Shown here: positions 1 through 64,000 of the stretch, in pieces | Layout of the letters: every line of letters starts with the position of its first letter | Position numbering within the stretch: position 1 is the first letter of the stretch | Source: a virus | Strand: one strand, 5' to 3' | Virus genome (UHGV): UHGV-0168042 | DNA length: 64,000 nt | Program-made: the position numbers and the translations under genes | Notes under the pieces: model-generated | Told to the model about the DNA's origin: nothing | What the model saw: the letters and a program-made list of their open reading frames with translations, nothing else | Database searches by the model: none

Positions 1-1821
1 GTGCCGATTAAGGTACAAAAAGGCGGCAGCATGATGTAGCTGGTCATACTTTCCTCTGTTAAATGCCTCACGCACTTCGAGGTAAGCGTCAGCGTTGTTG
101 TAATTTTGGAAAAAACTATATGACAGCGTGACGAGCGAATGTCCTTCTCGCTGCAATGTCTGATAGAAGTTAATCAGGTCACCGTTAATATCATTAAGCA
201 GGTTGTGGCGAAATCCTGCATTCGTAAATACAGAACCGCCACCAACGAACGGTTCTATTAACCGCTTGCCGTGTGGTAGATGCTCAAGCACTGTAGGCAA
301 CTCTGAGAATTTACCGCCTACCCATTTGAAGATCGGACGCTCATATTCATCCGGAGTCCGGAGTTTTCTTGTGTAGGTAATGGTATTTATTGTTTTTGGC
401 TGTTTAGCTTCCACAGTCGCAAGAATGCGACACCCAATCCATTGCATAACAGGAACTGCCATGCTGTTGCCAATCGCTTTGTAACGCGGCCCGTCAGCAG
501 CGAGCATCGCGGCCTCTTCTTCGCTTAAATCTGGATAGTGATTGCGAAGGTATGCCAGTTCATCTGAGGAAATTGTTTTACGCTTTTCCGTAGGGATCAA
601 CGTATGCCCATCAGGAAAACCTTGCAGCCTTTCACATTCGACAGGGGTAAGACGGCGGACAGCTACTTCTGCGTTTCTTACTTCATAGCAAACGGCTGTT
701 GGATTTTGAGCCATTAGAGATGGTGAAGTATTCTTAGTTGCAGCATGTTGTGTACCGCTCATACGCTCAGGAAAAGCTAATGTAACAAGATGCTCATGGC
801 TTTCTTGCTCACGCGCCCGCAATGTACCATGCCCCTCTGACCAAAAACCTGCTCCTGTGCTGCTAAAAACGGCAAGGTCAGTGGCATCTTTAAAGTCTCT
901 TGCCTTTACTGTCGATGCGGTTTCATCGTCAATATATTCCCCAAATGCCGCCATCCTGAAAGCGTTTACGGCTTTCGTCGATTTCATACCGGGGGGCATG
1001 TCAGCGTGTAGGCATGGATTTAGGCTTTCGCCACTGATTGCAGCGCCATTTGCAATAATGGCGGAAGCGATTTCCTTCTTTTTTCGGCTCGGCGCAATAT
1101 TCCGGCGCACGCCTTCGAACTCAAAAAGTATCGTTGCGGGATCGAGGTCTGTTCGAGCACTTGCGACAACAAACACGCGTCGGCGTCGTTGCGCCACTCC
1201 GAAGTATTGGGCATCAAGGATTCTCCAGGCCACTTTTCGCTGCGGTCCATAAATACAACCACACTGCGGCCACTTTGGAGCATGGCAACTGGTTTTGACA
1301 TCCCACCGCCAGAACGCGTTACTTTTTCGCGATTCAGGTCGAGCACCTGGTTCGAATGGCGCATCTTCTCCAGCCAATCCGGCAAGGAAACATCCGAAGG
1401 CGTTATCTGCCGATGACAAGACTCCTGGGACATTTTCCCAGACGATAACGGCTGGTTTGAGAAATGACTCAGCCCGTTTGTCGTCAATTGCATTTGCAAG
1501 CTCCACATACTTTAAAGTTAGCGCGCCACGCTCATCATCAAGCCCACCACGTAATCCAGCGATACTGAATGCCTGACAAGGTGTTCCCCCGACGAGCACA
1601 TCAGGGGATTCGATTTCCCCAGCCAGGACTTTTTTGGCAAGTTTTGTCATATCGCCAAGGTTGGCGACATGGGGCCAGCGGTGCGCAAGAACGGCAGATG
1701 GAAAAGGCTCGATTTCAGCAAACCACGCCGGACGCATACCCAACGGTTCCCAGGCAATGCTCGCTGCTTCAATTCCACTGCAAACTGAACCATATCTAAG
1801 GTTAACGTTCTGCTTCACCAC
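1..1821 (-). CDS. dmt: Fused DNA methyltransferase: N-terminal C5-cytosine (Dcm-type) domain, C-terminal N6-adenine (Dam-type) domain; 3' end beyond window start
   Basis: Manual minus-strand translation is open from about 1821 to position 1 (not in ORF track because it runs off the edge). Contains GGTPCQAFS (PCQ motif) and WENVPGVL (ENV motif), then in the same frame [16 protein letters not shown] and [10 protein letters not shown] typical of Dam N-termini. GGAGG lies 6 nt upstream of GTG at 1819-1821. Confidence 0.8.
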
Positions 1822-2707
1822 CAACGGCCTCCACTAGCGAAGTGAACATCGCGGATAATTCAGCAGTAAACAGGATAAAGTCAGCGTCAAATCGTTGCGC
1901 AACATCCTCTCGATCAATATCGTCGTTCTGGTCGTACAATTCGTCGCTGAACGACAAAGCCTTGATACTCATATCGTCATTCAGTCTGAAAAATGCACGG
2001 TCTTGCCAGTTAACCGCAACTGTGGTTGCAACCTTACCAGCTTCTATATGACTCATGATCTCGTCGGATAGCAGGTCCACTTTTTTGCAGCGGACCGCGC
2101 CGCCATCATCAAGCAATGCTTTTAAGGTCGCTTCCTCACCGGCACGGAAACCGTTCGGGAAGCCATTTTTAATCCAGCCAGTGATGGTCAGTTCTAATGG
2201 GTCTTTCGGAGAGAAGGGGACAACGGGCAAGCTGCCAAGCGATTTCCGTAACAAAGCCAGCTGATCCTCTGCTTTTTTAGCACTGCTGGCCTCGACAAAA
2301 ACCAGATGATTGCTTCGGTCTATCAGGATTTTAGCTACTGATTTTCTCGTGAAAGCGCGAGGAAGAAGAGAGTGAAGCACTTCATCCTTCAGCGAATCTT
2401 TTTCGGTCTTCTTCAGCTTTCTGTCTTGCTCTTCTTCAAGTTTCAGGATTTTTTTCTGTAACTCTTCTTTGAGTACTTGAGAAGGTAGGATTTTTTCCTC
2501 TCGTTTATGCTGCATCAGAAGAAAACCCTGGTATTCATGGGTGAGGTTGTCGCCAAGAACGGGGGTCCAACCAGCTTTAGCCATATCCTGAGAACCGCAT
2601 GGGGTAAACACAAACTTGCTAAGGGCTGCATTTACTTCTGCAGTATCCCAGCTAACTTCGCGTGAAAGACGATAGATGAAGATATTTTTGAAAGCGACTG
2701 ATCTCAT
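1802..2707 (-). CDS. rdgC: RdgC-like recombination-associated protein
   Basis: 301 aa; N-terminus [17 protein letters not shown] resembles RdgC family; its last codons overlap the start of the methyltransferase gene (operon). Confidence 0.65.
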
Positions 2708-2720
2708 GTCTCACCATATG

Positions 2721-2750
2721 TGTTAGAAAATACATATTAATTATCTAACA
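2721..2750. promoter_or_regulatory. Operator-like inverted repeat TGTTAGA-N16-TCTAACA, 14-43 bp upstream of rdgC/dmt operon start
   Basis: Sequence TGTTAGAAAATACATATTAATTATCTAACA; perfect 7-bp arms, 16-bp AT-rich spacer; same architecture recurs at 4 other sites. Confidence 0.55.
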
Positions 2751-2766
2751 CAAATGGGTGCATTTT

Positions 2767-3420
2767 CTATCCTTTCTTGAAATCGAAGTTGCTAGCAGTG
2801 GCCTGAAAGGTTCCTCCTGCCTTGAAAGCTATGTCTCCGTTAGCGGTGACAGCAATATTTTCCCCTTTAACATTGATGTTGTTGGCTGATTTGACGTTAA
2901 CACTCCCTCCTGCATTCACGATTACATCAGCCGGACCAATGATATATATCTGCCCGGACTCATTCATGCCAATCCTTGAGCCTGCAGCCGTATTGGCAAT
3001 TTCATAGCCGCCACCAGCAGTTCGTACTTCAAGAATATTGTTGCGGTGAATAACGAAGTCTTTCGTTGCTGAGATTTGGGGGCGGGGAGGCGCTCCATCT
3101 ACTTCCGGCGGCGTCCAGCCGTTGCCTTTGCCAGATGCTTCTGGTGCAACGTTTGGAATTCCTCCCGGTGCATCCTGAGCGGCACCAACTATCATTGGGC
3201 GTCTGGTGTCTATTCGACCGTTAACATCTAAATAAGGAAACTCTACCCAGACCAGGTCACCTTTGACTGTGGGTACAAAAGCGTTTCCGATGGGTAACAG
3301 GTATTCCGCCCAGGGTAGATCGTCATCAGGAACGCCATTCCAGTCAGGTAAAACACGGACTTGAGCACGCATAAGCCCTGCCGGGTGCACAGTTCCAACA
3401 ATTTGCGCTCTACGCTTCAT
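2767..3420 (-). CDS. Phage baseplate central spike-like protein (gpV / Mu gp45-like)
   Basis: 217 aa; VKGDLVWVEFP...RRPMIVG resembles the N-terminal OB-fold motif of phage_base_V proteins; Gly-rich beta-helix-like C-terminus. Confidence 0.4.
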   Translation of the reverse strand: MKRRAQIVGTVHPAGLMRAQVRVLPDWNGVPDDDLPWAEYLLPIGNAFVPTVKGDLVWVEFPYLDVNGRIDTRRPMIVGAAQDAPGGIPNVAPEASGKGNGWTPPEVDGAPPRPQISATKDFVIHRNNILEVRTAGGGYEIANTAAGSRIGMNESGQIYIIGPADVIVNAGGSVNVKSANNINVKGENIAVTANGDIAFKAGGTFQATASNFDFKKG

Positions 3421-4397
3421 TTGTTCGGCACTCCCAATATCATTCGTGTTGTGTAGCCTACGCGGTCTTCAAAGTGCGCAACATTTTTTACTATCAGCTT
3501 ACGGGGCATTGATTCATCAATGCGGTTTTCCTGGTCATAGCGGTATACGATAATCTCTATCACCATCCCCGGTTTTATATCAGGATTGCCTGCGACTTCT
3601 ATATCCATTTTGGGGACGAGAGACAGCTGCATATTGCGAAGAGTTTCCATATCAGAGTCGGATATATAACGCACTGGGAGTGAGCTATCGCCATATTCGA
3701 CGTAGCCATCGGTCATGGAATACCCAACAAAACGATATTGATTCTTTGCTGTTGTCGCATGTTCCTGTTGGAGTAGGCGCATTTTGGACAAAGTGTATTC
3801 TGCTTTAGGGTTATTCCCCTCGTAGGTAAATGATGGCGTTTGCTTCATCAGATCAGCCAGGGTGTAAAAGTTAAATTCCCCCCGGCATACCCAACATAAT
3901 GCACCTTTGTCTCGCGCTATCTCCGAAAGCATTTTTGACGGTTTGTCACCGGCATTCAGATGATATGTAACTGCGCGTTTTAGCACGCTGCTGGTAATTT
4001 TAAGCTTGCCGGAATATGCCTTGAATATAGCGTCTGGTGTTTTGTTGGTATGTAAATTTGTGCGCGGGGAGGGGATCTTAAACCTGCGCACGTCTTCACT
4101 GACAGCAATAACGGTAACAACATCACCAGCCAGCATTGCAGACGTAACAAAGAAATCTGTTTTAAAAGTGCCTGCATTACCGTTTGGATCGCCCATTTCA
4201 GCCACCAGCGATGCACCGTATTTGGCTTTCCAGTCATCAATTACGGTGCCGGTAGCGTCATGAATTTCCAGTTTTAGCAAAGGGGCTTTGAGGCTGGTTT
4301 TTTCTACATATACTGCGGTAAAAATCCAGTCTCGTGGCACTTTGTTATCGTTAATGAGCACTGACTGTAGAAAATATTGTTGTAACTCCTGGGCCAC
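3417..4397 (-). CDS. Hypothetical phage protein, possibly baseplate/tail-associated
   Basis: 326-aa ORF overlapping the downstream spike-like gene by 4 nt; function inferred only from position. Confidence 0.35.
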   Translation of the reverse strand: MAQELQQYFLQSVLINDNKVPRDWIFTAVYVEKTSLKAPLLKLEIHDATGTVIDDWKAKYGASLVAEMGDPNGNAGTFKTDFFVTSAMLAGDVVTVIAVSEDVRRFKIPSPRTNLHTNKTPDAIFKAYSGKLKITSSVLKRAVTYHLNAGDKPSKMLSEIARDKGALCWVCRGEFNFYTLADLMKQTPSFTYEGNNPKAEYTLSKMRLLQQEHATTAKNQYRFVGYSMTDGYVEYGDSSLPVRYISDSDMETLRNMQLSLVPKMDIEVAGNPDIKPGMVIEIIVYRYDQENRIDESMPRKLIVKNVAHFEDRVGYTTRMILGVPNK

Positions 4398-4400
4398 TTA

Positions 4401-5168
4401 TCACCCCATAGATATCGAGGTTTCGGTAATAATACGTTTTGCGTCCAACTCCCATGCTGTGATCACGTCTGTAATCACACTTATCGGCGCTTGTGTGGCA
4501 TAAATACGCTCTTCTCCAATTGGTGCTGAAACATCCGTAAAGCCGACTTCTTTGGCATCCTGTATCGAGCAAATCAGCGGGACCGGGACACGAACAAGGT
4601 GAGTGGTTGCTTCAAATTGTGTACCTGTCATCAGGCGAAGCCGTGCGCCCAGCGAATTACACATCAGACTCATGGTCGCTTTATCAGTTGCCATTAACGT
4701 AACGTCATACGTCAGAATGGCCTGGGTGTATTCCAGTTCTGCTAAAGGCATTCCGGTATCTGGTTCGCAAAAACTGGCTACTTTTTTGCGGTCAATCTGC
4801 TGATCATCGTTGATATAATTGATATCCATAGTGCGTGAGATATTGACCAGGGGGAGAGCATCCCGGTTAATGTTCTGGTTTTCAGGTTTTCTCCCTTGCC
4901 CGGCATTTGCGCGACGAACTGCTTTAAGAAACTCGATCGCATTGTCGAAACGGGCCATATAGACACGCTCTGCTGGTGGACGATTCAGGAATGACGCAAA
5001 GCGTTTTTCTTCCGGCGCGGGGGCCACCAGTAAGATATCAGAAAAAATGTTGCTGATTAGCGTCGCAAACGCGTTATCCACGTTTTCAAAGCCCGTGGTC
5101 TGGAATTTTCCTGTGCGTAAGGTTTGCCATTCACCGGTTCGCGCCAGGAGGGTTTTATTTGAAGTCAT
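4401..5168 (-). CDS. Hypothetical phage protein
   Basis: 255-aa ORF in the same minus-strand operon. Confidence 0.35.
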   Translation of the reverse strand: MTSNKTLLARTGEWQTLRTGKFQTTGFENVDNAFATLISNIFSDILLVAPAPEEKRFASFLNRPPAERVYMARFDNAIEFLKAVRRANAGQGRKPENQNINRDALPLVNISRTMDINYINDDQQIDRKKVASFCEPDTGMPLAELEYTQAILTYDVTLMATDKATMSLMCNSLGARLRLMTGTQFEATTHLVRVPVPLICSIQDAKEVGFTDVSAPIGEERIYATQAPISVITDVITAWELDAKRIITETSISMG

Positions 5169-5968
5169 TCGATCACTCCGTTTTGAGTCGTATCAAAATT
5201 TCTGGCAGGTATGCAGTAGTAAAGCGAACCAACATGCTGTGTGCCGTAGCTAAAAATACGGTGCACGTACCACCAGCGGCGGGCTACGCCGTTTACCATC
5301 TCTTCATTCCATTCAAGAATTGAGCCGACGGGGACGTTATTTGCTGCAATACGCAGAATCAGAACATCATCGGTTAAGCCATCCTGCTCACCGTCTGCGT
5401 CAATCGCATGGAAAGAGTCACGCCCGTCAGGGTTATCCAGCACATAAACGATTTCAGGTTCCTGGTAAGTCAGTTCGCGTTGGTTGTTATCCAGTTCAGT
5501 GAATGACTCTTCTCCTGTTTCGTCGCTGACTACCCCATATGTGCCAACATCTGGTCGATATAAGAGAGCCTGAAACGCGTCTGGGCTGGATTCAATAATC
5601 AGCATCCAGTCTGCGCGGATTTGGTCGTTAAAGGCTTTATGCCCGTTATAGCGTGCTTTTAACTGTGGAGTCGGTTCTCTCCCAGCCAGGGAAGATGGAA
5701 GTATGGCTATATCTGATTCGCCAGCATCCGAAGTAAGGCCACCGTTGCTATCAGCAAAATTATCATGGCTATCAGCTTTGGCGGCGGGTTGCTCTTCCAG
5801 AATGCTGAATGAATCCGAACCGGTATTGCCATGTTCCGGCGCGCCTCCTGCATTCGCTTCAATCGGTGCTGGCGTTTCTCTCTGCGTGCTGTCATGTTCT
5901 GACTCCTTACTTGCCAGGTTTGCATCGTCAGCAAACCATTCGTCAAAACGGCCCATAAGCATCCTCAA
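5165..5968 (-). CDS. Hypothetical phage protein with acidic N-terminal region
   Basis: 267-aa ORF; D/E-rich N-terminal half; first gene of the 4-gene minus-strand operon. Confidence 0.35.
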   Translation of the reverse strand: MRMLMGRFDEWFADDANLASKESEHDSTQRETPAPIEANAGGAPEHGNTGSDSFSILEEQPAAKADSHDNFADSNGGLTSDAGESDIAILPSSLAGREPTPQLKARYNGHKAFNDQIRADWMLIIESSPDAFQALLYRPDVGTYGVVSDETGEESFTELDNNQRELTYQEPEIVYVLDNPDGRDSFHAIDADGEQDGLTDDVLILRIAANNVPVGSILEWNEEMVNGVARRWWYVHRIFSYGTQHVGSLYYCIPARNFDTTQNGVIE

Positions 5969-6118
5969 AGGTCGATCTGTCAGGTATCGAAAGGAAGATT
6001 TTCGGGAGATTGTGATTTTGGATGAAGGAGGGGGAATTCATAAAATGCACTTGCGCACAGTGCAACAGTGCGCTATAGTTATGGCATTCGGTAATCATCA
6101 CGGAGGATCAAATGACTA

Positions 6119-6421
6119 ATGACCAAAAAAATTAACATAAAGGATTTCAGGGATGCGTGGCTTGATGATTTTTTTGAATTTTCAACACCACATAGAAAGA
6201 TACCTCCTGATATTCATATGACATTGTCACGGAAGTTGGACATTATCAATGCCGCAACTACCTGTAAGGATTTAAGATCACCACCAGGTAATCGGTATGA
6301 GGAACTGTCAGGGAAGCTAAATGGCTATTCATCAGTAAGGGTGAATAAGCAATATAGGTTAATTTTTAAGTGGGTTAACGGAAAGGCCGAGGACTTGTAT
6401 CTCGACCCTCACAAATACTAA
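6119..6421 (+). CDS. higB: HigB-type toxin (RelE/ParE superfamily, plasmid maintenance killer protein)
   Basis: 100 aa; KDLRSPPGNRYEELSGKLNGYSSVRVNKQYRLIFKW matches HigB killer family; AT-rich; upstream near-palindrome TGCGCAC-N9-GTGCGC in the promoter region. Confidence 0.75.
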   Translation: MTKKINIKDFRDAWLDDFFEFSTPHRKIPPDIHMTLSRKLDIINAATTCKDLRSPPGNRYEELSGKLNGYSSVRVNKQYRLIFKWVNGKAEDLYLDPHKY

Positions 6422-6491
6422 AACAGATACCCGGTTACGGACCGGGTTCTGACCAGAGTCCACTTAATACGCACGCTAGTAAGGGCAAAAA

Positions 6492-6830
6492 ATGAAACAG
6501 GCAACCAGAAAACCGACGACCGTAGGTGATATCCTGCTGTACGAATACCTGGAGCCGTTAGAGCTGAAGATCAACGAGTTAGCAGAAATACTTCATGTTC
6601 ATCGTAACACCGTAAGTGCTCTTGTTAATAATAATCGTAAGCTAACGATGGATATGGCATATCGCCTGGCAAAAGCATTCGATACTTCTGTAGATTTTTG
6701 GATTAATCTCCAGACCGCAGTAGACCTGTGGGAAGTCGAAAATGACATGCGCGTTCAGGAAGAGTTAAGTCGTATCAATACTGCTGAAAAATTTATTTCT
6801 CAGCGGAACCTGAATAAAAAAGCAGCCTGA
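6492..6830 (+). CDS. higA: HigA-type antitoxin (XRE-family HTH, YbaQ-like)
   Basis: 112 aa; TVGDILLYEYLEPL...RNTVSALVNNNRKLT...FWINLQ pattern typical of HigA/VapI antidote proteins; directly downstream of higB. Confidence 0.75.
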   Translation: MKQATRKPTTVGDILLYEYLEPLELKINELAEILHVHRNTVSALVNNNRKLTMDMAYRLAKAFDTSVDFWINLQTAVDLWEVENDMRVQEELSRINTAEKFISQRNLNKKAA

Positions 6831-6851
6831 TATAGTAAAACACATACAAAA

Positions 6852-6881
6852 AGCCCACTTAACAAGTGGGCTTTCCTTTGG
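6852..6881 (+). terminator. Rho-independent terminator-like hairpin after higA
   Basis: AGCCCACTT-AAC-AAGTGGGCT followed by TTCCTTTGG; overlaps the GTG start proposed by the ORF track for the next gene. Confidence 0.4.
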
Positions 6882-6886
6882 AATTA

Positions 6887-7246
6887 ATGAACATTAAAAC
6901 TATCCGTACAGAACAAGATTATGAGGCCGCACTGCGTGCGGTAGAACCGATGTTCGATAACGAACCGGAAACGAACACCCCGGAAGGTAATTTCTTGGAG
7001 GTTATGTGTCTTCTCATTGAGGAGTACGAGAAAAAACATTACCCAATTGAGCCGCCATCACCTATTGAAGCCATTAAATCCCGTATGGAATAGCAAGGGT
7101 TGACCGTGAAGGATCTGGAACCGGCGATTGGTAAGTCAAATCGTGTTTACGAAGTGCTAAATGGGACACGAAATTTAACGTTACCTATGATTCGTCGTTT
7201 ACATTCCCAGTTTGGCATTCCTCTTGAAAGCCTAGTTGGTGTTTAA
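6887..7246 (+). pseudogene. HigA/YgjM-type XRE antitoxin-like gene interrupted by an in-frame amber (TAG) codon at 7091-7093
   Basis: Reading frame MNIKTIRTEQDYEAALRAVEP...IEAIKSRME-TAG-QGLTVKDLEPAIGKSNRVYEVLNGTRNLTLPMIRRLHSQFGIPLESLVGV continues in frame to TAA at 7244-7246; N-domain plus C-terminal HTH architecture matches YgjM-type HigA. Confidence 0.55.
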
Positions 7247-7306
7247 GTTTGGCAGTCTGGAGGGCCGATTTTACATAAAATCAAGGTTTAAATATTTGGT
7301 GATTAT

Positions 7307-8047
7307 ATGAGCACTGATTCATCAATAGAAAAGGAAAATGAAAAATCATCCGCCCAAAATCTGATAGAAGATGCTGTAAAAGATAAGTTGTTTAATAAGG
7401 TTTTTGCCTACATTTTTATTTCATTTTTAATTTCTAACTGGCGAGATATATTTATATTGTTGAAGTCAAAAGATGATGTTATGTATACATTATCTATGGT
7501 GTTTGTTGGGGAAAAGATTCCATTATTTGGGAATGTTTTTGTACCCTCATTCGTAGCTCATTTTGTCTTGCCTTTTATTTATGGTGTTGTGGCTTCAATA
7601 TTAGCCCCAATGTTAACTTTACTAATTTCTATGGTGACTGGCACAATATACGCTAAATTGAGAGAGATAGATAAAATTGAAGACAAAAAAGAACAAGTAA
7701 GAAAAATTAACAGAGACATTAATGATCTTACTAAGAAACGGAAAGACGTTGAAGAGCGTCTTGAAAAAGAAAAAGAAGAACATGAATCATTAAAAAGAAA
7801 GGTAGAAGAAGTTAGGGAACAGATTGAATGTGTGGATAGCGATATCCGTCATGTTATTAAATTATATAGAGAGAAAGGTGAGAGCTTAAATTCGTTGGAT
7901 GATTTTTATGAATTTTTTACTGCCGTGAAAAACTCATCTTTTCGTTCGGGTGATACAAATGACAGGGAGACACTTGAGGAGATTCTCTCAAAGCTTTCTG
8001 ATTCACTTGAAAAAATTAAATGCGATGCTAATAAAAAGGTGGGATAA
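7307..8047 (+). CDS. AT-rich membrane protein with C-terminal coiled coil (function unknown; candidate exclusion/defence cargo)
   Basis: 246 aa; two hydrophobic segments (FAYIFISFLISNW..., VPSFVAHFVLPFIYGVVASILAPMLTLLISMV) then K/E-rich heptad-like region; roughly 30% GC versus about 50% in flanks. Confidence 0.55.
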   Translation: MSTDSSIEKENEKSSAQNLIEDAVKDKLFNKVFAYIFISFLISNWRDIFILLKSKDDVMYTLSMVFVGEKIPLFGNVFVPSFVAHFVLPFIYGVVASILAPMLTLLISMVTGTIYAKLREIDKIEDKKEQVRKINRDINDLTKKRKDVEERLEKEKEEHESLKRKVEEVREQIECVDSDIRHVIKLYREKGESLNSLDDFYEFFTAVKNSSFRSGDTNDRETLEEILSKLSDSLEKIKCDANKKVG

Positions 8048-8068
8048 ACCCACCTTTGTTAATTTTTT
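8036..8068. terminator. Bidirectional rho-independent terminator between convergent genes
   Basis: GGTGGG-ATAAA-CCCACC hairpin flanked by A-run and T-run (TTTGTTAATTTTTT); stop codon of 7307-8047 lies in the loop. Confidence 0.5.
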
Positions 8069-9249
8069 ATGTACTCCATGAACATTTTTTCAGCTTGTGC
8101 TGGTGGTGTTCCAGCCATGACAAGCGCATCAATGAACGCCTGCTTCTTCAGTGCGAACTGATCGGCAAGGCGTTGCTGAAGTTCCTTATTTTTCTGTTTC
8201 TCACGTTGCAAGGCCGCTTCTTTTGCAGCCGCCCGTTTTTTCTGTGCGTCTGACAACTTTCTGGCCCTGGTCAATTGGTCACGTAGCTTGTCGATATTGC
8301 CGTTGTCCTTTGCCAGTTTTGTACTTAAAGCTGCCTGGCGCTTCTGATAGAGCCTCCATTCGCGTTTGGCGGCTTCAACGTTTGTTTTACTGCTTCGATT
8401 GCGATTAAACTCCTTCTCGTCTTCTTTTGAGAAGTGTTTGGTTGTACGGCGGCGATCGTCACCAAATGCAATTTGCGTTGCAGCCTTTTGTAGCGCACGA
8501 GCAATACTCATTTGCCAACTGGCGGACTGTAACCGCGTCATTGAGTGGATCACGTGTTTACAGGCGACGCCTTGCAGCTTCGGGTTGCGAACTTTTGGAT
8601 AGGCGTATTCTTTTGGCGGGGCCAGGGCAAAGTTACCCGCAGTAGCGATGTAACGATACCAGTATTGATGACGACCACAGTCACAATCGAAAGACACTCG
8701 CCCGGCGCACAGTGATTTAGTGATTTTGAGAGCTGATTTATCGTCTTCTGCGATGTCATCGACCATCTGATCCCATTCTTCAAAGCGTATCCGGACGATA
8801 TGGTGCTGGTGGACGGATATATCCGATGCTTCTACGCGGATATTAATCACGTTGTGGCGAAGAGATACGGGGGTAGCTCTTTTGATACCAGATCCGTCAT
8901 CCACGGCGTTATTTGCACGCTTAATATCGATTGCCTGGCTGGATGCCACCAGCTGGGCGTATGTGATGCCAGCCGTCTTGCTGTCATATTTTTCGCGTGT
9001 TTTACTCCGTAGCTTTTCGAAACCTTTCAGGTCGTCTCGCGTGAAGAACGTGCCGCCTTTTTTCTTCCCTAACTTGAGAATATCTTCGGCGGATTTGTTC
9101 CTCAGTCCACCTGGCGTCAGCGTCCGGTGAGCTTGTCGGCGCTTACGGGTTTGTTCTTTCCTGATAATCTCGAATATACGCGTGAAGTCCTTAGAGGACA
9201 GACCGTCAGTGATATAGCGCCCGTCCTGGTTTTTCAGGAAATCAGGCAT
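8059..9249 (-). CDS. Hypothetical protein with SWIM-type zinc-finger-like motif and basic coiled-coil C-terminus
   Basis: 396 aa; FDCDCGRHQYW...CKHVIH fits a CxC-Xn-CxH motif; C-terminal 120 aa K/R/E/Q-rich. Confidence 0.45.
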   Translation of the reverse strand: MPDFLKNQDGRYITDGLSSKDFTRIFEIIRKEQTRKRRQAHRTLTPGGLRNKSAEDILKLGKKKGGTFFTRDDLKGFEKLRSKTREKYDSKTAGITYAQLVASSQAIDIKRANNAVDDGSGIKRATPVSLRHNVINIRVEASDISVHQHHIVRIRFEEWDQMVDDIAEDDKSALKITKSLCAGRVSFDCDCGRHQYWYRYIATAGNFALAPPKEYAYPKVRNPKLQGVACKHVIHSMTRLQSASWQMSIARALQKAATQIAFGDDRRRTTKHFSKEDEKEFNRNRSSKTNVEAAKREWRLYQKRQAALSTKLAKDNGNIDKLRDQLTRARKLSDAQKKRAAAKEAALQREKQKNKELQQRLADQFALKKQAFIDALVMAGTPPAQAEKMFMEYIKN

Positions 9250-9571
9250 TTTCTATCTCCGGTTCCGCGCTTGCGTAATCACGGATCTTGTTCCTCAGCC
9301 ATGCCACATCAGGAAGAGTTAACGTGGTCCCTGCGGGCATTTCTTCCATTTCTGACTCATGGCCCACCAGCACCCGGAATACCCAGCGCAAATCTGCATT
9401 GCCATACGCCCTGTAGGCTGCAAGGTCTGAACGATATACTTCATCAATCTTTATCGTGTACTGGAAATTATCAGAGTGATACTCCGATACCCGCTTAATC
9501 ATTTCCTGGTGAAACAGCGCACGAAAAATATCGTCTTCAATGTACCTATCGTCGAGTCTGCTATAGCCCAT
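9242..9571 (-). CDS. Hypothetical protein
   Basis: 109-aa ORF overlapping the start of the SWIM-motif gene by 8 nt. Confidence 0.4.
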   Translation of the reverse strand: MGYSRLDDRYIEDDIFRALFHQEMIKRVSEYHSDNFQYTIKIDEVYRSDLAAYRAYGNADLRWVFRVLVGHESEMEEMPAGTTLTLPDVAWLRNKIRDYASAEPEIENA

Positions 9572-9764
9572 AACAAAGCCTCTCAGTCATAACCTGGTGG
9601 AAACTGTATGCAGGGTGTGAAATGCGAGAAACAGACAGGCCACCAGTTCAGGGGGATGTGGTTCATAAATCCCCTCACTGGTGACAAGTGACTTTCATTA
9701 ATCTTTATGCGGGGGCCAGCTTCATTTGCTGGCATTAGATTAAAAATTAAACGGAGTGAATGAC

Positions 9765-9899
9765 ATGGATGTTATCTTCGAATTATTAATGCTAATTGAT
9801 CTGTTTATGAACGCTTCATTGACCACGCAAATACTGGCGTCAATATTTTTGTTACTCTTCTACCTGGTATTGAGGGAGTTAACAAAGCTACTAATGTGA
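9765..9899 (+). CDS. Small hydrophobic peptide (44 aa), possible membrane peptide/toxin
   Basis: ATG preceded by GGAG 8 nt upstream; MDVIFELLMLIDLFMNASLTTQILASIFLLLFYLVLRELTKLLM; below ORF-track length cut-off; ends 1 nt before the convergent gene's stop. Confidence 0.25.
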   Translation: MDVIFELLMLIDLFMNASLTTQILASIFLLLFYLVLRELTKLLM

Positions 9900-10553
9900 T
9901 CAAAGTATCACGGTATCTTCATCAACTTCTTTCCCAGCCAGTGACTTTGGCTGGGAGGTGCCTGCTTTAACTTTTTCATGCCCAATAATGGACAGGAACG
10001 AAGCGAGTATGCCTGTTTTTTGCTCTTTCTCGACTGTACCGATCATCTGCTCTACGTAATCCGCACTGGCAACGTTGTGGTATACGGTCGCGTAGCAACA
10101 CAGGACCATCAGAATATGTTCCGGCCTGATATCCTGCCAGTTCACCCGGTAGACTTCTTCTCCGTTACCGTTGTATTCGGTGTCAACGATGGAGTCAGGG
10201 ATTTCGAAAGCACCTTTGTTATTTTGCGGCAGGGATAATAGCTTCTGGAGTTTTAACTCTCTGTATCTTTCCATCCCGACGATGATTGCTGCTCTGCCAT
10301 CGGCATGACGGGTCTTGAGAGTCACCTGGCTTGCTCCGGTGCCAGCGGAGATCGTTGGCGTTATTTCGTCTACCAGTACCTTAAATTTGCTTTTCCGCAG
10401 GGCTGCTATAGCTGGAGGAATTTTTTGCTTTTGCTCCAATGCTGACGCGGGAAGGGGTTTTACTTCGTTAATAATGAGAGCACCGTCTTTCAGTATTGCA
10501 GTGAGCATTTGAGGCTTGCTGGTGGTCAGGCTGAATATTGCGATCTTTTCCAT
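9900..10553 (-). CDS. Hypothetical protein
   Basis: Track ORF 9900-10595; preferred start is internal Met (MEKIAIFSL) with GGAGGA RBS about 8 nt upstream, downstream of a terminator. Confidence 0.45.
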   Translation of the reverse strand: MEKIAIFSLTTSKPQMLTAILKDGALIINEVKPLPASALEQKQKIPPAIAALRKSKFKVLVDEITPTISAGTGASQVTLKTRHADGRAAIIVGMERYRELKLQKLLSLPQNNKGAFEIPDSIVDTEYNGNGEEVYRVNWQDIRPEHILMVLCCYATVYHNVASADYVEQMIGTVEKEQKTGILASFLSIIGHEKVKAGTSQPKSLAGKEVDEDTVIL

Positions 10554-10579
10554 TGTCCTTCCTCCACGGATGACGGATA

Positions 10580-10606
10580 CAAAAAAAGGCCGCACATGGC
10601 GGCCTG
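10580..10606 (-). terminator. Rho-independent terminator on minus strand, immediately upstream of the RBS of 9900-10553
   Basis: Minus strand reads GGCCGCCATGTGCGGCC then TTTTTTT; implies a short leader transcript or sRNA ending here. Confidence 0.45.
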
Positions 10607-10821
10607 CTTTGGCGTTATGACTCCCTACCGCGCTTCGGCTGAAAGTTAATCGTCAAAAGAACCTTCAACGGGAGCCGTTAGCGCGATGGATTATGTGCAG
10701 TTTGTGATTTCCAAAATAGTGTCAACCACTTTTTGTGGATTTTATTTTTTGACCGAAATTTGGCCTAAATCATGTTGATGTAGTTGATTGTTTTTGTAAC
10801 ATAAAACTTCATTTTGTTTAC

Positions 10822-11445
10822 ATGAAGGACGGTGTAGTGAAGTTAAGGGTTTTAGGGACCGCGCTCGCGGCTATGTTGGGATGCGTATCTGTTAATACAG
10901 CCAATGCAACTGCGTTACCTGCACAATTCAGGGCAGGGCAGCAGGTTATGAATAACGCTGGTGGGGATCATTCACAAGCGGCAATTATGGACTTTTGCAA
11001 GAGAGAGGGCATTCCATTACGGCCTGTTGGAACTCAGTTTATTGGTAAAACTGACTTTTGCGTTTTTGCATATACAGCATATCTGACGGACAAAGCTATA
11101 ACAAAAACAGGTTATTCAACCAAAGATACTCTTTCCAGATTAAGTCAGGGATGGCAGCAATTCGAAGTGTATCGCCAGCAAGGATTAGGTGAGTTATTAC
11201 AACCACTTTTTATGCTTGCGTTGGTGCCCGAGGGGCAGCAATTTTTGGTTAAAAAGGGAATGCTTCGCCAAAGTGATATTGCCGGGTTCGATAGCATGAT
11301 GGCTTATGAGCGCAAACTAACCGAGCAGCGAAATAAAAAACCATCTGCTTCATGTGTGCAAAGTAAAACAGCAGAATACAGTGCAGTAGCCGGGCCTTTA
11401 GCCAAACAAATGGCAGAGCAATGGTGTAAAAAATACGGGCAATAA
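10822..11445 (+). CDS. Secreted protein with N-terminal signal peptide (unknown function)
   Basis: 207 aa; MKDGVVKLRVLGTALAAMLGCVSVNTANA signal-like N-terminus; AT-rich promoter region upstream. Confidence 0.5.
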   Translation: MKDGVVKLRVLGTALAAMLGCVSVNTANATALPAQFRAGQQVMNNAGGDHSQAAIMDFCKREGIPLRPVGTQFIGKTDFCVFAYTAYLTDKAITKTGYSTKDTLSRLSQGWQQFEVYRQQGLGELLQPLFMLALVPEGQQFLVKKGMLRQSDIAGFDSMMAYERKLTEQRNKKPSASCVQSKTAEYSAVAGPLAKQMAEQWCKKYGQ

Positions 11446-11465
11446 GTTACGCAGCGGAGGCAGAA

Positions 11466-11858
11466 TTGAAAAGATTGGCTATTGCTTTACTGGCGTCTTT
11501 CCCTTTGATCGCGAGCGCCGGAAATTTACAAGTTAAGTGCGGTCGGTTTGATATAAAAATCTATCCAGATGCCATATTTCTGAATGGGAATAAGGTTGAT
11601 AACGCACACCGAAAAACTGAATCTGACGTAATGAGCTATGTGTTCCAGGAGTATGCGGAGATGGGGGGAACTTACACGCTGTACTCGCTGGATGTTCCTT
11701 CTCGCGGTGATATGACATTATCCCATCAATGGCAGAACGCCGATGGCGAAGCTCTGCGCGAGGTTAAAACAGAAAAATGTGGCACTTTCCATTCTTTTAA
11801 AGGGAAAGCGCCAAATGTTAAATCTGTGCTTGAAAAACAGCGCGCAGGTGAGCTTTAA
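11466..11858 (+). CDS. Small secreted protein with signal peptide (unknown function)
   Basis: 130 aa; MKRLAIALLASFPLIASA then mature domain; RBS GGAGG upstream. Confidence 0.5.
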   Translation: MKRLAIALLASFPLIASAGNLQVKCGRFDIKIYPDAIFLNGNKVDNAHRKTESDVMSYVFQEYAEMGGTYTLYSLDVPSRGDMTLSHQWQNADGEALREVKTEKCGTFHSFKGKAPNVKSVLEKQRAGEL

Positions 11859-12166
11859 ACACCTTTAACCACGGAGATGCCGTTTCCTGCACGATAGCGG
11901 CGGGGAACGGAATTCTCCATCAGGTCACGAATTACTCCCGCCTCATGTAGTTCCTCTGTTTCCCAGTATCTGTTTGTCACCAGATCGAGGCTGGCTATGA
12001 CCTTGTGCCGGTCATTCGGCATAGCCAATTTTTCTGCTATAACCATCAGTGAAAACTCTTCATCCAGTAGGATTTGATACCAGACTTTTGACAGTTCCAA
12101 CTCTCTAATGAGGGTGAAGCGCCGCTCAAGTGTGGCGGCAGAATAAGTGAAATCTATTTTTTTCAT
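11855..12166 (-). CDS. Hypothetical protein
   Basis: 103-aa ORF downstream of the Rha gene on the minus strand. Confidence 0.4.
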   Translation of the reverse strand: MKKIDFTYSAATLERRFTLIRELELSKVWYQILLDEEFSLMVIAEKLAMPNDRHKVIASLDLVTNRYWETEELHEAGVIRDLMENSVPRRYRAGNGISVVKGV

Positions 12167-12225
12167 CGTGCGGATAATCCGATTATTTGGCAGTTAAATC
12201 CCCGGCGTCGCCGGGGATGCAGCAT

Positions 12226-13167
12226 TTAACTAACAATCCAGTCCATAGCAATAACATCCTCTGGAGCTAAATCAATAGCATGGATTTTCCCGTCACGGAT
12301 GGTGCGCCAGTGCTTTCGTGATCCACCTTCGGGCCACACCCATATACCTTCAGGCCAGGAAGAACGACGACACACTGTTGCGTATCCAGTCCTGATCTTC
12401 TCTCTGACGGTATGTAGTGACAGATTATCCTTTGGGCTTTCAGGCACAGGATGGTGGATTGCCTGAAACATCCCCATCTTTGGATGATACCAGCGTTTAT
12501 TGCGTGGTTCTGCCTCCGACATCACCTGCTTAAAGGCTTTCCGGAAGGGGGCCAGGGCCACAATGGAGCGTCGCGCAAGCAAACCATCTGGAGTTAAAAA
12601 CTCATGCGTATCGGTGGGAATCCGGAAAGCGTTAACCAGGTTGCGACATTTGGCTTCAGTCAGGCCACATTTCGCCGCCAGCTGGCGGTAGCCAATGTAG
12701 CCTTCCGGAATATTGCCTTTCTTTATTTGCTCGAGTGTTTCAGCGACCATCGATACTTGTGCTGATACCTCGGCTACCTGGGCATTTACGGCGTTGATCC
12801 GGCGTTCATGCTCAAGATGCATTTGCGCCATTTCAGCCAGGATTTCGGCTTTTGATTTTAACTGTACCCGGGCATTCTCCAGTTCGCGCCAGCGGTCCAC
12901 CAGCCGGGCGGTGAATTCCGGAGAGAGCTGCGCGACGACAATGATGCTGTCTCGTTTTCCTTGTTCGCCTTCAAATATGTAAGCCTTGGAAAATCGACGA
13001 GGGCCAACTGATTGTTTATTTTCAATTTCCACAGATTGTGGAAATTGGATCACACTCTTTTTAGCCAGTGTTTCGATAGTTCTCTTCACACTATCTTGGC
13101 GACTTCCTACCAGTTCCGCGATCTCAATGCTGGTCATTGTCGCTTTTTGAGAGATGGACAGATTCAT
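12226..13167 (-). CDS. Rha-family phage regulatory protein (antirepressor-like), copy 1
   Basis: 313 aa; MTSIEIAELVGSRQDSVKRTIETLA N-terminus typical of Rha family; start ATG overlaps stop of upstream Icd-like gene (ATGA). Confidence 0.65.
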   Translation of the reverse strand: MNLSISQKATMTSIEIAELVGSRQDSVKRTIETLAKKSVIQFPQSVEIENKQSVGPRRFSKAYIFEGEQGKRDSIIVVAQLSPEFTARLVDRWRELENARVQLKSKAEILAEMAQMHLEHERRINAVNAQVAEVSAQVSMVAETLEQIKKGNIPEGYIGYRQLAAKCGLTEAKCRNLVNAFRIPTDTHEFLTPDGLLARRSIVALAPFRKAFKQVMSEAEPRNKRWYHPKMGMFQAIHHPVPESPKDNLSLHTVREKIRTGYATVCRRSSWPEGIWVWPEGGSRKHWRTIRDGKIHAIDLAPEDVIAMDWIVS

Positions 13168-13382
13168 CAGTGCACCTCCACGCAGTTCATTGGCAGATTC
13201 CAGTAATTGAGGATCTCCATCGCATCAAGAGTGAAGCGTGCGGCAAAAATGCAGGGTTCTTCAGGAAGGTATGAACGAGCTTCTGCTTCGGTTGCAGCCA
13301 TGACGCAGATATACAGGTGTTTTTGGCAGGAATAGAAACGCCAGATAAATTCAGAATGAGTTGGGGTAGGGATAGTAGCCAT
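13167..13382 (-). CDS. icd: Icd-like host cell division inhibitor family small protein, copy 1
   Basis: 71 aa; EFIWRF motif shared with second copy at 54099-54323; translationally coupled to Rha. Confidence 0.45.
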   Translation of the reverse strand: MATIPTPTHSEFIWRFYSCQKHLYICVMAATEAEARSYLPEEPCIFAARFTLDAMEILNYWNLPMNCVEVH

Positions 13383-13694
13383 ATTGGCAGCCTCCTTTTG
13401 CTAATTTAAGGAGCTACCGCGTGAGGTTCCAATCTCAATGGCGGTAGCACTGACTGGGTTGGAACTACCGGCGCAAAAGGGAACCGGCCTGCCTTTCGGC
13501 AGCCCAGCCAGCACTACCATTGATCTCTGAGCTAAACGCTACGTATGGCTGTGCGATGGCATGACACAAGAAAAGACGCTTTCGGCGTCTGTGTCGCCTT
13601 TTGCATTATCCGGGGTTCCAATCCCGGCACCCGTTTTTCTAAGGTGCCGTAGAAATATACCCCACGATAATGCCAGGGCGCAACAGTCAGTATT

Positions 13695-13862
13695 TTATGC
13701 TTTGGCGGATTTCTTCCGGGCTTGCTTGCAGGCGTAGGCCATTGCTTTAGCTTTCACTTCATCCAGCTTCCCGGTAATCACTTCTTTTCCGAGAGTGACA
13801 AACCAGTCATAGCAACCGCCAGTAATGTTCTTGATTTGAAAGTTGAGGTAGCGAACAGTCAT
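13695..13862 (-). CDS. Small hypothetical protein (55 aa)
   Basis: ATG with GGGGGAG RBS 6 nt upstream; MTVRYLNFQIKNITGGCYDWFVTLGKEVITGKLDEV...; below ORF-track cut-off. Confidence 0.3.
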   Translation of the reverse strand: MTVRYLNFQIKNITGGCYDWFVTLGKEVITGKLDEVKAKAMAYACKQARKKSAKA

Positions 13863-14182
13863 TTTGACTCCCCCAGCGCGAATAAAGAATGCAGATTATC
13901 GCGTGAGTGGTGGACGACGAGTGATGGGAAAAGACTGTAGTTGTTCATAGTGTAGTGACTCCTTGCTTTCGGAGCCGCCATCGACTGTTCCACGGTCTGG
14001 TGGCGGCGCAATAAAGGCTGGAACACCGTGAGTCAACGGGGGCTTTTCAGCCACCTATATTGCACCGCCATAGGTATGGCGGGGGCAATAATACGAAAAA
14101 CTAAACAGTTTGTCTCAAAAAGTTGACCGGTGTGCCAATCGGTAGTGAATGTACATCGGAGAAATTTACAATTCAACTTAAA

Positions 14183-14212
14183 ATGTTAGAAAACTAATTT
14201 ATTAATTCAATC
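14183..14212. promoter_or_regulatory. Operator-like motif ATGTTAGAAAACTAATTTA (degenerate full site) overlapping the ref stop codon
   Basis: Near-identical 19-mer recurs in reverse orientation at about 43721-43740 and a 15-mer at about 33307-33323. Confidence 0.4.
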
Positions 14213-14772
14213 GCCATCTGATACAACGCCATTTCATCGGCATTGTGCCGTATGAAATCTGCTTTTCCGCCTATTTTTCCATCAGCATGAACAGGGACCA
14301 GCCAGGGATATTGTTCTCGGACCTCGGCTGGCGCTGCGTACTGGTGGTGCCATTTACACAAAGGGAGGACATATTTATGTGCGTTCTCTGCCGTTCTCCC
14401 GAAGATATGGTGCAGGGATACCACTGGGCTATGTTGCCCGTGAATATGGCAGGCAATGCAGGGGAGAGTACCGATAGCGGTCTGTATCCGGCGTTCATCG
14501 GCTGTGAGTGATCTGCCCTTCAGGCCGCGTGACGTGCGTGTTTTTTTGGGCGGAGCGGATACAGCTTTATCTTTTCTCCGCTGTTCATATTGCTTTGCTT
14601 TTTCAATTTTCTTTTGCCGATATTCAGGCGATGCGGCTTTTTCTCTCGCTCGCTGCTGCTGGCGTTGAGCTTGTTGAAGGCGCTTTGCCCTTTGTTCCTC
14701 TCGCCAGGCTGGGTCAGCCAATTTTTGCATGGCTTTTTGTCTCTGTTTCTCCCAATAGCTCTGTTTCTGCAT
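14194..14772 (-). CDS. ref: Ref-family recombination enhancement nuclease (HNH-like)
   Basis: 192 aa; CIACHIHGQHSPVVSLHHIFGRTAENAHKYVLPLCKWHH zinc/HNH-like motif; K/R/Q-rich N-terminus. Confidence 0.6.
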   Translation of the reverse strand: MQKQSYWEKQRQKAMQKLADPAWREEQRAKRLQQAQRQQQRAREKAASPEYRQKKIEKAKQYEQRRKDKAVSAPPKKTRTSRGLKGRSLTADERRIQTAIGTLPCIACHIHGQHSPVVSLHHIFGRTAENAHKYVLPLCKWHHQYAAPAEVREQYPWLVPVHADGKIGGKADFIRHNADEMALYQMAIELIN

Positions 14773-14820
14773 GATGGCTGCCTCTTACTTTTCAGCTATT
14801 TTTCTATGATTGATCAAAAC

Positions 14821-14850
14821 AGTTAGATATTCAAAATTGATTTTCTAACA
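14821..14850. promoter_or_regulatory. Operator-like inverted repeat GTTAGA-N16-TCTAAC upstream of ref
   Basis: AGTTAGATATTCAAAATTGATTTTCTAACA, about 50-78 bp upstream of the ref ATG. Confidence 0.55.
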
Positions 14851-15044
14851 CAAAACATTAATATCATTCCTGATAACTGTTTGGAGGACATGATGCTTAT
14901 AGCTTTAAGTGCGATCCACCAGCCATCTGTGAATGAGATTGGCCTGTTCTATGTGTTGTTTTTCGGGGCGTTGGCGCTACTTGAACTTGGTATTGAGCTT
15001 TTCGCAGTGCTTATGTTTTGCGTCACGATTTTGGGGAAATTTTG

Positions 15045-15668
15045 ATGGTGAAACGTGTTTTGAAAATTTACATCGCGGGGCCGATGACTGGTTATCCAGA
15101 TTACAACCGTGCTGCGTTTAATGCGAAAGCGAGCGAGCTGATGTCTGAAGGGCATATCGTTCTGAATCCAGCTGTGTTACCTGGTGGCCTTTGCCAGAGT
15201 GAATACATGGATATTTGCCTGGCAATGGTGCGTTCTGCTGATGCGATCTATCTGCTCAATCAATGGGAAGAATCGGTTGGTGCTCGCGCAGAGCACGCGC
15301 TGGCTGAAAAGCTGGGGCTGACTGTAATTTATGAGTCACAAACCAACATTGAATGCCAGGTTGCTCCGCATATTTACCGTGAACTGGTAAATGCGTTACG
15401 TGATGTTGCTATTGAATGTCACGGCACGGATCAGCTTCGCGCCCGCTTAAGCAAAACCCTTTCCAGTTACCTGTCTTTGGCTGAAGGATACAACCTCCGG
15501 CAGCGGAGAATGGTCAAATTAATCACGCGTTTATCTCAATCCCTGGCAAATGCCGAACCAACTAATCCGCTACCTAATGACGCAATGAATTATCTGAAGT
15601 CATGCGGCGTTGTTTCTGAAGATGCAGTTCGTTTTGTGGAGTTTATGTCTCAGAGGATGTCAGCGTGA
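15045..15668 (+). CDS. DUF4406 / nucleoside 2-deoxyribosyltransferase-like protein
   Basis: Internal Met start MVKRVLKIYIAGPMTGYPDYN; KIYIAGPMTG is the characteristic N-terminal motif of this family. Confidence 0.5.
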   Translation: MVKRVLKIYIAGPMTGYPDYNRAAFNAKASELMSEGHIVLNPAVLPGGLCQSEYMDICLAMVRSADAIYLLNQWEESVGARAEHALAEKLGLTVIYESQTNIECQVAPHIYRELVNALRDVAIECHGTDQLRARLSKTLSSYLSLAEGYNLRQRRMVKLITRLSQSLANAEPTNPLPNDAMNYLKSCGVVSEDAVRFVEFMSQRMSA

Positions 15669-15982
15669 GCTGGCGGGGATGGGGAAGGGCGGAAATCATG
15701 ATACTCCGCCAGTGCGCCGGGACTATGACAGTCGTGAGTATTGGGAGGCTGATCGGGCGTACCGGTAGTGCTGTCAGAACCAAAGCGCGGCAGCTGCGGA
15801 TCTGCATGATTCTGAAAGGAGACTTTCACCCGTCAGCCAAATACCGGCAGGGCGATATAGAACTGGCACGGCAGCTTCATCGGTGTGGTGTTCCCCGCCG
15901 TGAGATCGCAGAAAAACTCGAAATGCCCTTGAGCATGATTAATCAGTACGTTTATTTCGAAAGGAGAGTACATGAAGTCTGA
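15665..15982 (+). CDS. Small HTH-like regulatory protein
   Basis: 105 aa; overlaps upstream stop by 4 nt; ...GVPRREIAEKLEMPLSMINQYV resembles an HTH. Confidence 0.4.
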   Translation: MSWRGWGRAEIMILRQCAGTMTVVSIGRLIGRTGSAVRTKARQLRICMILKGDFHPSAKYRQGDIELARQLHRCGVPRREIAEKLEMPLSMINQYVYFERRVHEV

Positions 15983-16460
15983 AGGTTTAACGCCAGCACA
16001 ACTGGCAGAGCGTAACGCTGAGTATGTAACGGAAATTTCCCGACTTGAGAAAGAACGCTCGGCGCTGGCGGCGGAGAATGCTGGGCTGAAACATGCAATG
16101 GCTGTAACTCTTGAGCATGTGTCGGTCACGGATGCAGGGCAGGCCGGAGTTGCTGCAATGATTATCAACGATGCCCTGCACCACAGCGAAACTCCAGCCA
16201 CCGATGCTTTTCTGGCTGAAATTCGTGCGGAGGCTCGCAACGAGGGGATTAACTATACCGCAAGCCGTCTTGCTGCTGCTTTCAACCACGGATTTATCAA
16301 TAAGTCTTTACGTGAAGTTTTCGACGTTACACGCATGATTCTGTCAGCGAAAGAAGAGTTGGCTAATGAACCGCACCCGATTGATGGCCTGTCCGGTGAA
16401 TATGCGGAGAAATCCCTTGAAGAATGGGCGGAACAGATTCGCAAAGGAGCTGACAAGTGA
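15972..16460 (+). CDS. Ead/Ea22-like family protein (paralog 1)
   Basis: 162 aa; shares LAAENAGLK and PATDAFLAEIRAEA segments and C-terminal IRKG-x-x-K/Q end with paralogs at 16876, 17673, 22718, 23224. Confidence 0.5.
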   Translation: MKSEGLTPAQLAERNAEYVTEISRLEKERSALAAENAGLKHAMAVTLEHVSVTDAGQAGVAAMIINDALHHSETPATDAFLAEIRAEARNEGINYTASRLAAAFNHGFINKSLREVFDVTRMILSAKEELANEPHPIDGLSGEYAEKSLEEWAEQIRKGADK

Positions 16461-16867
16461 AGAAGATGATTTTTGTCGCGGCATTGTTGGTGAATATCCA
16501 ACAAGTGCATGCTTCAGCAGCTATTGTAGCCTCTACCGCCGCGACTACGGCTGCTGTAGCTGCTGCGAACTCTGCGAATATCGCAAACCAACAGGCACAG
16601 CGTGCTGCTAATGCATCAGCCAGCGTTCACTCAATCACCATTAAGAGCAGTAAGCAAAATCTGGGATTCATAACGTGCGGCACGCGTTCTAATGAAGCTG
16701 TAGGTTCACTTGGATGTACGGTATATGGGGGTAGTGAGAATAGAGAAATTCCATGGAAAACGTGGCCCGGATACGTTCTTGGCTCGAAGCTCCCGGCCAG
16801 TTATGAAGTAAACGCCGTATCGTTTGATCACTATAACGGCGTGGCAACGGTCTATTTTGCATATTGA
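16457..16867 (+). CDS. Secreted Ala/Thr-rich protein with signal peptide
   Basis: GTG start overlapping upstream stop; MKKMIFVAALLVNIQQVHA signal-like N-terminus. Confidence 0.45.
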   Translation: MKKMIFVAALLVNIQQVHASAAIVASTAATTAAVAAANSANIANQQAQRAANASASVHSITIKSSKQNLGFITCGTRSNEAVGSLGCTVYGGSENREIPWKTWPGYVLGSKLPASYEVNAVSFDHYNGVATVYFAY

Positions 16868-16875
16868 GGCTCCGC

Positions 16876-17676
16876 ATGAAATTCTCCAAATTTTCTGAGT
16901 TGGTGAATCGTATTTTGTTGAATCGTATTTTGTCCAACAACCACAGCCATCGTCGCGATATGGATGTAACGATCGTTGTTCATTCGCCTGGCAGCATTGG
17001 TTCAACACCCTCAGTTGAGGTTCAGTCAATTCACGCTGGTTTTGATTGGGATTCCGGGAAAGTGCTGATTTTCCCAGCACAGCCACTGACCACGCTAACA
17101 CCAGAACAGATTACTGATATTACTGATAGTGTGCGCAAAGGTCAGTCCTGGCACGCATATCAGGAATACAAGAAGCATCAAGAGCAGTTGGAAAAATTAT
17201 CGATTGAACTTGATACCGCAAAACAGCGCATTGCAGAGCTGGAGGGTAATCGCGCGGCGCTGGCTGCGGAGAATGCGAGACTGAAGGCGATATGTGAGGA
17301 TCGCCGCACGTTCATTATGAATGGCGTGCAGCTTGGTTTTATCAAGGTGCCAACAGTGGAAATAGATCCAGCTCTTGAAACAATTCGTATCGCCCTATCA
17401 CCACAAAAAACCACTCCTGCGACCGACACTTTCCTGGATGAAGTGAAGACTGAAGCACGCAAGGAGGGCGCTTACTTTGTGGCGAATAGAATGCTGGCTG
17501 CCTGGGAAGCTGGTTTTATTGATGATACTGCGAAGAACGCCGCGGATATTGCCCGGATGATTCTTACCTCTACTGAGTTTATGGCTAATGCGCGGGAAGG
17601 CGATTTTGACCGCTCATTCTCTGATGGTGTTCTCGAAGATATCGCTGAACAGCTTCGCAAAGGAGGCAGCCAGTGA
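16876..17676 (+). CDS. Ead/Ea22-like family protein (paralog 2)
   Basis: Track ORF from TTG 16864; ATG at 16876 preferred; contains AALAAENARLK and ends QLRKGGSQ. Confidence 0.5.
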   Translation: MKFSKFSELVNRILLNRILSNNHSHRRDMDVTIVVHSPGSIGSTPSVEVQSIHAGFDWDSGKVLIFPAQPLTTLTPEQITDITDSVRKGQSWHAYQEYKKHQEQLEKLSIELDTAKQRIAELEGNRAALAAENARLKAICEDRRTFIMNGVQLGFIKVPTVEIDPALETIRIALSPQKTTPATDTFLDEVKTEARKEGAYFVANRMLAAWEAGFIDDTAKNAADIARMILTSTEFMANAREGDFDRSFSDGVLEDIAEQLRKGGSQ

Positions 17677-18314
17677 GCGAGCTTTACTATCAGACGTTAC
17701 GTGAACGTTTTTCACCGAAACCAGCGCCTAAATGCTCTGTTTGTGGCGAGGAAATGTCAATGCAGCGCATATCTGGATCACATGTTGTTTATGCCTGTTC
17801 CGGCATGGAGGACGACGGATGCTTCAAAACTGGACGAACTTATGCTGACGAGCATTACAAAAAATCGCGCATAACAGTAGTTGATGATAGCGATCCTGAT
17901 GTGATTGAACTGCTGGAAGAGAACATGGAGATGGCTCTAACGCTTGAGAAGCTGCGTGTTGAGCTGGAGGCTGCTAAACAGCGTATTGCCGAATATGAAA
18001 GCAATTGCGGGGCGATGGTGGCGGAATGCCAAAGCAAAAAAGCAGCTCTTGAGGCAATTCTTAGCCATTGCCCAATTAATCATCCAGATATAGACATCGC
18101 ATGTATAGCGAACATCGCTCATAACGAATTAGGCGGGGCGAAAAGCACTACATCTAAGGCATACCTTGTAGAAATACAGGCACAAGGGGTGGAGGCATTC
18201 GCTTTGACGATGCGCGATACCGGAGATGATCCATTTTTTGATTCCGTTGCTTCTGCTTGCGCGGATGCAGCTGATAGGTTCGCTGCCCAGCTTCGAAAAG
18301 GAGGCAAACAGTGA
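17673..18314 (+). CDS. Ead/Ea22-like family protein with N-terminal zinc-ribbon (paralog 3)
   Basis: GTG start inside conserved junction; CSVCGEEM...YACSG...DGC; ends QLRKGGKQ. Confidence 0.5.
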   Translation: MSELYYQTLRERFSPKPAPKCSVCGEEMSMQRISGSHVVYACSGMEDDGCFKTGRTYADEHYKKSRITVVDDSDPDVIELLEENMEMALTLEKLRVELEAAKQRIAEYESNCGAMVAECQSKKAALEAILSHCPINHPDIDIACIANIAHNELGGAKSTTSKAYLVEIQAQGVEAFALTMRDTGDDPFFDSVASACADAADRFAAQLRKGGKQ

Positions 18315-18559
18315 GTAATACCGCACGACTACAGCTTGGTTTTTTACCGCTATCAAAAACCATCGTGTTGGCAAAAATGCGTGACTTAGGGGATGGAACA
18401 AAACGTCGTGTCGGCAATGATCGCGGTCGTGATGTAACCAACGAGGCCGCACAACTCGTTTGGCATCTAGTCATGGCTGAAGGCGGTGAAATTAATTGGG
18501 AGCTGGATGATGGTTCTCGCATGGTATTAAAGGCAGAAAAGCAGGAGCCACCACAGTGA
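18311..18559 (+). CDS. Hypothetical early protein
   Basis: 82-aa ORF, GTG start overlapping upstream stop. Confidence 0.4.
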   Translation: MSNTARLQLGFLPLSKTIVLAKMRDLGDGTKRRVGNDRGRDVTNEAAQLVWHLVMAEGGEINWELDDGSRMVLKAEKQEPPQ

Positions 18560-18849
18560 ATATCGACACCACGATAACGATTGATACGGCCCTAAATACC
18601 GGTCTGGCACTTCTCGGTTGGCTTTACATCATGTCCAGTACATGGCGATGGCTGGGTTCCATTTTCCTGAAACAGTGGAAAAAACGGCGCAAACAGGAAT
18701 TACGCCAGAAGGCATTAGAAGCGTTCTATGACGCATTTGAACTTAGCCGCATTGAACCAGGCACAACAGCCAGGATAGCGACAAAAGGCGACCTGATGAT
18801 AGTGATGTTCCGACAGGAGAAAGCAAATGGCAGCAAAGCGAATGACTAA
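18556..18849 (+). CDS. Hypothetical small membrane protein
   Basis: 97 aa; one hydrophobic segment (GLALLGWLYIMSSTW). Confidence 0.4.
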   Translation: MNIDTTITIDTALNTGLALLGWLYIMSSTWRWLGSIFLKQWKKRRKQELRQKALEAFYDAFELSRIEPGTTARIATKGDLMIVMFRQEKANGSKAND

Positions 18850-19051
18850 TCGCGAACTTGTTGATGCCGCGATTGAACTTGCTGGCGATTTTTATTCCAT
18901 GATGGGGTACACGCATCGCCCAGGCTTCAAATATTGGGAGTCTCCGCACCCGCAAGAGCAACGGGTATTTCAAATGGCCTGTCGCGCTTTTGAAGTTATT
19001 CGCGGTTCTGATGTGATGGACGCGGTTGCTGATTTGGAGGATGAAGAGTGA
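18827..19051 (+). CDS. Hypothetical early protein
   Basis: 74-aa ORF in the plus-strand operon. Confidence 0.35.
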   Translation: MAAKRMTNRELVDAAIELAGDFYSMMGYTHRPGFKYWESPHPQEQRVFQMACRAFEVIRGSDVMDAVADLEDEE

Positions 19052-19359
19052 ACACAATTAAAGAAATGCCGGTAGAACGTGATGAATATGGCTGCTGGAC
19101 ACATCCGGAGTATGAAAAGTTTTGCGCAGGTCGTGAATATATATCCACTGAGGAATTTGACGCCTGGATGAAGGAAAATAATCTTCAGTGGACTATTCGC
19201 AGTATGGATGAAGATGATTTTGATCTGGACGCAGCTGGTCCCGATATTGCCGCCTGGGAACCGGAGCGACCAGAGGGTGAAGGCTGGTTTGTTGGCTCTA
19301 TTCATGACACTGAAGATGGTCCAGTTTGTATCTGGCTGCGGGAGAAGGTTGCCGCATGA
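19048..19359 (+). CDS. Hypothetical early protein
   Basis: 103-aa ORF; acidic. Confidence 0.35.
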
Positions 19360-20048
19360 TCCAGACTATGCATGAAGTGAATTTATATAGCCGTATTGAT
19401 GGTTCTGGCTACAGAAACATATGGGTTGTTGGTGATCTGCATGGTTGCTACACCAGACTGATGTCCGAACTCCATCGTGTGGATTTTGACCCGGCGCAGG
19501 ATTTACTGATATCGGTTGGCGACCTTATCGATCGCGGTACTGAAAATGTCGAATGTCTGGAACTATTGCAGATGCCCTGGTTCAGGGCAGTAATGGGGAA
19601 CCATGAGCGGTTGATGCTTGATGCGTTAAGTCCTGATGGCAACGTGAATAACTGGCTAATGAATGGCGGACAATGGTTCTTCATGCTGGGCACTGATCAG
19701 GAAATATTAGCCAAGGCGCTGGTGGAGCTGGTAAAGCGTCTGCCATATATCATTGAGTTGAACACCGGGCATGAAACTATCGTTATAGCCCATGCCGACT
19801 ATCCAGGTGGAGAGTACCAGTTCGGTAAGGATGTGTCGTTTTTTGATGTTGTCTGGTCGCGCAGTCGCGTCGGTGATTCGATAGATGGCATTGGTGGAGA
19901 AATCACAGGCGCAGATCGCTTTATCTTTGGGCACACACCGGTACGAAGACCAAAAGCATACTGGAATCAGCACTACATAGACACGGGCGCGGTTTTTTGC
20001 GGAAATCTGACGCTAATGCAGGTGAAGGGAGGGCAGCTTAAAGTCTGA
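19356..20048 (+). CDS. Serine/threonine protein phosphatase (lambda PPase / PrpA-like metallophosphatase)
   Basis: Start ATG overlapping upstream TGA; [20 protein letters not shown] metallophosphoesterase motifs. Confidence 0.75.
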
Positions 20049-20074
20049 TCAAATCATTTACGCACTCAAAATCA

Positions 20075-20104
20075 CGTTAGAACATTGATTTTAGTTTTCT
20101 AACA
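20075..20104. promoter_or_regulatory. Operator-like inverted repeat GTTAGA-N16-TCTAAC upstream of the 20147 operon
   Basis: CGTTAGAACATTGATTTTAGTTTTCTAACA, about 45-70 bp upstream of the ATG at 20147. Confidence 0.55.
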
Positions 20105-20146
20105 TATTATTTTACCGATCGGAACAAAACAGAGTCGGTATGCATT

Positions 20147-21142
20147 ATGAGTGCAATAATCACCCCATATGTCGTAAATGAAACTGGTGTGGCTGTCTTT
20201 CCTGTAGATAAGCCCACCAGCAATTACATCGGCGCAGGACGCCGTTTTCTTATATCCCCATTGCCGCGTGAACAGGCTGAAAACACCCCTGATGGTGTCG
20301 TTGACCTGAATTATTCACTGGTTGCCAACCAGTCACTGGCACCCTTTTTTCAAAGTGAGCGTGTATTTAACGCGTTAGGTGGTGAGGATTCTCTCGTTCA
20401 CTGGGTTAGCACCAACATTCACGATTGCCAGGCGCATGATAAGCGCGATTGCAGCCACCAGCTAACCACCCATTTCTATAACGGTTCTGCCGTTCGCCTG
20501 TGCTGGAAGCATGATGCGGAATACATGATGAAGGGATACGGCAAGCTGGAAGACCAACTGTCACGGAATCGCGCCAACTGGATTATGAACTGGGCTGCCA
20601 GCGAGTTAAAACTTCCGCCAGATCGCGATCTGAGCATGGTTGAACTCACCTTTTGGGCCATTCGCCGGAATCTTAAAGACGAACTGCCTGATGAAGCTGG
20701 TCGCATTGCATTTTGTCAGCCAAAAACTGAAATCCCTACCGGTACGCTGAAAGAATCAGATATCACCTGGGAGCACAGTACCCGCGAGCTGGTGGACATA
20801 ACCGCAGAGCAGATCGTCAACCTGTCTGTAGATGAGGATTCCGGCCTGCTTTATATGCGCCGACCAAAAGCGGTCCTCGGTAAAAGCCCGGCTTATCTCC
20901 GGTTTGTGGTTTCTCGTCCGTGCATCGGATGCGGTGGCAAAGTTAACCACCCGTTCATGTACCGCGCCCGCTCGTTAAACGAACACGACCGCTGGGCTGT
21001 TCCTCTTTGCGATGACTGCGCCAGAAGCGCAGAAAACGATGTTCGGGCATGGGAAAAAGCACATGGCATACGCCTTTACGTAGCCGCTAACCAGCTTTTT
21101 GACTTCGCCATCGAGCGCGGAGTGATCACGTTCAATAACTGA
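20147..21142 (+). CDS. DUF968-like protein with C-terminal Ref/HNH-like zinc motif
   Basis: 331 aa; C-terminal CIGCGGKVNHPF...NEHDRWAVPLCDDC resembles the Ref HNH-like motif. Confidence 0.45.
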   Translation: MSAIITPYVVNETGVAVFPVDKPTSNYIGAGRRFLISPLPREQAENTPDGVVDLNYSLVANQSLAPFFQSERVFNALGGEDSLVHWVSTNIHDCQAHDKRDCSHQLTTHFYNGSAVRLCWKHDAEYMMKGYGKLEDQLSRNRANWIMNWAASELKLPPDRDLSMVELTFWAIRRNLKDELPDEAGRIAFCQPKTEIPTGTLKESDITWEHSTRELVDITAEQIVNLSVDEDSGLLYMRRPKAVLGKSPAYLRFVVSRPCIGCGGKVNHPFMYRARSLNEHDRWAVPLCDDCARSAENDVRAWEKAHGIRLYVAANQLFDFAIERGVITFNN

Positions 21143-21158
21143 TGAGGTGGATCAAAAA

Positions 21159-21839
21159 ATGAAAGAACGCGGGATGATTTTTAACGATGAGATGGTCAGG
21201 GCCATCCTCGAAGGAAGGAAGACGCAGACTCGCCGACCTGTAAAAAATGTCAGGGCCGATAACTGCCTAGTTATCCGTAAACCGACAAAGAAACGCAATG
21301 GTGTCTATACCCACGTTATGGATGCACCTGAACATGGTTTATGCCCGTTCGGTAACGTTGGTGATCGCATATGGGTCCGTGAGGCGTGGGCGATATTAGG
21401 CAATGAGGATGGTTGCAGTGTGGACTGGAACGACAACCTTTGTCGTGGCGATGAGAAGAACGCAGCAAGGATTTATCGGGCCAGTTGTGAGCAAAAGCCT
21501 GGTGATTACGGTTTGTGGTCGATACCCGATGATGCCGACTGGAAACCTCACACTGTGAATGAAAAGTTTGATGGCGGGTGGCGTCCATCAATTCACATGC
21601 CGCGCTGGGCTTCGCGTATTTTGCTGGAAATTACCGACGTGCGTGTGGAACGGCTGCGTGATATGAGCGAGGCAGATGCTAAAGCAGAAGGCGCATCTCC
21701 GGCGATGTACAAAATTACGCCGCCGGAAGCTGTTTATCGCGTTGGTTTTGGTGACATCTGGCGCAGTATTTACGGGCAGGATAACTGGCTATCTAACCCG
21801 TGGGTATGGGTAATCGAGTTTAAGCGCGTTCAGGAATAA
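21159..21839 (+). CDS. ASCH-domain-like protein
   Basis: Preferred ATG start with GAGGTGG RBS; N-terminal MVRAILEGRKTQTRR fits the GxKxxExR ASCH signature loosely. Confidence 0.4.
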   Translation: MKERGMIFNDEMVRAILEGRKTQTRRPVKNVRADNCLVIRKPTKKRNGVYTHVMDAPEHGLCPFGNVGDRIWVREAWAILGNEDGCSVDWNDNLCRGDEKNAARIYRASCEQKPGDYGLWSIPDDADWKPHTVNEKFDGGWRPSIHMPRWASRILLEITDVRVERLRDMSEADAKAEGASPAMYKITPPEAVYRVGFGDIWRSIYGQDNWLSNPWVWVIEFKRVQE

Positions 21840-21842
21840 ACC

Positions 21843-22721
21843 GTGAGTATGCATCAAGTTGTCAGCTTTTCAGGTGGACGAACATCGGCTTATCTCGTTC
21901 ATCTGATGGAAGCACAGCGAAAAGCTGGCGCTAGCGTCCATTTCATTTTTATGGATACCGGCTGTGAACATCCTCTGACGTATCGCTTTATTCGTGAGGT
22001 TGTGAAGTTCTGGAATGTACCGCTAACGGTGTTGCAGGTCGATATAAATCCAGAACTTGGGCAGCCAAATGGTTATACGGAATGGGAACCAAAGGATATT
22101 CAGACGCGAATGCCGGTGCTTAAACCGTTTATGGACATGGTTAAAAAGTACGGTACGCCATACATCGGCGGCGCGTTCTGTACTGACAGGCTAAAACTAA
22201 CCCCTTTCACGAAATATTGCGATGACCATTTTGGGCGAGGGAATTACATCACATGGCTGGGTATTCGTGCGGACGAACCCCGTAGGCTGAAACCGAAACC
22301 GGGCGTCCGGTATCTTGCCGAGCTGTCAGATTTTGATAAGTCGGATGTTATCCGGTGGTGGCGAAAACAACCTTTTGATTTGCAAATCCCGGAGCACCTC
22401 GGGAACTGTGTTTTTTGCATCAAAAAGTCAACGCAAAAGCTGGGGCTTGCATGTAAAGACGAACCAGGTCTGATGCGGGTTTTTAATGAACTGGTTACAG
22501 GCAAACACGTCAGGGATGGTCATCGCAGAACAGATAAAGACGTTATGTACCGTGGTCACCTGACGCTTGACGGGATTGCCAGAATGTATGCCGACAGCGA
22601 CTACAGAAATTTGTATCAGGCGATGGTGCAGGCCAAGCGGTTTGATACTGGTTCGTGTTCCGAATCATGTGAAATCTGGGGTGACCAATTGGAGTTGAAA
22701 TTCGAAGAGGTAGTGGCATGA
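21843..22721 (+). CDS. PAPS reductase-like PP-loop ATP pyrophosphatase family protein
   Basis: 292 aa; N-terminal SFSGGRTS PP-loop (SGGxDS-type) motif. Confidence 0.65.
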   Translation: MSMHQVVSFSGGRTSAYLVHLMEAQRKAGASVHFIFMDTGCEHPLTYRFIREVVKFWNVPLTVLQVDINPELGQPNGYTEWEPKDIQTRMPVLKPFMDMVKKYGTPYIGGAFCTDRLKLTPFTKYCDDHFGRGNYITWLGIRADEPRRLKPKPGVRYLAELSDFDKSDVIRWWRKQPFDLQIPEHLGNCVFCIKKSTQKLGLACKDEPGLMRVFNELVTGKHVRDGHRRTDKDVMYRGHLTLDGIARMYADSDYRNLYQAMVQAKRFDTGSCSESCEIWGDQLELKFEEVVA

Positions 22722-23227
22722 CAAACAAAATTGACTATCAAAAGCTTCGTGAAATTGCTGAAAAAACAAAAATTGCTGGTGAAGCGCCTGTAATGCCTTT
22801 CGATCAGCGAATTAATGCGCTTAACGATTTTATGAAGCACTTTTCGCCAGATATCGCGTTGGCATTATTGGATGAAGTTAAACGCCTGGAGGACACAAAT
22901 ATTGATGCTATGTGTCGAATTGCAGAGCTTGAGACTAATCTCGCGGCGCTGGCAGCGGAGAATGAGCTGGCTCGTAAGGCAGTTCAGGCATTCTGCGATG
23001 TTGTTGGCGACAACACCGAGGTTATCGCTGAGGTGGTTGGGCGAGATGGCGTTCTGGTTATTTTGGAGGCCATGAAGGCAACAGGAAATATGCCAGCCAC
23101 CGATGCTTTCCTGGCTGAAGTACGGGCGCAGGGCGTGGAGATGTTTGCGGAGTGTGCATACACGCTTGAACATCATGATCACGCAGTAGCCTTCGCCGCT
23201 GAGCTTCGCAAAGGAGGCAACCAGTGA
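22718..23227 (+). CDS. Ead/Ea22-like family protein (paralog 4)
   Basis: 169 aa; KIDYQKLREIAEK N-terminus, AALAAENELARK, PATDAFLAEVRAQG, ends ELRKGGNQ. Confidence 0.5.
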   Translation: MTNKIDYQKLREIAEKTKIAGEAPVMPFDQRINALNDFMKHFSPDIALALLDEVKRLEDTNIDAMCRIAELETNLAALAAENELARKAVQAFCDVVGDNTEVIAEVVGRDGVLVILEAMKATGNMPATDAFLAEVRAQGVEMFAECAYTLEHHDHAVAFAAELRKGGNQ

Positions 23228-23919
23228 GCAAGATTGACTATCAAGAACTGCGCGAGGCGGCGGAGAAGGCTACGAAAGGTAAGTGGGCTGTTGAATTCGA
23301 CGATGAGATTTACTCCACTGACGGCATAAACCATGAGCAAATAGCTATGGTGTTCAGTGAAAACGAATCTCGTGATGCTGAATTCATCGCCGCAGCCAAT
23401 CCGGCTACCGTCTTGGCGCTGCTGGATGAACGGGAAAGAAACCAGCAATACATCAAACGCCGCGACCAGGAGAACGAGGATATTGCGCTAACGGTAGGGA
23501 AACTGCGTGTTGAGCTGGAAGGCAAAGACAGCAAAATAGCCAATCTTACCGCCGAACGCGATGCTCTTCGTGAAGGTGAGATGGGCGACGCTAGGCATAG
23601 CAACACACGGGCCGCAGCTGATATCTACTTCCAACTGGTCGAGGAGTGCGAAATTCCTGCTGGCGGATCTCTGGTCGAGTACGTTGACGATATGCGCGAG
23701 AAGCTGGAAGCCGCAGAGAAGCGCATTGCAGAGTTAGAAAGTGGTTCTCAGGCACAAAAGTTAGTTGAAGCAATCATTGTTGCGATAGAAAACGAACAGG
23801 AAAGGCTTTTTGATGAAGATTACCTAATGGATTCGAAAGAATGCATTGACGTAATTCGTGAAGAAGTAAAGCGATGGAATGATTCCCGCGCCGCTGGCAT
23901 TCGCATCAAAGGAGAGTGA
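23224..23919 (+). CDS. Ead/Ea22-like family protein (paralog 5)
   Basis: 231 aa; GTG start in conserved junction; MSKIDYQELREAAEKATKGKW. Confidence 0.5.
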   Translation: MSKIDYQELREAAEKATKGKWAVEFDDEIYSTDGINHEQIAMVFSENESRDAEFIAAANPATVLALLDERERNQQYIKRRDQENEDIALTVGKLRVELEGKDSKIANLTAERDALREGEMGDARHSNTRAAADIYFQLVEECEIPAGGSLVEYVDDMREKLEAAEKRIAELESGSQAQKLVEAIIVAIENEQERLFDEDYLMDSKECIDVIREEVKRWNDSRAAGIRIKGE

Positions 23920-23920
23920 T

Positions 23921-24184
23921 ATGGCAACTTTGACAAAAAAAGAACAAGCATGGTTGAGCGAATTACAGGACGTTCTTGATCGCTGCCCATCACCGAAAAA
24001 AATTGGTTTTTACACCATTGGCGATAAAAGCATTTACCTGTATGACCTGCGCCGCATGGATGAAATCATGGAGGCTCTTGATAATCGTTCGTCAATGGAT
24101 TGGTGTGTTGCTGTTCATGATATGAATGCCGGATTTGATGAAAAGATTTTATTCCCCTCATCAGTTGAAAGCACTGCGGGTTAA
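23921..24184 (+). CDS. Hypothetical early protein
   Basis: ATG preceded by AGGAG; 87 aa (MATLTKKEQAWLSEL...). Confidence 0.4.
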   Translation: MATLTKKEQAWLSELQDVLDRCPSPKKIGFYTIGDKSIYLYDLRRMDEIMEALDNRSSMDWCVAVHDMNAGFDEKILFPSSVESTAG

Positions 24185-24194
24185 GGAGTAACAC

Positions 24195-25385
24195 ATGACC
24201 ACTATTACCAAAGAACGTATTGAATTGTTCATTAAAAATCCGCTTGAAAACGGGCTTACCCGTGGTGAACAAATGGAACTGGCACGGATTGCGCTGGCAT
24301 CGCTGGAAGCAGATCCAGTTAAACGAGTTAACTCAGATCAGATGCGCCGAGTCTGCTTAGAAGCTAATCGCCATTTAGATAAATATGACGCGATGGCGAA
24401 AGAGGTAAATAAGTTGCTTGGCCGCATCGCCCCGCCAGCGCCGGTAGTGCCGGAAGAAATCAGTACGACCCACACAATGCTGCCCGCCATGAGTGATCAG
24501 TTGATGGCGTTCGGTTATGTGAAGGGGTGGAATGCCTGCCGCGCGGCTATGCTTCATGCCGGAAACTTTCGGAAAAACGCGAATTCGTCAACCAATAATT
24601 TTCGGGATATTGCGGAAACGTCAACCAACTCTCCGGTAATTCCTGGTGAGGTGTTGTCCGCAATCCTGAAGTTTGCCAGAGTTCGTGCTGATTTCGATGA
24701 TTTTGACGGCGACAGACGAGGTATCGGTGATTGTCTGGATGAGGCTGAGCAAGAGCTTATCGTTACCATTAACAAATATGCCAGCCAGTTGGCAGCAGAA
24801 CCGATAGCGACTAATGACGTTCGAGAGCAGCAGACAGCCGTTCCACCAATACAGGCTGATGTCGCACAAGCAATTGAAAATCTCAAGCAGAAGTTAGTGG
24901 AATGCAATCGCTATAACTACTGCGCAGATGCAGTTAAAGGCGTAGAGGATGCCTGCCGTGCTGTTAGCTATAGCCAAGCCGACAATCAACCAGCATCTGG
25001 CAACCAGGCTGCCGAATCCAATCGCGGTAATGAGTGGACCGGCAATCCTGATATTGATAACGCCATCATCATGCTCGACCGCATAGATACGCTGGAAAAT
25101 TGCGATGATGACCGTATTGAGGCTGTTAAGGCTGTTTTGCGCAGACTGGCTGTCAACTCTCCGGTAACTCCGGATGGCTGGATAAGCTGTAGTGAGCGAA
25201 TGCCGGATACCAAAACAGCCGTTCTTGTTGCCGTGGAGTTTGACAGGAAAGGTGACTGGCGAATGAAATGGGCGACTTACATCCCTGGTCATCCTGACGC
25301 TAATGATGGGTGGATAATTCCTGGTGCGTCGTGGAAACCGTCACACTGGATGCAGCTACCAGAACCGCCACAGGAGGCGAAATGA
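24195..25385 (+). CDS. DUF551-like C-terminal domain protein
   Basis: 396 aa; C-terminal GWISCSERMP...WATYIPGHPDANDGWIIPG...SHWMQLPEPP resembles DUF551. Confidence 0.45.
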   Translation: MTTITKERIELFIKNPLENGLTRGEQMELARIALASLEADPVKRVNSDQMRRVCLEANRHLDKYDAMAKEVNKLLGRIAPPAPVVPEEISTTHTMLPAMSDQLMAFGYVKGWNACRAAMLHAGNFRKNANSSTNNFRDIAETSTNSPVIPGEVLSAILKFARVRADFDDFDGDRRGIGDCLDEAEQELIVTINKYASQLAAEPIATNDVREQQTAVPPIQADVAQAIENLKQKLVECNRYNYCADAVKGVEDACRAVSYSQADNQPASGNQAAESNRGNEWTGNPDIDNAIIMLDRIDTLENCDDDRIEAVKAVLRRLAVNSPVTPDGWISCSERMPDTKTAVLVAVEFDRKGDWRMKWATYIPGHPDANDGWIIPGASWKPSHWMQLPEPPQEAK

Positions 25386-25642
25386 TGGATGTAAAAGAGA
25401 AGGTTTTGCAGGTGATGCGTTCCCGTGCTGCCCTACAAGAGAAAGCTCTCGGCGGTGAATATCCATTCACGATAGCAACCTGGAATCTGCGGTTGGCAAT
25501 GGAGAAGGAATTTCCTGATGAAGAATGGCGTTCGGCAGATTTGCGCAAAATTCTTATGGAGCTGGCTAAAGACGGAACAGTATCCAAAGATACCCATGCC
25601 AGCCGGATTGGTCAGGCGGTATGGAGACTGGAGGTGAGGTAA
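25382..25642 (+). CDS. Hypothetical early protein
   Basis: ATG overlapping upstream TGA (ATGA); 86 aa. Confidence 0.4.
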   Translation: MMDVKEKVLQVMRSRAALQEKALGGEYPFTIATWNLRLAMEKEFPDEEWRSADLRKILMELAKDGTVSKDTHASRIGQAVWRLEVR

Positions 25643-25923
25643 TGGCTAACCTGCAACTTGCCGTTAAAGGTGAATACTTCGATGCCATGATTCGAGGGGA
25701 GAAAACGGAAGAGTATCGCCTGTGTAATGACTACTGGAATAAGCGCCTCGTTAACCGTAAGTATGACCGCCTGATTATCACAAAGGGATATCCGAAGCGC
25801 GAAGACTTCAGTCGCAGAATTGACGTCCCGTATAACGGATATGAAATAAAAACAATCACACATCCGCACTTCGGTGATAAACCGGTAAAGGTGTTCGCGA
25901 TAAAAGTGAAGATTAATAGCTAA
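25642..25923 (+). CDS. ASCH-domain-like small protein
   Basis: Start overlaps upstream TAA; GEYFDAMIRGEKTEEYR contains GxKxxExR signature. Confidence 0.4.
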   Translation: MANLQLAVKGEYFDAMIRGEKTEEYRLCNDYWNKRLVNRKYDRLIITKGYPKREDFSRRIDVPYNGYEIKTITHPHFGDKPVKVFAIKVKINS

Positions 25924-25946
25924 ATTTCAATTAACACGGAGTAATT

Positions 25947-26240
25947 ATGTGGCGCGGTAATAATCATGGCGGAAGCCAGATGATACTTACCGAATATACT
26001 TTCGACCACAAAACCAATAAATCACGTTCAGTATATTTGCTTCGGCACAATAGCCGCGTAAGAAATACCGTGCTGGAGCAAAATCTGACCGTCGAAATGG
26101 ATAATTTAGGAAGCTTCAAGCCAACAATATCGCTTGATGATTTTCCGTGTGGTTTAAGCGAAAGAGAAGCAATGCTGAAATTAGCAGAATGGTTACAAAG
26201 ATTAAGCATTGCTATTGAAGATAACTGGATTCAACCATAA
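25947..26240 (+). CDS. Hypothetical protein
   Basis: 97-aa ORF; start uncertain. Confidence 0.3.
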   Translation: MWRGNNHGGSQMILTEYTFDHKTNKSRSVYLLRHNSRVRNTVLEQNLTVEMDNLGSFKPTISLDDFPCGLSEREAMLKLAEWLQRLSIAIEDNWIQP

Positions 26241-26264
26241 TGAAAAACAGAAAGAAAGATTGCT

Positions 26265-26474
26265 ATGGCAACATTTAGTAAATTCGCAGTAATTATTATT
26301 TTATTAATTCCCCTCACTGTTACAGCAGGGGAACAGCAACATTGCACAAAAGAGAATGAACACCCTTTCATCGTTATTCAATGCGATGACGGAACGGTGA
26401 CTGTGGTTAATGTAAGAAATGACCGTGTAGCTGTTTGCCGTAAAGGCGAACCATGCAAGGAAATAAAACTATGA
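26265..26474 (+). CDS. Small secreted Cys-containing protein
   Basis: 69 aa; MATFSKFAVIIILLIPLTVTA signal-like N-terminus; 5 Cys in mature part. Confidence 0.4.
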   Translation: MATFSKFAVIIILLIPLTVTAGEQQHCTKENEHPFIVIQCDDGTVTVVNVRNDRVAVCRKGEPCKEIKL

Positions 26475-27220
26475 CAAGAATCACTAAAGAGCGTATTTCA
26501 GATATTATTTCCCGTATCGAAATGTATGGTCACGGTGCTGGATACACAGCAGATGAAGTATTGGAGCTTGCCAAAATAGCTTTAGCGCCTTGCAAGGATG
26601 GTAAAGCTATGACACTGATTGACTTGTTAGTGAAGGAATTATCTAAGGGGCGTGGATGGCCTGATGGAAAAGATTTTTGCCATCTATCCATTACGATGCC
26701 AGGTAGTAGTCGCGCTACGGTTCTTTTTGGTACGCGCCATAAAAATTACCAATCATCAAAGAATTATTCCATTGATGGCATTATTTGCGATATCAGTGAC
26801 CTTGATCGCAGTGCGTTTACATCGGTTGTCACTCGTGAACAGTATGAAGCAGCTCGCATAGCGTCTCAGAAAGTCAAGTCTGAAAGTAAGGCTTACAAGT
26901 TAGATTTTGAGCAATGGCTGGAGCAGCAACGCGGGGAAATCGATGTGGACTGCGGTTGTGTGTCTGCGGAAACATTCATGCACTGGTTGCGGGTAGCTTA
27001 TGAGGCTGGGAACCATCCGGTTCTTCCGGATAGTTCCCAACAAGCGCCCAGGAAAAGCGTAAAAACCACTCTGGAAAGAGGCTATCTTGAGGCCGCATTA
27101 AAGATTAAGCCGGGCCATACGCTAGGCGTCATTGATGCCATGTTGGTTCATGAAATGGCTAAGGCTTTATTGCCGCTGGTGGCTGATAAACATGAGGCGG
27201 GCCATGCCAACGAAAGCTGA
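26471..27220 (+). CDS. Hypothetical early protein
   Basis: ATG overlapping upstream TGA; 249 aa. Confidence 0.45.
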   Translation: MTRITKERISDIISRIEMYGHGAGYTADEVLELAKIALAPCKDGKAMTLIDLLVKELSKGRGWPDGKDFCHLSITMPGSSRATVLFGTRHKNYQSSKNYSIDGIICDISDLDRSAFTSVVTREQYEAARIASQKVKSESKAYKLDFEQWLEQQRGEIDVDCGCVSAETFMHWLRVAYEAGNHPVLPDSSQQAPRKSVKTTLERGYLEAALKIKPGHTLGVIDAMLVHEMAKALLPLVADKHEAGHANES

Positions 27221-27488
27221 GTTACAGGCTCGCGTAGAGATTCTTGAAAAAGAAAATGCGAGTCTAAAAGGAATGCTGGCGCGGGCGGAAAGGGAATTAT
27301 CAGGCAAATTATTGCCAGAAGAGCTGCCACCAGCAGATATACCTGATCGAGTGTCCTGGTGGATGAAGTATTTCCGTGCACCGTGGGAGGCGTTTTGGTG
27401 CTACGACCATCGCAGATGGTGTGATGAGCTTGATAGCAGTTTCCCCTATTTTGCGGAAGGGAACTCTTGCCCTGAATGTAGGAGTTAA
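27204..27488 (+). CDS. Hypothetical coiled-coil protein with C-terminal Cys motif
   Basis: Start chosen at second in-frame ATG (MPTKAELQARVEILEKENASLK); ends ...EGNSCPECRS. Confidence 0.35.
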   Translation: MPTKAELQARVEILEKENASLKGMLARAERELSGKLLPEELPPADIPDRVSWWMKYFRAPWEAFWCYDHRRWCDELDSSFPYFAEGNSCPECRS

Positions 27489-27757
27489 TGATGACCGGCG
27501 AGCTTTATTTTAAAATGTTTCTCGTTAGGAGTGCAGTCAAAATTTTTGGGCAATACAGGATCGAGAGGAATGCGATTAGGCATAGCCAATTCCTTATTAA
27601 CTGATTGGCAACGAGGTTGCGCTGATCCGTTGGTGATGAATAGTAGCAAAGCGCACAAAATCATCTGCGGTGGTTGATGTACATAACGCGTTTGCACCAA
27701 AGGTGTCTCTTTAATGTATACTGTATAAATGAACAGTATTGTTGAGGTGAAAACGCT

Positions 27758-28147
27758 ATGGGCTTCCCTTCTCCTGCGGCGGATTATGTTGAAAGCAGAA
27801 TTTCTCTTGATCAGCAACTAATCAGGCATCCATCAGCGACATACTTCATGCGGGCGGCAGACAGCCATCACCGTGAGGGAATATTGCAGGGTGCTTTGCT
27901 GGTGGTTGATTCTTCGCTTACTCCAGTTGATGGTTCGCTGCTTGTGTGCGCTATGGAGGGTGAATATCGCATAAAGAGATACAGGAAGTATCCGCGCCAG
28001 CACCTGGAGGATTTAAGCACCGGGAAGAAAGAGGCGTTACCAGTAGATGACGATGGATGCACGGGAAGTAATGCTGTTTTTGGTGTGATCACTCATGTCA
28101 TCAATGATGCCCGAAGTGGGGAGTTTGATGATTGTCCGGTTATTTAA
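27758..28147 (+). CDS. humD: UmuD'-like S24 peptidase-domain protein (P1 HumD-like)
   Basis: 129 aa; DYVESRISLDQQLI...SATYFMRA...GALLVVDSSL...EGEYRIKRY resembles the LexA/UmuD C-terminal domain; sits immediately upstream of phd-doc. Confidence 0.6.
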   Translation: MGFPSPAADYVESRISLDQQLIRHPSATYFMRAADSHHREGILQGALLVVDSSLTPVDGSLLVCAMEGEYRIKRYRKYPRQHLEDLSTGKKEALPVDDDGCTGSNAVFGVITHVINDARSGEFDDCPVI

Positions 28148-28219
28148 GCTGCAAAGTGCTGGTGCTTTATGCCTGTGAGGTTTATAATTGTGTACACATA
28201 ATGAGTACACGAGGTGTTT

Positions 28220-28441
28220 ATGCAATCCATTAACTTCCGTACCGCGCGCGGCAACTTTTCTGAAGTGCTCAACAATGTTGAAGCCGGGGAAGAGGTTGAA
28301 ATCACCCGCAGAGGCCGTGAGCCAGCAGTAATTGTCAGCAAGGCTACTTTCGAAGCCTACAAAAAAGCGGCGCTGGATGCTGAATTTGCATCCCTGTTTG
28401 ACACCCTGGACTCCACCAACAAGGAACTGGTTAACCGATAA
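28220..28441 (+). CDS. phd: Phd antitoxin (Phd/YefM family)
   Basis: [61 protein letters not shown] matches P1 Phd as recalled; GAGGTG RBS. Confidence 0.85.
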
Positions 28442-28821
28442 TGAGGCATATATCACCGGAAGAACTTATTGCGCTTCATGATGCGAATATAAACCGCTAC
28501 GGCGGCCTGCCGGGAATGTCTGATCCGGGTAGGGCAGAGGCCATTATCGGGAGAGTTCAGGCCAGAGTTGCCTACGAAGAGATCACCGACCTTTTCGAAG
28601 TCTCCGCCACCTACCTGGTGGCTACAGCGAGAGGGCATATATTCAATGATGCCAATAAGCGTACCGCGCTAAACAGTGCGCTGCTATTTCTACGCCGTAA
28701 CGGGGTGCAGGTATTTGATTCACCTGAACTGGCAGACCTTACCGTAGGGACTGCGACTGGCGAGATATCTGTATCTACTGTCGCCGCCACGTTACGTAGA
28801 TTGTATGGTTCTGCGGAGTAG
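28441..28821 (+). CDS. doc: Doc toxin (Fic-fold kinase, death on curing)
   Basis: 126 aa; start overlaps phd stop; [40 protein letters not shown]... matches P1 Doc as recalled. Confidence 0.85.
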
Positions 28822-28825
28822 ATTA

Positions 28826-29023
28826 ATGGCACGCAAATGCAACAAATTGTCCCATAAAGCGTTAAAGATGCTTCTTGATGGCGTGAGTCGCCGCGAGGTA
28901 AAGCAATACCTGGTTGGTAAGCAAATTGGTGCCAGGACCGCTATTGCTGTGTTATGCCGTCAGGAAATGGTTGTGCTTAAACAGAGAATGCTTGGTAGCA
29001 GACAAAGTGCTTCCAGTATTTGA
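28826..29023 (+). CDS. Small hypothetical protein
   Basis: Internal ATG with GGAG RBS; 65 aa. Confidence 0.3.
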   Translation: MARKCNKLSHKALKMLLDGVSRREVKQYLVGKQIGARTAIAVLCRQEMVVLKQRMLGSRQSASSI

Positions 29024-29027
29024 AAAG

Positions 29028-29061
29028 AAGCCCGCCATACCAAGCGGGCTTTTTGTTATTT
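29028..29061. terminator. Bidirectional rho-independent terminator
   Basis: AAGCCCGC-loop-GCGGGCTT followed by TTTTGTTATTT; sits between convergent operons. Confidence 0.55.
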
Positions 29062-29832
29062 CACCTCTTCTGTCGCTGTATCATTGGCCTGTTCTTCTTT
29101 GGCCCGTTCTGCAATCGCCGCACGGCATTTCGCCCTGGCTGTAGCGATTGCTTCTGCTCGTACATCGTCTGGAATCGTTGACGTTATATACATATCCAGT
29201 TCTTCGGCACGGAATACTGTTTGGTCCAGATATTCGCGTAGCATCCAGGTAAATTCGAAATCACACGCGATAATCTCTGCGCTACCTTCTGCACCATTTG
29301 GGAAATGAATAAATGCCTGTTTAGCCAAACCGATAACACGACATGCGGTTACCAAAACAGCGACAACCAGGTTTACATTTTCACACGCTACGGGCTGATT
29401 AACGCCGGAGATTACTCCATTTAACTGTCGGTTATATGGAAGGTAGTTTGAGATGCGTTCTACGCGCCATGTGCCAGTCAGGCTGCCATTTTTAAAGATA
29501 ATTGGTGTAACGGATAGCCCAAGCTCGCGTATAAGTCGTTGCGCTATAGCAGGATCATTAAACAGGTCTAATGCTACACATTCGAAAGACTGCGCAAGGG
29601 CAAACAGTTCTTCCAGAGAGTAGTCTTTGCCCCTGGCGGTGATGTAACGACGAACGCCGCTGTCTGCATCACTCCATATAGCTACGCCATGCTCTTCATT
29701 CAGTTCTTCATTAAAGCCGAGATACGTCATGATAGTGCGTTCAATCGTGTCAAACGGCAGTGACATGTCGGCGTTAACAGCCACCAGCAGGCCATTACGC
29801 AAGCGGTATTGAATTGTTTTAGTGCTTTCCAT
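29056..29832 (-). CDS. Hypothetical protein
   Basis: 258-aa ORF. Confidence 0.45.
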   Translation of the reverse strand: MESTKTIQYRLRNGLLVAVNADMSLPFDTIERTIMTYLGFNEELNEEHGVAIWSDADSGVRRYITARGKDYSLEELFALAQSFECVALDLFNDPAIAQRLIRELGLSVTPIIFKNGSLTGTWRVERISNYLPYNRQLNGVISGVNQPVACENVNLVVAVLVTACRVIGLAKQAFIHFPNGAEGSAEIIACDFEFTWMLREYLDQTVFRAEELDMYITSTIPDDVRAEAIATARAKCRAAIAERAKEEQANDTATEEVK

Positions 29833-29838
29833 GTCAAA

Positions 29839-30516
29839 TCACTCCACAACAAACCAGTCACAGGCCAGCAGGTCGCCAACTGAAGGCACCCACGGAACAA
29901 CTACACCTTGTGCATTTTTTAAGGCGAAATAAGCACCATACGGAACGAGGTCGCCGGGGAAATATCCCTTAATGGCTTCCATTCGTGCCGGGTACTGTCC
30001 TTCAGGAACCAGCCAGCAGAATTGGTCTTCGCCGTTCCACCCGCGTCGAGCAACTTTCTTGCCATCCTTCAGCCACATCAGCGCGTCAGAAAAGTCGGCT
30101 GCTTCAAGGTCGATTTCTTCTTGCTGGGTGGTGATGCCACCAGCAGAAATAGTTACGCTCCCGGTAAGATTAATCATCTCGCCGTTGTCATCCGTAATGA
30201 TGACCGTGGTTCCATTTTTGGAGGCGTCGTTAACCAGGCCATAGCGTTCCTCAAATGGTTTCTCCGGGACATAGAACAGATAACCGTTTTCATAAACGAT
30301 CAGATACCCGCCAGTTTTTGGTCGGTGTTTTTGTAAAAAAATTGCGTCAACACAAACTGTTGCCCCTTTAGGTTCAACGAGTTCGATGCTGCCCCAAAGT
30401 GGGGCATCAGTTACTCCGAAAATAACAACATTTTTGATTTTCGATGCACTAACGTTTTTGTGAGCTTTGTATTTGGGAAGGAGCTTAAAAAGCTCTTTCG
30501 TTGCCATGTTATTCAT
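29839..30516 (-). CDS. Hypothetical phage protein
   Basis: 225-aa ORF; C-terminal MWLKDGKKVARRGW motif is shared with the small ORF at 53195-53395. Confidence 0.4.
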   Translation of the reverse strand: MNNMATKELFKLLPKYKAHKNVSASKIKNVVIFGVTDAPLWGSIELVEPKGATVCVDAIFLQKHRPKTGGYLIVYENGYLFYVPEKPFEERYGLVNDASKNGTTVIITDDNGEMINLTGSVTISAGGITTQQEEIDLEAADFSDALMWLKDGKKVARRGWNGEDQFCWLVPEGQYPARMEAIKGYFPGDLVPYGAYFALKNAQGVVVPWVPSVGDLLACDWFVVE

Positions 30517-30530
30517 AGTCTTTTCTCTGC

Positions 30531-31025
30531 TTATAACTTTTCGTACTGAAGCGGTGTACGCTTGATTTCAACGCGGTCTTCCGATGTACTACCAAAGCCA
30601 CCAGCACCTCGCTCTGTTTCATCGAGTTCATCAACTTCTACCAGCGATACCGGTTCAACACGCTCAAAAATGCCTTGCATGACAGCCATTCCAGGCTTGA
30701 GGCAAATGCCTTCCCCGCCGGGATCAGCAATCAGTTTTGCCATGATTTCACCGCGATAATCGGAGTCGATAATTCCTACGCAGTTAGCCAGGCGAGTATG
30801 TTTTTTGCAGCCCAATCCGGATCGTGGATAGAGTTTCAGACACCAGCCGGGCGGGATCTCCATAGCCAGTCCGGTATACACCCACCAGCTTGAGGAAATT
30901 GCCCCATTGCTATCGACGCATGGTTTTATTTCAACAGCCTCAAAATCCATCGCCGCCGATCCGGAGGTGGCATAAGCTGGAAGTTTTGCTGCCGGATGTA
31001 GGCGTTTCACTTTTACGTAAATCAT
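30531..31025 (-). CDS. dut: dUTPase (deoxyuridine triphosphate nucleotidohydrolase)
   Basis: 164 aa; PRSGLG, GIIDSDYRGEI and RGAGGFGSTS dUTPase motifs. Confidence 0.8.
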   Translation of the reverse strand: MIYVKVKRLHPAAKLPAYATSGSAAMDFEAVEIKPCVDSNGAISSSWWVYTGLAMEIPPGWCLKLYPRSGLGCKKHTRLANCVGIIDSDYRGEIMAKLIADPGGEGICLKPGMAVMQGIFERVEPVSLVEVDELDETERGAGGFGSTSEDRVEIKRTPLQYEKL

Positions 31026-31498
31026 TGTTTTTTAGCTCTCTGCGTGAAGGTGTAAACCCGACGTTTGATATGTGGAACGGTAGGAACAGGAAGACAGGAA
31101 CTTTCAATAACTCCTTGCTCCTCCAGCGATCGCACCGCCCGCAAGAACTGCGACGTGTCGCCGCCAAACTGGCGGGCATAGGTGCTGCCGTTATGAAGTA
31201 TTTGAGCTATTACCCGAGCTTTTGTCTGGCTGTCACGATATGCGAATAGCCGCACGGCCTCTTCTGGCGCAATCGCTAACTGATAGCCTTTCCCGGCACG
31301 GTGTCGAATGAATCCATGCGCCAGTAGGTTTTTGAGTTCGTTACGAGTGCGAACAGATCCGTAATCCAGGAAGTGTGGATTGATAACGACTGGCTTAAAC
31401 CATTCCGTAGGTGCTTTAGCTAATAGAGCTAACAGCTTCCCGGACAATTCTGGATAGGAAGACGGGTAACAATTCAGAGATGGGTAATAAGTTTTCAC
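31022..31498 (-). CDS. Hypothetical protein
   Basis: 158-aa ORF overlapping neighbours by 4 nt. Confidence 0.4.
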   Translation of the reverse strand: MKTYYPSLNCYPSSYPELSGKLLALLAKAPTEWFKPVVINPHFLDYGSVRTRNELKNLLAHGFIRHRAGKGYQLAIAPEEAVRLFAYRDSQTKARVIAQILHNGSTYARQFGGDTSQFLRAVRSLEEQGVIESSCLPVPTVPHIKRRVYTFTQRAKKQ

Positions 31499-31839
31499 CG
31501 ACGCCCCCTTGCCGGATATCGACCTGCATTAGTATCCGGTGCAATAAAGCCGGTAGTGGGGCGAGTGAAAGCGAGATTAATCTTCTCGACCATAGTGCGA
31601 TAATTTTCCTGATAGTGGGCCAGGAGTTTTTCGGCGGCAATGATGGTTACTTTCCGGACGTAGCTTTCTGCTTCCTCCAGATTTCGCCAGTTTTTTTCGA
31701 GGGTAAACACAGGGACGGCCTCAAGCCCGGTCATGATGCCGAACACAACGACAGCATGACTGTTCTTAACACCAGCGGCGAAGGTTACGGTGTAACCATC
31801 TACCTTGAAGCGTCTTGATTCCGTGATTTGACTCTGCAA
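31495..31839 (-). CDS. Hypothetical protein (TTG start with AGGAGG RBS)
   Basis: 114 aa; operator-like half-site GTGTTAGAAA lies about 60 bp upstream. Confidence 0.4.
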   Translation of the reverse strand: MQSQITESRRFKVDGYTVTFAAGVKNSHAVVVFGIMTGLEAVPVFTLEKNWRNLEEAESYVRKVTIIAAEKLLAHYQENYRTMVEKINLAFTRPTTGFIAPDTNAGRYPARGRR

Positions 31840-31912
31840 AGCACCCTCCTAAATAGGCGAGGGTACTTTACAGCAAAGGCGTTAATCTAAAAAGATGTGT
31901 TAGAAATTTAAT

Positions 31913-32941
31913 TTACGAATCCATCAGGCGGCTATTAGCCCCCACAGACACGCCGCCACGGCGAAGATACCGCATAAGTGTTTCCGGTTTCTTCCATGTT
32001 CCTTCCTGCATGATCTCCACCATAGACACCTGCTTTTCAGCCATATCAATAGCGGCCCCGACGCGTGCACTATGCCCGGTCCACGTCCGGTATCTTCCTT
32101 TGTTTGGCGTAGCATCTCTTTTATTCAGCAACACCCAGGCGTCGCTGAATATTTTCTCCATTGCAGGTGCAGTAAGGGGCGTTGTCGTGATCCTGGCCTT
32201 ATTGCTACGGTGTATCGGCGGGAACAGCACTGCGTCAGGATGTTCGCGAAGCCCGGAAACATCCAGCCAGTCATTCAGCACAGCGGTAGTGCGACGGGAA
32301 AGCACCTTATCAAGCCCGGCGGCGGTCGTTATTGTCTTCGTGTGTGAAATATGTAGCGTGACAGTGTCACCTGTTTGGTCCAGATCTCCTACACGAATAC
32401 GCGAGATTTCCGACATACGCATCAGCGTATTGTATGCAACAAAGAGAAAAGCCCGGTTGCGCAGGTCCACCAGCCGTTCTGACCTGGACAACAGGACGTC
32501 GAGCAGTTTCAGATCGTCCCACCGCAGCGGTATAGCCTGGCCTGTTCGTTCGCCTTTTTCCGTTGCCGCTTCACGCCGGATGCGCCGCATAGCCAGAGAA
32601 ACACTTTTATCATCCGAAAGTGGCGGAAGGCCACAATGCGAAAGCAGCATGTTAAGCATGGCGTAGTGCTTATCAATGGTGGTCGAAGCCAGATCAGCAT
32701 CATGCAGCTGGAGAAAATACTCGCGGGCCATCTCTGGTGAGATCGGGAACCAGGCGAGCTGGCGAGCGTGACACCATCTCGCCCAGGAGTGAAACACTAA
32801 CCGGAGATCGCGCAAAGTATTCGGCGCGTAAGCCCCCCGGTCATTCATGAACCGCATAAAGTTTTCTGCGGCCTCCTGGTACTCTTTGCCAATGTTGCGC
32901 AGAAAACCACCGGAGCTGCCAGAGATAATTAATTCACTCAT
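31913..32941 (-). CDS. dre: Cre-family tyrosine site-specific recombinase (Dre-like)
   Basis: 342 aa; aligns by eye with P1 Cre: WFPISPEMAREYFLQL vs WFPAEPEDVRDYLLYL, LRNRAFLFVAYNTLMRMSEISRIRVGDL vs IRNLAFLGIAYNTLLRIAEIARIRVKDI, TWTGHSARVGAAIDMA vs AWSGHSARVGAARDMA; palindromic site about 150 bp upstream. Confidence 0.85.
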   Translation of the reverse strand: MSELIISGSSGGFLRNIGKEYQEAAENFMRFMNDRGAYAPNTLRDLRLVFHSWARWCHARQLAWFPISPEMAREYFLQLHDADLASTTIDKHYAMLNMLLSHCGLPPLSDDKSVSLAMRRIRREAATEKGERTGQAIPLRWDDLKLLDVLLSRSERLVDLRNRAFLFVAYNTLMRMSEISRIRVGDLDQTGDTVTLHISHTKTITTAAGLDKVLSRRTTAVLNDWLDVSGLREHPDAVLFPPIHRSNKARITTTPLTAPAMEKIFSDAWVLLNKRDATPNKGRYRTWTGHSARVGAAIDMAEKQVSMVEIMQEGTWKKPETLMRYLRRGGVSVGANSRLMDS

Positions 32942-33093
32942 GAAACTATTTCGCCTCTATATACAGATGACGCTACGCGAAAAATATAAAAATGACAGGG
33001 TAGCTATAAGTTAATTTTCAAAATACAAGCCTTTGATTCGAGGCGCGTATTTTCATTGATGTCAACACTGATCATCTACCCATGATTATAGCC

Positions 33094-33125
33094 TAACTTT
33101 AAATAATGCCAATTATTTAAAGTTA
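33094..33125. other. rox-like recombination target site (32-bp palindrome, 14-bp arms, 4-bp spacer)
   Basis: TAACTTTAAATAAT-GCCA-ATTATTTAAAGTTA; arms perfectly inverted; begins TAACTT like a loxP arm; matches the rox site of Dre recombinase as I recall it. Confidence 0.8.
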
Positions 33126-33306
33126 TAAAATGGCGATTTTTTTTAATCCATCACAGATTGATTCTGACCAGTAACACGTTGCCTTCATGGTCTTTAATTT
33201 GCGAAGTGTGGTTTATACAGTTGGTTTTCTAAAATTGATGACAAAAAATCACAGCTCTATCCTTTACTCACTCTGTTATTCGACATAAATTTGTCATAGT
33301 AATTTT

Positions 33307-33323
33307 ATGTTAGAAAACTAAAT
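33307..33323 (+). promoter_or_regulatory. Operator-like motif ATGTTAGAAAACTAAAT in the leader of the 33336 gene
   Basis: 15-mer identical to sites near 14183 and 43721. Confidence 0.4.
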
Positions 33324-33335
33324 CGAGTAGGAATA

Positions 33336-34373
33336 ATGAGTAAGAAGTCGATCGAGAAAGAGTACAAACGGTTCCTGCAAACCGCTGAACGGTGGAAAGA
33401 GCTGGTGGTCGCAAACTCTGTTTTCCATGATACCAGTTATGCTGGCGAGGAATTCCGCCATGTTGCATTAACGCATGACCAAAACATATTAGAAGAAGCT
33501 GAAAAATGTCTTGCTGAATGGAAAGCCTTCGTTGACATGTGTCGCGATGCCGACGGCAAAGCGTCGAACATTGTTGAGTCTGTATATTCTCCGATCCCAT
33601 TCATCATTGAGGACACCAATCAAAGCACGCATGTTGTTGTGCAAAGCGCTACAACAACACGTACATTTACACGTGAGCAATTGCTCAAAAAATACGACAA
33701 AATCATAAAGAAAAGCCTGAAAAATAGGGTTTTTTCTCAAATCGTAGGTGCTCTTGAAGAAGAACAGCGCTTCTTTGAAGCTGAGCCTGAAGGCGAGATC
33801 TACCGGGCGCGTAAAGAGGCATATACAGATGTTGTGCTGACAACAAACATCGAAGGCAGCAATGCCCTTTCTCGCTTTAGAGTTGGCGCACATGGCGCAT
33901 TGGTTTTCGCAAGACTACCGAAGACAACGATCCCCGTTGTCAATAATGTTGGTGAACGCCGGAGCATTACAATTTATTCTGGCGTCGAATCGGTACCTTG
34001 CAGCCTTCTCGGCGATTTTAACTTATATCGTGTTCGTGACCTGGAAAAACACCAGCCAAGCTACGTTGCGAAGTCGTACATCTTAAGGAACATCGATATT
34101 CGCAACGAAAACCTTAAGCAGAAATCCGCTAAGATGCTGGAGGATGCCGATCCGGCCATTCGCCATATCATTGAACGTAAGATTCGTACATCGCGTGAAG
34201 CAATGGCAAGGCTGGATAAAATGGATCTGGAATTGTTAGACGTAATGATGGCCTCTGGAGACGACCTGACCGGCATCAAACTGAATGAAGCGCGTAAAAA
34301 ATACGGCAAAGCAATCGAAGAACGTTACGGATACACATTCCCCCAAACGCAGCACGCCGCAAAGCTCTGGTAA
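33336..34373 (+). CDS. Hypothetical protein next to recombination site (candidate regulator; function unknown)
   Basis: 345-aa ORF; AGGAA RBS; sits between rox-like site and terminase in the position occupied by immunity genes in P1 (positional inference only). Confidence 0.45.
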   Translation: MSKKSIEKEYKRFLQTAERWKELVVANSVFHDTSYAGEEFRHVALTHDQNILEEAEKCLAEWKAFVDMCRDADGKASNIVESVYSPIPFIIEDTNQSTHVVVQSATTTRTFTREQLLKKYDKIIKKSLKNRVFSQIVGALEEEQRFFEAEPEGEIYRARKEAYTDVVLTTNIEGSNALSRFRVGAHGALVFARLPKTTIPVVNNVGERRSITIYSGVESVPCSLLGDFNLYRVRDLEKHQPSYVAKSYILRNIDIRNENLKQKSAKMLEDADPAIRHIIERKIRTSREAMARLDKMDLELLDVMMASGDDLTGIKLNEARKKYGKAIEERYGYTFPQTQHAAKLW

Positions 34374-34401
34374 TCACCACCGGCCCCGCACCGCGGGGCT
34401 T

Positions 34402-35910
34402 TTATATATCCAGATCCGGCATTTCGATATCCGCCAGAACCTGATCTCGGAAAGTTGCCATTTCGGCACCAATATCTTCATTAGCAGGCACATAGTCCAC
34501 CAGCATAGTGAAGCAGTAGGTATCCCATCGGTCAGGCGATTTGATGTTTAGCTTTTGCCGCATGTGCTCTTTGCGCATCATCGCCATTTTCCCCTCTTCA
34601 TTCAGTAAAAAGGGGATTTTTGACGCTTGCTCTGCCGTTTTAGGGTCACTGTCTATCCGCATACGCCCTGACTTTATGGCATCACGCGCCATAATATTTG
34701 CGTAGGCACGCTGATTAACAAATCGCTCCCTGTCTTTGTTCGCAAACATGGGTTTTCCCCACCGAATACGTACCGGGTTCGCACCACGACGCACCAACTG
34801 CGCACACGTATCAGAACCAAAACCATCAGCATCAACCGCGATTGTTATATTCGGGTATTTTTCCGGCGTACATTCGTTATATATGAAGTCAGCAAAGGCC
34901 AATGGGTCCATAGTGCCAGGCATCTCCATTACCTTAAAGTTAACAACGCGCCGCTTATCCCTGTGACCTGATACCTTGCAGATGTTGAGGACCGACTTAT
35001 CTCGCCCATTACCAACGTCAGCCGTTGCCACCCATCCCCAGTTTTTCTCCAACAACACCTTGCGGCGAGCAGCGCGATCGCATTCATCACGACCAAGCAA
35101 ATAGCCGTTAATTTCTCGTGGGAACTGACCAAGCACCTTGACCATGTACTCAATAGAATCGCGCCCGCCATATTCCAGAAGCTTCTCCTTGATGAATTGT
35201 GGTGTGACGAACGGTGATTCTTCCGAGTTAAGAACAATTGCTGTCCAGATCCCTTTCGGGTTGCCTGGGGTTTTTGCTCGAGAATGGTGCGAATCGTAGA
35301 AATAACCACTTGGCCTTGTTGGCTGGGATAGCATCAACATCCGGTTATCTTCTTCAGTAAGAGCACCGGTCATTACGCCGATCGCCTTATCAGATATACC
35401 AGATGCTTCATCCAGAATTAGAAGCAAATGTGCCGCGTGTTCCCCCGCCAGCGCTTCTTCGTTGCCGAGTCGATAACCTTTGCAGAGAACTTCCCAAATC
35501 CCCTTACGGGAGCGCTCATAAAACATGGTGTCAGAGAGGACAAAATAGGTCTGCAACCACCCATGACGCTTAACTGCATTCGCCCAATACTGTTTAACGT
35601 ATTTGAATACGCCTGTTTTTACCTGGCCTATCTTGTTAGCAACAATGATGACACGGGCATCGGGGAACAGGATCATAAAAATCAACAGCAACATCGCGGT
35701 AAGGGACGACTTCCCCGTTCCGTGTCCGGACGTGACGGTAGTCCTACTCCCCGTTTCCTGTACGGACTGAATGATCTGCTGCTGCTGGTGGGAGGGGAAC
35801 ATCCCAAAAATATCGACAACAGCCTGGGTAAAGTTGTAGCGGTATTTGATTACCATATCGCGCCAGCGTGGATCTCTGGTGACGCATTTAACCTTGCGCC
35901 CGCCAGCCAT
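34402..35910 (-). CDS. pacB: Terminase large subunit
   Basis: 502 aa; Walker A TSGHGTGKS, Walker B LLLILDEAS; immediately downstream of the small-subunit gene. Confidence 0.8.
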   Translation of the reverse strand: MAGGRKVKCVTRDPRWRDMVIKYRYNFTQAVVDIFGMFPSHQQQQIIQSVQETGSRTTVTSGHGTGKSSLTAMLLLIFMILFPDARVIIVANKIGQVKTGVFKYVKQYWANAVKRHGWLQTYFVLSDTMFYERSRKGIWEVLCKGYRLGNEEALAGEHAAHLLLILDEASGISDKAIGVMTGALTEEDNRMLMLSQPTRPSGYFYDSHHSRAKTPGNPKGIWTAIVLNSEESPFVTPQFIKEKLLEYGGRDSIEYMVKVLGQFPREINGYLLGRDECDRAARRKVLLEKNWGWVATADVGNGRDKSVLNICKVSGHRDKRRVVNFKVMEMPGTMDPLAFADFIYNECTPEKYPNITIAVDADGFGSDTCAQLVRRGANPVRIRWGKPMFANKDRERFVNQRAYANIMARDAIKSGRMRIDSDPKTAEQASKIPFLLNEEGKMAMMRKEHMRQKLNIKSPDRWDTYCFTMLVDYVPANEDIGAEMATFRDQVLADIEMPDLDI

Positions 35911-37274
35911 TAATCATCCTCCGGCGGTTCTATCGCGATATCATCATCTCCGGCGTCATACCCTGCATCAGATGCATCATAATCACCGTAAATTTCAGCC
36001 GTTGCCGAAGGGTCAATATCCAGCTCTTCGTCGTTGGCCTCGAATTCTCCAGCTTTACGCTCGCCATTGCGGTCGTAATCTCCGCAACCCAATTCTTCAA
36101 CAATGGTTGCCACATCCGCCCGGCGCTCTGCCAGCCATAGCGGATGGTTAGCCTGAAGCGTTGCAAACTCCCTTGCCTCTTTGTCCAGCTGTTCATCATC
36201 AACATCATTGACGTCAGAAACAGGTGGTTCGAGAAGAGTGATAGCTTTCGCCGCGCGCGCCGCGAGGATAGCCGGGACGCTGACACCCTGGCGCTCGATG
36301 TATTCAGCAACACCGATATCATCCAGTTCCTCGCGCTCACGCATACGTATAGCGGCGGCGATAACTCTGGCTGCGCGTGCGTCAGCGCCAATGCGATATT
36401 CAATCTCTTTGCCACGCTGTTCGGCCTGTAGGCGTGCTAATTCGAGTTTTTCTCTGGCCTCAGCCTCTTTGAATGCTTGCTGGCGAGCGCTCTGACGAAG
36501 CTTTTCATCCCCCTGTCGCAGCTTTTGTTCGGACTGATATATAGCTGCCAACCTACTGATAAAATCATTCATGTAGTAGGCCGCGTCACTGATTAGACCG
36601 AGAAGGCGCTGCCCAGGGTGCATTCCTTCTGGCTCTTTATCGCCCAAGGTGTCTATTTCCGCCTGTAGACGTTCGGCCTCCTGATCAACAATGCTTTGAT
36701 ACTGAAGTGCGCGCTCTTGCGCCATTTGAATTGCTAACCGCAGGTGTTCTTCTGCGCCGTTCTTCATCATATCGCGAGCCACATTCGTAGTTGGCAATGT
36801 GGCACGCTGCACAGCACCGTCAGGGATCATTGCAGAAGATCCCTCAATTTTTGGGGCACTTTTATCTTCTTCGGGGATCATTTTCGCCATTTTTTCGCGC
36901 AATGATCTCCTGACGGATTCTTTTATCTCATTGTTATTATTTAAATTATTTTCATGATCCGAAGTTTTCTTTCTCGGCATACTTCGGAAAGAACCTGCGC
37001 CCTGCGAATTGTCAATTTCTGTAAATTTTGTTTTTTCTGCACCCTCTTCCTGCTTTTTTGTTGCTCTTCCTGCCCGTTTTTTTTCAGGTGATTTGGTGCT
37101 TTTTTTTGTTGTCTTTACCTGCGACCGCACCTCATTTTTTTTCATATTGAGATGCTTTCTGGCTGTATTGAAGCTAAGGCCATGCTCCTCACAGTATTCC
37201 TTTACAGTGATCCCTTTTTCTTCACGCAACGCTATAAAGCGGGCGCGGTGCTCCTCCCAATTAACCAGACTCAT
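35910..37274 (-). CDS. pacA: Terminase small subunit-like protein with N-terminal HTH and acidic C-terminus
   Basis: 454 aa; N-terminal GITVKEYCEEHGLSFNTARKHL HTH; six GATC sites cluster within about 36680-36960. Confidence 0.55.
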   Translation of the reverse strand: MSLVNWEEHRARFIALREEKGITVKEYCEEHGLSFNTARKHLNMKKNEVRSQVKTTKKSTKSPEKKRAGRATKKQEEGAEKTKFTEIDNSQGAGSFRSMPRKKTSDHENNLNNNNEIKESVRRSLREKMAKMIPEEDKSAPKIEGSSAMIPDGAVQRATLPTTNVARDMMKNGAEEHLRLAIQMAQERALQYQSIVDQEAERLQAEIDTLGDKEPEGMHPGQRLLGLISDAAYYMNDFISRLAAIYQSEQKLRQGDEKLRQSARQQAFKEAEAREKLELARLQAEQRGKEIEYRIGADARAARVIAAAIRMREREELDDIGVAEYIERQGVSVPAILAARAAKAITLLEPPVSDVNDVDDEQLDKEAREFATLQANHPLWLAERRADVATIVEELGCGDYDRNGERKAGEFEANDEELDIDPSATAEIYGDYDASDAGYDAGDDDIAIEPPEDD

Positions 37275-37663
37275 AAAGCAACACCACGCTTTTTAACGGC
37301 GGCATTCCACAGCTTATTCGCCATGTCCACCAGCTCTCGTTGCTCTTTTCGCGCCTGTTCGACTGATTTCCTGCTACAGTTTTTAACCAGTAAACTGCCG
37401 TATTCAGGGGTTCGCCCACGCACCTTGAACTGATATCCGTTCAGGCCATGCAACCAGTATTTTCGTGGGTAAACACGATCATCAAGCTCACAGATTGCCC
37501 TGCTTGAACGAACAAAATGACGAATGATGTTAGTTACACTTACTCGTGAAACATGGAGATGAGGGTATTTTTCTTTGGCGAGAGTGGTAATTTCAGTGAC
37601 TGTCAGATAGCAGTCAGCCCTGATCATGATATCCGCAATTTCTGCGCTGCTGATTTGTTCCAT
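37271..37663 (-). CDS. Hypothetical protein upstream of terminase (position of P1 late promoter activator Lpa)
   Basis: 130-aa ORF overlapping the terminase small-subunit start; operator-like site about 80 bp upstream; identity by position only. Confidence 0.3.
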   Translation of the reverse strand: MEQISSAEIADIMIRADCYLTVTEITTLAKEKYPHLHVSRVSVTNIIRHFVRSSRAICELDDRVYPRKYWLHGLNGYQFKVRGRTPEYGSLLVKNCSRKSVEQARKEQRELVDMANKLWNAAVKKRGVAL

Positions 37664-37741
37664 TAATCCCCCGGCAGGAAATGACCGAGGGGATGATAAT
37701 GAGAATGTTAAAACTGTATAGACTGGTAAAAAGATGATTAT

Positions 37742-37769
37742 ATTAGAAAATTAATATTAAATACCTAAC
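37742..37769. promoter_or_regulatory. Operator-like inverted repeat ATTAGA-N16-CCTAAC
   Basis: ATTAGAAAATTAATATTAAATACCTAAC in the 108-bp intergenic region upstream of 37271-37663. Confidence 0.45.
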
Positions 37770-37770
37770 A

Positions 37771-38163
37771 CTACCAGCGAGACAAACGAACAACATGTTT
37801 CACTTTTGCGATCCACTGTCCGCGATAACTATTGATTACGGCCTGTGCCAGCTTCAAATTGGCTTCAAAATCAGCCTTACTACCATCAGACTCCACCAGC
37901 ATTCCTCCATCTATTTCTGGTAAACATAGATAATCCTGCTCAACCTGCAGCGGCATTGATGGCTCTCTGAATGGCGTTACTTGCTCTGCTTTCCAGCGAA
38001 ATCTAACCCTCATCCCCCTGGTGGTCATTACTAGATAGCCTGTTATAGTGCTTTTATGGCCCACATCAGTACGCGTGGCATTGCATGACACGATCTTACA
38101 GTTAGCGATAGACCACTCCATATTGGTGGCCTGTTGAGTGCTTAATTTGGTAGTCCCGTACAT
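37771..38163 (-). CDS. Hypothetical protein
   Basis: 130-aa ORF. Confidence 0.4.
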   Translation of the reverse strand: MYGTTKLSTQQATNMEWSIANCKIVSCNATRTDVGHKSTITGYLVMTTRGMRVRFRWKAEQVTPFREPSMPLQVEQDYLCLPEIDGGMLVESDGSKADFEANLKLAQAVINSYRGQWIAKVKHVVRLSRW

Positions 38164-38738
38164 CAGAAAGCCTCCCAGTCAGTCGCGATAATATCCACAC
38201 CAGTTGCAAACCAGTCTGTCTGCGCCTGTAAATCACCATTCATCATTACCAGGCGAGGCATCACCATCACATCGCACCCTTCCACAATATCGAATGCCTC
38301 TTCCGGCAAGAATTCGAAGAGCTTTTCTTTGCTGCCAATGCTGCCACGGAACATCGATATATAGCTCCCTTTAGGCCATGATGTCCGCCGGGCATCAAGC
38401 CCTTTCATCATCCAGTAAAAAGCCGAGGAAAAAGGGATATTCTTTTTGCCAATGATTACATTATTCGCTTCTGTGTACTTCAGGAACTTAACTAACCTTA
38501 CCATTGACTCGGATAACGCAACGTATGGCTCATGATTGATTGCTGACACGCTTACACCGTGCAAATCCACGCTTACCACTGTCATATCACCGCTCTGTGC
38601 GGTTTCGATATTGACGCCTTTGCGAACTAATGAGGCGTAAAGTTCCTCTCGCTTTTTGGTCCAGCGTTCCCGCTTCCCTATGAAGTCACTCAAAATGAGA
38701 TCTTCTTCTGCATATGCGTTATCGTTCGCCATTAACAT
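38163..38738 (-). CDS. Hypothetical protein
   Basis: 191-aa ORF overlapping the downstream gene by 1 nt. Confidence 0.4.
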   Translation of the reverse strand: MLMANDNAYAEEDLILSDFIGKRERWTKKREELYASLVRKGVNIETAQSGDMTVVSVDLHGVSVSAINHEPYVALSESMVRLVKFLKYTEANNVIIGKKNIPFSSAFYWMMKGLDARRTSWPKGSYISMFRGSIGSKEKLFEFLPEEAFDIVEGCDVMVMPRLVMMNGDLQAQTDWFATGVDIIATDWEAF

Positions 38739-39113
38739 AACGTCTCCTTTTTTACACGCGCGACTATCCCCCGGAAGTACCGGTAGTGATGTCGTAACTT
38801 CGTATTAATTAAGGGGTACAGCCTGAGCGGCTATATGATGAATTGAAAGGAGTTGTGGCGGTGGTGCCTCCACCTGCCAGGTTAGCCACTCCTGGCGACG
38901 TCACTTATCAGAACGTAGTGAATGAAAATGGCTTCGTCACGAGCGCATAGCCGCAATTACCACAACGGAAACGGCGCTCACGCTAATTAAACGCCTTTTC
39001 CTGTTGTGCGCCGTGCTCTTCCGGCTGTCACACCGAATCGCCAGGATGGTGAATCCGCAGTCCGACGCTATGAACGGGGCTTGCACATTCCGGCTACCTG
39101 GTGTGCCCATGCA

Positions 39114-39137
39114 GTGTTAGTAAAAGGTACCTAACAG
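39114..39137. promoter_or_regulatory. Palindrome GTGTTAG-N10-CTAACAG (operator variant with shorter spacer)
   Basis: GTGTTAGTAAAAGGTACCTAACAG between tRNA-Ile and the 38163-38738 operon. Confidence 0.35.
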
Positions 39138-39190
39138 CTACACCAGACCGCTAACGACGCATGTGCCATACGCCGTGTTACAACCAAATG

Positions 39191-39266
39191 TGGTGGCCCC
39201 TACCGGACTTGAACCGGTGACCGTGCGATTATGAGTCGCCCGCTCTAACCACTGAGCTAAAGGGCC
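39191..39266 (-). tRNA. tRNA with CAU anticodon, most similar to tRNA-Ile2 (lysidine-modified, AUA-reading)
   Basis: GGCCCTTTAGCTCAGTGGTTAGAGCGGGCGACTCATAATCGCACGGTCACCGGTTCAAGTCCGGTAGGGGCCACCA; cloverleaf folds; anticodon stem-loop identical to E. coli ileX as recalled. Confidence 0.8.
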
Positions 39267-39420
39267 AGATTACTGTTAATTACGCTTACGCTTTTTGCCA
39301 GAACCGCGTAAGGCTTTTGCCGCTTGCTCTACCCCGTATGCAACCACCAGCAGAAATAAAAATGTCCACCAAGGGTTCTTGTCGGCAAACGTCCAAAATT
39401 CCATCATGTTCTCTATTTGG

Positions 39421-40248
39421 TTATTTCACCGGAACAAACGGAACAGCGGTATTACTGGTCATATACTGCGGTAGCGTTCCGTTCCATTTGTTGATCGCTT
39501 CCAACTCCATAACGCCGGGGTTCTGGCGCAGAGCCTCACCGCGTAAACGAATGGCATCAGCTTCAGCCTGGGCTTTTGTGCGAATGGCATCGGCCTGTCC
39601 GGCAGCTTCTGCGCGCAGCATGTTGGCTTCTGCTTCGCGTTGCTTGACTTCCTGCTCGCGTTGCAGAGTTTTCTGGTTCGCCGTGACTTTGGCATTAATG
39701 CTGTCGATAACGGTTGGCGGGTACTCCGGCTTGCCCACATATGAGAGGCTCATTACCTGAATACCGATGGGCGTCATTTCTTCCTGGATGTCTTTAAGAG
39801 CTGCATCCAGTAGTTCAGACTTGCCACCGTCGATAAATTTGTCGGTGGTCATTTTGCTGGCCAGTCGGTTAAGTGCGTCGGCAATCTTCTGGCGCAGGTC
39901 GGTGTCGGTAATGTCATCCACGCCTTTGCGGTAGGTCTGAAATACAGTTGTGACTTTTGCCGGATCAACCTTGTAAGCTACACCAATGTGGTAACCAATT
40001 GTTGTCCCGTCGCTCATTTGGAAGCTGAACGGATCATCATAGGTCTTCATTTGCTTAAAGGTCGGGAAGATATAAACTTCTGTGTTCCAGCCTGTCCAGT
40101 AGCGACCAACGCCAACTACTTCGCCGACACCTTTATCATCCCCCAGCTTATTTACTTTGATCCCTACATTGCCTGGTTCTACCCGGTCGCATCCGGTCAG
40201 ACATAAAGAACCAAAAATAATCGCTGCACTAATCAACGTTTTTTTCAT
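39421..40248 (-). CDS. SPFH/band-7 domain lipoprotein
   Basis: 275 aa; lipobox LTGC after signal peptide; Ala/Glu/Gln-rich C-terminal region typical of SPFH proteins. Confidence 0.6.
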   Translation of the reverse strand: MKKTLISAAIIFGSLCLTGCDRVEPGNVGIKVNKLGDDKGVGEVVGVGRYWTGWNTEVYIFPTFKQMKTYDDPFSFQMSDGTTIGYHIGVAYKVDPAKVTTVFQTYRKGVDDITDTDLRQKIADALNRLASKMTTDKFIDGGKSELLDAALKDIQEEMTPIGIQVMSLSYVGKPEYPPTVIDSINAKVTANQKTLQREQEVKQREAEANMLRAEAAGQADAIRTKAQAEADAIRLRGEALRQNPGVMELEAINKWNGTLPQYMTSNTAVPFVPVK

Positions 40249-40465
40249 TAATCAATTTCCTGGTTTTTTCACGAAAAAAGACTACTGCAAAAGCCGGGTA
40301 AATGAGCGCGAGAAGGACTCCCAACAATACAAGTATTGTGCTGTCAGATGAGATCATATTTGGCAAAAGCCAAACATACAGAACCAGTGACACAATCAAA
40401 CAGAGGACGACATAAATATATAACCGCACCCATAGCGTTCGACATTTGTTCGGATTGTTCTGCAT
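40229..40465 (-). CDS. Small integral membrane protein (possible SPFH partner)
   Basis: 78 aa; two hydrophobic helices; overlaps start of the SPFH gene. Confidence 0.45.
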   Translation of the reverse strand: MQNNPNKCRTLWVRLYIYVVLCLIVSLVLYVWLLPNMISSDSTILVLLGVLLALIYPAFAVVFFREKTRKLINEKNVD

Positions 40466-40783
40466 CCTCTCACTCCATTATTTAACGAATAAAAAAGCTG
40501 CGGTGCCTGGTGCCTCCAGGTGACGTTAACCAGTTAACAATTAACGCCGGGATGTTTGACTTAACCACTAAGGAGGATTGTTTTAACTGTTCCGCGTGCG
40601 CAATGGGACGGTTTTCAAGACTGCTTGAGCACCATGCTCCCTACTCTCCCGTTATTGTGGCGACCGGTGCTGATCTCCGGCTTGCGGTTATTTCAGACTC
40701 TCACGGGCGTTTAATTGCCCCGCCGAACAGCTCTTTTCCGCAATAGCTGCAATGTCTTTCGCGCATCAGCCTGCGCATTCACC

Positions 40784-40875
40784 ACAATGTTGAGAACACT
40801 GGTTGTCACGCTGCAACGCAACATTTATTCATAGATTGGGATATGACCCCGTTACGCCAGTGTTCTCAACGTTGT
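40784..40875. repeat. Near-perfect 19-bp inverted repeat flanking a 54-bp segment
   Basis: ACAATGTTGAGAACACTGG ... CCAGTGTTCTCAACGTTGT (18/19); intervening segment contains TTGTCA and TAGATT promoter-like hexamers. Confidence 0.4.
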
Positions 40876-41022
40876 AGTGCCGGTTACGGTTCCGGCCAGG
40901 CCTCTTCCTCAACGGGGTGTTCTCCATACGGACTACCGTTTATTGGTCGTTCCTGCGGTTTATGTTGTGAAGCCAGATGCTTATCTTCTGGTTGCTTCAA
41001 AGAGCTGCACTTCATCACAACG

Positions 41023-41096
41023 GTAAGGGTACTTCGTAGGGATTCGAACCCTCTGCCAAGCACGGCGATCTCCGACGTCGCAAAATACCCTTACCT
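41023..41096 (-). other. tRNA-like fragment (T-arm GGTTCGAATCC plus acceptor-like stem); probable tRNA remnant
   Basis: Contains GAGGGTTCGAATCCCTA and terminal GGTAAGG/CCTTACC pairing but cannot be folded into a canonical cloverleaf. Confidence 0.3.
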
Positions 41097-41103
41097 GTTG
41101 TGT

Positions 41104-41179
41104 TGGTGCCGGTTAACGGACTCGAACCGCTGACATCCTGCTTACAAGGCAGGCGCTCTACCAACTGAGCTAAACCGGC
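41104..41179 (-). tRNA. tRNA-Thr (anticodon UGU)
   Basis: GCCGGTTTAGCTCAGTTGGTAGAGCGCCTGCCTTGTAAGCAGGATGTCAGCGGTTCGAGTCCGTTAACCGGCACCA; canonical stems. Confidence 0.8.
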
Positions 41180-41181
41180 AT

Positions 41182-41258
41182 TGGCGATGGTGGGTGGATT
41201 CGAACCACCGACCGACAGCTTAGAAGGCTGCTGCTCTATCCTACTGAGCTACACCATC
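41182..41258 (-). tRNA. tRNA-Arg (anticodon UCU, AGA/AGG-reading)
   Basis: GATGGTGTAGCTCAGTAGGATAGAGCAGCAGCCTTCTAAGCTGTCGGTCGGTGGTTCGAATCCACCCACCATCGCCA; 2 nt from tRNA-Thr. Confidence 0.8.
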
Positions 41259-41710
41259 ACTTGCCGGGTACGTCTCCGGCGAGGGCTTCCACCTCCGTAT
41301 GCTTTTCGGCGCACCGCGCCCTGGCTGCAATTCGGTAACAGGGGATGCACAACCCTGGCTTCCAGCGTGATTAGCGCCTTCAGCATGACGGGATATACCC
41401 GTAGTAGGATGTTATCCCAGAAAGCCATTAATCAATGGCTGTTACGCGGGAGGGACGTAACAGGTAAGGGCGCTGACCAGAAAGACCTGACCCTTCTCAT
41501 TCATCTGGTTAATCACACCAGCGCCCTTGCCTGTTATGCCTCCCCGTTCCCTAATACACAGACGGGGACACTCTGCGGTCGATTTTTTGACGGGGGACGA
41601 CTCATACCCCGTGGCGTCTGGCTTCTTAGGCCGCTACCATCATCAGATCATCGTTTGCATTTACTTTAATGGTCAGTTTATAAACCGCCGCAAAGTCGCT
41701 AACCATGACG

Positions 41711-41742
41711 AAAACCCTAAAAAAGCCCACCCGAAGATGGGC
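41711..41742 (-). terminator. Rho-independent terminator on minus strand
   Basis: Minus strand: GCCCATCTTCGGGTGGGC followed by TTTTTTAGGGTTTT. Confidence 0.5.
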
Positions 41743-41761
41743 AAATACGCTACATCTCACA

Positions 41762-41840
41762 CAAGAAAGAAGCCGACTGCCTGAGCTGGATTCACTTTCA
41801 AATGCCCGCTGAAAGGGATCACAAGTCGGCTTCTTTCTTG
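41762..41840. repeat. Perfect 16-bp inverted repeat (long stem-loop) with about 45-nt loop
   Basis: AAGAAAGAAGCCGACT ... AGTCGGCTTCTTTCTT; lies just upstream (minus strand) of the terminator in an ORF-poor region. Confidence 0.4.
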
Positions 41841-42463
41841 ATGCGGCACTCTCTCCGCCCGTCACCGCTCTGTCTCGGTTGTCGCGTTTGCCACGCCAGC
41901 CGTAACGAGGTTTAAAGTCTTTGCACGTTTCCATCACTCGACTGCCGTCTGTGGCTGTTCGTTGCAGCGGGGGTGCCTCCCCCTGGGGATATCCCCGGCC
42001 TTACCCCATTCTTTCAAGACACAATGCAAGGCCACATCCGCATAGGTGCATTACCGCAACATTAAGGAGACTCAGGGCAAAAGGTAACCGCCACAAAAAT
42101 CCCTATGCCTCCTTAATGTTGAAGATGTGCATTGATGATTAGATGCAGCATGTACCGTTACTCTCTGCCGGACCATCATCAATAAACACCTTAAAAAGGC
42201 CTTCCGTGGCTCAACATGTATTGTCGTTTACTCCGCAAAGTGCTCTCTCTGAAACCACTTTCCGCACTAAACCTGCTGAACTTTGGCCTGCACGGTGCCA
42301 AAGCGTGCTCTTGCGTTACTATACTTTTCTAACACTTTAATTTGTTAAATGCTGGTGGGCGAACAATAACCAATAAGTGACTATCAAGCCCAGCAAGCGA
42401 AACGTGGGTACCGCCCACCAGCAAGGAAAATTCTATGTTAAGTTACCTTCACAATCAATACAT

Positions 42464-42491
42464 TCGAATTGTGATTTTAGATTTCTAACAC
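42464..42491. promoter_or_regulatory. Operator-like site ATTCGA-N16-TCTAAC (left half degenerate)
   Basis: Spacer ATTGTGATTTTAGATT resembles the spacer of the 20075 site; a second half-site TTTTCTAACAC lies at about 42325-42335. Confidence 0.35.
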
Positions 42492-42492
42492 A

Positions 42493-43701
42493 TTATTTCC
42501 CGTAAAGATCTTCTACACCCCCATTATTCTTATCCCATTCGTTCGCCCATACCCGGCAAGCGTCAATGATTTCCTGACGACGATCTCCTTGCATGAACGG
42601 AATGCTTTCATGGAAACAGCTTGGAATGCAGGCCACACTGAATACAGTATCAAACTCCGTCTGCTTGATTGCCTCCAGCGTCTCCGGACGCATTTTTAAT
42701 TCATCGATTGGCGCATCCTTAGAGTCCATAATCCGGCGATATAAGCACGGAAAATCCGTCTCCAGGTACGCCATAATTTTATCTGCGAGACATTCGTCTA
42801 TGTCGGTATTCCAGTCCTTTTCGAAGCCCGGCAGGCGATAGTAAAGCGGCGTTCCCCATACCGATGGGATCACATCCATCGTTAACAGGCGATTGGTTCT
42901 GATTTGTTGATGGTAATTAGCCGTCAGCAGTGCTTCGCCACGCTGCCCAGTTTCCGCAACCAGGCCGTGCGGATACTCATGGATGTAGGCAATGGCATCC
43001 CTTCCGTCATACATAAGTGGAAATGTCTCTGGTCTTTGTCCCATGCCACAAGCACGGTTCAGATCGTGACCAAGCTGTGAGCACTCTCGCTTTAATGTTT
43101 CGATAATGCTCTGCGCTGTAGCCAACTTTTTACGCAGTGTGACGCCTTCGCCTTGATAATCAATGCATTGCTGATTGAGCTTGGTTAAACGCTCTTTTAG
43201 TTCCCGGCGCTCTCTTTTCAGCGTGCGGTTATCCTTCTCCGCAACATCCAGCCGCTTTGTCAGGCTGGGCGGATAGTCTTTTTTGTAACGGTTCAAATCG
43301 GCTTCGGCAGATTTACGCAGTGTATTTGCCTGTTCAAGACGCGCTTCCAGATTGCCGATCTCATTACGCATATTCGCGGCAAATTGATTAACTGCATCAC
43401 CCAGGCTTTCAACTGTCGCTGATACGCCTGTGACTTGTGAAAAACGGATCAAGCCATCATTAACGGCTTGTTGGTATTCCTCAAACTGATCCACCAGCTT
43501 ATTGTAATCAACTGCCCCATCATCAAGCAGCTTGTTGATTTCCGCCACCAGGTTATCTGTAGTGGCAATGACACTCTCGTGCAGTCGCTTTGACAGGTCA
43601 TCACCCGGATTCCGTTTCTGTATAAGAGCGATTTGTGTGCGCAGCGTTTCAATTGCTGTCGAGATAATTTCCAGATTAGAAGTATCAGTGTGTTGACTCA
43701 T
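42493..43701 (-). CDS. Hypothetical protein with N-terminal coiled coil
   Basis: 402-aa ORF; operator-like 19-mer about 20-38 nt upstream of the ATG. Confidence 0.5.
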   Translation of the reverse strand: MSQHTDTSNLEIISTAIETLRTQIALIQKRNPGDDLSKRLHESVIATTDNLVAEINKLLDDGAVDYNKLVDQFEEYQQAVNDGLIRFSQVTGVSATVESLGDAVNQFAANMRNEIGNLEARLEQANTLRKSAEADLNRYKKDYPPSLTKRLDVAEKDNRTLKRERRELKERLTKLNQQCIDYQGEGVTLRKKLATAQSIIETLKRECSQLGHDLNRACGMGQRPETFPLMYDGRDAIAYIHEYPHGLVAETGQRGEALLTANYHQQIRTNRLLTMDVIPSVWGTPLYYRLPGFEKDWNTDIDECLADKIMAYLETDFPCLYRRIMDSKDAPIDELKMRPETLEAIKQTEFDTVFSVACIPSCFHESIPFMQGDRRQEIIDACRVWANEWDKNNGGVEDLYGK

Positions 43702-43720
43702 TGCTGTTCCCGTTACTTTG

Positions 43721-43740
43721 TTAAATTAGTTTTCTAACAT
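43721..43740 (-). promoter_or_regulatory. Operator-like motif ATGTTAGAAAACTAATTTAA (minus orientation) upstream of 42493-43701
   Basis: 19/20 identical to the site at 14183-14202. Confidence 0.45.
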
Positions 43741-43814
43741 ATTTTATTAGTTTGATGACGGTATCGGAAGATGCAATAAACAAAAAACCCGCTAATTGGC
43801 GGGTTTTTATGCAA

Positions 43815-44129
43815 TTACTGTGTTGCAGCCTGATAAATAAGATACGCGATAAATACAGGTACGATGGCCCATTGCAGCAATGAAAGTAGCCTCATTACTG
43901 TTATTGGGGTAACTCCATCCACGTATTGTTTCTCTGACATTTTCCCTAACCAACTAACCGACAACAGTGCCGAGTTTTCACCCAATTCCAGCTCTCTGAG
44001 AGCTTCACGGATTAACGGCGCTGTCACAGCCTTAACCGGTGTGCTCAACGTGATACTCCGCGTCCTCCCCGCATCGTCAGCGAACGCCAGACTCACATAA
44101 TATTTTTTGCTCAATGTACAAACTCCCAA
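43815..44129 (-). CDS. Hypothetical small membrane protein (start uncertain)
   Basis: Track ORF 104 aa; C-terminal hydrophobic helix LLSLLQWAIVPVFIAYLIY. Confidence 0.3.
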   Translation of the reverse strand: MGVCTLSKKYYVSLAFADDAGRTRSITLSTPVKAVTAPLIREALRELELGENSALLSVSWLGKMSEKQYVDGVTPITVMRLLSLLQWAIVPVFIAYLIYQAATQ

Positions 44130-44311
44130 TCATCAGCGCTTGCACTTTCCGGGGTTATGTGAACCTTATCGCCAGTAACAATATTGCGAGCTTCAAAACT
44201 TCCATTGATACGTTTCGAGATCTCAATACATAGAGCCTGCTGCCATGAGCGACGACGAGCGATAGCATTAGTTCCTGCAGGGATAAGTTCTGCCACGTTA
44301 AGTAAACGCAA
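44111..44311 (-). CDS. Hypothetical small protein
   Basis: 66-aa ORF. Confidence 0.3.
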   Translation of the reverse strand: MRLLNVAELIPAGTNAIARRRSWQQALCIEISKRINGSFEARNIVTGDKVHITPESASADDWEFVH

Positions 44312-44325
44312 AACGATTTCTCCGT

Positions 44326-44820
44326 TTAATCAAGACAAACATACTCCGTGATAGCTTTTATGGCTTCAGCGGCACTGCGCGCCTCAAAGCAGTAGTAACC
44401 GGCTTCAGTGAGGCGAGTCATCCAGACGAGTTGTTCGGGAGTCAGGCGATTTCTCCCATGTTTCATCTCAATGCGCATTCCGTGGTATCCCCCACAAGCA
44501 AGGTCTATAGAAAGATCGGGATATCCCTTCTTTTGGCCCTCTGCCACCATTTTTATTGCCGTCCTTATGCCTCGCAGGCCACCGTTTGGAGTGGCGTGAG
44601 TATGCTCATACACATAACGCATATTGCGATACAACCAGTCCAGGACGCGAACCTGCTCGTAATGCTCATGGTTCCTTTTGATTAGATCTGGGTTTTTCTC
44701 CAGTTCTCTAAGAGCTGCGGCATGTGGGGATGTTTCAGAATATTCACTGCGACGCCTTCTCTTTCGCGCTATTTTTCTAACACACCCATTGATACTGAAT
44801 ATGCGAAATAATAACAACAA
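44326..44820 (-). CDS. VRR-NUC domain nuclease-like protein (start uncertain)
   Basis: C-terminal YPDLSIDLACGGYHGMRIEMKHGRNRLTPEQLVWMTRL resembles VRR-NUC (PD-(D/E)xK); track start is TTG and an operator half-site TTTTCTAACAC lies inside the first 15 codons. Confidence 0.5.
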   Translation of the reverse strand: MLLLFRIFSINGCVRKIARKRRRRSEYSETSPHAAALRELEKNPDLIKRNHEHYEQVRVLDWLYRNMRYVYEHTHATPNGGLRGIRTAIKMVAEGQKKGYPDLSIDLACGGYHGMRIEMKHGRNRLTPEQLVWMTRLTEAGYYCFEARSAAEAIKAITEYVCLD

Positions 44821-44956
44821 CGTTAGATTTGTAAAACAAGAGAGATACTACTCAAGGATGGTCTATATGCAACAGGTCGGATTTGCTTTTAGAGTAAAGA
44901 GTGACCTTAATCAACAAGGAGGGTAAATCGCATGGCATTTACCCAACCTGTTATTT

Positions 44957-45217
44957 TTAAAGGGTTATTTTATCCTGTTCGGATAATTCTTTGATTGTCT
45001 TGTCGATTGCGATCAACCAACCTTCATAGGTTAAATCATCAACAAGTTCTACCAACTTATCATCGGTGTGAGGAAAGTATATCCAGCTCCAGTTCGCAGG
45101 GTTTTCTGCTTTTCGCAGCGTAAAAACCTTCTTGTATCGGTGGAACTCAAGGATATACCCCTTCGATATGGAATATTCCTTTAGGTCTTCGACCGTAAAC
45201 CTACGATTCTTTCGCAT
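44957..45217 (-). CDS. Hypothetical protein
   Basis: 86-aa ORF downstream of the DarB-like gene. Confidence 0.4.
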   Translation of the reverse strand: MRKNRRFTVEDLKEYSISKGYILEFHRYKKVFTLRKAENPANWSWIYFPHTDDKLVELVDDLTYEGWLIAIDKTIKELSEQDKITL

Positions 45218-45219
45218 GG

Positions 45220-45654
45220 CTACCCCATGATTCGATATTTCTCTATAGACTCGTCGTAACTTATGTACACGTATGGCTCTGTATCATCAGCATAAGGTGC
45301 GACTTCCAGAGCATGAACGGGATTGTATACCGCGTCATTTTCCAGGCGATCGCTCGAATACAGATGCCCAGCCAAAACCGTAAGCGCCGGGCGACTCATT
45401 TTGTAGATCTCTGCCACATCACTATCTACAACTTGTCCAAATGATATGTCGCCGCGCTCCAGCAATATCGTTTTGAGCGCGGGCCACCACGGACCATAAA
45501 GGTGATAAAGCTGTGGATTTTTCTTCAGTCTTTCTACCATGCCATCAAGATAAACTGTCAGGTATTCTTCTTCACTCCTGCCATTGAGCGCCTGCGGCAA
45601 GATTTCCTCAAGGTAGGATTCCGTCGGTTTTACAGTGTCAATTAGTGTCGTCAT
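45220..45654 (-). CDS. Hypothetical protein
   Basis: 144-aa ORF; AAGGAG lies 25 nt upstream of the ATG with a hairpin in between. Confidence 0.45.
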   Translation of the reverse strand: MTTLIDTVKPTESYLEEILPQALNGRSEEEYLTVYLDGMVERLKKNPQLYHLYGPWWPALKTILLERGDISFGQVVDSDVAEIYKMSRPALTVLAGHLYSSDRLENDAVYNPVHALEVAPYADDTEPYVYISYDESIEKYRIMG

Positions 45655-45690
45655 TCAAATTCGGCCCCGGTTGGGGCCGCTCCTTATCTG
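45655..45690 (-). promoter_or_regulatory. Hairpin inserted between Shine-Dalgarno and start codon (split RBS)
   Basis: Minus strand: AAGGAG-CGGCCCC-AACC-GGGGCCG-AATTTGA-ATG; folding brings the SD to about 7 nt from the ATG. Confidence 0.35.
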
Positions 45691-48600
45691 TTAGGCCGCA
45701 TCGGCGATTATTTTACGCAGTTCATCTACCGAGTAACGCGTAGATACCATCCACGCCGGACGGTCAAAGTTCACATCAGCAACCGGGTTTGCTTCAAAAT
45801 TCCAGAAACGCCCGCCAATCTTCTTAATCGCGTCTTTGGCGTTCCGTATTGTCGAGGAACCTGGCTGGTCGGCAATGAGATAAACCGCGCCAACGTCTTC
45901 GCTGACGCTCCACCAGCGCCCGCGAACACGCGCCTTAGCGCGAATCGGCTTATCATTAACCACAATGATATAGTCATCATTCGCCGCTTCATCAGCTCTG
46001 GCTTCAGCCACTGCCGCCTGCTCTTCTCTTTTGCTTTCAGCCTGCTCAAGCCTTTCCGCGATCTCTGATTCAGTGGCCCCGCCGTTTTTCAGCGATACAT
46101 AGTCCTGCCATGTTGCCGATTTGAGCGTATCCGGCAACTCATTCACATAGTCGCCGTCTTTCAACTCACGGGCGCGACGGGTAGCCATTTCTACCAGGCG
46201 ATTAACAGAAACAGCATCAGCAAAATCGTCCTTACTAATGTGTTTTTCATCAAATGCATTGATGACAGCCCCCACCTTAATCCACTGTGCTGCTGGTGAT
46301 TCCAGGGGGTTATCAGCCTGAACAATGGCAAGTTTCGCTCCATCTACCCCATTATTCGCCAGCTGTTCCAGTGCCGCCCATCCATCTGCATCACTGAGTG
46401 ATTTATATTGCTCAAACAATGCATCGCGCCAGGCCACCAGCGCAGAACGTGTTTTTTCGATCTTCGCCTTAATTTTCGCGATCTTGACCTGATTAAACAT
46501 CCGTTCAATATCATCGATATTGCTAAAGGCTTTCATCCTGCCCTGGAATAAACGGTATGCCAGCACGGTCCTCCAGAATGATTCCAGACCTTCTCCGGAC
46601 GGTTTGCGGAACAAGCTAAGAATATCTTCAGAAGTGACTTTATTAAGCGAACGACCTGACAGACCACGCCCAGCCATCCAGTTTTCGAACTCCTGGGCAA
46701 CATCATCCATCGTTGCCTGTGCGCCCCATGCCTGCATTCCCTGGATGTAATCATACCCATACAATGCCTGGAGGAATCCCTCGCCGTCCACGATATTCAG
46801 CGGGTTATCACTGGCTTGTATTTTTGCCACTTCACGCTTCAGCGCCTCGTCGTTGCCATCAGGATATATCCATCGCTCAGGTGCTATATCCGATGCTCGC
46901 CCGATTTTTTGGCCTATCACGCCATCATAGGTCGATGACAGCGCGATCTGACCATCATCTGTGCGATAAGCCCAGTATTTAATAGCTGACCCACCGCCCC
47001 ATGCATTACCAGGTTTACCAGCAATAACATTCATTACCCCATTGCGAATAGCATCATAGAACTGATCGCGAGTAAGTATTGTTGATAGCTGGTGGCACTG
47101 AACACCACGCGCAGCCGTTGCGCGCGATTCAGCTACCCCCTCTTCAAAAGTTACCGCTTCAATCACTGAGTCAAACGGTAATGTTACGATTGATCCAGGT
47201 GATCGAGCGTAACGGCTTGCTCTATCCAGCCAGGCGATACGACAGAGGTATTGTGCTTTTTCACCATCAATTTTTTCCACCCGGACAATCGCTGTTGTTT
47301 CGCGATCATCAATGACTGCACGGTAATAACTACCTTTATGCAACAGAATGTTCTTGTCAGTGCGCATATATTCTTGCGGGTTCTGAATAACATCGATACT
47401 GATATCCAGCACACCAGACTTAATAGCGCGCTCCACATCACCACGAGAGCGTTTCATTATGGTATCCGCGTCTTTTGCCCTGGTGATCGCAAACCGCAGC
47501 ACCCGCGCACGTTTTCTGTAGCTACTCAACTGCTCAAGCGCGTATTTTTGCCCATTCCTGTTCGTACCCGCTTTTATCAGGTCGTCAAGATTGCGCTGGT
47601 AATACTCTATCTGTTCCATCGCGCTTTTCAGTTCTGTCTCCATCATGCCGATATCTTTTCCGGCGGCGTTTGCCGCTTTCAGGTAGATATCGAGAGCATT
47701 GTTGGCCTCGCGCTGTGCTTTCAGTTTCAGACGTTCTTCACGCTCTTGCGCCTGGCGAGTCATGATTGCGCGGCGTTCTTCCGGGTTTGCCGCCAGCATA
47801 ATGGCGCGTTCATCAGCATCATCCGCATCACCATTGGCGATCTCTGACATGTCGGAGGTCATCACCATCTTGATCCAGTCTTTCTTACGTTTCAGCGTAT
47901 CCAGACGGAAGTCGTCGAATGTGCCTTTGCCACAATAGTAGTGAACATTGACCTTCTCTTGCGGTGAACCTACGCGCGCACCGCGCCCATTTCGTTGGTC
48001 GATACTGGCTGGTGTCCAGGGTAGTGTCAGGTGGTGGATATCGGTTGTCCCGATGTGCAGGTTAATACCTACTTCAGCCTTCTTGTTACAGATTATGATA
48101 CGCGTGCGACCTTCGTTATAGTCGGCGGCAATACCTTCCATGCCCTCAAGGCCAGCATCATTTTTAGCTGAGAGATAATCCTCATATTGGGCAAGTTTGC
48201 TGTAGTAGGTTTCCCATGCCCCTTCTTTGTATTCACCGTTTTTGTTTGGAGTAGGTTCGGTCGGCTTATTCACCTTCTTCAGCTTGATGCCGCCAGCCTG
48301 GCTAACTGTCGTCGCATTGATAATGCCAATCTCCTGCTCCGGCATTTGCAGTGCACTGGCGATAATACGGCGCAGCTTCTGGTGCTGGGCTTTTTCATCA
48401 ATAAAGACGATCTGCTTACCGTTCTTCAGACCTTCACGAAGATTTTCGATCAGCGCGGCATACTTCGGCGGGATGGGGTGCGATACCTGCTGCATATCAA
48501 TGCCGGCAGCCGCAATGGCCTTCAGTATTTCAGCTTCCAGTTCAATGCTGGCACGTATTTCAACATGCGTCGGATGTTCACTAAAAGCGGTCTTCACTAC

Positions 48601-51600
48601 CTTGCTGGTACGCGTACTGACCAGCCCGCCAGCGCCGTCTTCCTCGGCCTCATCAACATCATCTGCCACTTTACCGCCAGCTACTTTTGGCAAGGCATCA
48701 GCAATAGCTTTTACCTGGTCTGCAAGCTCAACGGGGAACTGGAATGTAATCGCACTGGCATACAGATCCGGGTCTATAGCAACCTTGTCCATGTCACGGA
48801 TGATGGAGAAGATGAAATCATCCGGTTTGTCGTTAGTGATATGCCCGTTTTCATCGACTGTCAGCTCATCATTGCGACTTAACTCCTGAGCACGCTTACG
48901 AAGCTCTTCATAAGCAGTCTCCTGCTCCCCTGTCATCGGGATCTGCAAGGTGTTCTCGATGATGTCGGGAATTTTAACCGTCGCTCCGACATCTGCAGCA
49001 GTCTTCAGAGTGGTCCAACGATGGAAAATACCACGCAGGCCGTCAAGGTTCTGGAAGCCCACCAGCCCCTGCTTCTCTTCCACTTCCCCGGAAATTTTCT
49101 GGACCTGAACTGTGGCTGTTTTGCCAAACACACGAACGAAATCATCAGGCGTAATGATGCCCATGCGCATCCACTCTTCCTGCGGAATGACAGTAGACAG
49201 CATGTTGAAGGCATCAATCGGACTGTTCACCAGCGGTGTTGCCGTCAGCATGACTACACCACGCCCGTTGTTGCGTTTCATCATGTACGCAGCTTTTACA
49301 ACCATGTCGCGGGCCATCTTGGATACTGCCGGGTTAGGCAAATATGCCAATTGTCCCGCTTCACGCCCGGCATTAAAGGAGTTGCGGTAGTTATGCCCCT
49401 CGTCGGCAATCACGCTATCGAAGTTCATATCCTCAAAGTACGGGATATTCTGCTTCTTCGTTGTACCGGTATTCGCGGCCTGATCCTTAATCTTGTTCTT
49501 CTTCTGCGCATCACGGTGTTTACCGGACGCCAGGTCAAGACGCCCCATTTCCACAGCATTAAAGACAGCTTGCTGTGAGTTCTCCTCGATGGTTTTTTCT
49601 CGTAGCGGGATAGACGCGAATTGTTCTTTTGTCATGATGACCGTTCGCCAATTTGACGACGGGATCATGTTCATGCGCTGAACGATAACGGCGCTGGCGG
49701 ACTCTTTCACAACATTTCTGGTAAGAGGCTGCCCGTTACTGTCGAGGCGTGGTTCGCCATTTTCATCAAGCACCGGCGCGGTCAGAATATTTCCGCTGTC
49801 ATCACGAACTTCATCCAAACCGATAAACATCATATTGGCGAAGGCATCAGCACTGTAGAAACTCTGTGCCTCGTGATACCAGTTCTGATAAACCGCCTTC
49901 GGAACAACAATACACGTGCGTTTAGTGCGACCTGTTTCGAAGTTATACGCCTCAAGCGCAAGCGCGGTCGTGGTTTTACCCAGCCCGGTACCAAATCCCA
50001 TGATGCCGCGCCCATCTTCTGACAAGCGCCGAACTTCTTCATTCTGATAAGTAAGAGGAATGCGCTTTCCACTAAGCCCTTCCAGGCCAAGCGGTGCGTC
50101 AGAATGCGTGAACGGAATGAAACCATTGAATGCGTCGTTATACTCGCGGGCTATCTGATCAGCCTGCGGGTGAGTGCGTAACCAGTCGTTAAAACTAACT
50201 TCCAGTTGAGCAATTTTATCCAGGTACTCGTTAGCGTTCTGCCCACGCGGTTTAACACCGTTCAGGTAGTTTTCTAACTGGTTCAGGAAGCCGTCTTTAT
50301 TGTTGGCCTTCTTGAACTCATTCCCGTTTTTGCCGTTTACGGTTCGTAGCTGATAGCCGGTAAATACCCCGTCCTTACCTTCGTAATCGTCCGGAGATAC
50401 CAGAATGCCATCGACGACCTTCAGATCAGGTTCAGTGTACTTAAACTCGTCATAGCCCTGCTCTGCCAGGAACTCTTTTATCAAGCGGCGATCCAGCCAG
50501 CGGGCATTCAGATTAACGGTGACTTTATTTAGTGGCGTGAAAATGCGTTTCTCTTCGATTTTCGCCAACTGACGCTCAAAGTTCGCTTTCTGCTCACCTG
50601 TTGACGCATCACGCCAGCCCACCAGCAATGCTGTTTTGGTTGCAACATCGCCGCTGGTGGCGCGGTCCATCGGCAGCAGACAGCCATACCCATCAATAGC
50701 GATATCATCAAATTTCGCCAGGTATTCAAGGGCCGCGTCGTCGTCCTCTGGCAGTTCACCAGCAAACGCCTCACGAAAGTCTCCCAGCGTTATAGGATTA
50801 AGGGCTACATCACTGAAAAGATGTGCTATCACTTGTTCAGGACGTGTAAAGTCAATACCGGCAGCACCATCCGTTACATCAAGTCGCCCTGCCAGAAGGT
50901 CAGAAGTGGAACCATCCTGTTTCACATTGCCAGTGAACGTCATCCAGTTTTTAGCGCCAGCTTCAGCAAGCCCATTCAGCTTAATGGCGTGCGGTGGTCC
51001 ATACTTCGCAACTTCTGCTGCCGCCAAGCGGGATGCATCTGCCAGTTTGTCATCAACGTTCACACCCAGGTTACGCAAATCAAGTGCCTTGTTGATCAAC
51101 TGACCTATCAGCGCACCGCGCATAACGCGCTCCCTGTCTTTTTCTCGCTGCTTGCCAGCAAAGCGAATCATTGCTGCCACTTCATCACTGACAACCGATG
51201 GATAGTCGGACGCGATCGCCGATATCTGGTCCCATGACAAAGCCAGAATCCCGTTTGTTGACTGGAACGCGATCTGCAGATCGCCAAACGTCGAAACACC
51301 ATATCGACTTACATCAAGCGCGGAGGATTTGGTTGTCGTGTCCTTAACCCATTTCAGACCATCAAACTCATGCCAGATACCGCCTACAAGGCGTTTATCG
51401 CCCACTTTCGCGCCCTGCCATGCCTGAGTAGTTACGCCGAGCAAATCCCAATTGATGCGACTATCAAAGCGACGAGATAGCGCGGTTTTCATCGACTCAT
51501 TGGATACACGACCGTCTTTTTTCACCACCAGGGTATTGCGGAAGCTGGTACGTTCCATGTCGCCGTAAACAAATCGCTTCCCTTCGGTTGTAAACCATTT

Positions 51601-52527
51601 TCCTTTGAGGAAGGTATCCCAAAGGACGTTTGCCGATTTGAGTGTTGAATCATCCGTGTCGGGGATCATCTCCAGGAAGGTTTCCGGGTGTTTACGCAAT
51701 ACCCATACGTCCACCACGGTATCTGTACCGGATTCGCTGAACGTACCAGAAGGCATACGATGTGCGCCCAAAAATTCCGCTTTACGGCTGACTTTATCGC
51801 GCAATTTTTTATATTTCGCACCATCGGTCATGCCATTCGGCACCACCAATACGATAAGCCCACCAGGCTTAACCTTGTCGATCGTGCGCAGCACAAAGTA
51901 ATTGCCAACGTTCTTCTCGTTTGCATATGCCGGATCAAGCCCGGCGACACCGGAACGCCCTTCACCAAACGGTACGTTACCAACAGCGTGGTCATACATT
52001 GCGTCTTTCGCCGCCAGTGCCTCAAACGCCCCGATATTCACATCGTCTTCCGGGTGCAAAAGCTGGTTTATTCGACCAGAAATCGGAGACAGTTCGGCGC
52101 TGGTCATTATCATGCCCTGCCGTTTTGTCTCCTGGAAAATACCTGTGCCCGCTGATGGTTCCAGTACGTGCCCGTCATCAATACCGTAGTCAGCAAACAG
52201 ATCCCATATACCTTCAGCCATAAACTGTGGCGTGTAGTATTCGTATTGGCTGCCCTCACCATCTGTCAGGCCACCTTCACCGGTATACCCGGCAAGAATC
52301 TGACGTTGTTCGTCAGTTAATTTCGCCCCATCGAAGCCGGGCGGAAGGGAATTAAGAAGATTTACTGCGGCGTTGTTTGCTGCCCGGCGTGTTTTCTGAA
52401 TACTGACGCCATCGGCTTTCCTGACGCCAAAGGTCGCAACAGCACGTAATTTATGCAACCGACTAACAATCTCAATCAGTTCGCCTAAGCTGGAGGCTTC
52501 ACTGATTGAATGAAGTAGTTTGTCCAA
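45691..52527 (-). CDS. darB: DarB-like giant methyltransferase-helicase protein
   Basis: 2278 aa; N-terminal N6-adenine MTase-like region (VGNVPFGE, DPPY-like), central SF2 helicase motifs (GFGTGLGKTTTALAL Walker A, ADEGHNYRN DExH box, QRNGRGARVGSPQ motif VI); TTG start with GAGGGGG RBS. Confidence 0.8.
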   Translation of the reverse strand: MDKLLHSISEASSLGELIEIVSRLHKLRAVATFGVRKADGVSIQKTRRAANNAAVNLLNSLPPGFDGAKLTDEQRQILAGYTGEGGLTDGEGSQYEYYTPQFMAEGIWDLFADYGIDDGHVLEPSAGTGIFQETKRQGMIMTSAELSPISGRINQLLHPEDDVNIGAFEALAAKDAMYDHAVGNVPFGEGRSGVAGLDPAYANEKNVGNYFVLRTIDKVKPGGLIVLVVPNGMTDGAKYKKLRDKVSRKAEFLGAHRMPSGTFSESGTDTVVDVWVLRKHPETFLEMIPDTDDSTLKSANVLWDTFLKGKWFTTEGKRFVYGDMERTSFRNTLVVKKDGRVSNESMKTALSRRFDSRINWDLLGVTTQAWQGAKVGDKRLVGGIWHEFDGLKWVKDTTTKSSALDVSRYGVSTFGDLQIAFQSTNGILALSWDQISAIASDYPSVVSDEVAAMIRFAGKQREKDRERVMRGALIGQLINKALDLRNLGVNVDDKLADASRLAAAEVAKYGPPHAIKLNGLAEAGAKNWMTFTGNVKQDGSTSDLLAGRLDVTDGAAGIDFTRPEQVIAHLFSDVALNPITLGDFREAFAGELPEDDDAALEYLAKFDDIAIDGYGCLLPMDRATSGDVATKTALLVGWRDASTGEQKANFERQLAKIEEKRIFTPLNKVTVNLNARWLDRRLIKEFLAEQGYDEFKYTEPDLKVVDGILVSPDDYEGKDGVFTGYQLRTVNGKNGNEFKKANNKDGFLNQLENYLNGVKPRGQNANEYLDKIAQLEVSFNDWLRTHPQADQIAREYNDAFNGFIPFTHSDAPLGLEGLSGKRIPLTYQNEEVRRLSEDGRGIMGFGTGLGKTTTALALEAYNFETGRTKRTCIVVPKAVYQNWYHEAQSFYSADAFANMMFIGLDEVRDDSGNILTAPVLDENGEPRLDSNGQPLTRNVVKESASAVIVQRMNMIPSSNWRTVIMTKEQFASIPLREKTIEENSQQAVFNAVEMGRLDLASGKHRDAQKKNKIKDQAANTGTTKKQNIPYFEDMNFDSVIADEGHNYRNSFNAGREAGQLAYLPNPAVSKMARDMVVKAAYMMKRNNGRGVVMLTATPLVNSPIDAFNMLSTVIPQEEWMRMGIITPDDFVRVFGKTATVQVQKISGEVEEKQGLVGFQNLDGLRGIFHRWTTLKTAADVGATVKIPDIIENTLQIPMTGEQETAYEELRKRAQELSRNDELTVDENGHITNDKPDDFIFSIIRDMDKVAIDPDLYASAITFQFPVELADQVKAIADALPKVAGGKVADDVDEAEEDGAGGLVSTRTSKVVKTAFSEHPTHVEIRASIELEAEILKAIAAAGIDMQQVSHPIPPKYAALIENLREGLKNGKQIVFIDEKAQHQKLRRIIASALQMPEQEIGIINATTVSQAGGIKLKKVNKPTEPTPNKNGEYKEGAWETYYSKLAQYEDYLSAKNDAGLEGMEGIAADYNEGRTRIIICNKKAEVGINLHIGTTDIHHLTLPWTPASIDQRNGRGARVGSPQEKVNVHYYCGKGTFDDFRLDTLKRKKDWIKMVMTSDMSEIANGDADDADERAIMLAANPEERRAIMTRQAQEREERLKLKAQREANNALDIYLKAANAAGKDIGMMETELKSAMEQIEYYQRNLDDLIKAGTNRNGQKYALEQLSSYRKRARVLRFAITRAKDADTIMKRSRGDVERAIKSGVLDISIDVIQNPQEYMRTDKNILLHKGSYYRAVIDDRETTAIVRVEKIDGEKAQYLCRIAWLDRASRYARSPGSIVTLPFDSVIEAVTFEEGVAESRATAARGVQCHQLSTILTRDQFYDAIRNGVMNVIAGKPGNAWGGGSAIKYWAYRTDDGQIALSSTYDGVIGQKIGRASDIAPERWIYPDGNDEALKREVAKIQASDNPLNIVDGEGFLQALYGYDYIQGMQAWGAQATMDDVAQEFENWMAGRGLSGRSLNKVTSEDILSLFRKPSGEGLESFWRTVLAYRLFQGRMKAFSNIDDIERMFNQVKIAKIKAKIEKTRSALVAWRDALFEQYKSLSDADGWAALEQLANNGVDGAKLAIVQADNPLESPAAQWIKVGAVINAFDEKHISKDDFADAVSVNRLVEMATRRARELKDGDYVNELPDTLKSATWQDYVSLKNGGATESEIAERLEQAESKREEQAAVAEARADEAANDDYIIVVNDKPIRAKARVRGRWWSVSEDVGAVYLIADQPGSSTIRNAKDAIKKIGGRFWNFEANPVADVNFDRPAWMVSTRYSVDELRKIIADAA

Positions 52528-52536
52528 AGGATTACC

Positions 52537-52581
52537 CCCTCTAAACCGTAAAAATTCCGCTATGCGGTACGGTTGAGAGGG
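52537..52581 (-). promoter_or_regulatory. 14-bp-stem hairpin that occludes the Shine-Dalgarno of the DarB-like gene
   Basis: CCCTCTAAACCGTA-N17-TACGGTTGAGAGGG (13/14 pairs); on the mRNA the 3' arm contains the AGAGGG of the SD, 7 nt before the TTG start. Confidence 0.4.
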
Positions 52582-52677
52582 TATGGAGAATGTTATTTTC
52601 AGGGGGACGATACTACCGTCAAAATCACATACTCCCCATAGTTTGCCTACTTATTAACCCATGACCGGGAGAAAAAT

Positions 52678-53163
52678 ATGGCAAACATTGAACCTCGCTG
52701 GCTAATTGAAGCCCGTAAGCACATTGGCCTGACTGAAATAAAAGGCGCTAAACACAACCCTGAAATCGTTCAGTTCTGGCGCGACATCAAGCGCGGCGGA
52801 ATTAAAGACGATGAAACGCCGTGGTGCGCAGCATTTGTCGGTGCAATGCTGGAACGTGTAGGCATCCGCTCAACAAGATTTGAGTCGGCAAAATCCTATC
52901 TGGATTGGGGCGAGAAATTAGATACACCGGCATACGGATGTATCGTTGTATTTACCCGCGTAGGCGGTGGGCACGTAGGCTTCGTTGTCGGACGCCGCGC
53001 CAATGGCGATCTGCTTGTCCTGGGTGGGAACCAGGGGGATGCGGTTAATATTCGCGCATTCCCAACATCAAGAGTGTCTGGCTATCGCTGGCCTGCTGGC
53101 GAACCACGCAATACCGCTCTGTTACCAGTCGGAGACGCAGCAACCTCAACTAATGAGGCATGA
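52678..53163 (+). CDS. TIGR02594-family protein (putative cell-wall hydrolase-like)
   Basis: 161 aa; W..EAR.HIGL.EI.G...NP.I..FW...PWCAAFVGA...GGGHVGFVVG pattern. Confidence 0.45.
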   Translation: MANIEPRWLIEARKHIGLTEIKGAKHNPEIVQFWRDIKRGGIKDDETPWCAAFVGAMLERVGIRSTRFESAKSYLDWGEKLDTPAYGCIVVFTRVGGGHVGFVVGRRANGDLLVLGGNQGDAVNIRAFPTSRVSGYRWPAGEPRNTALLPVGDAATSTNEA

Positions 53164-53194
53164 AAAAGCCCCGGCCAGGCCGGGGCATCACGCT

Positions 53195-53395
53195 TCAAGT
53201 CACCATCCAATCATTACCGATTATATCAGCCGTCGATAAATCAACTTCCCGGATCTGGAGTCCATTAATACAAAACCATCCGGTAGTAGAGTAATTATCA
53301 GGCCAGGCCCATACACCAACACTCCATGCTTTACGGCGGCACACTTCAGCCTGTCCTTCCCTGATTTTTTTTACCGCCTGCATGATGTCCATCAC
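53195..53395 (-). CDS. Small hypothetical protein
   Basis: 66 aa; start overlaps stop of Rha copy 2; shares KKxxRxxW motif with the C-terminus of 29839-30516. Confidence 0.3.
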   Translation of the reverse strand: MMDIMQAVKKIREGQAEVCRRKAWSVGVWAWPDNYSTTGWFCINGLQIREVDLSTADIIGNDWMVT

Positions 53396-54099
53396 TCACC
53401 TCCCCAACCGATCACCTGGAATTGCCCCATTTTGGGGTGATACCAGCGTTTTCCTCGGTGTTCAGCCTCCGACATCATCCGGTTAAAAGCATTCATGAAG
53501 GGAGATAAGGCCACGATGGAACGACGCGACAATACCCCCTCTGGAGTTAAAAACTCATGCGTATCGGTGGGAATCCGGTAAGCGTTAACCAGGTTGCGAC
53601 ATTTGGCTTCAGTCAGGCCGCATTTCGCCGCCAGCTGGCGGTAGCCAATGTAGCCATCTGGCATATTGCCCTTCTTGATTTGCTCGACGGTTTCAGCGAC
53701 CTGGCTAACCTTTGACTCAACAGCATGAAGCCGCTTTTGCTGCTGAACTGCATTTGCAGCCATTGCGGCGATCATCTCTATTTCGGTCAACGGCTGGCGT
53801 ACTTGTTCTTCCAGTTCGCGCCAGCGGTCCACCAGCCGGGCAGTAAACTCAGGACAAAGCTGTGCGACTACAATGATACTGTCTCGTTTGCCTTGCTCGT
53901 CGCTAAATCGGAACACCTGAATTAATCGAGAACGCCCCATTACATCTATTTTTGGTTCATCCTCAATTTGAGGACGAACAATAACGCCGGATTCGGCTAA
54001 TGTTTCAATGGTACGCTTCACATTGTCATGACGTTTTCCCACCAGCTCCGCGATCTCAATGCTGGTCATTGATGGCTTTTCAAGAATGCAGATATCCAT
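53392..54099 (-). CDS. Rha-family phage regulatory protein (antirepressor-like), copy 2
   Basis: 235 aa; MTSIEIAELVGKRHDNVKRTIETLA; central region near-identical to copy 1 (KRDSIIVVAQL, TARLVDRWRELE, GYIGYRQLAAKCGLTEAKCRNLVNA). Confidence 0.65.
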   Translation of the reverse strand: MDICILEKPSMTSIEIAELVGKRHDNVKRTIETLAESGVIVRPQIEDEPKIDVMGRSRLIQVFRFSDEQGKRDSIIVVAQLCPEFTARLVDRWRELEEQVRQPLTEIEMIAAMAANAVQQQKRLHAVESKVSQVAETVEQIKKGNMPDGYIGYRQLAAKCGLTEAKCRNLVNAYRIPTDTHEFLTPEGVLSRRSIVALSPFMNAFNRMMSEAEHRGKRWYHPKMGQFQVIGWGGE

Positions 54100-54323
54100 C
54101 AGTGTGCCTCCGCAATGCCGGGATTGGTAATATTGCGATACCAGGGATTAGTGTTTGGTTGTGGGGAAGTAGAGAAACGACCAGTAAGAACACCATGCTG
54201 ATCAGGGATCAGAGAACGGGCTTCTTTTTCGGTTGCGGCAATTGCGAAGTGATCGCAGTGTTTTTGCAGGGAGTGGAAACGCCAGATGAATTCTGGACGT
54301 GAGCAAGGATTGGCATTAACCAT
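54099..54323 (-). CDS. icd: Icd-like small protein, copy 2
   Basis: 74 aa; EFIWRFHSLQKH; coupled to Rha by ATGA overlap. Confidence 0.45.
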   Translation of the reverse strand: MVNANPCSRPEFIWRFHSLQKHCDHFAIAATEKEARSLIPDQHGVLTGRFSTSPQPNTNPWYRNITNPGIAEAH

Positions 54324-54653
54324 AGTTACGGCCTCACTAACAGGTTTAACAACCTGCTACCCGCTGTCAAACAGGTGGCAGGACGTGACAGGGTTGACAG
54401 ACTGGCGTTAGTGAAACCAGCAGGCCGAAGCCTCCCCATCACGCCCCACCATAATTCGGGCGTAACGCGGTTTACGGACACAAAAATACCGCAATATCGG
54501 AAATCTGCGGTTGTCCGCACTAACATTCAGGCTGTCAAACCTGGTCGCAGAATTTGCTACGACGGCATGAATATAAGCCTGAAAACATGGAAGATCAACT
54601 AAAAATTTCAGCAATGGATGACTTCAGTCGATGATGCAGATCATACATTCCGA

Positions 54654-54681
54654 TTTAGAAACAGCAAATTAATTTTCTAAC
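54654..54681. promoter_or_regulatory. Operator-like inverted repeat TTTAGA-N16-TCTAAC upstream of icd/rha copy 2
   Basis: TTTAGAAACAGCAAATTAATTTTCTAAC, about 330 bp upstream of the icd-like ATG. Confidence 0.5.
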
Positions 54682-54736
54682 ACAAATCATCGAGCGAGCA
54701 TTTTCCGATCATTGGGATGCTTTGTAGACACACAGG

Positions 54737-55699
54737 TCATCCCCTAAATCCCGCAGGGATTGACCAATCCTCCCGGTCAAATTCAGACCGATAGCCACGC
54801 TGTTTCATCAGGTCAAAGGCTTCACCAATGGTTACACACCCCTGGGAGCCAGAATAATCCATTGAGAAATCCAGGGCACTGGATTGTTTAGGCTTATTCA
54901 CTGCGGTAGCGGCACTACGTATCCATGCAAATTTTTTTGCCAGCTTTTCAGCGGTACGATACAGAGCCTGCCGTTTTGCGTGCCCCTCGTCTGAACGACG
55001 CTTTGCAGCTCTCGCTTTTGCCGCCGCCAGGCAGTGGTTGGTATGTTCTTCACTGATTACTGGTTTTTTATCCAGCCCCCCATTATCCGCTTGAGAACTA
55101 TTTGCTGGTGAAGCCTTTGGCTGAACCGCGCATGATCTTTCTCTTCTTTTGGCTATAGAGTGACTCTTATTTTCTATTGGCTGTTCATTTTGAACATGGG
55201 GGGACTTGTTCAATTTGAACAGGGGGTTCCCAGTTTCAAAAAAATAACGAACCTTTGAAATCAACTGCTTAACCAGTTTTGTGGCGTTGGCAAATTTGAT
55301 GCCCTGCTTACCCCCTATCTCCATTGCTACATGAATAAAGTGGAGAAATTGTGTCGTAAACCGATATACGTTACACACCTGGGCATTGTTATTCGCTACC
55401 TGATGTTGCTTAACAAGCATTCCGCACTTCGTCGCTTCAGCAAATGCCCGGCGCACAGTAGAAATACTGCGTCCTGTAATCTCGGACATATCAGCATATG
55501 AGCGACGGATCATGTATTCATCGGTAGACCCTGCCAGGTTGGCGAACTCGGCAATAATGGCGCTATGTGAAGGGGAAAGAAGACCGCTATGACGAGCAAA
55601 AAAACTCAACTGATGACCTTTGATTTTTTTGTGGTATTCAGTGTTGTTTTTATACTCAGAAGTGTTGAAAGTTACTGAAACTGAATTTAAAATACTCAC
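54737..55699 (-). CDS. HTH-domain protein, possible replication/regulatory protein
   Basis: 320 aa, GTG start; N-terminal third AT-rich with HTH-like ...MSEITGRSISTVRRAFAEATKCGML; inverted repeats upstream. Confidence 0.4.
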   Translation of the reverse strand: MSILNSVSVTFNTSEYKNNTEYHKKIKGHQLSFFARHSGLLSPSHSAIIAEFANLAGSTDEYMIRRSYADMSEITGRSISTVRRAFAEATKCGMLVKQHQVANNNAQVCNVYRFTTQFLHFIHVAMEIGGKQGIKFANATKLVKQLISKVRYFFETGNPLFKLNKSPHVQNEQPIENKSHSIAKRRERSCAVQPKASPANSSQADNGGLDKKPVISEEHTNHCLAAAKARAAKRRSDEGHAKRQALYRTAEKLAKKFAWIRSAATAVNKPKQSSALDFSMDYSGSQGCVTIGEAFDLMKQRGYRSEFDREDWSIPAGFRG

Positions 55700-55729
55700 C
55701 AGATAGTTCCGTGAAAAAATCTATCTACC

Positions 55730-55757
55730 GTATAAATCTATGGCAGTGGATTTATAC
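55730..55757. repeat. Inverted repeat GTATAAATC-N10-GATTTATAC upstream of 54737-55699
   Basis: Perfect 9-bp arms; a second palindrome AGTGTAT-ATAA-ATACACT at about 55854-55871. Confidence 0.45.
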
Positions 55758-55762
55758 ACCCA

Positions 55763-55796
55763 AAAAGCCGCTTCTCAGCGGCTTTTGCTTTTTTGG
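55763..55796. terminator. Rho-independent terminator (bidirectional) after the upstream minus-strand operon
   Basis: AAGCCGC-TTCTCA-GCGGCTT flanked by A-run and TTTTGCTTTTTT. Confidence 0.55.
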
Positions 55797-55899
55797 CAGT
55801 CGCTACCGGAGCAGTGACCGCGATCCTACTCGATCCCATCCACCAGGATCAACAGTGTATATAAATACACTATGTTAGAAATTTAACTTAACAAGGCGA

Positions 55900-56898
55900 T
55901 TACCCCCTTCTGGAAACAAAGAGTAACGGGGTGGTGTTTTTGTTCTCCTTCGGTGATAACTCTGGTTCTTTCTTGCCTGATACCGGTAAGCCATAAGTAG
56001 CATTTGCCCCAAGAGATTCAAGCATCGCAGCCACTATGCGGGCATCATCTTCAGACTGCATACGGCAAAGCGCCCGGCGCTGTTCTGCGCTGATAAAAAC
56101 AGGCATTTCCTGGATAGCATCACGCAAAATCCGGCGGCATTGCTTTGCATTTTCCCCCTGGCTTTCCATCATCGCTGTTTGAGCGCGCAGCTTTTCTCGA
56201 AGCTGTATGTTTTCCACTTCAAGGAGCATCAATTCTGATTCCAGGGCTTCACGATGTGCAGATTCGAGCATGGCTTGCTGATTTTTCATTGCTGAAAAGT
56301 GGTGAACCAGATCCGTAGCAGCGTTATCGGTAAAACCTTGTTCGATAAGTGCTGCATGAATAGCCGCATCGCGCTCTTCTGCTGATTCAAGCATCAGGCT
56401 TTTCTTGTCGAGGCTGATATAGTTAGGCACAGTTACGTAATCAAAGCCGTGGAAAGACTTTACCAGGGATACAGATGAATCTGGACCAGATGTAGCCCAC
56501 GACCAACCACCAGCACCAGAATTAATCATGCCCTGAACAATACGCCCGGTGTCTGTATCCAGTATTTCCTGCGTATGCGTAACAATGCCGTTGTCGTCAA
56601 TCGAAATGTCGATAGTCCTGTTTGACGGCACGTTCTCCAATACAACAGGCTTCCCATCTACCATCACAACAGAGACTTCCGGCAAGTTCAGGCTTTTCGT
56701 TTTGTTATAGTGCATCGCCCGGCGACCATGACCGTAATAACCATACATCTCACCCAGCGCGATACGCTCTTTTGTTTCTGGCGAGTTGAATGTGTCTCGT
56801 ACCGACTGAATGACATAATTTCGGTTGTTCTGCGGTGTGTGTTTGCGGATTTTCTCTACCAGGGAGAAGCGATCCGTAACAGTATTCAGTGATTGCAT
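55900..56898 (-). CDS. Hypothetical head-module protein (possible prohead protease/scaffold; positional)
   Basis: 332 aa; C-terminal half coiled-coil-like; lies downstream of the portal-like gene. Confidence 0.35.
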   Translation of the reverse strand: MQSLNTVTDRFSLVEKIRKHTPQNNRNYVIQSVRDTFNSPETKERIALGEMYGYYGHGRRAMHYNKTKSLNLPEVSVVMVDGKPVVLENVPSNRTIDISIDDNGIVTHTQEILDTDTGRIVQGMINSGAGGWSWATSGPDSSVSLVKSFHGFDYVTVPNYISLDKKSLMLESAEERDAAIHAALIEQGFTDNAATDLVHHFSAMKNQQAMLESAHREALESELMLLEVENIQLREKLRAQTAMMESQGENAKQCRRILRDAIQEMPVFISAEQRRALCRMQSEDDARIVAAMLESLGANATYGLPVSGKKEPELSPKENKNTTPLLFVSRRG

Positions 56899-56911
56899 TA
56901 TTTCCCTCCGG

Positions 56912-58594
56912 TTAATTGCTCATCACAAATTTTGCAAAGTTTATTAACTGTTCTGGCGTCCAGTTTTCCGGATCGTCACCGGACGACAACGGCGCGGATT
57001 CGTACATACCATGCTCGTTGTTTTGCTCTGATTCATTCGCCTTAAACTCTTTGATCATGGTGTTGAGAGTGTCATCGTCGATGTGCAACTGCTCAGTGAA
57101 CAGATAACGCATAAACGCGTCACTACCAGCCAGTTTCGGGTTGTTCTGGATCTGGTCCATAATTTGGGAGATGACAGCAACAAAGTTGGCGCGTGCATCC
57201 AGTTCCCGGTTTTCCTCTTCCTGGATAGCAGTGTTCATTGAGTTGAATTGCACGTCATAAGGGCGGTTTGTTTCGGTGTAAACCTTGCCGTATTTATAAG
57301 CGAGGTGAATGTCCAGAAGCCGATAAATAGTTCGCTGGGCGGCCTGTCTGATCCAGTTCGCACGCAATGCAGCCTGGATAGCAGTTTGCTGCCAGCCGCC
57401 TTCTCCAAGCCCTCCGCTCATCTGATCAGCCCAGCCAAGCATTGTTGCGTCAATGCCGAGGCTTGCAGCAAGCTGCCGGAGGTGAAACATAACGTCTTCG
57501 ATACCACTGATATCTGCGGGTATGGATTGCGTATCAATGGTGATGCCGTTCTTCCCGTCTCCCATAACAGGTATCAGATGGTTAAGCACAGTCGGAATAG
57601 CGTTGGCATTAATCGACCTTTGCGCCACCAGGTCACTATGACGCTTCAATGCCTGGCTGACGCCACGCGTATAGTTCGCCGCATTAACCGGGTCCAGTGT
57701 GTTCGTCGTAAGAGCAATCAGGCGGTCAATTTTGGCTGCATTATTTCGCGTTGATTTCAGCGCGGCGAGCGAAGCACATAAATTAAGGTAAGGTTCATAG
57801 CTGTATTCCAGGAATGAAGTTCCGTAATTCTGCGTCTCCATTAACGGCTTATCAGCCTGATCACTTAACAGTGAGTACCCTTTTGTGCCGTAGCTAACCG
57901 GAATAACTTTATGCTGTGGCGTCCAATAGGGATTTTTCATGGAAACCAGATTCCACGGTTCGGTTATTACTCTGCGCAAACTATGCGTATCCAGAATGTA
58001 ATCACCACTGAAACCTACCAGCTGGCTACCACGATAAAACTCCTGGACGAAGTGTGGCAGAGTGTAATAACTGGACTCAATGCCTGTTATCCCCCTGCCC
58101 TGTTCAGCATAAGGTCGGACATAAGACACCCCAAAGATCGCCATAATCATGGCCCATGAAGGAAGTCCGTCATTAATCATCGCCCCCAAATCAGCGGTTA
58201 ACTCTTCACATCTACTTACTGCCTCGGCATCGGAACCATCCTTTGGCGAAAGGATGAATGCTTGTCCGGTTTTTTTTGAAGGCGCAAGCGCATGTGCAAT
58301 GTGAATATTTAAAGCCGTCGAGATAGTCGGGCTTTTAGCCATCGTTTCCAGGATGTTGTACTTTTGCAGGCGCTCGCCGGGCAGTTCAGCGGATAAAGAA
58401 ATTGAATCTGCTTCACTCGTCATGCCATCGCTATTGCTCCCCAGGATGCCTGGACGTAAAGCAGACAGGCCGGAACGAGCAACGACACTATGTCCGCTCG
58501 TAAAAACGACCGGATCGGCGGGCGTAACATCACCACCGTTGAAGGCTTTCTTCAATGCTGACAGAAAGCCTTTGTTTTTGTCTTTCGTTGCCAT
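56912..58594 (-). CDS. Putative portal-like protein (positional/size inference)
   Basis: 560-aa ORF; acidic C-terminus; no motif confirmation possible. Confidence 0.35.
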   Translation of the reverse strand: MATKDKNKGFLSALKKAFNGGDVTPADPVVFTSGHSVVARSGLSALRPGILGSNSDGMTSEADSISLSAELPGERLQKYNILETMAKSPTISTALNIHIAHALAPSKKTGQAFILSPKDGSDAEAVSRCEELTADLGAMINDGLPSWAMIMAIFGVSYVRPYAEQGRGITGIESSYYTLPHFVQEFYRGSQLVGFSGDYILDTHSLRRVITEPWNLVSMKNPYWTPQHKVIPVSYGTKGYSLLSDQADKPLMETQNYGTSFLEYSYEPYLNLCASLAALKSTRNNAAKIDRLIALTTNTLDPVNAANYTRGVSQALKRHSDLVAQRSINANAIPTVLNHLIPVMGDGKNGITIDTQSIPADISGIEDVMFHLRQLAASLGIDATMLGWADQMSGGLGEGGWQQTAIQAALRANWIRQAAQRTIYRLLDIHLAYKYGKVYTETNRPYDVQFNSMNTAIQEEENRELDARANFVAVISQIMDQIQNNPKLAGSDAFMRYLFTEQLHIDDDTLNTMIKEFKANESEQNNEHGMYESAPLSSGDDPENWTPEQLINFAKFVMSN

Positions 58595-58658
58595 GAATCA
58601 CCGCAAATTGTTTCCAGTTTTGCGGCAGCATAATCAGTATGTGATTTCAGCGGTTGGT

Positions 58659-60056
58659 TTAGTTTTCCGTACGGCAATTATTTAGATCTGTAGAATTTTC
58701 AAACATAGCAAAGTTCAGACCTTTCCCTTCGCCAAATTCACCCTCAATTTCATCAGATACAGCAGACAAAATACGACGCAGATCAACATCGCCACCGCCG
58801 AACATATCGCCCAATGCCTGTTGTTTATGAGTCAGCTCGTCGTTGATTTTTTGCGCCATTTTTTTGAATGCTGCCCCCATACGCTTCGCACTGCGATTAT
58901 TTGCTACGATGAATAACGCCAATGCCTCAGCTTCCGGTGTACTGTCGCCGAATAACCCCCTTTGGGCGATCACTTCTTCAACGGCCTGACCGTTGTCTTT
59001 GGCTTCACGTACAAGATTAATTGCTTCCTGGAGTGCTGCTATCGCCTGTGTATCCAGGCCATTAACCTGCTCTATACCGTCCACTAAGCCTGTTACTGCG
59101 TCATGGTGAGCGTCGCCAGACAGCGACTGCATTTGCGCAAAATCGCTGGCTGCCGTATTTAATGCGGTCAGGATATTACGCATTTCCGGATCTGGCTCTT
59201 CCGACACCAGCCGAACAAGCCTTTCATCCTTGTACGCTTTGGCAAAAATTGCATTCTGGATGCGATCGATAAGCTGTTTCGTGGGACGCCCATCGGCAGT
59301 AAGCAAGCCTGCCGTCGCTGTATCGCCAATTTCGCGCAAAAACGCACGAATAAACGCATCATTGGACCGCGCCAGCAGATTTCCATCATCTGAAGGATTA
59401 AATAGCGCCATGACGCTCTCAGTGAGAAATTGCGCATCCGCATACGCTTTTTCACTTGCTGCCATCTCTTGCAGATCGCTAATGTTTGAATCGCGGGCAA
59501 ATTGAGCGCGGTCTACATCTGTGAGTCTTTCTCGCACCAGTACGGGCATAGACATTTGCGAAATTTCGTCAGGATTCAGACCAAACTCTTTCGCATGGTC
59601 GATCAGGTACTGGCGATACTCATCCGCCTGTCCTTGCTCATAGGCACGCCAGATACCCATACTCCTTCCGTTGCCGGATTCAACAACGTTGTCCGGACCA
59701 ACTATCGGCGCTCCGTGGCTGCTCATACCGGAATCCGTTAATTGTGCCGGGCGTAAATTGGAGGCAATACGGTTAACCTGGAGTTTGCTGGATAACCGGG
59801 TACGATCTCGTGGTTGGAGTTCTTCCGGGAAGGCCGGGTTAATCGTACCGTCAAGGTTGTTCGAAATGATCAGACTGCTGGCATCAACGACCTTAAAAGC
59901 CGTCTTTACCTCTGCACCTTTGCTGGTGACTACGTAGCTACTTCGCCCCAGGCGTGTTTCTTTCCTCTCTAATGAAGAAACCAGAGCAATGACGCTGTTA
60001 ATATCTGTGGCCCCGGAAAGCGCAGAAGTAACTGATTTGTTCAAAATACACTCCAA
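58659..60056 (-). CDS. Hypothetical structural/internal protein
   Basis: 465-aa ORF. Confidence 0.4.
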   Translation of the reverse strand: MECILNKSVTSALSGATDINSVIALVSSLERKETRLGRSSYVVTSKGAEVKTAFKVVDASSLIISNNLDGTINPAFPEELQPRDRTRLSSKLQVNRIASNLRPAQLTDSGMSSHGAPIVGPDNVVESGNGRSMGIWRAYEQGQADEYRQYLIDHAKEFGLNPDEISQMSMPVLVRERLTDVDRAQFARDSNISDLQEMAASEKAYADAQFLTESVMALFNPSDDGNLLARSNDAFIRAFLREIGDTATAGLLTADGRPTKQLIDRIQNAIFAKAYKDERLVRLVSEEPDPEMRNILTALNTAASDFAQMQSLSGDAHHDAVTGLVDGIEQVNGLDTQAIAALQEAINLVREAKDNGQAVEEVIAQRGLFGDSTPEAEALALFIVANNRSAKRMGAAFKKMAQKINDELTHKQQALGDMFGGGDVDLRRILSAVSDEIEGEFGEGKGLNFAMFENSTDLNNCRTEN

Positions 60057-60138
60057 CGATAGAGAAAGCTGTGAGTGTAAAAAGTGTGTGATTTATGTGA
60101 GAACAGATAAGTGAAAGGGGCATTTCAGCCCCTTTTGA

Positions 60139-60507
60139 TTACCCGGCATAACCGTTAGCTTTCACCCAGCTTATGGTCTGCTCTTTAGCCTGCTCCAACG
60201 TAAGGAACTCGCCAACATAGTTTGATATCCCACGCAGCGCATCAATAAATTCCATTTGTGTGGACTTTGTGAAGACACCGCCCAGGAAGTCAGTCACTAT
60301 CTTAGGGACTTCATCTACAACAGGATCAGTCTGTTGTTGCGGTTCCGCTGCCGGTTGCGCGGCAGTCCCCAGGCCCAATTTCAGCATCACATCAACAATC
60401 TGCTTACCAATGGTGACGCGTTGCAATACTGGCGCAGTTTTCTGCGCCTGCATTAGATCTGATAGCTCTTTACCTAATTTCAGGCGGTCTAAAACAGAGA
60501 TGGTCAT
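60139..60507 (-). CDS. Hypothetical protein
   Basis: 122-aa ORF; start overlaps upstream stop. Confidence 0.4.
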   Translation of the reverse strand: MTISVLDRLKLGKELSDLMQAQKTAPVLQRVTIGKQIVDVMLKLGLGTAAQPAAEPQQQTDPVVDEVPKIVTDFLGGVFTKSTQMEFIDALRGISNYVGEFLTLEQAKEQTISWVKANGYAG

Positions 60508-62471
60508 TAAGCACCTCCCTGCTGAATTTCAGCCAGAATGTTGATCAGGTAGTCAACTGCTGCACCAACAGTGGCTTCGTTCTCGTCGTATCGACCTGCA
60601 CTGATTAGAGCGTTTGCTGCTTCCTGCACATGATCAAGTTCAGCACTGATGACCGTCAGATCGCGGGATGTAAACTGCTCCGGCACGGATTTCAGGTACT
60701 CCAGTGCTTTATCTGCCTCCTGATCAGCTTCACTTGCTGATTCACCAGCTTCTTCTGGCTCCGGCTCCTGTTCTGGTGCTGGTTGTGGTTGTGATTCCGG
60801 CTCAACCACATGCTCTGTTTTTACTTCGCTTGAATGATTTTGAAGGGCGTTATACACGTCCATAATGAAAAGGTTCTCCCCATCACCAAGTGGATACGCC
60901 ACGTTTGGAAACGCTTTGCGGAAAAGAATTTTCACTTGCGCCTTGAATGTTTTCAGGTCACTGCCAAACAGGTCTACATAGCCATCAATATGTTTCGACA
61001 TGCTGGACACAACCAATTGGCCTGCAAAATCTTTCAGCTCATCTTCATCAGGAAGATAAAGCAACTCGTACTGGCTGACTTCTTCATCTGTCAGTTTACG
61101 GTCATACGTAATGATACCGTGACGAGCATATTCGTAATACTGATCAGCCTGGTCAGGACGATCAAGCACGGCTTTATTTCCATCCGGCACAGCACCAACA
61201 CCAGCCGGGCGAGATTGAAGTGCATAGTGGTATTTACCTACATCCTGGCTCTCTGGTTGTGATACTGGGTTCGTCTCGGGGTCTGTCTGTGGTGGTTCGG
61301 GGTCTTCCTGCTGGCCTGGTAACACATCAACTTTATATTTATCTGCGTTATGCTCTCGGTAGGCTTTAAGTAATTTGGTTGCAGCATCTGCCAAACTGCC
61401 TCCTTTGACAGCACTGGCATCAATACTGAATTTACCTTCAGGTGCTACTATCGTAACGAAATTGTCACTGCCGGACGTGATATAATTAACTTCAGCGCCA
61501 TTATCCAGCACTGTTTTTCCGTCAATGGCAAGATTATGTTTTACATGTCGCAGCTGGTCACTAAACGCTCGTTCCTTCGTTTTTTCACCTTTAGCAGACA
61601 ACAATTTATCGCGTTTTTCTTGTAATTCCTCGTTGATGGCTTTCTGGGCATCAAGTTTTTTTTGCATCTCCGTAAGAGCAGCACGCTTTTCAGTCAGCCC
61701 ACGTTGCGCAACGTCCACCTGATCAATCATTATTGACCGTTCTTCTGCCAGTTTATCTGCTTCATTGAGATAACTCTCAATATCTGCCTTCATTTTGTCC
61801 TGGCGCTCTTTTGCTTTCTTAAATTTTTCGCTGTTACGCTCAATCAAATTAGATAGCGCCTGGCATACCTGGCTTAAAGAAACATCTCTCCCACCAATCG
61901 GGGCGACAACGTGAGTTACGTTACGCTTATTAAGTAAAAACTGAAATGCAACAAGCTCGTCGTTACTCTTTATTTTTGCCCCGTCAGCTGTTGGAGAGTG
62001 GAAAATTATGCTTGTACTCTGCCCGTCAGTAAGCGGTATCTGCGCGGTCAAAACAGGGATATTAGCTACCCGGCGTACACGACCGATAATCGCACCACCA
62101 ATACAATTACGTCCATTTTCATCGGTCCCGGCTTCATCAGTCCCTGCCATAATATTCGTACCATTCAGGCCACGATTCAGCGCACGGACGAAAGCTCGCA
62201 TTGTTTGAGCTAACCGAATTCTGGTTGTAGTTATGGACTCAAACATAGCTTCGTCAGACACAACCAGAATTTCATTGCCCATATAGGCAAGCTCAATATC
62301 TTCTAAGGTCGCCGCCTCAAAAATCAGGTCATCTTCGCTTAATTCTTCTGAAGACCAGCGACTTGGCACATAGCCGGGGATCGTATCAGCAAAAGTAGAC
62401 TGAATATTAATTCGTAAAGGATTGTTAATCATGCTCATCCTCCAGGCGCGCGATTTCTTCTTTAAGAGCAC
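60507..62471 (-). CDS. Large hypothetical protein with central coiled coil and acidic tail (DarA-like by size/position only)
   Basis: 654-aa ORF. Confidence 0.35.
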   Translation of the reverse strand: MLLKKKSRAWRMSMINNPLRINIQSTFADTIPGYVPSRWSSEELSEDDLIFEAATLEDIELAYMGNEILVVSDEAMFESITTTRIRLAQTMRAFVRALNRGLNGTNIMAGTDEAGTDENGRNCIGGAIIGRVRRVANIPVLTAQIPLTDGQSTSIIFHSPTADGAKIKSNDELVAFQFLLNKRNVTHVVAPIGGRDVSLSQVCQALSNLIERNSEKFKKAKERQDKMKADIESYLNEADKLAEERSIMIDQVDVAQRGLTEKRAALTEMQKKLDAQKAINEELQEKRDKLLSAKGEKTKERAFSDQLRHVKHNLAIDGKTVLDNGAEVNYITSGSDNFVTIVAPEGKFSIDASAVKGGSLADAATKLLKAYREHNADKYKVDVLPGQQEDPEPPQTDPETNPVSQPESQDVGKYHYALQSRPAGVGAVPDGNKAVLDRPDQADQYYEYARHGIITYDRKLTDEEVSQYELLYLPDEDELKDFAGQLVVSSMSKHIDGYVDLFGSDLKTFKAQVKILFRKAFPNVAYPLGDGENLFIMDVYNALQNHSSEVKTEHVVEPESQPQPAPEQEPEPEEAGESASEADQEADKALEYLKSVPEQFTSRDLTVISAELDHVQEAANALISAGRYDENEATVGAAVDYLINILAEIQQGGA

Positions 62472-63045
62472 GTGTCTTAGCTACTTCCTGAGACAAGGCA
62501 GCTTTAACGTTACCCGTATCTTGCATTACTTTGTCTGACTTGCTCTGGAGTTTAGACAGTTTGTCGTTAGCATTAGCGATATCTTCACGGAGTGCATCAC
62601 GTGATTCTTTCGCTTCAGCTAATTTCTGAGCGTTAGATTTAACTCCCTGCCGCTTCTTATTTCCGTCATCAATATTTTTTGCTGCACGAGCAAGTTTTCG
62701 AGCTAATGACTTCTGGAAAGAAGTTGCTCCGCGATTAAATAAAGCCGCAAGAGATTGCCCCAAAGCCGACATTGTTTTTCCTGGCTTGAACGGTACTGTT
62801 TTACCATTCAGTTTGATCCCAGATATATCACCGGTATCGTTAACCTGAACTTCCATTGTCTGTTCATCAATACCAATAAGGGTAAACGTGCGCGTCATGA
62901 TCCCATCTTTCTTCCTGCCATTACTTGCAGGGATCACCCTCGCTATCTTGTAACCACCTTTGCTGATTTCTTTGACGAGTTTTGCCAGCCCCTTTTCGTT
63001 TAACTCATCATAATTAAGAAGAACATAATTATTCTTATTTGACAT
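62425..63045 (-). CDS. Hypothetical coiled-coil protein
   Basis: 206-aa ORF. Confidence 0.35.
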   Translation of the reverse strand: MSNKNNYVLLNYDELNEKGLAKLVKEISKGGYKIARVIPASNGRKKDGIMTRTFTLIGIDEQTMEVQVNDTGDISGIKLNGKTVPFKPGKTMSALGQSLAALFNRGATSFQKSLARKLARAAKNIDDGNKKRQGVKSNAQKLAEAKESRDALREDIANANDKLSKLQSKSDKVMQDTGNVKAALSQEVAKTRALKEEIARLEDEHD

Positions 63046-63481
63046 CCCAGTCTCCTTTACGCTTTTCGATCGTAAACTGGCGCTCTATGCAGTCATTGAT
63101 AGGGAAAATGCGATAAAGCGGATTCAGTCGGCAGTTACCGTTAGTCAATGTGACTTTCAGATCCCACTTCGTTGGCTCAAGATATTTCGTATCGATGAGC
63201 AAATACTCTTCTCTCTCACCGCGTTTTGAGGCGTCAACTGGTCGCGTTTTCCCTGAAATAACCACAGATGGATTTTTCAGGTCTTGCAACCAATATTCGA
63301 TTTGAGCATTGCTGACCCAGCTTCGCTTAACACGTAGCGAAACAGGAAATGCTATAGCGGATTCTTTCACTACAGCGTCTCCAATACTCAAAATCTCAAC
63401 ACTCTTGCGACGAAAAATGAAACGGTCAATGATGGCAACAAATGCCATGATAAAAATGAAATAATTTCCAAAGTTACCCAT
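63035..63481 (-). CDS. Membrane-anchored protein, possible lysis regulator (antiholin-like by position)
   Basis: 148 aa; N-terminal hydrophobic helix YFIFIMAFVAIIDRFIF. Confidence 0.3.
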   Translation of the reverse strand: MGNFGNYFIFIMAFVAIIDRFIFRRKSVEILSIGDAVVKESAIAFPVSLRVKRSWVSNAQIEYWLQDLKNPSVVISGKTRPVDASKRGEREEYLLIDTKYLEPTKWDLKVTLTNGNCRLNPLYRIFPINDCIERQFTIEKRKGDWDVK

Positions 63482-63807
63482 TATTTCTCTCCACCTTTTC
63501 CCCCATTCGCTATTACGCTTAAGAGATTCAAGACGTTACTAGCTCTGGACTTCAAGCCCTGTAAAATTTCACTACCGTTGTTACTGGCAATCAGAACAAC
63601 GCAGAAAATGATACCTTCAGGCCATTCTTGGCTAACCGCCACCCCATACCCCGCAAGCCCGGCTGTTACCGCAGTAAACAATTCACTCGCAAGATTGAGC
63701 AGGGACGCAGAAATGCGCCCGTCTCTAACTCCGAGAAGGAATACGCCGGTTCCACTTAGTAGGGATGTTATGACTACTACAGCCAGATTTTCATAATCTG
63801 CAAACAT
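63481..63807 (-). CDS. Holin-like small membrane protein
   Basis: 108 aa; 2-3 hydrophobic segments, charged C-terminus GGKGGEK; GGAGGGG RBS. Confidence 0.4.
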   Translation of the reverse strand: MFADYENLAVVVITSLLSGTGVFLLGVRDGRISASLLNLASELFTAVTAGLAGYGVAVSQEWPEGIIFCVVLIASNNGSEILQGLKSRASNVLNLLSVIANGGKGGEK

Positions 63808-63910
63808 ACCCCTCCAGAAATAACATCTAATGCGCCACTAACTTAGTCAGTTTGTTATTTCCTTACAGGACATCTTCTAGGATCGTATCCTTAGCATACA
63901 AGGGAGACAT

Positions 63911-64000
63911 ATGCTTATTGGATACATTCGCATATCAACAAATGATGATGCGCCGCGCGATAAATGCACTCTATCTTGTGCGATAAATGGCATCCACGCG
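63911..64000 (+). CDS. Serine recombinase (invertase/resolvase family) N-terminus; continues past window end
   Basis: MLIGYIRISTNDD... matches the conserved MxIGYxRVSTxxQ start with catalytic Ser; AGGGAG RBS 5 nt upstream; only 30 codons in window. Confidence 0.4.
   Translation, partial: MLIGYIRISTNDDAPRDKCTLSCAINGIHA

Follow-up and report, generated by a model that had tools for sequence, protein, structure and literature searches.

The gene mat of a P1-family phage-plasmid is preceded by a structured RNA, conserved, previously undescribed and of a known general kind, whose family is absent from Rfam 15. The RNA is predicted to run from a putative late promoter to an intrinsic terminator directly before mat, and we lean towards the interpretation that it acts in cis as a late-leader attenuator whose read-through is set by a partner or by RNA polymerase itself, the ~104-nt RNA being a by-product or co-product. 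Its features in the window (the whole 64,000-nt stretch of DNA analysed here) are the following.

10684-10581 (minus strand): predicted leader RNA, ~104 nt, from a covariance model and promoter geometry
10684-10612 (minus strand): three-way-junction domain, from minimum-free-energy (MFE) folds, RNAalifold and pair counts, as for both parts of the closing stem
10684-10679 with 10617-10612 (minus strand): closing stem, outer part
10676-10670 with 10625-10619 (minus strand): closing stem, inner part
10666-10660 with 10647-10641 (minus strand): hairpin P3, 7 bp, with a 12-nt loop at 10659-10648 (CUUUUGACGAUU) in which UUUUGAC is invariant
10639-10636 with 10630-10627 (minus strand): hairpin P4, loop AAGCG, with GCGCGG invariant
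10611-10605 (minus strand): single-stranded linker CAAAGCA, 7-9 nt in all clades of the alignment
10605-10581 (minus strand): intrinsic terminator, stem 10605-10599 with 10593-10587, loop CAUGU, U7 at 10587-10581
10565-10557 (minus strand): Shine-Dalgarno sequence of mat, GGAGGAAGG
9900-10553 (minus strand): mat, 217 aa, maturation control protein, counterpart of D6 orf78

Genomic context of mat

The window is a D6-like (P1-family) phage-plasmid. The region has 97% identity to Escherichia phage D6, itself a plasmid prophage of the P1 family, and is found in 119 PLSDB plasmids from Escherichia, Salmonella and Shigella. D6 orf78 is annotated as similar to P1 mat (maturation control), and Mat of the window shares only ~33% identity with P1 Mat. 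The protein belongs to no NCBIfam family, and its predicted fold resembles a large-terminase nuclease domain. The gene at 10822-11445 on the plus strand diverges from mat, making 10554-10821 a divergent intergenic region. In relatives, mat heads the mat-26-25 baseplate/tail operon, and in most of them it overlaps gene 26, which is followed by gene 25 and more tail genes; in D6-type phages, an insertion of ~330 bp lies between mat and gene 26. A Raoultella lineage carries a HicAB toxin-antitoxin pair inserted at the same junction (L068, 3230-3903).

Elsewhere in the window, three tRNA genes are present as in D6, at 39194-39266, 41107-41179 and 41185-41258, all on the minus strand. Two C4 antisense RNA genes, an isrK-like RNA and a C4 a1b1 target site occupy 13437-13524, 13569-13647, 54371-54456 and 54524-54576, also on the minus strand; their presence means that the window element has two immI-like regions, each beside an icd/antirepressor pair in D6.

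A probable D6-type late promoter upstream of the leader

Four sets of promoter-like sequence elements are of note.

10725-10720 (minus strand): TTGACA hexamer, preceded by an A-tract and conserved in most clades
10709-10690 (minus strand): D6-type late-promoter motif AAATCACA-N7-YAnnnT, with box AATCACA at 10709-10703, 7 nt, and CATAAT at 10695-10690
52623-52642 (plus strand), 58627-58646, 60074-60093, 63840-63859 and 10690-10709 (minus strand): late-promoter motifs of the window
9686-9704 (plus strand): perfect P1-type late promoter, AAGTGACTT-TCAT-TAATCT, in the D6-specific insertion between mat and gene 26

A preliminary description of this DNA had pointed to a perfect TTGACA on the minus strand about 170 bp upstream of the terminator. 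The hexamer is there, but it lies ~133 nt from the last U and 167 nt from the ATG, and it is probably not a working -35 element because no TAnnnT hexamer occurs 16-19 nt downstream and a consensus promoter scan found no sigma-70 promoter at the mat leader. The sole -10-like hexamer, CATAAT at 10695-10690, is 24 nt from TTGACA. Between clades, the spacing from TTGAC to the -10-like hexamer varies (18 nt in L032, otherwise 24 or 26 nt); a box of the form (A/T)(A/T)T(C/A/T)ACA keeps a constant 7 nt from the -10-like hexamer in all of them. At P1 mat the late promoter also overlaps a TTGACA (Pmat/LPmat), and by analogy the hexamer seen here may be the counterpart of the -35 of the P1 sigma-70 promoter Pmat. 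Its position coincides with a mosaic boundary of the module. Inside the diverging gene, at 11200-11214 on the minus strand, CATAAAAAGTGGTTG matches the sequence just 5' of TTGACA (CACAAAAAGTGGTTG) with one mismatch, probably by chance.

Judged by its sequence, a D6-type late promoter is more likely to serve mat than one based on TTGACA. Exact matches to AATCACA-N7-YANNNT number four in the window against 0.15 expected, and the motifs of the window precede a lysozyme-like gene, the portal gene, a ddrB-like gene, the lydA holin gene (with one mismatch) and the mat leader. The complete D6 genome has seven exact matches, all intergenic and just 5' of late genes (lysozyme-like orf16, portal, ddrB, R, pmgB, the major capsid gene and mat). 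The mat promoter thus resembles the P1-family late class in having a box at a fixed short distance from the -10, no -35 at 17 bp and recurrence before late operons. The D6 box is similar to the P1 Lpa box read in reverse complement (AAGTCACTT against AAATCACAN), with a spacing of 6 nt versus 4 in P1; a canonical P1 late box at the mat promoter has three mismatches and is unconvincing, so that the D6-type box was preferred. Inspection by eye gave no match to sigma-54, sigma-32, sigma-E or sigma-28 motifs that was consistent across clades, and no site for the P1 C1 operator consensus was found within the window.

The distance from -10 to ATG is 137 nt at mat compared with 30-50 nt at the six other D6 late promoters; mat is therefore the sole D6 late unit with such a leader. 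The short late leader of the portal gene (58598-58626, minus strand) starts with a hairpin (GCCGCAAA...TTTGCGG) directly before the start codon and has no U-run.

An intrinsic terminator directly before mat

The strong minus-strand terminator with seven U that had been described upstream of 9900-10553 was confirmed at the sequence level. Its hairpin on the minus strand, AGGCCGC-CAUGU-GCGGCCU, has seven pairs, six of them G-C, a 5-nt loop and a free energy of -12.5 kcal/mol. A strict scan of both strands of the 64-kb window (6 bp or more of perfect stem, 5 or more of them G-C pairs, loop of 3-8 nt, T6 or more) returned it as the sole match, with 0.02 expected from shuffled sequence. The spacing originally given needs correction: 27 nt is the distance from the U-run to the ATG (10553) and not to the ribosome-binding site, the Shine-Dalgarno sequence starting 15 nt past the last U. 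Every clade has 14-27 nt between U-run and ATG apart from one lineage, in which an insertion brings the distance to 70 nt. Because the gap is this short in nearly all relatives, there is no space for a promoter between terminator and Shine-Dalgarno sequence, and expression of mat requires read-through. In a Raoultella lineage (L068, 2434-2500), a 45-nt insertion between terminator and mat contains the late-box-like sequence TTTCACA-N7-CATAGC, which, if functional, could bypass the terminator.

The terminator hairpin is kept across all clades, and the U-run is U5-U8 in most. In a Pantoea/Enterobacter clade (L074/L076/L078), the U-run is degenerate (UUUCGCCUUUU) and the rest of the RNA is kept, so that termination may be weak there while the RNA stays conserved. 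This broken U-run in an RNA that is still conserved suggests that the conserved function is perhaps other than termination as such, and it weakens models that take efficient termination or an Hfq-type tail for the conserved function.

An alternative interpretation is that the hairpin is a plain insulator or terminator behind a passive leader, blocking transcription from upstream genes such as ref or, if bidirectional, from the antisense late promoter at 9686-9704. That promoter points antisense through orf77 and mat toward the leader. Upstream genes are indeed co-directional in many relatives, the hairpin is palindromic with an A-run on its other side, and Tn916 has a terminator that serves as an insulator. 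We nonetheless consider this improbable because the upstream gene diverges in the window, leaving nothing to insulate mat from, because the U-tail of the hairpin on the plus strand (UGCUUUGG) is poor, and because mat would still depend on read-through.

The leader folds as a covarying three-way junction

From promoter geometry only, we infer a 5' end at about G10684, where the closing stem begins, 6 nt past the -10 hexamer; the 3' end would lie within the U-run. A short terminated RNA, as had been suggested for this region, is still viable, but its length from CATAAT to the U-run would be ~104 nt and not ~170 nt.

Single-sequence MFE folds from five clades agree on a long closing stem and a three-way junction, in which GCGCUAAcGGCUCCC pairs with GGGAGUCaUAAcGC over 13 pairs, and RNAalifold recovered the same helices from a MAFFT alignment, with 8 covarying pairs. 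A covariance model built from six sequences found a single copy in the window (10579-10687, 136.8 bits). In the model-fitted alignment, 90.7% of cells were paired compared with 33-49% when partners were slid, and 14 pairs had changed on both sides compared with 1-4 after sliding; none of 500 shuffles reached the observed values. The structure-naive MAFFT alignment gave the same picture (81.5% paired versus 36-50%; 11 double-change pairs versus 2-6). For the window sequence, the junction fold has -39.1 kcal/mol and the MFE, -42.3 kcal/mol, belongs to a different fold (structure A) in which the 5' strand pairs with GCGCGG. Structure A leaves the terminator uninvolved; it was rejected as it has no covariation support and its paired fraction was reached by 82 of 500 shuffles.

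Substitutions in the leader keep pairing and not sequence, with G-C replaced by A-U and C-G by U-A. This pattern bears on whether the conserved entity might be an element that acts as DNA, for example as a protein-binding site or an origin-like sequence, and not as an RNA. A non-coding stretch so highly conserved in sequence would fit such an element, but preservation of base pairing would not, and the element is strand-oriented, with a promoter upstream and a U-run downstream, and lacks internal repeats or other copies; we regard a DNA-level role as extremely improbable. Searches with 15-mers of the leader or promoter returned only chance-level matches elsewhere in the window.

The terminator hairpin was present in the MFE fold of all 15 sequences, and no conserved alternative pairing that could act as an antiterminator against it was found in the folds of these 15 sequences or by a shuffle test. 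Since no alternative pairing competes with the terminator, the logic of a classical attenuator or riboswitch is absent. The leader has in common with such elements a structured 5' leader and an intrinsic terminator directly before the coding region, and differs from them in having no competing pairing, no conserved leader peptide and no Rfam family. The only candidate for a leader peptide in the window is a TTG-started frame of 17 codons; other clades have no start codon and carry indels that are not multiples of three. Of the two modes of action that the preliminary description had offered, a small RNA or control by antitermination, both stay viable, since read-through is needed and the RNA is conserved and covarying, although not in the form of a classical attenuator.

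Three further structures were set aside: a pseudoknot between the P3 loop and the linker, which by eye on the alignment is not conserved; pairing of the P3 loop with mat codons 2-4, which is broken in L031; and a hammerhead-like core, which was absent both by eye and in Rfam.

Conservation and strict linkage to mat

Alignment of the regions upstream of mat in 32 IMG/VR contigs and one GTDB genome showed that the stretch from TTGACA through the U-run is nearly invariant and that the DNA 5' of TTGACA is mosaic; in some plasmids homology begins exactly at TTGACA. Searches through divergent Mat proteins, from 76% down to ~48-49% identity, added 18 loci from Raoultella, Salmonella, Enterobacter, Pantoea and metagenomes. 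In the window, D6, the 32 IMG/VR loci and these 18 loci, the element lies directly before mat, on the same strand, once per locus. Covariance model scores at D6-type mat loci were 35-137 bits, with one match per locus; P1 mat gave none, and the 64-kb window yielded no second copy.

Other searches started from the RNA and not from Mat. An exact 23-nt core of the leader was confined in IMG/VR to the 32 contigs known through Mat, and a degenerate pattern returned 33 further IMG/VR contigs, 23 of which were confirmed by the covariance model to hold the full RNA. Mat was found 14-19 nt downstream on the same strand at every pattern-found locus with downstream sequence (21 of 21). A metagenome scan yielded seven true members among the 80 loci returned, all belonging to known clades, a result that bears on clade membership only.

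The leader was more similar to that of the window than the mat coding sequence was in nine of nine comparisons (nucleotide identities of 96 versus 80%, 84 versus 72%, 84 versus 71%, 80 versus 64%, and 68-71 versus 60-61%), and DNA further upstream was at the random level of 44-54% except in the closest relative, L026 (78%). Among D6-type elements, 26% of leader sites are variable compared with 27% at mat codon positions 1 and 2 and 86% at position 3; the corresponding values in the closest group are 1.8%, 3.0% and 29%. A passive leader conserved merely for mRNA stability or through recent common descent, the other half of the insulator reading and as improbable as the first, would have to account for these values, and descent alone leaves unexplained why the leader is better conserved than the coding sequence, has 14 compensatory pairs and keeps invariant loops.

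The same conservation might instead reflect a gene for a trans-acting small RNA, whose main product would be the ~104-nt RNA, acting on host or phage targets or sequestering a protein, with read-through into mat being incidental or secondary, as in the dual-function RNAs IsrK and StxS. The layout of strong promoter, 5'-terminal stem, structured body, terminator hairpin and U7 is in keeping with this, as are loop motifs that are invariant while the stems covary, and purifying selection on the leader as strong as at nonsynonymous sites; a terminator before the first gene would also make the RNA the most abundant product of its promoter, and StxS is a precedent for a terminated late-promoter leader that is a regulatory small RNA (PMC7547250). 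We consider this rather unlikely because strict linkage to mat despite mosaic upstream DNA favours a cis role, and because the U-tail of Hfq-type small RNAs (a 3' hairpin with at least 6 U, present in the window and most clades) has been lost in the L074 clade, which keeps the rest of the RNA. Furthermore, a duplex-energy search for trans targets in the 64-kb phage window gave no outlier or outstanding complementary target; the best non-self z-score was about -4.6 among 12,800 windows, at a site on the non-coding strand.

Comparison with known leaders and phage RNAs

The leader has no match in Rfam 15 at gathering thresholds. In a permissive search the best hit was isrK, at 14.7 bits against a gathering threshold of 50 (E = 0.64) and covering the terminator only, and pairwise alignment detected no similarity between the leader and the isrK-like RNA of the window itself. 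IsrK of Gifsy-1 and the C4/CI antisense RNAs of P1, P7 and P4 are, like the mat leader, phage RNAs that end at an in-leader terminator, and they control downstream genes; the mat leader differs from IsrK in that the Rfam match is sub-threshold and limited to the terminator, and in the lack of similarity on pairwise alignment.

The closest parallel in layout is lambda PR'-6S RNA-tR' and StxS (PMC7547250). There, as at mat, the first late gene stands behind a late promoter, a short leader and a strong terminator, in that order; as proposed for mat, a short RNA is released and the late genes need read-through. The lambda promoter is constitutive, of the sigma-70 type and has a Q-binding site, whereas the mat promoter is, by its motif, of the activator-type (Lpa-like) late class. 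Further differences from lambda are that D6 has no annotated Q-like protein, that the mat leader is a conserved three-way junction and that it is found on one of seven late promoters. Among the 125 annotated features of D6, none is named as an antiterminator, including those of the Q family.

Within the phage family itself, the ref gene of P1 (AF234172; L002, 548-575) carries a hairpin, GGCGGCC-ATTA-GGCCGCC, and a U8 run that ends 6 nt before the ATG. The two leaders share the phage family, the ref-mat neighbourhood and a GC-rich hairpin with a U-run before the start codon. According to its title, the 1988 paper by Windle, Laufer and Hays, cited in PMC10695390, concerns attenuator-antiterminator control of ref, and antitermination in P1 is described as having strong indications and no direct evidence (PMC10695390). 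The ref leader nevertheless has no detectable homology to the mat leader (covariance model 12.8 bits, E = 0.86), folds as one simple hairpin plus terminator without a junction, and belongs to a different gene with a C1-controlled sigma-70 promoter.

HK022 put and Tn916 canT also resemble the mat leader, in that a structured nascent RNA of ~70 nt follows the promoter of a mobile element upstream of terminators, and this raises the possibility of a self-contained RNA antiterminator, in which the junction RNA would bind its own polymerase and make it resist the terminator 7 nt downstream as well as later ones. The ~73-nt structured RNA at the 5' end of the transcript, directly after the promoter, is placed like putL (PMC9378689), the linker to the terminator is short and fixed at 7-9 nt, mobile elements are known to have RNA antiterminators that act in cis (PMC11658703), and the suspected antitermination in P1 is unexplained. 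However, put RNA is V-shaped, with two stem-loops side by side and no closing helix, and binds the beta' zinc-binding domain (PMC9378689), through which it suppresses termination without other factors. The mat leader, in contrast, is a closed three-way junction with a 13-pair closing stem. A constitutive antiterminator immediately before a strong terminator would have no obvious purpose, and no further minus-strand terminators lie downstream in 9000-9900; we therefore give this interpretation a low probability.

A model for late-leader attenuation

We infer transcription start, termination, regulated read-through and a partner for the leader, and the cis-acting attenuator that we favour would combine them as follows. 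The late promoter AAATCACA-N7-CATAAT would start transcription at ~10684, in dependence on Lpa if the analogy with P1 late promoters holds. The first ~73 nt would fold as the three-way-junction RNA; past the 7-nt linker, the terminator would stop most polymerases at 10587-10581 and free the ~104-nt RNA. Only polymerases that read through would reach mat and the baseplate/tail genes that in relatives are translationally coupled to it, 26 and 25, and the terminator would in this way dose or gate the operon. Because ~330 bp separates mat from gene 26 in D6-type phages, dosing there may concern mat only. The junction domain might be the module by which a partner, whether a protein of phage or host or RNA polymerase itself, recognizes the leader and sets the level of read-through; we read it in this way because its stems covary, its loops (UUUUGAC and GCGCGG) are invariant, its distance to the terminator is fixed and short, and it does not overlap the terminator. 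It may also give the released RNA a function of its own.

A more speculative variant makes the RNA a stable late RNA that works with Mat, as a cofactor, a decoy or an element for Mat autocontrol; a related idea is that the P1 family has in this leader its first antitermination device based on RNA. The variant draws on the predicted terminase-nuclease-like fold of Mat and on the constant co-inheritance of RNA and mat, and we think it very unlikely.

Implications for P1-family phage-plasmids

Phage-plasmids of the P1 family commonly carry resistance genes in Enterobacterales, and their late regulation has been held to rest on the activator Lpa alone; antitermination in P1 has been suspected since 1988 and never pinned down. 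The mat leader offers a defined, conserved and tractable site where termination versus read-through must decide late-operon expression. As a structured RNA family that Rfam 15 lacks, it shows covariation and invariant loops that point to a specific partner, and its analysis yielded a D6-type late-promoter consensus as a further result. The predicted fold suggests that Mat is a terminase-nuclease-like protein, which, if true, would explain why its dose is held down. Whether by gating or by dosing, the leader RNA probably affects late-gene expression.

Follow-up and report, generated by a model that had tools for sequence, protein, structure and literature searches.

Four predicted exported-protein genes of a D6-like phage-plasmid, including a variable two-gene cassette beside its immunity region

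P1/D6-type phage-plasmids occur commonly among E. coli, Salmonella and Shigella. The closest described counterpart of the genes studied here is the sim locus of P1, which encodes small proteins with N-terminal Sec signal peptides (SimA, SimB and SimC) and adjoins the C4/icd/ant immunity region ImmI. In the P1 record, simC is assigned to superimmunity and simA and simB are given as accessory genes. The sim genes are non-essential for plaque formation (PMC10695390), and D6-like prophages diverge around simB (PMC6799933). D6 itself carries orf79, a SimB-like gene with a "putative superimmunity accessory function" whose product is predicted to be exported (signal peptide MFFIKNGKRFSSTILATVVALFVPTLTFA, cleavage before YDF), together with orf80. 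Other phage proteins made during infection block receptors or phage entry, among them T4 Imm and Sp as well as T5 Llp and Cor of phi80 and N15, the last two being lipoproteins.

Here, a stretch of 64,000 nucleotides (UHGV virus genome UHGV-0168042; referred to as the window) was analyzed, in which an initial annotation had noticed four ORFs with Sec signal peptides and without obvious phage function, regarding them as secreted cargo, which often mediates lysogenic conversion such as surface modification or exclusion. We designate them A, B, C and D (Table 1). A and B share their locus and upstream region with orf79 and orf80 of D6, and in relatives of the element a homologue of P1 SimB stands exactly at the position of B. 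However, the sim genes of P1 lie upstream of c4 at the 5' end of ImmI, whereas the A/B slot is found beside mat at the 3' end, downstream of the ant operon. Furthermore, A and B are absent from D6, the SimB-like gene and orf80 are absent from the window, and the mature proteins are unrelated. Comparison of A, B and C with SimA, SimB and SimC by blastp, tblastn and hhalign revealed no sequence or profile similarity; blastp and tblastn matched only the shared 5' remnant, and hhalign probabilities did not exceed 3%. As SimB of P1 is itself only a "putative accessory" protein, the positional analogy with A/B is weak.

Table 1. Positions of genes and other features in the window.
Feature	Position	Strand	Remarks
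mat (maturation control), left flank of slot	9900..10553	-	annotated in CP058021.1 and D6
Intrinsic-terminator-like hairpin and T-run, upstream of mat	10587..10605	-	7 pairs (6 G-C), then TTTTTTT
AT-rich intergenic region, mat to A	10596..10836	.	GC 0.40 vs 0.48 for the whole window
Gene A	10837..11445	+	predicted exported 202-aa protein (207 aa from ATG 10822); predicted signal peptide MKLRVLGTALAAMLGCVSVNTANA, cleavage before TA, encoded by 10837-10908
Gene B	11466..11858	+	predicted exported 130-aa protein; TTG start; 2 conserved Cys; PHROG 13864; predicted signal peptide MKRLAIALLASFPLIASA, cleavage before GN, encoded by 11466-11519
G6 homopolymer inside B	11663..11668	+	sequence ATGGGGGGA; several database copies change frame here
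Right flank: pmgF-like gene, ant/Rha anti-repressor, icd (ImmI operon)	11855..13382	-	convergent with A/B
C4 antisense RNA, ImmI immunity region	13437..13524	-	Rfam RF01695, 76.7 bits, E 9e-14
Long co-directional accessory operon containing C and D	15018..27488	+	about 12 kb
Gene C	16457..16867	+	predicted exported 136-aa protein; PHROG 8805; predicted signal peptide MKKMIFVAALLVNIQQVHA, cleavage before SA, encoded by 16457-16513
Gene D	26265..26474	+	predicted exported 69-aa protein; PHROG 20764; predicted signal peptide MATFSKFAVIIILLIPLTVTA, cleavage before GE, encoded by 26265-26327

The element and its four predicted exported proteins

The window represents a phage-plasmid of the D6-like, P1-related type, maintained as a plasmid in E. 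coli, and its initial description as a phage genome was correct. The C4 antisense RNA supports its identity as a P1/D6-type element, and more than 1000 PLSDB records match this region. No homologues of SimA, SimB or SimC were found in the window. A search with the P1 C1 operator consensus returned 0 sites at three or fewer mismatches; thus, the immunity specificity of this element probably differs from that of P1.

The four ORFs are present exactly as initially annotated, stop codons included (10822-11445 for A; the others as in Table 1). No Shine-Dalgarno sequence precedes the ATG of A at position 10822. The GTG at 10837, which PGAP uses as the start in CP058021.1, has AAGGA 7 nt upstream, and the signal peptide is identical with either start. 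GGAGG lies 7 nt upstream of the TTG start of B. The GTG start of C is preceded by AGGAG and overlaps the stop codon of an upstream Ea22-like gene (GTGA), and D starts with ATG and its stop codon overlaps the start of the next gene (ATGA).

Export was assessed with a heuristic of our own based on n-, h- and c-regions and on the residues at -3 and -1. It requires a positive charge in the n-region, about 8-15 hydrophobic and uncharged residues in the h-region, and a polar c-region in which the -3 and -1 residues are small. As positive controls, SimA, SimB and SimC of P1 were recognized. By this heuristic A to D qualify as Sec/SPase I substrates, each with predicted n-, h- and c-regions and an AXA-type cleavage site. 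Among the window's 90 non-overlapping ORFs with 60 aa or more, only five were flagged, the fifth being an SPFH lipoprotein at 39421-40248. The chance expectation was 0.15 for internal windows of the same proteins and 0.9 +/- 1.0 for composition shuffles, among which five flagged ORFs were reached in 0 of 200. The Sec-type N-termini claimed for all four proteins were thus recovered as predictions. In all four families, a signal peptide is retained by homologues whose N-terminal sequences are unrelated (P0007 for A; P0011 and P0013 for B; variants with MAKFQRAIIFLAMLSASHLSHA and MKKIVIALSLALLTSTAANA for C; P0079, P0081, P0083 and P0084 for D). The mature parts contain even and conserved numbers of Cys residues (A 4, B 2, C 2, D 4). 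Judging from these sequence features, A to D are likely Sec-exported, disulfide-bonded proteins of the periplasm.

The absence of a recognizable phage function was likewise borne out. Scans of the four proteins against Pfam, NCBIfam and PADLOC gave nothing above threshold, zero PADLOC-DB families matched at E<=1, and there was no match in the PDB, including profile searches with the alignments of A and C. The PHROGs of B, C and D are families of undescribed function. A tblastn search of the GenBank phage collection with A, B and D gave no match; the records in which these genes are known are mainly those of plasmids and prophages. Comparison of A, B and C with each other and with the Sim proteins by hhalign showed no relationship; the four genes are mutually unrelated and do not constitute one system. 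A to D are genuine genes for small, hitherto uncharacterized proteins that are predicted to be exported.

The A/B cassette and its variable slot

A and B form a two-gene cassette oriented opposite to both of its neighbours. Their slot, which is hypervariable, separates mat from the C4/icd/ant immunity region. On the mat side, the window is 97-98% identical to D6 and to a second related locus (L004) up to position 10879. The intergenic region in front of A, which presumably contains the A/B promoter, is about 97% conserved in both, lying there in front of the SimB-like gene. A search of this region for a consensus sigma-70 site was negative, and no consensus promoter or terminator of A/B's own was detected. 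On the other side, the stop codon of the pmgF-like gene overlaps that of B by 4 nt. Going downstream from the ImmI operon, the hairpin upstream of mat is the first strong terminator on the minus strand; minus-strand read-through from ant would therefore run antisense through B and A.

The flanks of the slot are shared by 131 plasmids, 47 of which contain both A and B. In the 17 IMG/VR loci with A, this gene always adjoins mat (17/17) and is followed by B in 14 and by the SimB-like gene and orf80 in 3. In relatives, a SimB-like exported protein and a small membrane protein (orf80) are encoded at the position of B. This is the case in D6 and L004, where only the first 14 codons of A remain, and in a third locus (L005), which has a variant allele of A. 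In D6 these 14 codons stand at the annotated start of orf79, a start that is probably chimeric.

Homologues of A and B also occur each alone among IS elements on conjugative plasmids, which argues that A/B is mobile cargo. The A homologue P0007 (57% identical, with a different signal peptide and ribosome-binding site of its own) is a stand-alone gene on a 168-kb conjugative E. coli plasmid, and a B homologue that has lost one of its two Cys residues is located between IS1 and ISEc10 on an IncF/IncN plasmid. Like the lambda-type morons bor and lom, the A/B genes have an independent orientation, conserved phage flanks, a lower GC content (0.445 vs 0.479 for the window), predicted envelope proteins as products and a variable presence in close relatives. 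A/B differ from lambda-type morons in having no recognizable promoter/terminator pair.

The mature part of A is predicted to be all-alpha with 4 conserved Cys. Its confident structure model has no structural neighbour and the fold therefore offers no functional clue, and no relatives of A were found in species-representative genomes. Between A alleles, pN amounts to 0.22-0.31 and pS is saturated; A evolves under purifying selection, which includes the signal-peptide region. Positive selection on A was considered and ruled out (synonymous sites saturated, pN < pS). The same values indicate old alleles that are exchanged through recombination. B is under purifying selection as well (dN/dS about 0.1). 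Its frameshifted variants (P0015, P0017, P0020 and P0021) diverge between EYAEM and GG.

C and D in the accessory operon

C and D are part of a long operon together with genes for DUF4406, Ea22-like paralogues, a metallophosphoesterase, DUF968, PAPS-reductase-like and ASCH proteins, and others. In the operon a single weak plus-strand promoter-like site (24673) and no strong plus-strand terminator were detected, and no promoter- or terminator-like sites belonging to C or D were found. With their start and stop codon overlaps, C and D are translationally coupled within the operon. With these overlaps and without such signals, C and D do not have the architecture of a moron at all.

The predicted signal peptide of C is followed by an Ala/Thr-rich linker (about aa 20-57) and a domain of about 75 aa, which has two invariant Cys and YF-x-Y at its end. 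The AF2 model (pLDDT 43) gives no usable fold. C is named "Prophage exported protein" in one database source. Phage Av-05 (Vequintavirinae) and two 45-kb phages have homologues of C within their early gene clusters, and a 100% identical copy lies downstream of O/P-like replication genes in a chromosomal lambdoid prophage. The Vequintavirinae are known as a virulent group. C is present in 35 of 5426 complete E. coli genomes (at least 80% of a 601-bp query covered), and Ea22-like genes take its place in the closely related plasmid NZ_CP032875.1; being rare and replaceable, C is dispensable. The occurrence of C, a small protein with a predicted envelope location, in Av-05 and the two 45-kb phages parallels T5 Llp, phi80/N15 Cor and T4 Imm/Sp, small envelope-targeted proteins that virulent phages encode too; this likeness can serve as a lead only. 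In contrast to Llp and Cor, B, C and D have no lipobox. Sequence similarity to these proteins is absent, and in the loci examined C does not stand beside receptor-binding protein genes.

The mature peptide of D comprises 48 aa with 4 conserved Cys. On contigs of up to 200 kb, D always occurs in a block of genes for 97 aa, D, about 249 aa and 9X aa, upstream of humD and phd/doc, and its relatives lie in early regions of other temperate phages. Large repetitive proteins (NHL, zinc-finger and He_PIG repeats) among the representative-library matches of D were rejected as spurious. No P1 late-promoter -22 box was found near A, B, C or D.

Possible roles of the four proteins

In the explanation we prefer, for which we see roughly even chances, A/B is an envelope cassette of the plasmid-carrying cell, likely for exclusion, and C and D are operon members acting in the periplasm during phage development. 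The A/B module would act in the cell envelope of the plasmid carrier, most likely as a barrier to DNA entry by incoming phages, i.e. superinfection exclusion as for P1 Sim; it is only by their position that exclusion or an envelope function is plausible for A and B. Recombination may maintain the allelic variety of A/B, with relatives keeping A and exchanging B for the SimB-like and small membrane proteins, or deleting A. C and D would be made together with the operon. The presence of C in Av-05, the 45-kb phages and the lambdoid prophage, together with the early-region relatives of D, points to an action in lytic growth rather than in lysogenic conversion. The proposed cargo role is a reasonable fit for A/B, an independent, oppositely oriented cassette at a recombination hot spot beside the immunity region with a SimB-like alternative and plasmid copies, but not for the operon-embedded, overlapping C and D with the C homologue in the Av-05 early cluster. 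A bolder version, which we regard as rather doubtful, is that A and an interchangeable partner (B or SimB-like/orf80) are an unrecognized polymorphic periplasmic superinfection-exclusion module, in which A has a new all-alpha two-disulfide fold and the signal-peptide coding region is a recombination joint that swaps anciently diverged mature domains, leading to allele-specific exclusion.

It is possible, though not likely, that A/B and perhaps C/D are instead secreted factors of benefit to the host, changing the envelope or how the bacterium interacts with an animal host (for example serum or colicin resistance, colonization) rather than acting on phages. The gene for P0007 lies near those for an Ail/Lom-family outer-membrane protein and an SslE/YghJ-like M60 lipoprotein (mucinase), which would fit host fitness equally well. 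The plasmid-borne B homologue between IS elements and the moron-like orientation and GC content of A/B also speak for this reading. However, copies outside phages are rare (a single PLSDB record for the A variant P0007), the plasmid copy of B lacks a Cys, A to D have no similarity to known virulence factors, the cassette alternates with a Sim-type gene, and Av-05 belongs to a virulent group with no lysogen to convert. A role chiefly of C and D as periplasmic helpers of the lytic programme (controlling when lysis occurs, keeping progeny from re-adsorbing to debris, or inhibiting a periplasmic host enzyme) is, as a separate explanation, unlikely. Early exported proteins with such roles are T4 Sp and rI and T5 Llp, and the coupling of C and D within the operon and the early-cluster homologues of C agree with it, but neither protein is similar to Sp, rI or Llp, and C is dispensable. 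This explanation overlaps with the preferred one for C/D and does not exclude it.

Two further alternatives concern the proteins as such. That the N-termini are uncleaved membrane anchors, or in A a lipoprotein signal, so that the products are tethered to the membrane instead of being soluble in the periplasm, is improbable. The loose PROSITE lipobox pattern is matched by LAAMLG plus Cys in this allele of A. Beyond its predicted cleavage site, protein C contains another Ala/Thr-rich stretch of moderate hydrophobicity, and its homologue in phage KLB16 is annotated "transmembrane domain and signal peptide". However, M-L-G-C is non-canonical at -3 and -2 and does not conform to the lipobox [LVI][ASTVI][GAS]C, this Cys of A is Gly in P0003, P0004 and P0008 with the AXA-type site retained, and the h-regions of 10-15 residues followed by small residues at -3/-1, in A to D and in diverged homologues, are typical of cleaved signals. 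We consider it highly improbable that any of the ORFs is spurious, or that its true start lies further downstream so that the signal peptide is lost. RefSeq and GenBank calls are inconsistent, with A annotated from an internal Met in NZ_CP032875.1 (locus L017, 10948-11445, collinear with the window there) and B as a 75-aa C-terminal fragment in CP058021.1, and B and C use TTG and GTG starts. Against this stand the strong Shine-Dalgarno sequences at the proposed starts, N-termini that are conserved as protein and replaced by other signal peptides instead of random sequence, the purifying selection on the signal-peptide region of A, and full-length versions annotated in other records.

As it stands, the main gain is in annotation, with corrected starts, four predicted exported proteins and a probably chimeric start of D6 orf79. 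Accessory genes of phage-plasmids decide the competition with other phages and effects on the host. If A/B and the SimB-like alternatives are allelic exclusion modules, the long-noted divergence around simB would be explained, and a tractable two-gene system for a periplasmic block of phage DNA entry would be at hand. C would then be a candidate for an early periplasmic factor common to temperate and virulent coliphages.

Predicted signal peptides and gene starts

The initial annotation had described four ORFs with Sec signal peptides, here named A to D, and all of them are present as described. Each predicted Sec-type N-terminus consists of a basic n-region, followed by an uncharged h-region of 10-15 residues and an AXA-type site, with predicted cleavage at ANA↓T, ASA↓G, VHA↓S and VTA↓G for A, B, C and D, respectively. 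Of the 90 non-overlapping ORFs in the window, a simple signal-peptide heuristic picked exactly five, namely A to D and an SPFH lipoprotein; it was also positive for the controls SimA, SimB and SimC of phage P1. The number of positives expected by chance was 0.15 when internal windows served as background and 0.9 +/- 1.0 when shuffles did; five were reached in none of 200 shuffles. The comparative evidence for signal peptides is stronger than the heuristic. In all four families, diverged homologues have a different N-terminus that is yet still signal-peptide-like. Furthermore, purifying selection acts on A and B, and the mature parts of A, B, C and D contain 4, 2, 2 and 4 cysteines, all conserved, the pattern that would be expected of periplasmic disulfides. 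Export of the four proteins is thus predicted from sequence.

For A, the ATG at 10822 lacks a Shine-Dalgarno sequence and AAGGA precedes the GTG at 10837, the start chosen in CP058021.1. B starts with TTG behind GGAGG and C with GTG behind AGGAG, both at ideal spacing. C begins in an overlap with the stop of the gene before it (GTGA), and D ends in one with the start of the gene that follows (ATGA). In public records, A is sometimes annotated from an internal Met (NZ_CP032875.1) and B from Met56 (CP058021.1). As these starts drop the signal peptides, automated pipelines under-report A and B as exported.

A fifth predicted exported protein, absent from the initial annotation, belongs to the SPFH/Band-7 type and has a canonical lipobox (LCLTG↓C). 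Its gene is preceded by a small ORF with a strong transmembrane segment.

Positions of the features discussed (window unless another sequence is named)
Feature	Position	Strand	Remark
A	10837-11445	+	202 aa
B	11466-11858	+	130 aa
C	16457-16867	+	136 aa
D	26265-26474	+	69 aa
A, record start	10948-11445		NZ_CP032875.1
B, record start	3632-3859		CP058021.1
SPFH/Band-7 protein	39421-40248	-	275 aa
ORF preceding SPFH/Band-7 gene	40229-40429	-	66 aa
Minus-strand terminator	10605-10587	-	first strong one after ImmI
G6 run in B	11663-11668
C4 antisense RNA	13437-13524	-	Rfam
isrK-family sRNA match	13569-13647	-	59.4 bits
orf79	2837-3733		phage D6
Insert	3861-6279		CP058021.1, ~2.4 kb
Ea22-like paralogues	15972-16460, 16876-17676, 17673-18314, 22718-23227, 23224-23919	+	coiled-coil
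Coiled-coil protein	7388-8047	+	219 aa
Tad2-like protein, dUTPase	29839-30516, 30531-31025	-	adjoining
Tyrosine recombinase	31913-32941

The A/B cassette in a D6-like phage-plasmid

In megablast searches with positions 10000-27500, phage D6 matched at 94.5% identity over 53% of the query. Many non-mobilizable plasmids of about 90 kb from E. coli, Salmonella and Shigella matched as well, the best being CP058021.1 with 96.8% identity over 80%. Among the annotated neighbours are tail and baseplate genes, mat, a Rha/Ant anti-repressor, icd, ref, humD and phd/doc. Together with the C4 antisense RNA, these matches and neighbours identify the window as a D6-like, P1-related phage-plasmid. The P1 C1 operator consensus was not found in the window, and the immunity specificity is therefore probably different from that of P1. 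Directly upstream of the C4 RNA lies a match to the isrK family of Hfq-binding sRNAs.

A and B are plus-strand genes flanked by two units on the opposite strand, mat on one side and the ImmI operon (C4, icd, ant and a pmgF-like gene) on the other; the stops of B and the pmgF-like gene overlap. On the minus strand, no strong terminator intervenes between ImmI and the far end of A; read-through from this operon would therefore be antisense to B and A.

Among 131 PLSDB plasmids having both flanks of this slot, 47 contain A and B. In D6 and many plasmids, the flank match ends at 10879 on the left and resumes at 11896 on the right; in between, a SimB-like protein of 270-298 aa and a membrane protein of 116 aa are encoded. 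The SimB-like protein has its own signal peptide, and its N-domain is 45-52% identical to P1 SimB. In other plasmids a divergent A precedes the SimB-like gene. A adjoins mat in all 17 IMG/VR loci and is followed by B in 14 and by the SimB-like gene and orf80 in three. Thus, B and the SimB-like gene are positional alternatives. Divergence of D6-like prophages in the vicinity of simB is reported in PMC6799933. The annotated start of the SimB-like orf79 of D6 is probably chimeric, its first ~14 codons being a remnant of the signal peptide of A; the true start is probably a Met 21 codons downstream, where a separate signal peptide (MFFIKNGKRF...TFA↓YDF) begins. In CP058021.1, an insert with a dCTP deaminase and two hypothetical genes separates B from the pmgF-like gene; the slot therefore takes further cargo.

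In a comparison of the window with pF719-4, mat (dS 0.07) and the signal peptide of A (dS 0.055) are nearly identical, whereas the synonymous sites of mature A are saturated (pS 0.88, pN 0.31). The alleles of A are therefore old and swapped by recombination just past the signal peptide. The G6 run in B is the exact frameshift point of four database versions (P0015, P0017, P0020 and P0021), which could reflect either homopolymer sequencing errors or slipped-strand on/off switching.

Elsewhere in the window, the GC content of 6001-8000 is low (0.384). This stretch contains the gene of a coiled-coil protein with a hydrophobic N-terminus, and the corresponding stretch in the related plasmid NZ_CP032875.1 is near RelE/HigA-type toxin-antitoxin genes. 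A pair of genes encoding a Tad2-like (Thoeris anti-defence 2) domain protein and a dUTPase lies upstream of the tyrosine recombinase gene.

C and D as accessory genes

C consists of the signal peptide, an Ala/Thr-rich linker and a domain of ~75 aa, which has two invariant cysteines and YF-x-Y at its C-terminus; the AF2 model of C is poor (pLDDT 43). The linker differs in length among relatives as (AAAT)n repeats, with 1 to 4 whole units in the otherwise similar IMG/VR relatives L093-L096, which suggests a spacer varying in tandem-repeat length. C is located between Ea22-like paralogues. It was found in 35 of 5426 E. coli genomes, counted as matches to at least 80% of a 601-bp query around C; the conserved 3' end of the Ea22-like gene just upstream (15972-16460) alone has matches in 764 E. 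coli genomes. The C-terminal ends of several of these paralogues are almost the same (...ATDAFLAE[IV]RA...LRKGG..); as repeats, they flank cassettes such as C and probably act as recombination joints. In strain VR50, a chromosomal lambdoid prophage has a 100% identical C downstream of O/P-like replication genes. Homologues also occur within clusters of small early genes in phage Av-05, a member of the virulent Vequintavirinae, and in two 45-kb phages, so that a function limited to lysogenic conversion is unlikely for C. The signal peptide of a C homologue was also recorded by the annotators of phage KLB16.

Mature D has 48 aa with the pattern HC...QCDDGTVTVV...VC...C and belongs to a small family of predicted exported proteins of 66-72 aa. 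Identical copies of D are very common, all of them on contigs no longer than 200 kb and within the block 97aa-D-~249aa-9Xaa, which lies upstream of humD and phd/doc. Other temperate phages encode relatives in their early or accessory regions. Around C and D, the window sequence contains no promoter- or terminator-like sites.

Possible functions and relation to Sim

We place all four proteins in the periplasm, with moderate confidence, and C and D are expected to be co-expressed in their operon and to act there during phage development. At the same level of confidence, A and B would make up an accessory module with which the plasmid prophage acts on the cell envelope. Among known systems, the P1 sim operon and D6 orf79 come closest. 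Sequence and profile comparison revealed no relationship of A and B to SimA, SimB or SimC, or to each other. They thus fall outside the Sim family and may at most work like Sim. Judged by analogy with Sim in position and partner, A and B would most likely hinder the entry of superinfecting phage DNA; exclusion activity as such we consider a tentative possibility. The main rival explanation is that A and B serve host fitness. Single homologues of A or of B, amid IS elements, are carried by conjugative plasmids as well; one has an Ail/Lom outer-membrane protein and an SslE-like M60 lipoprotein encoded nearby. A and B behave as mobile cargo. A is predicted to be all-alpha in a confident model (pLDDT 84.6), for which no structural neighbour was found.

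All four families are already contained in PHROGs with their function listed as unknown. The observation of four predicted exported proteins is real, well supported and only modestly surprising: A to D add new, uncharacterised members to a class already known, the exported accessory proteins encoded by phages.

Follow-up and report, generated by a model that had tools for sequence, protein, structure and literature searches.

Two P1-style immI cassettes with orthogonal predicted c4 antisense RNAs, and a probable third c4-like unit, in a phage D6-like plasmid prophage

Results

Two immI-type cassettes in a D6-like plasmid prophage

Two complete P1-style immI cassettes, each with its own RNA "key" predicted to be expressed and processed, very likely reside in virus genome UHGV-0168042, of which a stretch of 64,000 nucleotides (the window) was analysed. 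Judged by its sequence, the window is a P1-related plasmid prophage of the phage D6-like kind, ~94-95% identical to D6. The cassettes (modules 1 and 2) lie on the minus strand, as do all features below unless stated otherwise, in the order operator-like 17-mer and promoter, a1/b1 leader, c4 RNA of ~80 nt, a2/b2 sites, Icd-like ORF and Rha/Roi-type 'Ant' gene. By analogy with P1, we hold with good confidence that c4 antisense RNA would block translation of the short Icd-like gene and of the coupled Rha/Roi-type antirepressor. A third small-RNA unit is probably present in the upstream part of module 1. This is a known kind of phage immunity and its mechanism is not new; a second c4/icd region in D6-like plasmids has been on record since 2019. 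RNA family membership, pairing geometry, orthogonality, comparative covariation and gene overlaps were all observed directly. They support as essentially right the interpretation given in an earlier sequence-only reading of this DNA, which had proposed a P1 immI-type antisense layout: Rfam C4 and a1/b1 matches, pairing over Shine-Dalgarno (SD) sequences and covariation were found. The extra upstream c4-like unit of module 1 (13996-14075) was not part of that account.

In module 1, a promoter-like site read by eye from the sequence (unit 1B; TTGCGC, 18 nt spacer, TATATT; 13654-13683) lies directly upstream of an IsrK-type a1/b1 leader RNA (13569-13647). The latter matched the Rfam isrK model (RF01394) with 59.4 bits against a gathering score of 50 and ends, according to a terminator scan, in an intrinsic terminator (13568-13590). 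In L007 and L008, which are P1-like plasmids, the unit 1B hexamers are kept and follow a P1-type operator, CTTGCTCTAATAAATTG. The antisense RNA of this module, c4-1 (13437-13524), matched Rfam C4 (RF01695) with 76.7 bits against 45; folding and complementarity place its b' segment, CCUUUUGC, in the loop of hairpin 2 (13473-13480) and its a' segment, GUUCCAA, in the linker (13459-13465). Complementary to these segments are a1 UUGGAAC (13615-13621) and b1 GCAAAAGG (13597-13604) in the leader, and a2 UUGGAAC (13426-13432) and b2 GCAAAAGG (13394-13401) in the c4-1 target region (13391-13432), which comprises a2, b2 and the SD of icd-1; b2 overlaps this SD, AAGGAGG (13391-13397). In the minimum-energy fold of the whole module 1 leader, the loop and linker of c4 are paired in cis with a1/b1. 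GGTAGCTCC, which the sequence-only reading had quoted, falls inside the spacer of the c4-1 target region. Past ant-1, sequence reading found a G+C-rich hairpin, CCCCGGCGACGCCGGGG (12200-12216), a probable terminator that was not called by the terminator scanner and has a weak U tract.

Module 2 carries a promoter-like site (TTGATC, 17 nt spacer, TATATT; 54570-54598) that aligns with the annotated P1 promoter P1c4 (P51b). Its a1/b1 leader (54482-54576) matched Rfam c4-a1b1 (RF03163) at 54524-54576 with 54.4 bits against 46.7, and the isrK model reached 43.5 bits at 54482-54563, under its gathering score of 50. The sites a1 UUGACAG (54532-54538) and b1 GUUAGUGC (54517-54524) are those annotated as a1 and b1 in P1. 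c4-2 (54371-54456; Rfam C4 RF01695, 68.8 bits against 45) has a 77-nt core (54374-54450) identical to P1 c4, with b' UCACUAAC at 54407-54414 and a' CUGUCAA at 54394-54400. By complementarity, its target region (54332-54370) holds a2 UUGACAG (54364-54370) and b2 GUUAGUGA (54334-54341), the latter overlapping the SD of icd-2. The 5' ~110 nt of icd-2 fall within a tract ~93% identical to P1. Folding z-scores of -5.2, -3.9 and -6.2 indicate structured leaders. Genome annotation now labels the c4 gene as a protein ('ash family protein').

The Icd-like and Ant proteins

The sequence-only reading had described an Icd-like ORF translationally coupled to a Rha-family gene in both modules. The overlap of the two genes was confirmed: in each module the icd stop and the ant start share one base (TGATG), an arrangement that suggests coupling. 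icd-1 (71 aa; 13167-13382; phrog_1426) and icd-2 (74 aa; 54099-54323) matched NF033153 with 49.4 and 40.3 bits, respectively, against a cut-off of 25. Ant-1 (313 aa; 12226-13167, from the ORF list) and Ant-2 (235 aa; 53392-54099) matched PHROG 63, 'anti-repressor Ant', with E values of 3e-60 and 6e-47. Against Pfam Rha (PF09669, Phage_pRha; cut-off 29.9), Ant-2 scored 37.2 and Ant-1 28.1, just below the cut-off, with 36.9 for P0005, a close relative of Ant-1. BLASTP of Ant-1 against P1 Ant1 gave E 0.32, with no detectable similarity, and the closest phage relatives of the Ant proteins are annotated as Roi, DNA-binding protein or Rha. By these matches, the Ant proteins are of the Rha/Roi type and not homologues of P1 Ant. 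Since they lack detectable similarity to P1 Ant1, and since annotations within the Roi/Rha group vary between antirepressor and DNA-binding protein, it is an assumption of our reading that they act as antirepressors on the D6-type C1.

In module 2, a 65-aa ORF (D6 orf17, phrog_7385; 53195-53392) is joined to ant-2 by another TGATG overlap, and the module is closed by an intrinsic terminator (53163-53186) with 8 G-C pairs followed by TTTTT. The C-terminal ~60 aa of Ant-1 are homologous to this separate ORF. Three members of the family formed by the 65-aa ORF and the Ant-1 C-terminus gave full-length matches of 15.3, 14.0 and 23.9 bits to Tad2-like/DUF2829 (PF11195), against a cut-off of 25; an AlphaFold model bearing on this question had a pLDDT of 62.8, and Foldseek against the PDB returned nothing with E <0.9.

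Pairing, specificity and covariation

In each of the two main c4 RNAs, the exposed a' and b' segments are perfectly complementary to sites that flank c4 on both sides, so that a check for complementarity among leader elements, proposed in the sequence-only reading, turned up perfect a/b complements in each module. The complements are perfect over 7-8 nt for c4-1 and c4-2, and over 7 and 6 nt for c4-3, the third unit; in every c4 the complementary words fall within the predicted loop and the predicted linker, and each of the three b2 sites overlaps an SD. Among 20,000 dinucleotide shuffles, both a and b complements downstream of c4 arose 33, 28 and 85 times (85 for c4-3), and complements on both sides of c4 arose in none.

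The leader repeats differ between the modules, as had been claimed: each quoted repeat occurs exactly twice in the 64 kb and only in the leaders, GGTAG[TC]TCC at 13410 and 13461, TTGGAACC at 13425 and 13614, and GTTTGACAGC at 54363 and 54531. GGTAG(T/C)TCC fails as a recognition repeat, as it is not an a or b element, and the b elements GCAAAAGG and GTTAGTG had been overlooked. The recognition words are UUGGAAC and GCAAAAGG in module 1, and UUGACAG and GUUAGUG, which is the P1 specificity, in module 2. In these words modules 1 and 2 are orthogonal: comparing the c4 recognition segments with the targets of the other module gave no complementary word of >=7 nt, and duplex energies were best for the cognate pair in each case.

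Comparison with relatives showed the recognition elements changing together, in c4 and in both copies of its target. In module 1, a' GUUCCAA of the window corresponds to GUCUCAA in D6, and both a1 and a2 correspondingly change from UUGGAAC to UUGAGAC; in D6 module 2, b', b1 and b2 change jointly relative to the window. The comparison with P1 and P7 c4 that had been suggested showed that c4-2 and its sites are those of P1, and that P7 differs from them in both the a and b sets in a compensatory manner. The relatives L005 and L008 represent additional module 1 types, again with compensatory variants. The 91 loci compared yield 30 specificity types, each with a distinct a'/b' combination; in 29 of them pairing is 7/7 at both a2 and b2, compared with ~2% for non-cognate combinations. 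The sampled loci comprise at least 10 a types and ~18 b types, and hybrids exist, such as P1-b with P7-a. Departures from D6 cluster in the recognition elements and compensate one another, which we take to reflect selection for pairing. Of the earlier suggestion that the modules are duplicated with different specificities, the specificities do differ; 'duplicated' is a loose term, since the module 2 leader is a P1-derived recombinant and the two modules are only 45% identical in Icd and 65% in Ant, which argues for mosaics and not for a recent duplication.

A third c4-like unit upstream of module 1

The third c4-like RNA, c4-3 (unit 1A; 13996-14075), scored 40.2 bits with Rfam C4, below the gathering score of 45, with an E value of 3.4e-4 for the whole window. 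Its fold has the three-way structure of c4 (RNAalifold, 5 relatives), and the changes in its stems are one-sided only. By complementarity, its b' loop, UGACUC (14030-14035), and a' linker, UGUUCCA (14019-14025), match a downstream target region (13956-13992) with a2 UGGAACA (13986-13992) and b2 GAGUCA (13956-13961). On the upstream side, the a1/b1-like sites are imperfect only, and clean copies were not found there. b2 overlaps the SD, AAGGAG (13959-13964), of a 29-aa leader ORF (MNNYSLF...; 13859-13948), which in turn overlaps by ATGA a conserved 55-aa gene (D6 orf85, phrog_7786; 13695-13862). It appears from this arrangement that c4-3 would control the leader ORF, coupled to the 55-aa gene, in the same way as in the main cassettes. 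The a2/b2 sites of c4-3 are unchanged in relatives, its region was found in 119 PLSDB plasmids, and relatives L006 and L010 have a 61-aa Icd-like gene in place of the 29-aa ORF. A promoter-like site for the unit, read by eye (TTGAAT, 17 nt spacer, TACATT; 14148-14176), is located 7 nt downstream of an operator-like site. Its hexamers are kept in ~80% identical relatives in which the spacer diverges, and the site scores under the threshold of the consensus scanner.

Operator-like 17-mers and a distant C1 homologue

The 17-mer TGTTAGAAAAyTAATTT is present in 12 copies in the 64-kb window, against 0.27 expected by chance. An operator-like site about 300 bp upstream had been claimed for both modules. 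This holds approximately for module 2, where an exact motif match (54666-54682, ~345 nt upstream of icd-2) aligns with P1 Op51/Oc4. It does not hold for module 1, where the site at the head of the module (TGTTAGAAAACTAATTT in plus-strand letters, 14184-14200, overlapping the ref stop codon) was found by motif match ~800 nt upstream of icd-1 and ~110 nt upstream of c4-3. This site lies ~500 nt from the IsrK-like promoter, in opposite orientation, and none was found directly preceding that promoter. Further copies lie at 33308-33324, just upstream of a C1 homologue, and at 14834-14850, upstream of ref. The P1 C1 operator ATTGCTCTAATAAATTT had no match in the window with <=3 mismatches allowed, and the different, dispersed 17-mer occupies the position equivalent to the P1 operator. 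A tblastn search with a P1-like C1 detected the distant C1-repressor homologue (345 aa; 33336-34373, plus strand) at 20.7% identity over 242 aa (E 3e-7). D6-like plasmids have been reported to carry such a homologue (PMC6799933). The one found here is presumed to bind the 17-mer, its candidate operator, and to be the target of the Ant proteins.

Discussion

A model for c4 control

By analogy with P1, c4 RNA would be excised from the leader transcript, after which b' in its hairpin loop and a' in its single-stranded linker would pair with b2 and a2 on like transcripts. Because b2 covers the icd SD, icd would remain untranslated. The dependence of ant on icd translation, which in P1 works through coupling and transcriptional polarity, would then keep ant off. 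The antirepressor would thus stay silent in a lysogen, and likewise on genomes that enter with matching specificity. The upstream a1/b1 copies would bind the same c4 segments and are probably competitors; in module 1 they form an IsrK-type RNA that has a terminator of its own, and this RNA could titrate c4 in trans and so turn ant on.

A further reading, tentative and in our judgement rather unlikely, is that the three c4 units together act as an RNA lock that is hierarchical and combinatorial and not simply redundant, with a cascade and reassortment of a and b elements. Here the repressor operator would act at the outermost module 1 promoter only, and a drop in C1 would allow transcription past c4-3 and the two small ORFs into the IsrK-like decoy, with the additional decoy titrating c4-1 and committing the cell to Ant-1 synthesis; module 2 would be an independent second lock of P1 specificity. 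Free a/b reassortment together with two or three locks per genome would open a very large space of immunity types. If the lock reading is true, that space would govern coexistence and mutual induction of D6-like and P1-like plasmid prophages, and RNA-level cross-immunity would arise between phages with unrelated repressors.

Alternative explanations

Module 1 might instead be mainly a positive switch of the IsrK/AnrP type, in which a translationally silent IsrK-c4-icd-ant read-through transcript is opened in trans by the terminated IsrK-like RNA, switching on icd and ant, and the c4 segment is mostly structural. We think this unlikely overall while granting it a real chance, as the isrK match at 13569-13647 exceeds its gathering score and ends in an intrinsic terminator, and the cis pairing of a1/b1 with c4 in the minimum-energy leader fold resembles 'structure A' of Gifsy-1. 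The published interpretation of the IsrK locus in Gifsy-1 is a positive switch and not immunity, with IsrK in trans raising translation of the coupled antirepressor-like gene >100-fold (PMC4825925). However, the same leader contains a full C4 match (76.7 bits) whose a'/b' segments also pair with a2/b2 over the icd SD, and the covariation of a2/b2 with c4 in 29 of the 30 types is not required by a model in which IsrK only opens a structure. Since IsrK can sponge c4, the two readings are compatible, and the switch is better seen as a further layer on top of c4 control than as a rival to it. It also appears improbable, though well worth considering, that the RNA control operates as described while the Rha/Roi proteins are DNA-binding regulators or weapons against the repressors of other prophages, and not antirepressors of their own C1; the modules would then not be immunity in the P1 sense. 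The lack of detectable similarity to P1 Ant1 and the annotations of the nearest phage relatives fit this idea, as does the identical c4-1 cassette in P1-like plasmids, which drives a 370-aa KilAC-domain antirepressor and so indicates that cassette and effector are exchangeable. Against it stand the strong PHROG 63 matches, the position of the genes downstream of c4-icd, which is that of P1 ant, and anrP, the Gifsy-1 gene at the equivalent position, which induces the prophage when expressed (PMC4825925).

That one module, or the c4-3 unit, is a decaying recombination relic without function seems very unlikely. c4-3 falls short of the Rfam threshold, contains mismatches in its stems and is without clean a1/b1 sites, and its downstream ORF has 29 aa as opposed to the 61-aa Icd-like gene of relatives. 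Both main modules, however, have all ORFs intact and all four recognition sites perfect, and their compensatory departures from D6 cluster in the recognition elements. For c4-3, conservation of the RNA, of a2/b2 and of the promoter hexamers extends to relatives with flanks that are only ~80% identical. Finally, short direct repeats around a structured region, with a repressor operator-like motif nearby, could in principle be protein-binding sites (operators or iterons) and not RNA-RNA pairing elements. This we regard as extremely improbable, because the repeats vary only together with the complementary c4 loop and linker, whereas a protein site would stay conserved, and because the candidate operator is a separate, dispersed 17-mer.

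Comparison with known immunity systems

Phage heteroimmunity that is set by a small RNA has its classic example in c4/immI, and the window indicates that a single plasmid prophage can hold two c4 locks that are orthogonal, with a third probable. The leader with c4 and icd behaves as a swappable cassette, as an exact P1 copy is combined here with a non-P1 effector and the module 1 cassette is combined with another effector in P1-like plasmids. Phage-plasmids of the D6-like and P1-like kinds, some of which carry resistance genes, occur commonly in E. coli and Salmonella, and their c4 specificities should predict which of them can co-reside or induce each other.

Synthesis of Ant in P1 is repressed by c4 RNA, and the operators bound by C1 are dispersed (PMC8546580). 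P1 c4, with which c4-2 is identical, is known to be cut from the leader transcript and to repress ant in trans. In the P1 record, a1, b1, a2 and b2 are labelled as C4 binding sites that repress icd/ant translation. The cassettes resemble P1/P7 immI in their order (operator, promoters, a1 b1, c4, a2 b2, icd and overlapping ant), in the placement of b2 over the icd ribosome-binding site, and in the shift of specificity between relatives through compensatory changes; in module 2, the 77-nt c4 and all four target sites are base-for-base those of P1, with a promoter aligning with P51b. They differ from P1 in the effector, which is of the Rha/Roi type without an in-frame Ant2, in the absence of kilA, in the location of repL (upstream here, downstream in P1), and in the operator motif, with a C1 homologue only ~21% identical. 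P1 has one such cassette, whereas the window has two and a third c4-like unit.

Phage D6 and D6-like plasmids (MF356679 / NC_050154; pYU39_89, PMC6799933) have both modules at the same positions (D6 orf82/83 and orf17-19) with 94-95% identity. The window differs in specificity in the a set of module 1 and the b set of module 2, and the D6 record is without annotated RNA genes. P1-like IncY plasmids (RCS47, pTZ20_1P; PMC6906374) carry an extra c4-icd-ant cassette between pacB and c1, which likewise makes a second immI-type cassette per genome; in L007, the IsrK-like leader and the c4 of this cassette show 100% identity to c4-1, and the promoter hexamers are the same. Its effector is a ~370-aa KilAC-domain antirepressor and a P1-type operator stands directly before the promoter, whereas module 1 has a Rha/Roi-type effector and, upstream, the c4-3 unit with two small ORFs.

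The CI RNA of phage P4, with seqA and seqC, is similar in being a processed small RNA with complementary sites on both sides in the same transcript. P4 CI acts via premature transcription termination, with no Icd/Ant coupling. A parallel to P4 immunity was drawn in the study of IsrK, which found that IsrK read-through transcripts of Gifsy-1 carry a coupled short ORF and antirepressor-like gene, and that the processed RNA STnc1160, complementary to IsrK, is derived from the same transcripts (PMC4825925). Module 1 resembles this isrK - orf45 (STnc1160) - anrP arrangement: its a1/b1 leader is an isrK-model match closed by an intrinsic terminator, and read-through would yield a transcript with an IsrK-complementary RNA, a short ORF and a coupled antirepressor-like gene. 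The model published for Gifsy-1 has IsrK activating in trans by means of a structural switch and does not invoke c4-type repression, whereas in module 1 IsrK and ant are separated by a clear C4 match and an Icd-like ORF; the outcome is AntQ antitermination in Gifsy-1 and presumed inactivation of C1 here. The Salmonella 'IsrK' sRNA is the a1/b1 decoy of a c4 unit, which links two literatures in which they are handled as separate things.

Gene content of the two modules

Both antirepressor regions aligned over their full length with phage D6 (MF356679 / NC_050154) at 94-95% identity, their D6 counterparts being orf82/orf83, adjoining ref, and orf17-orf19, adjoining repL, and the leader of module 1 was 100% identical to that of a 93-kb E. 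coli plasmid (CP057047). D6-like plasmids number at least 119 in PLSDB. At the level of sequence, these matches mark the window as a D6-like, P1-related plasmid prophage. The sequence-only reading had described an Icd-like ORF followed by a Rha-type gene in each module, and both pairs were found at the positions it gave on the minus strand: icd-1 at 13167-13382 with ant-1 at 12226-13167, and icd-2 at 54099-54323 with ant-2 at 53392-54099. The two small ORFs exceeded the cut-off of the NCBIfam Icd-like model, in agreement with their assignment in that reading. Both large ORFs matched PHROG 63 ('anti-repressor Ant') and carry an N-terminal Rha domain, which scored above the Pfam cut-off in Ant-2 and just under it in Ant-1. 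The stop and start codons of each icd-ant pair have one base in common (TGATG).

The window also contains three tRNA genes, at 39194-39266, 41107-41179 and 41185-41258 (-), and, near module 2, an ORF of 2278 aa (45691-52527, minus strand) for a DarB-like methyltransferase/helicase, annotated in D6 as 'similar to P1 gene darB'.

c4 RNAs and their recognition elements

A search of the leaders with Rfam at curated thresholds found a C4 antisense RNA in each module, c4-1 at 13437-13524 (minus strand, 76.7 bits) and c4-2 at 54371-54456 (minus strand, 68.8 bits). Upstream of each lies an a1/b1 element, matched by isrK (13569-13647) in module 1 and by c4-a1b1 (54524-54576) in module 2. The predicted fold of each c4 has the three-way shape of the family, with two hairpins inside a long outer stem, and a single-stranded linker. 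The linker (a') and the loop of hairpin 2 (b') are complementary to sites both upstream (a1, b1) and downstream (a2, b2) of c4. In module 1, a' is GUUCCAA, with UUGGAAC at 13615-13621 and 13426-13432, and b' is CCUUUUGC, with GCAAAAGG at 13597-13604 upstream and 13394-13401 downstream; this downstream copy, b2, overlaps the Shine-Dalgarno sequence of icd-1 (AAGGAGG). The corresponding segments of module 2 are CUGUCAA (a') with UUGACAG as its targets, and UCACUAAC (b') with GUUAGUG. Among dinucleotide shuffles, about 0.15-0.4% had both complements downstream of c4, and none of 20,000 had them on both sides. With C4 in each leader, a1/b1 upstream and a2/b2 downstream, the P1 immI-type layout proposed from the sequence alone is present in both modules, and antisense control itself is suggested by analogy.

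Each of the three repeats quoted in the sequence-only reading occurs exactly twice in the 64 kb, within the leaders only. Complementarity of the recognition elements identifies TTGGAACC and GTTTGACAGC as 'a' elements; the 'b' elements, absent from that reading, were found here by the same means. The remaining repeat, GGTAG(T/C)TCC, was rejected as a recognition element, since its copies are direct repeats without complementarity and their resemblance is lost in two comparison loci, L005 and the P1-like plasmid L008. One copy, in c4-1, runs across the stem of hairpin 2 and a', and the other lies within the a2-b2 spacer where, as we read the sequence, it could pair with the Shine-Dalgarno region of icd-1. 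A part of the spacer copy, GCGGTAGC at 13413-13420 (minus strand), is complementary to GCUACCGC in the 3' strand of the outer stem of c4-1. This complementarity is kept with other sequences in L005 (GGCGGTGG with CCACCGCC), extends over at least 7 nt in 26 of 51 distinct c4 loci, and may represent an alternative pairing in the unprocessed transcript.

In RefSeq/PGAP and PLSDB records, a 39-aa 'ash family protein' CDS (13401-13520, minus strand) lies almost exactly over the c4-1 gene, where those records annotate no ncRNA feature. The same CDS appears in another P1-like plasmid (L007, 2542-2661), and it probably reflects an RNA gene miscalled as a protein.

Specificity of the two modules

No complementary word of at least 7 nt was found between the c4 recognition segments of one module and the targets of the other, and duplex energies were most favourable for the cognate pairing in each case, so that the different specificities proposed for the two leaders are upheld. 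Comparison with P1 and P7 c4, also called for in that reading, showed no difference from the annotated P1 genome in the 77-nt c4 of module 2 or in any of its four targets, while P7 differs in both the a and b sets. The P1-like tract is 93% identical and stretches between the interior of icd and the promoter, which itself aligned with P1 P51b.

Among close relatives, differences are concentrated in the recognition elements and are compensatory at three places at once. From the window to D6, a' of module 1 changes from GUUCCAA to GUCUCAA, and a1 and a2 both change from UUGGAAC to UUGAGAC; in module 2 of D6, b', b1 and b2 are altered together, CGUAAGU being matched there by ACUUACG. For module 1, plasmid CP042620 is altered in the a set as well as the b set, and L008 shows another specificity type with G.U pairs.

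Using the Ant-2 protein, we retrieved another 80 loci from IMG/VR, located their c4 elements by HMM and took the a' and b' segments by position. Pairing at a2 and b2 was 7/7 in 29 of 30 distinct types (30 of 30 if one G.U pair is tolerated), compared with about 2% of non-cognate a2/b2 combinations. In this position-based extraction L007 and another comparison locus, L001, had low a1/b1 scores, which are artefacts, because the search window was too narrow for a leader of the type seen here; complementarity analysis gave perfect matches. The a and b elements are reassorted among loci, for example P1-type b with P7-type a. Downstream of an Ant-like gene, four IMG/VR prophage contigs (L035, L058, L059, L084) carry two c4 elements with differing a'/b', spaced 650-850 nt apart on one strand, so that tandem c4 units also occur outside D6-like plasmids.

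A third c4-like unit

Upstream in module 1, a permissive search gave a further Rfam C4 match at 13996-14075 (minus strand), termed c4-3, with 40.2 bits against a threshold of 45 and an E-value of 3.4e-4 for the whole window. The c4 fold was recovered for c4-3. UGGAACA at 13986-13992 complements its a' (UGUUCCA), and GAGUCA at 13956-13961, which lies over the Shine-Dalgarno sequence of a 29-aa ORF, complements its b' (UGACUC). This ORF overlaps a conserved 55-aa ORF (D6 orf85) through ATGA, and some relatives have a 61-aa Icd-like gene in its place. The RNA, its targets and the upstream promoter hexamers are kept in relatives with flanking sequence of about 80% identity. The stems showed no covariation among five relatives, all changes being one-sided, and the a1/b1-like sites upstream are imperfect. 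We regard c4-3 as a probable, rather than an established, third c4 unit.

Six bases are common to the a' segments of c4-3 (14019-14025) and c4-1 (13459-13465), and each could therefore pair to some extent with the a sites of the other. The altered a set of D6 c4-1 (GUCUCAA) no longer has this overlap.

Operator-like sites

The P1 C1 operator consensus had no match in the window and was rejected as the motif. A 17-mer, TGTTAGAAAAyTAATTT, occurs in 12 copies against 0.27 expected: at the position equivalent to P1 Op51 in module 2 (54666-54682), in front of c4-3 at the head of module 1 (14184-14200), at 14834-14850, 31898-31914, 33308-33324, 37741-37757, 43723-43739 and 55873-55889, and as overlapping inverted pairs at 2721-2750 and 20075-20104. 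There are copies upstream of ref and of repL, and another immediately precedes a 345-aa ORF (33336-34373) distantly homologous to P1-type C1 (20.7% identity, E 3e-7). We infer that the 17-mer is the putative D6-type C1 operator; its pattern is like that of the C1 operators of P1, which are dispersed and either mono- or bivalent, although its sequence is different. An operator-like site had been placed about 300 bp upstream in both modules; each does have a site, but that of module 1 is about 800 nt from icd-1. The IsrK-like promoter of module 1 has no 17-mer, whereas in P1-like plasmids a P1-type operator precedes the identical c4-1 cassette.

Effector genes

Ant-1 showed no detectable similarity to P1 Ant1 and was rejected as its homologue. 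Since the effectors here, unlike that of P1, are Rha/Roi-type, we infer their putative antirepressor activity from where the genes lie, from family annotation and from the analogue in Gifsy-1. Ant-1 and Ant-2 are 65% identical and the two icd proteins 45%. A 119-nt ant tract (12587-12705 and 53540-53658) is 97.5% identical, with 3 mismatches, compared with 73% for the genes overall, which suggests exchange or gene conversion between the modules.

Coupled to ant-2 is a separate 65-aa ORF (53195-53392, minus strand; phrog_7385), whose module 1 counterpart is fused to the antirepressor as the C-terminal ~60 aa of Ant-1 (12226-12400, 43% identity). Relatives of this family numbered 3 by word-indexed search and 7 by full HMMER scan. 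Three members matched Pfam Tad2-like (Thoeris anti-defence 2) over their full length at sub-threshold scores (E 0.029, 0.076 and 6.2e-5). The AlphaFold model of the 65-aa ORF was of low confidence (pLDDT 62.8), and Foldseek gave no significant match with it.

Comparison with known systems

The c4 RNA of P1, once processed from the leader, pairs with a2 and b2, and icd translation is therefore blocked; ant expression is in turn prevented through translational coupling and polarity, and the a1/b1 copies compete for c4. This mechanism was reportedly established by Citron, Schuster, Biere, Heinrich and Riedel. Our account draws on that work, on the P1 record notes, which have C4 binding sites repressing icd/ant translation, and on PMC8546580, which has c4 RNA repressing Ant synthesis. 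By analogy, the P1 mechanism is the most likely one for both modules, and c4 acting on a2/b2 would block icd and hence ant.

Module 1 also resembles Gifsy-1, in that its a1/b1 copies make up an IsrK-type RNA that ends in a terminator of its own. The Gifsy-1 RNA activates a coupled antirepressor-like gene in trans, and STnc1160, a processed RNA complementary to IsrK, derives from the read-through transcript (PMC4825925). IsrK as a decoy for c4 would be the simplest unifying reading. In the minimum-energy fold of the whole module 1 leader, a1/b1 are paired in cis with the c4 loop and linker. Rfam isrK also matches the P1-type a1/b1 leader of module 2 (54482-54563, minus strand, 43.5 bits), overlapping the c4-a1b1 match, which suggests that the two families represent one kind of element; isrK stands outside Rfam clan CL00128.

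The families c4, c4-a1b1 and isrK are curated in Rfam and already known. For D6-like plasmids, a second c4/icd region was noted in 2019, the year in which extra ant cassettes between pacB and c1 were also reported in P1-like plasmids (PMC6906374). In the literature searched, whose scope did not extend to the D6 genome paper (Gilcrease and Casjens 2018), we did not find described the explicit orthogonality of the two locks, the specificity shift from D6, the effector swap, the IsrK/c4 link or a third c4-like unit, all of which are refinements within a known system. Compared with D6, both modules of the window differ in specificity, and compared with P1, the exact P1 c4 of module 2 appears to drive a non-P1 effector.
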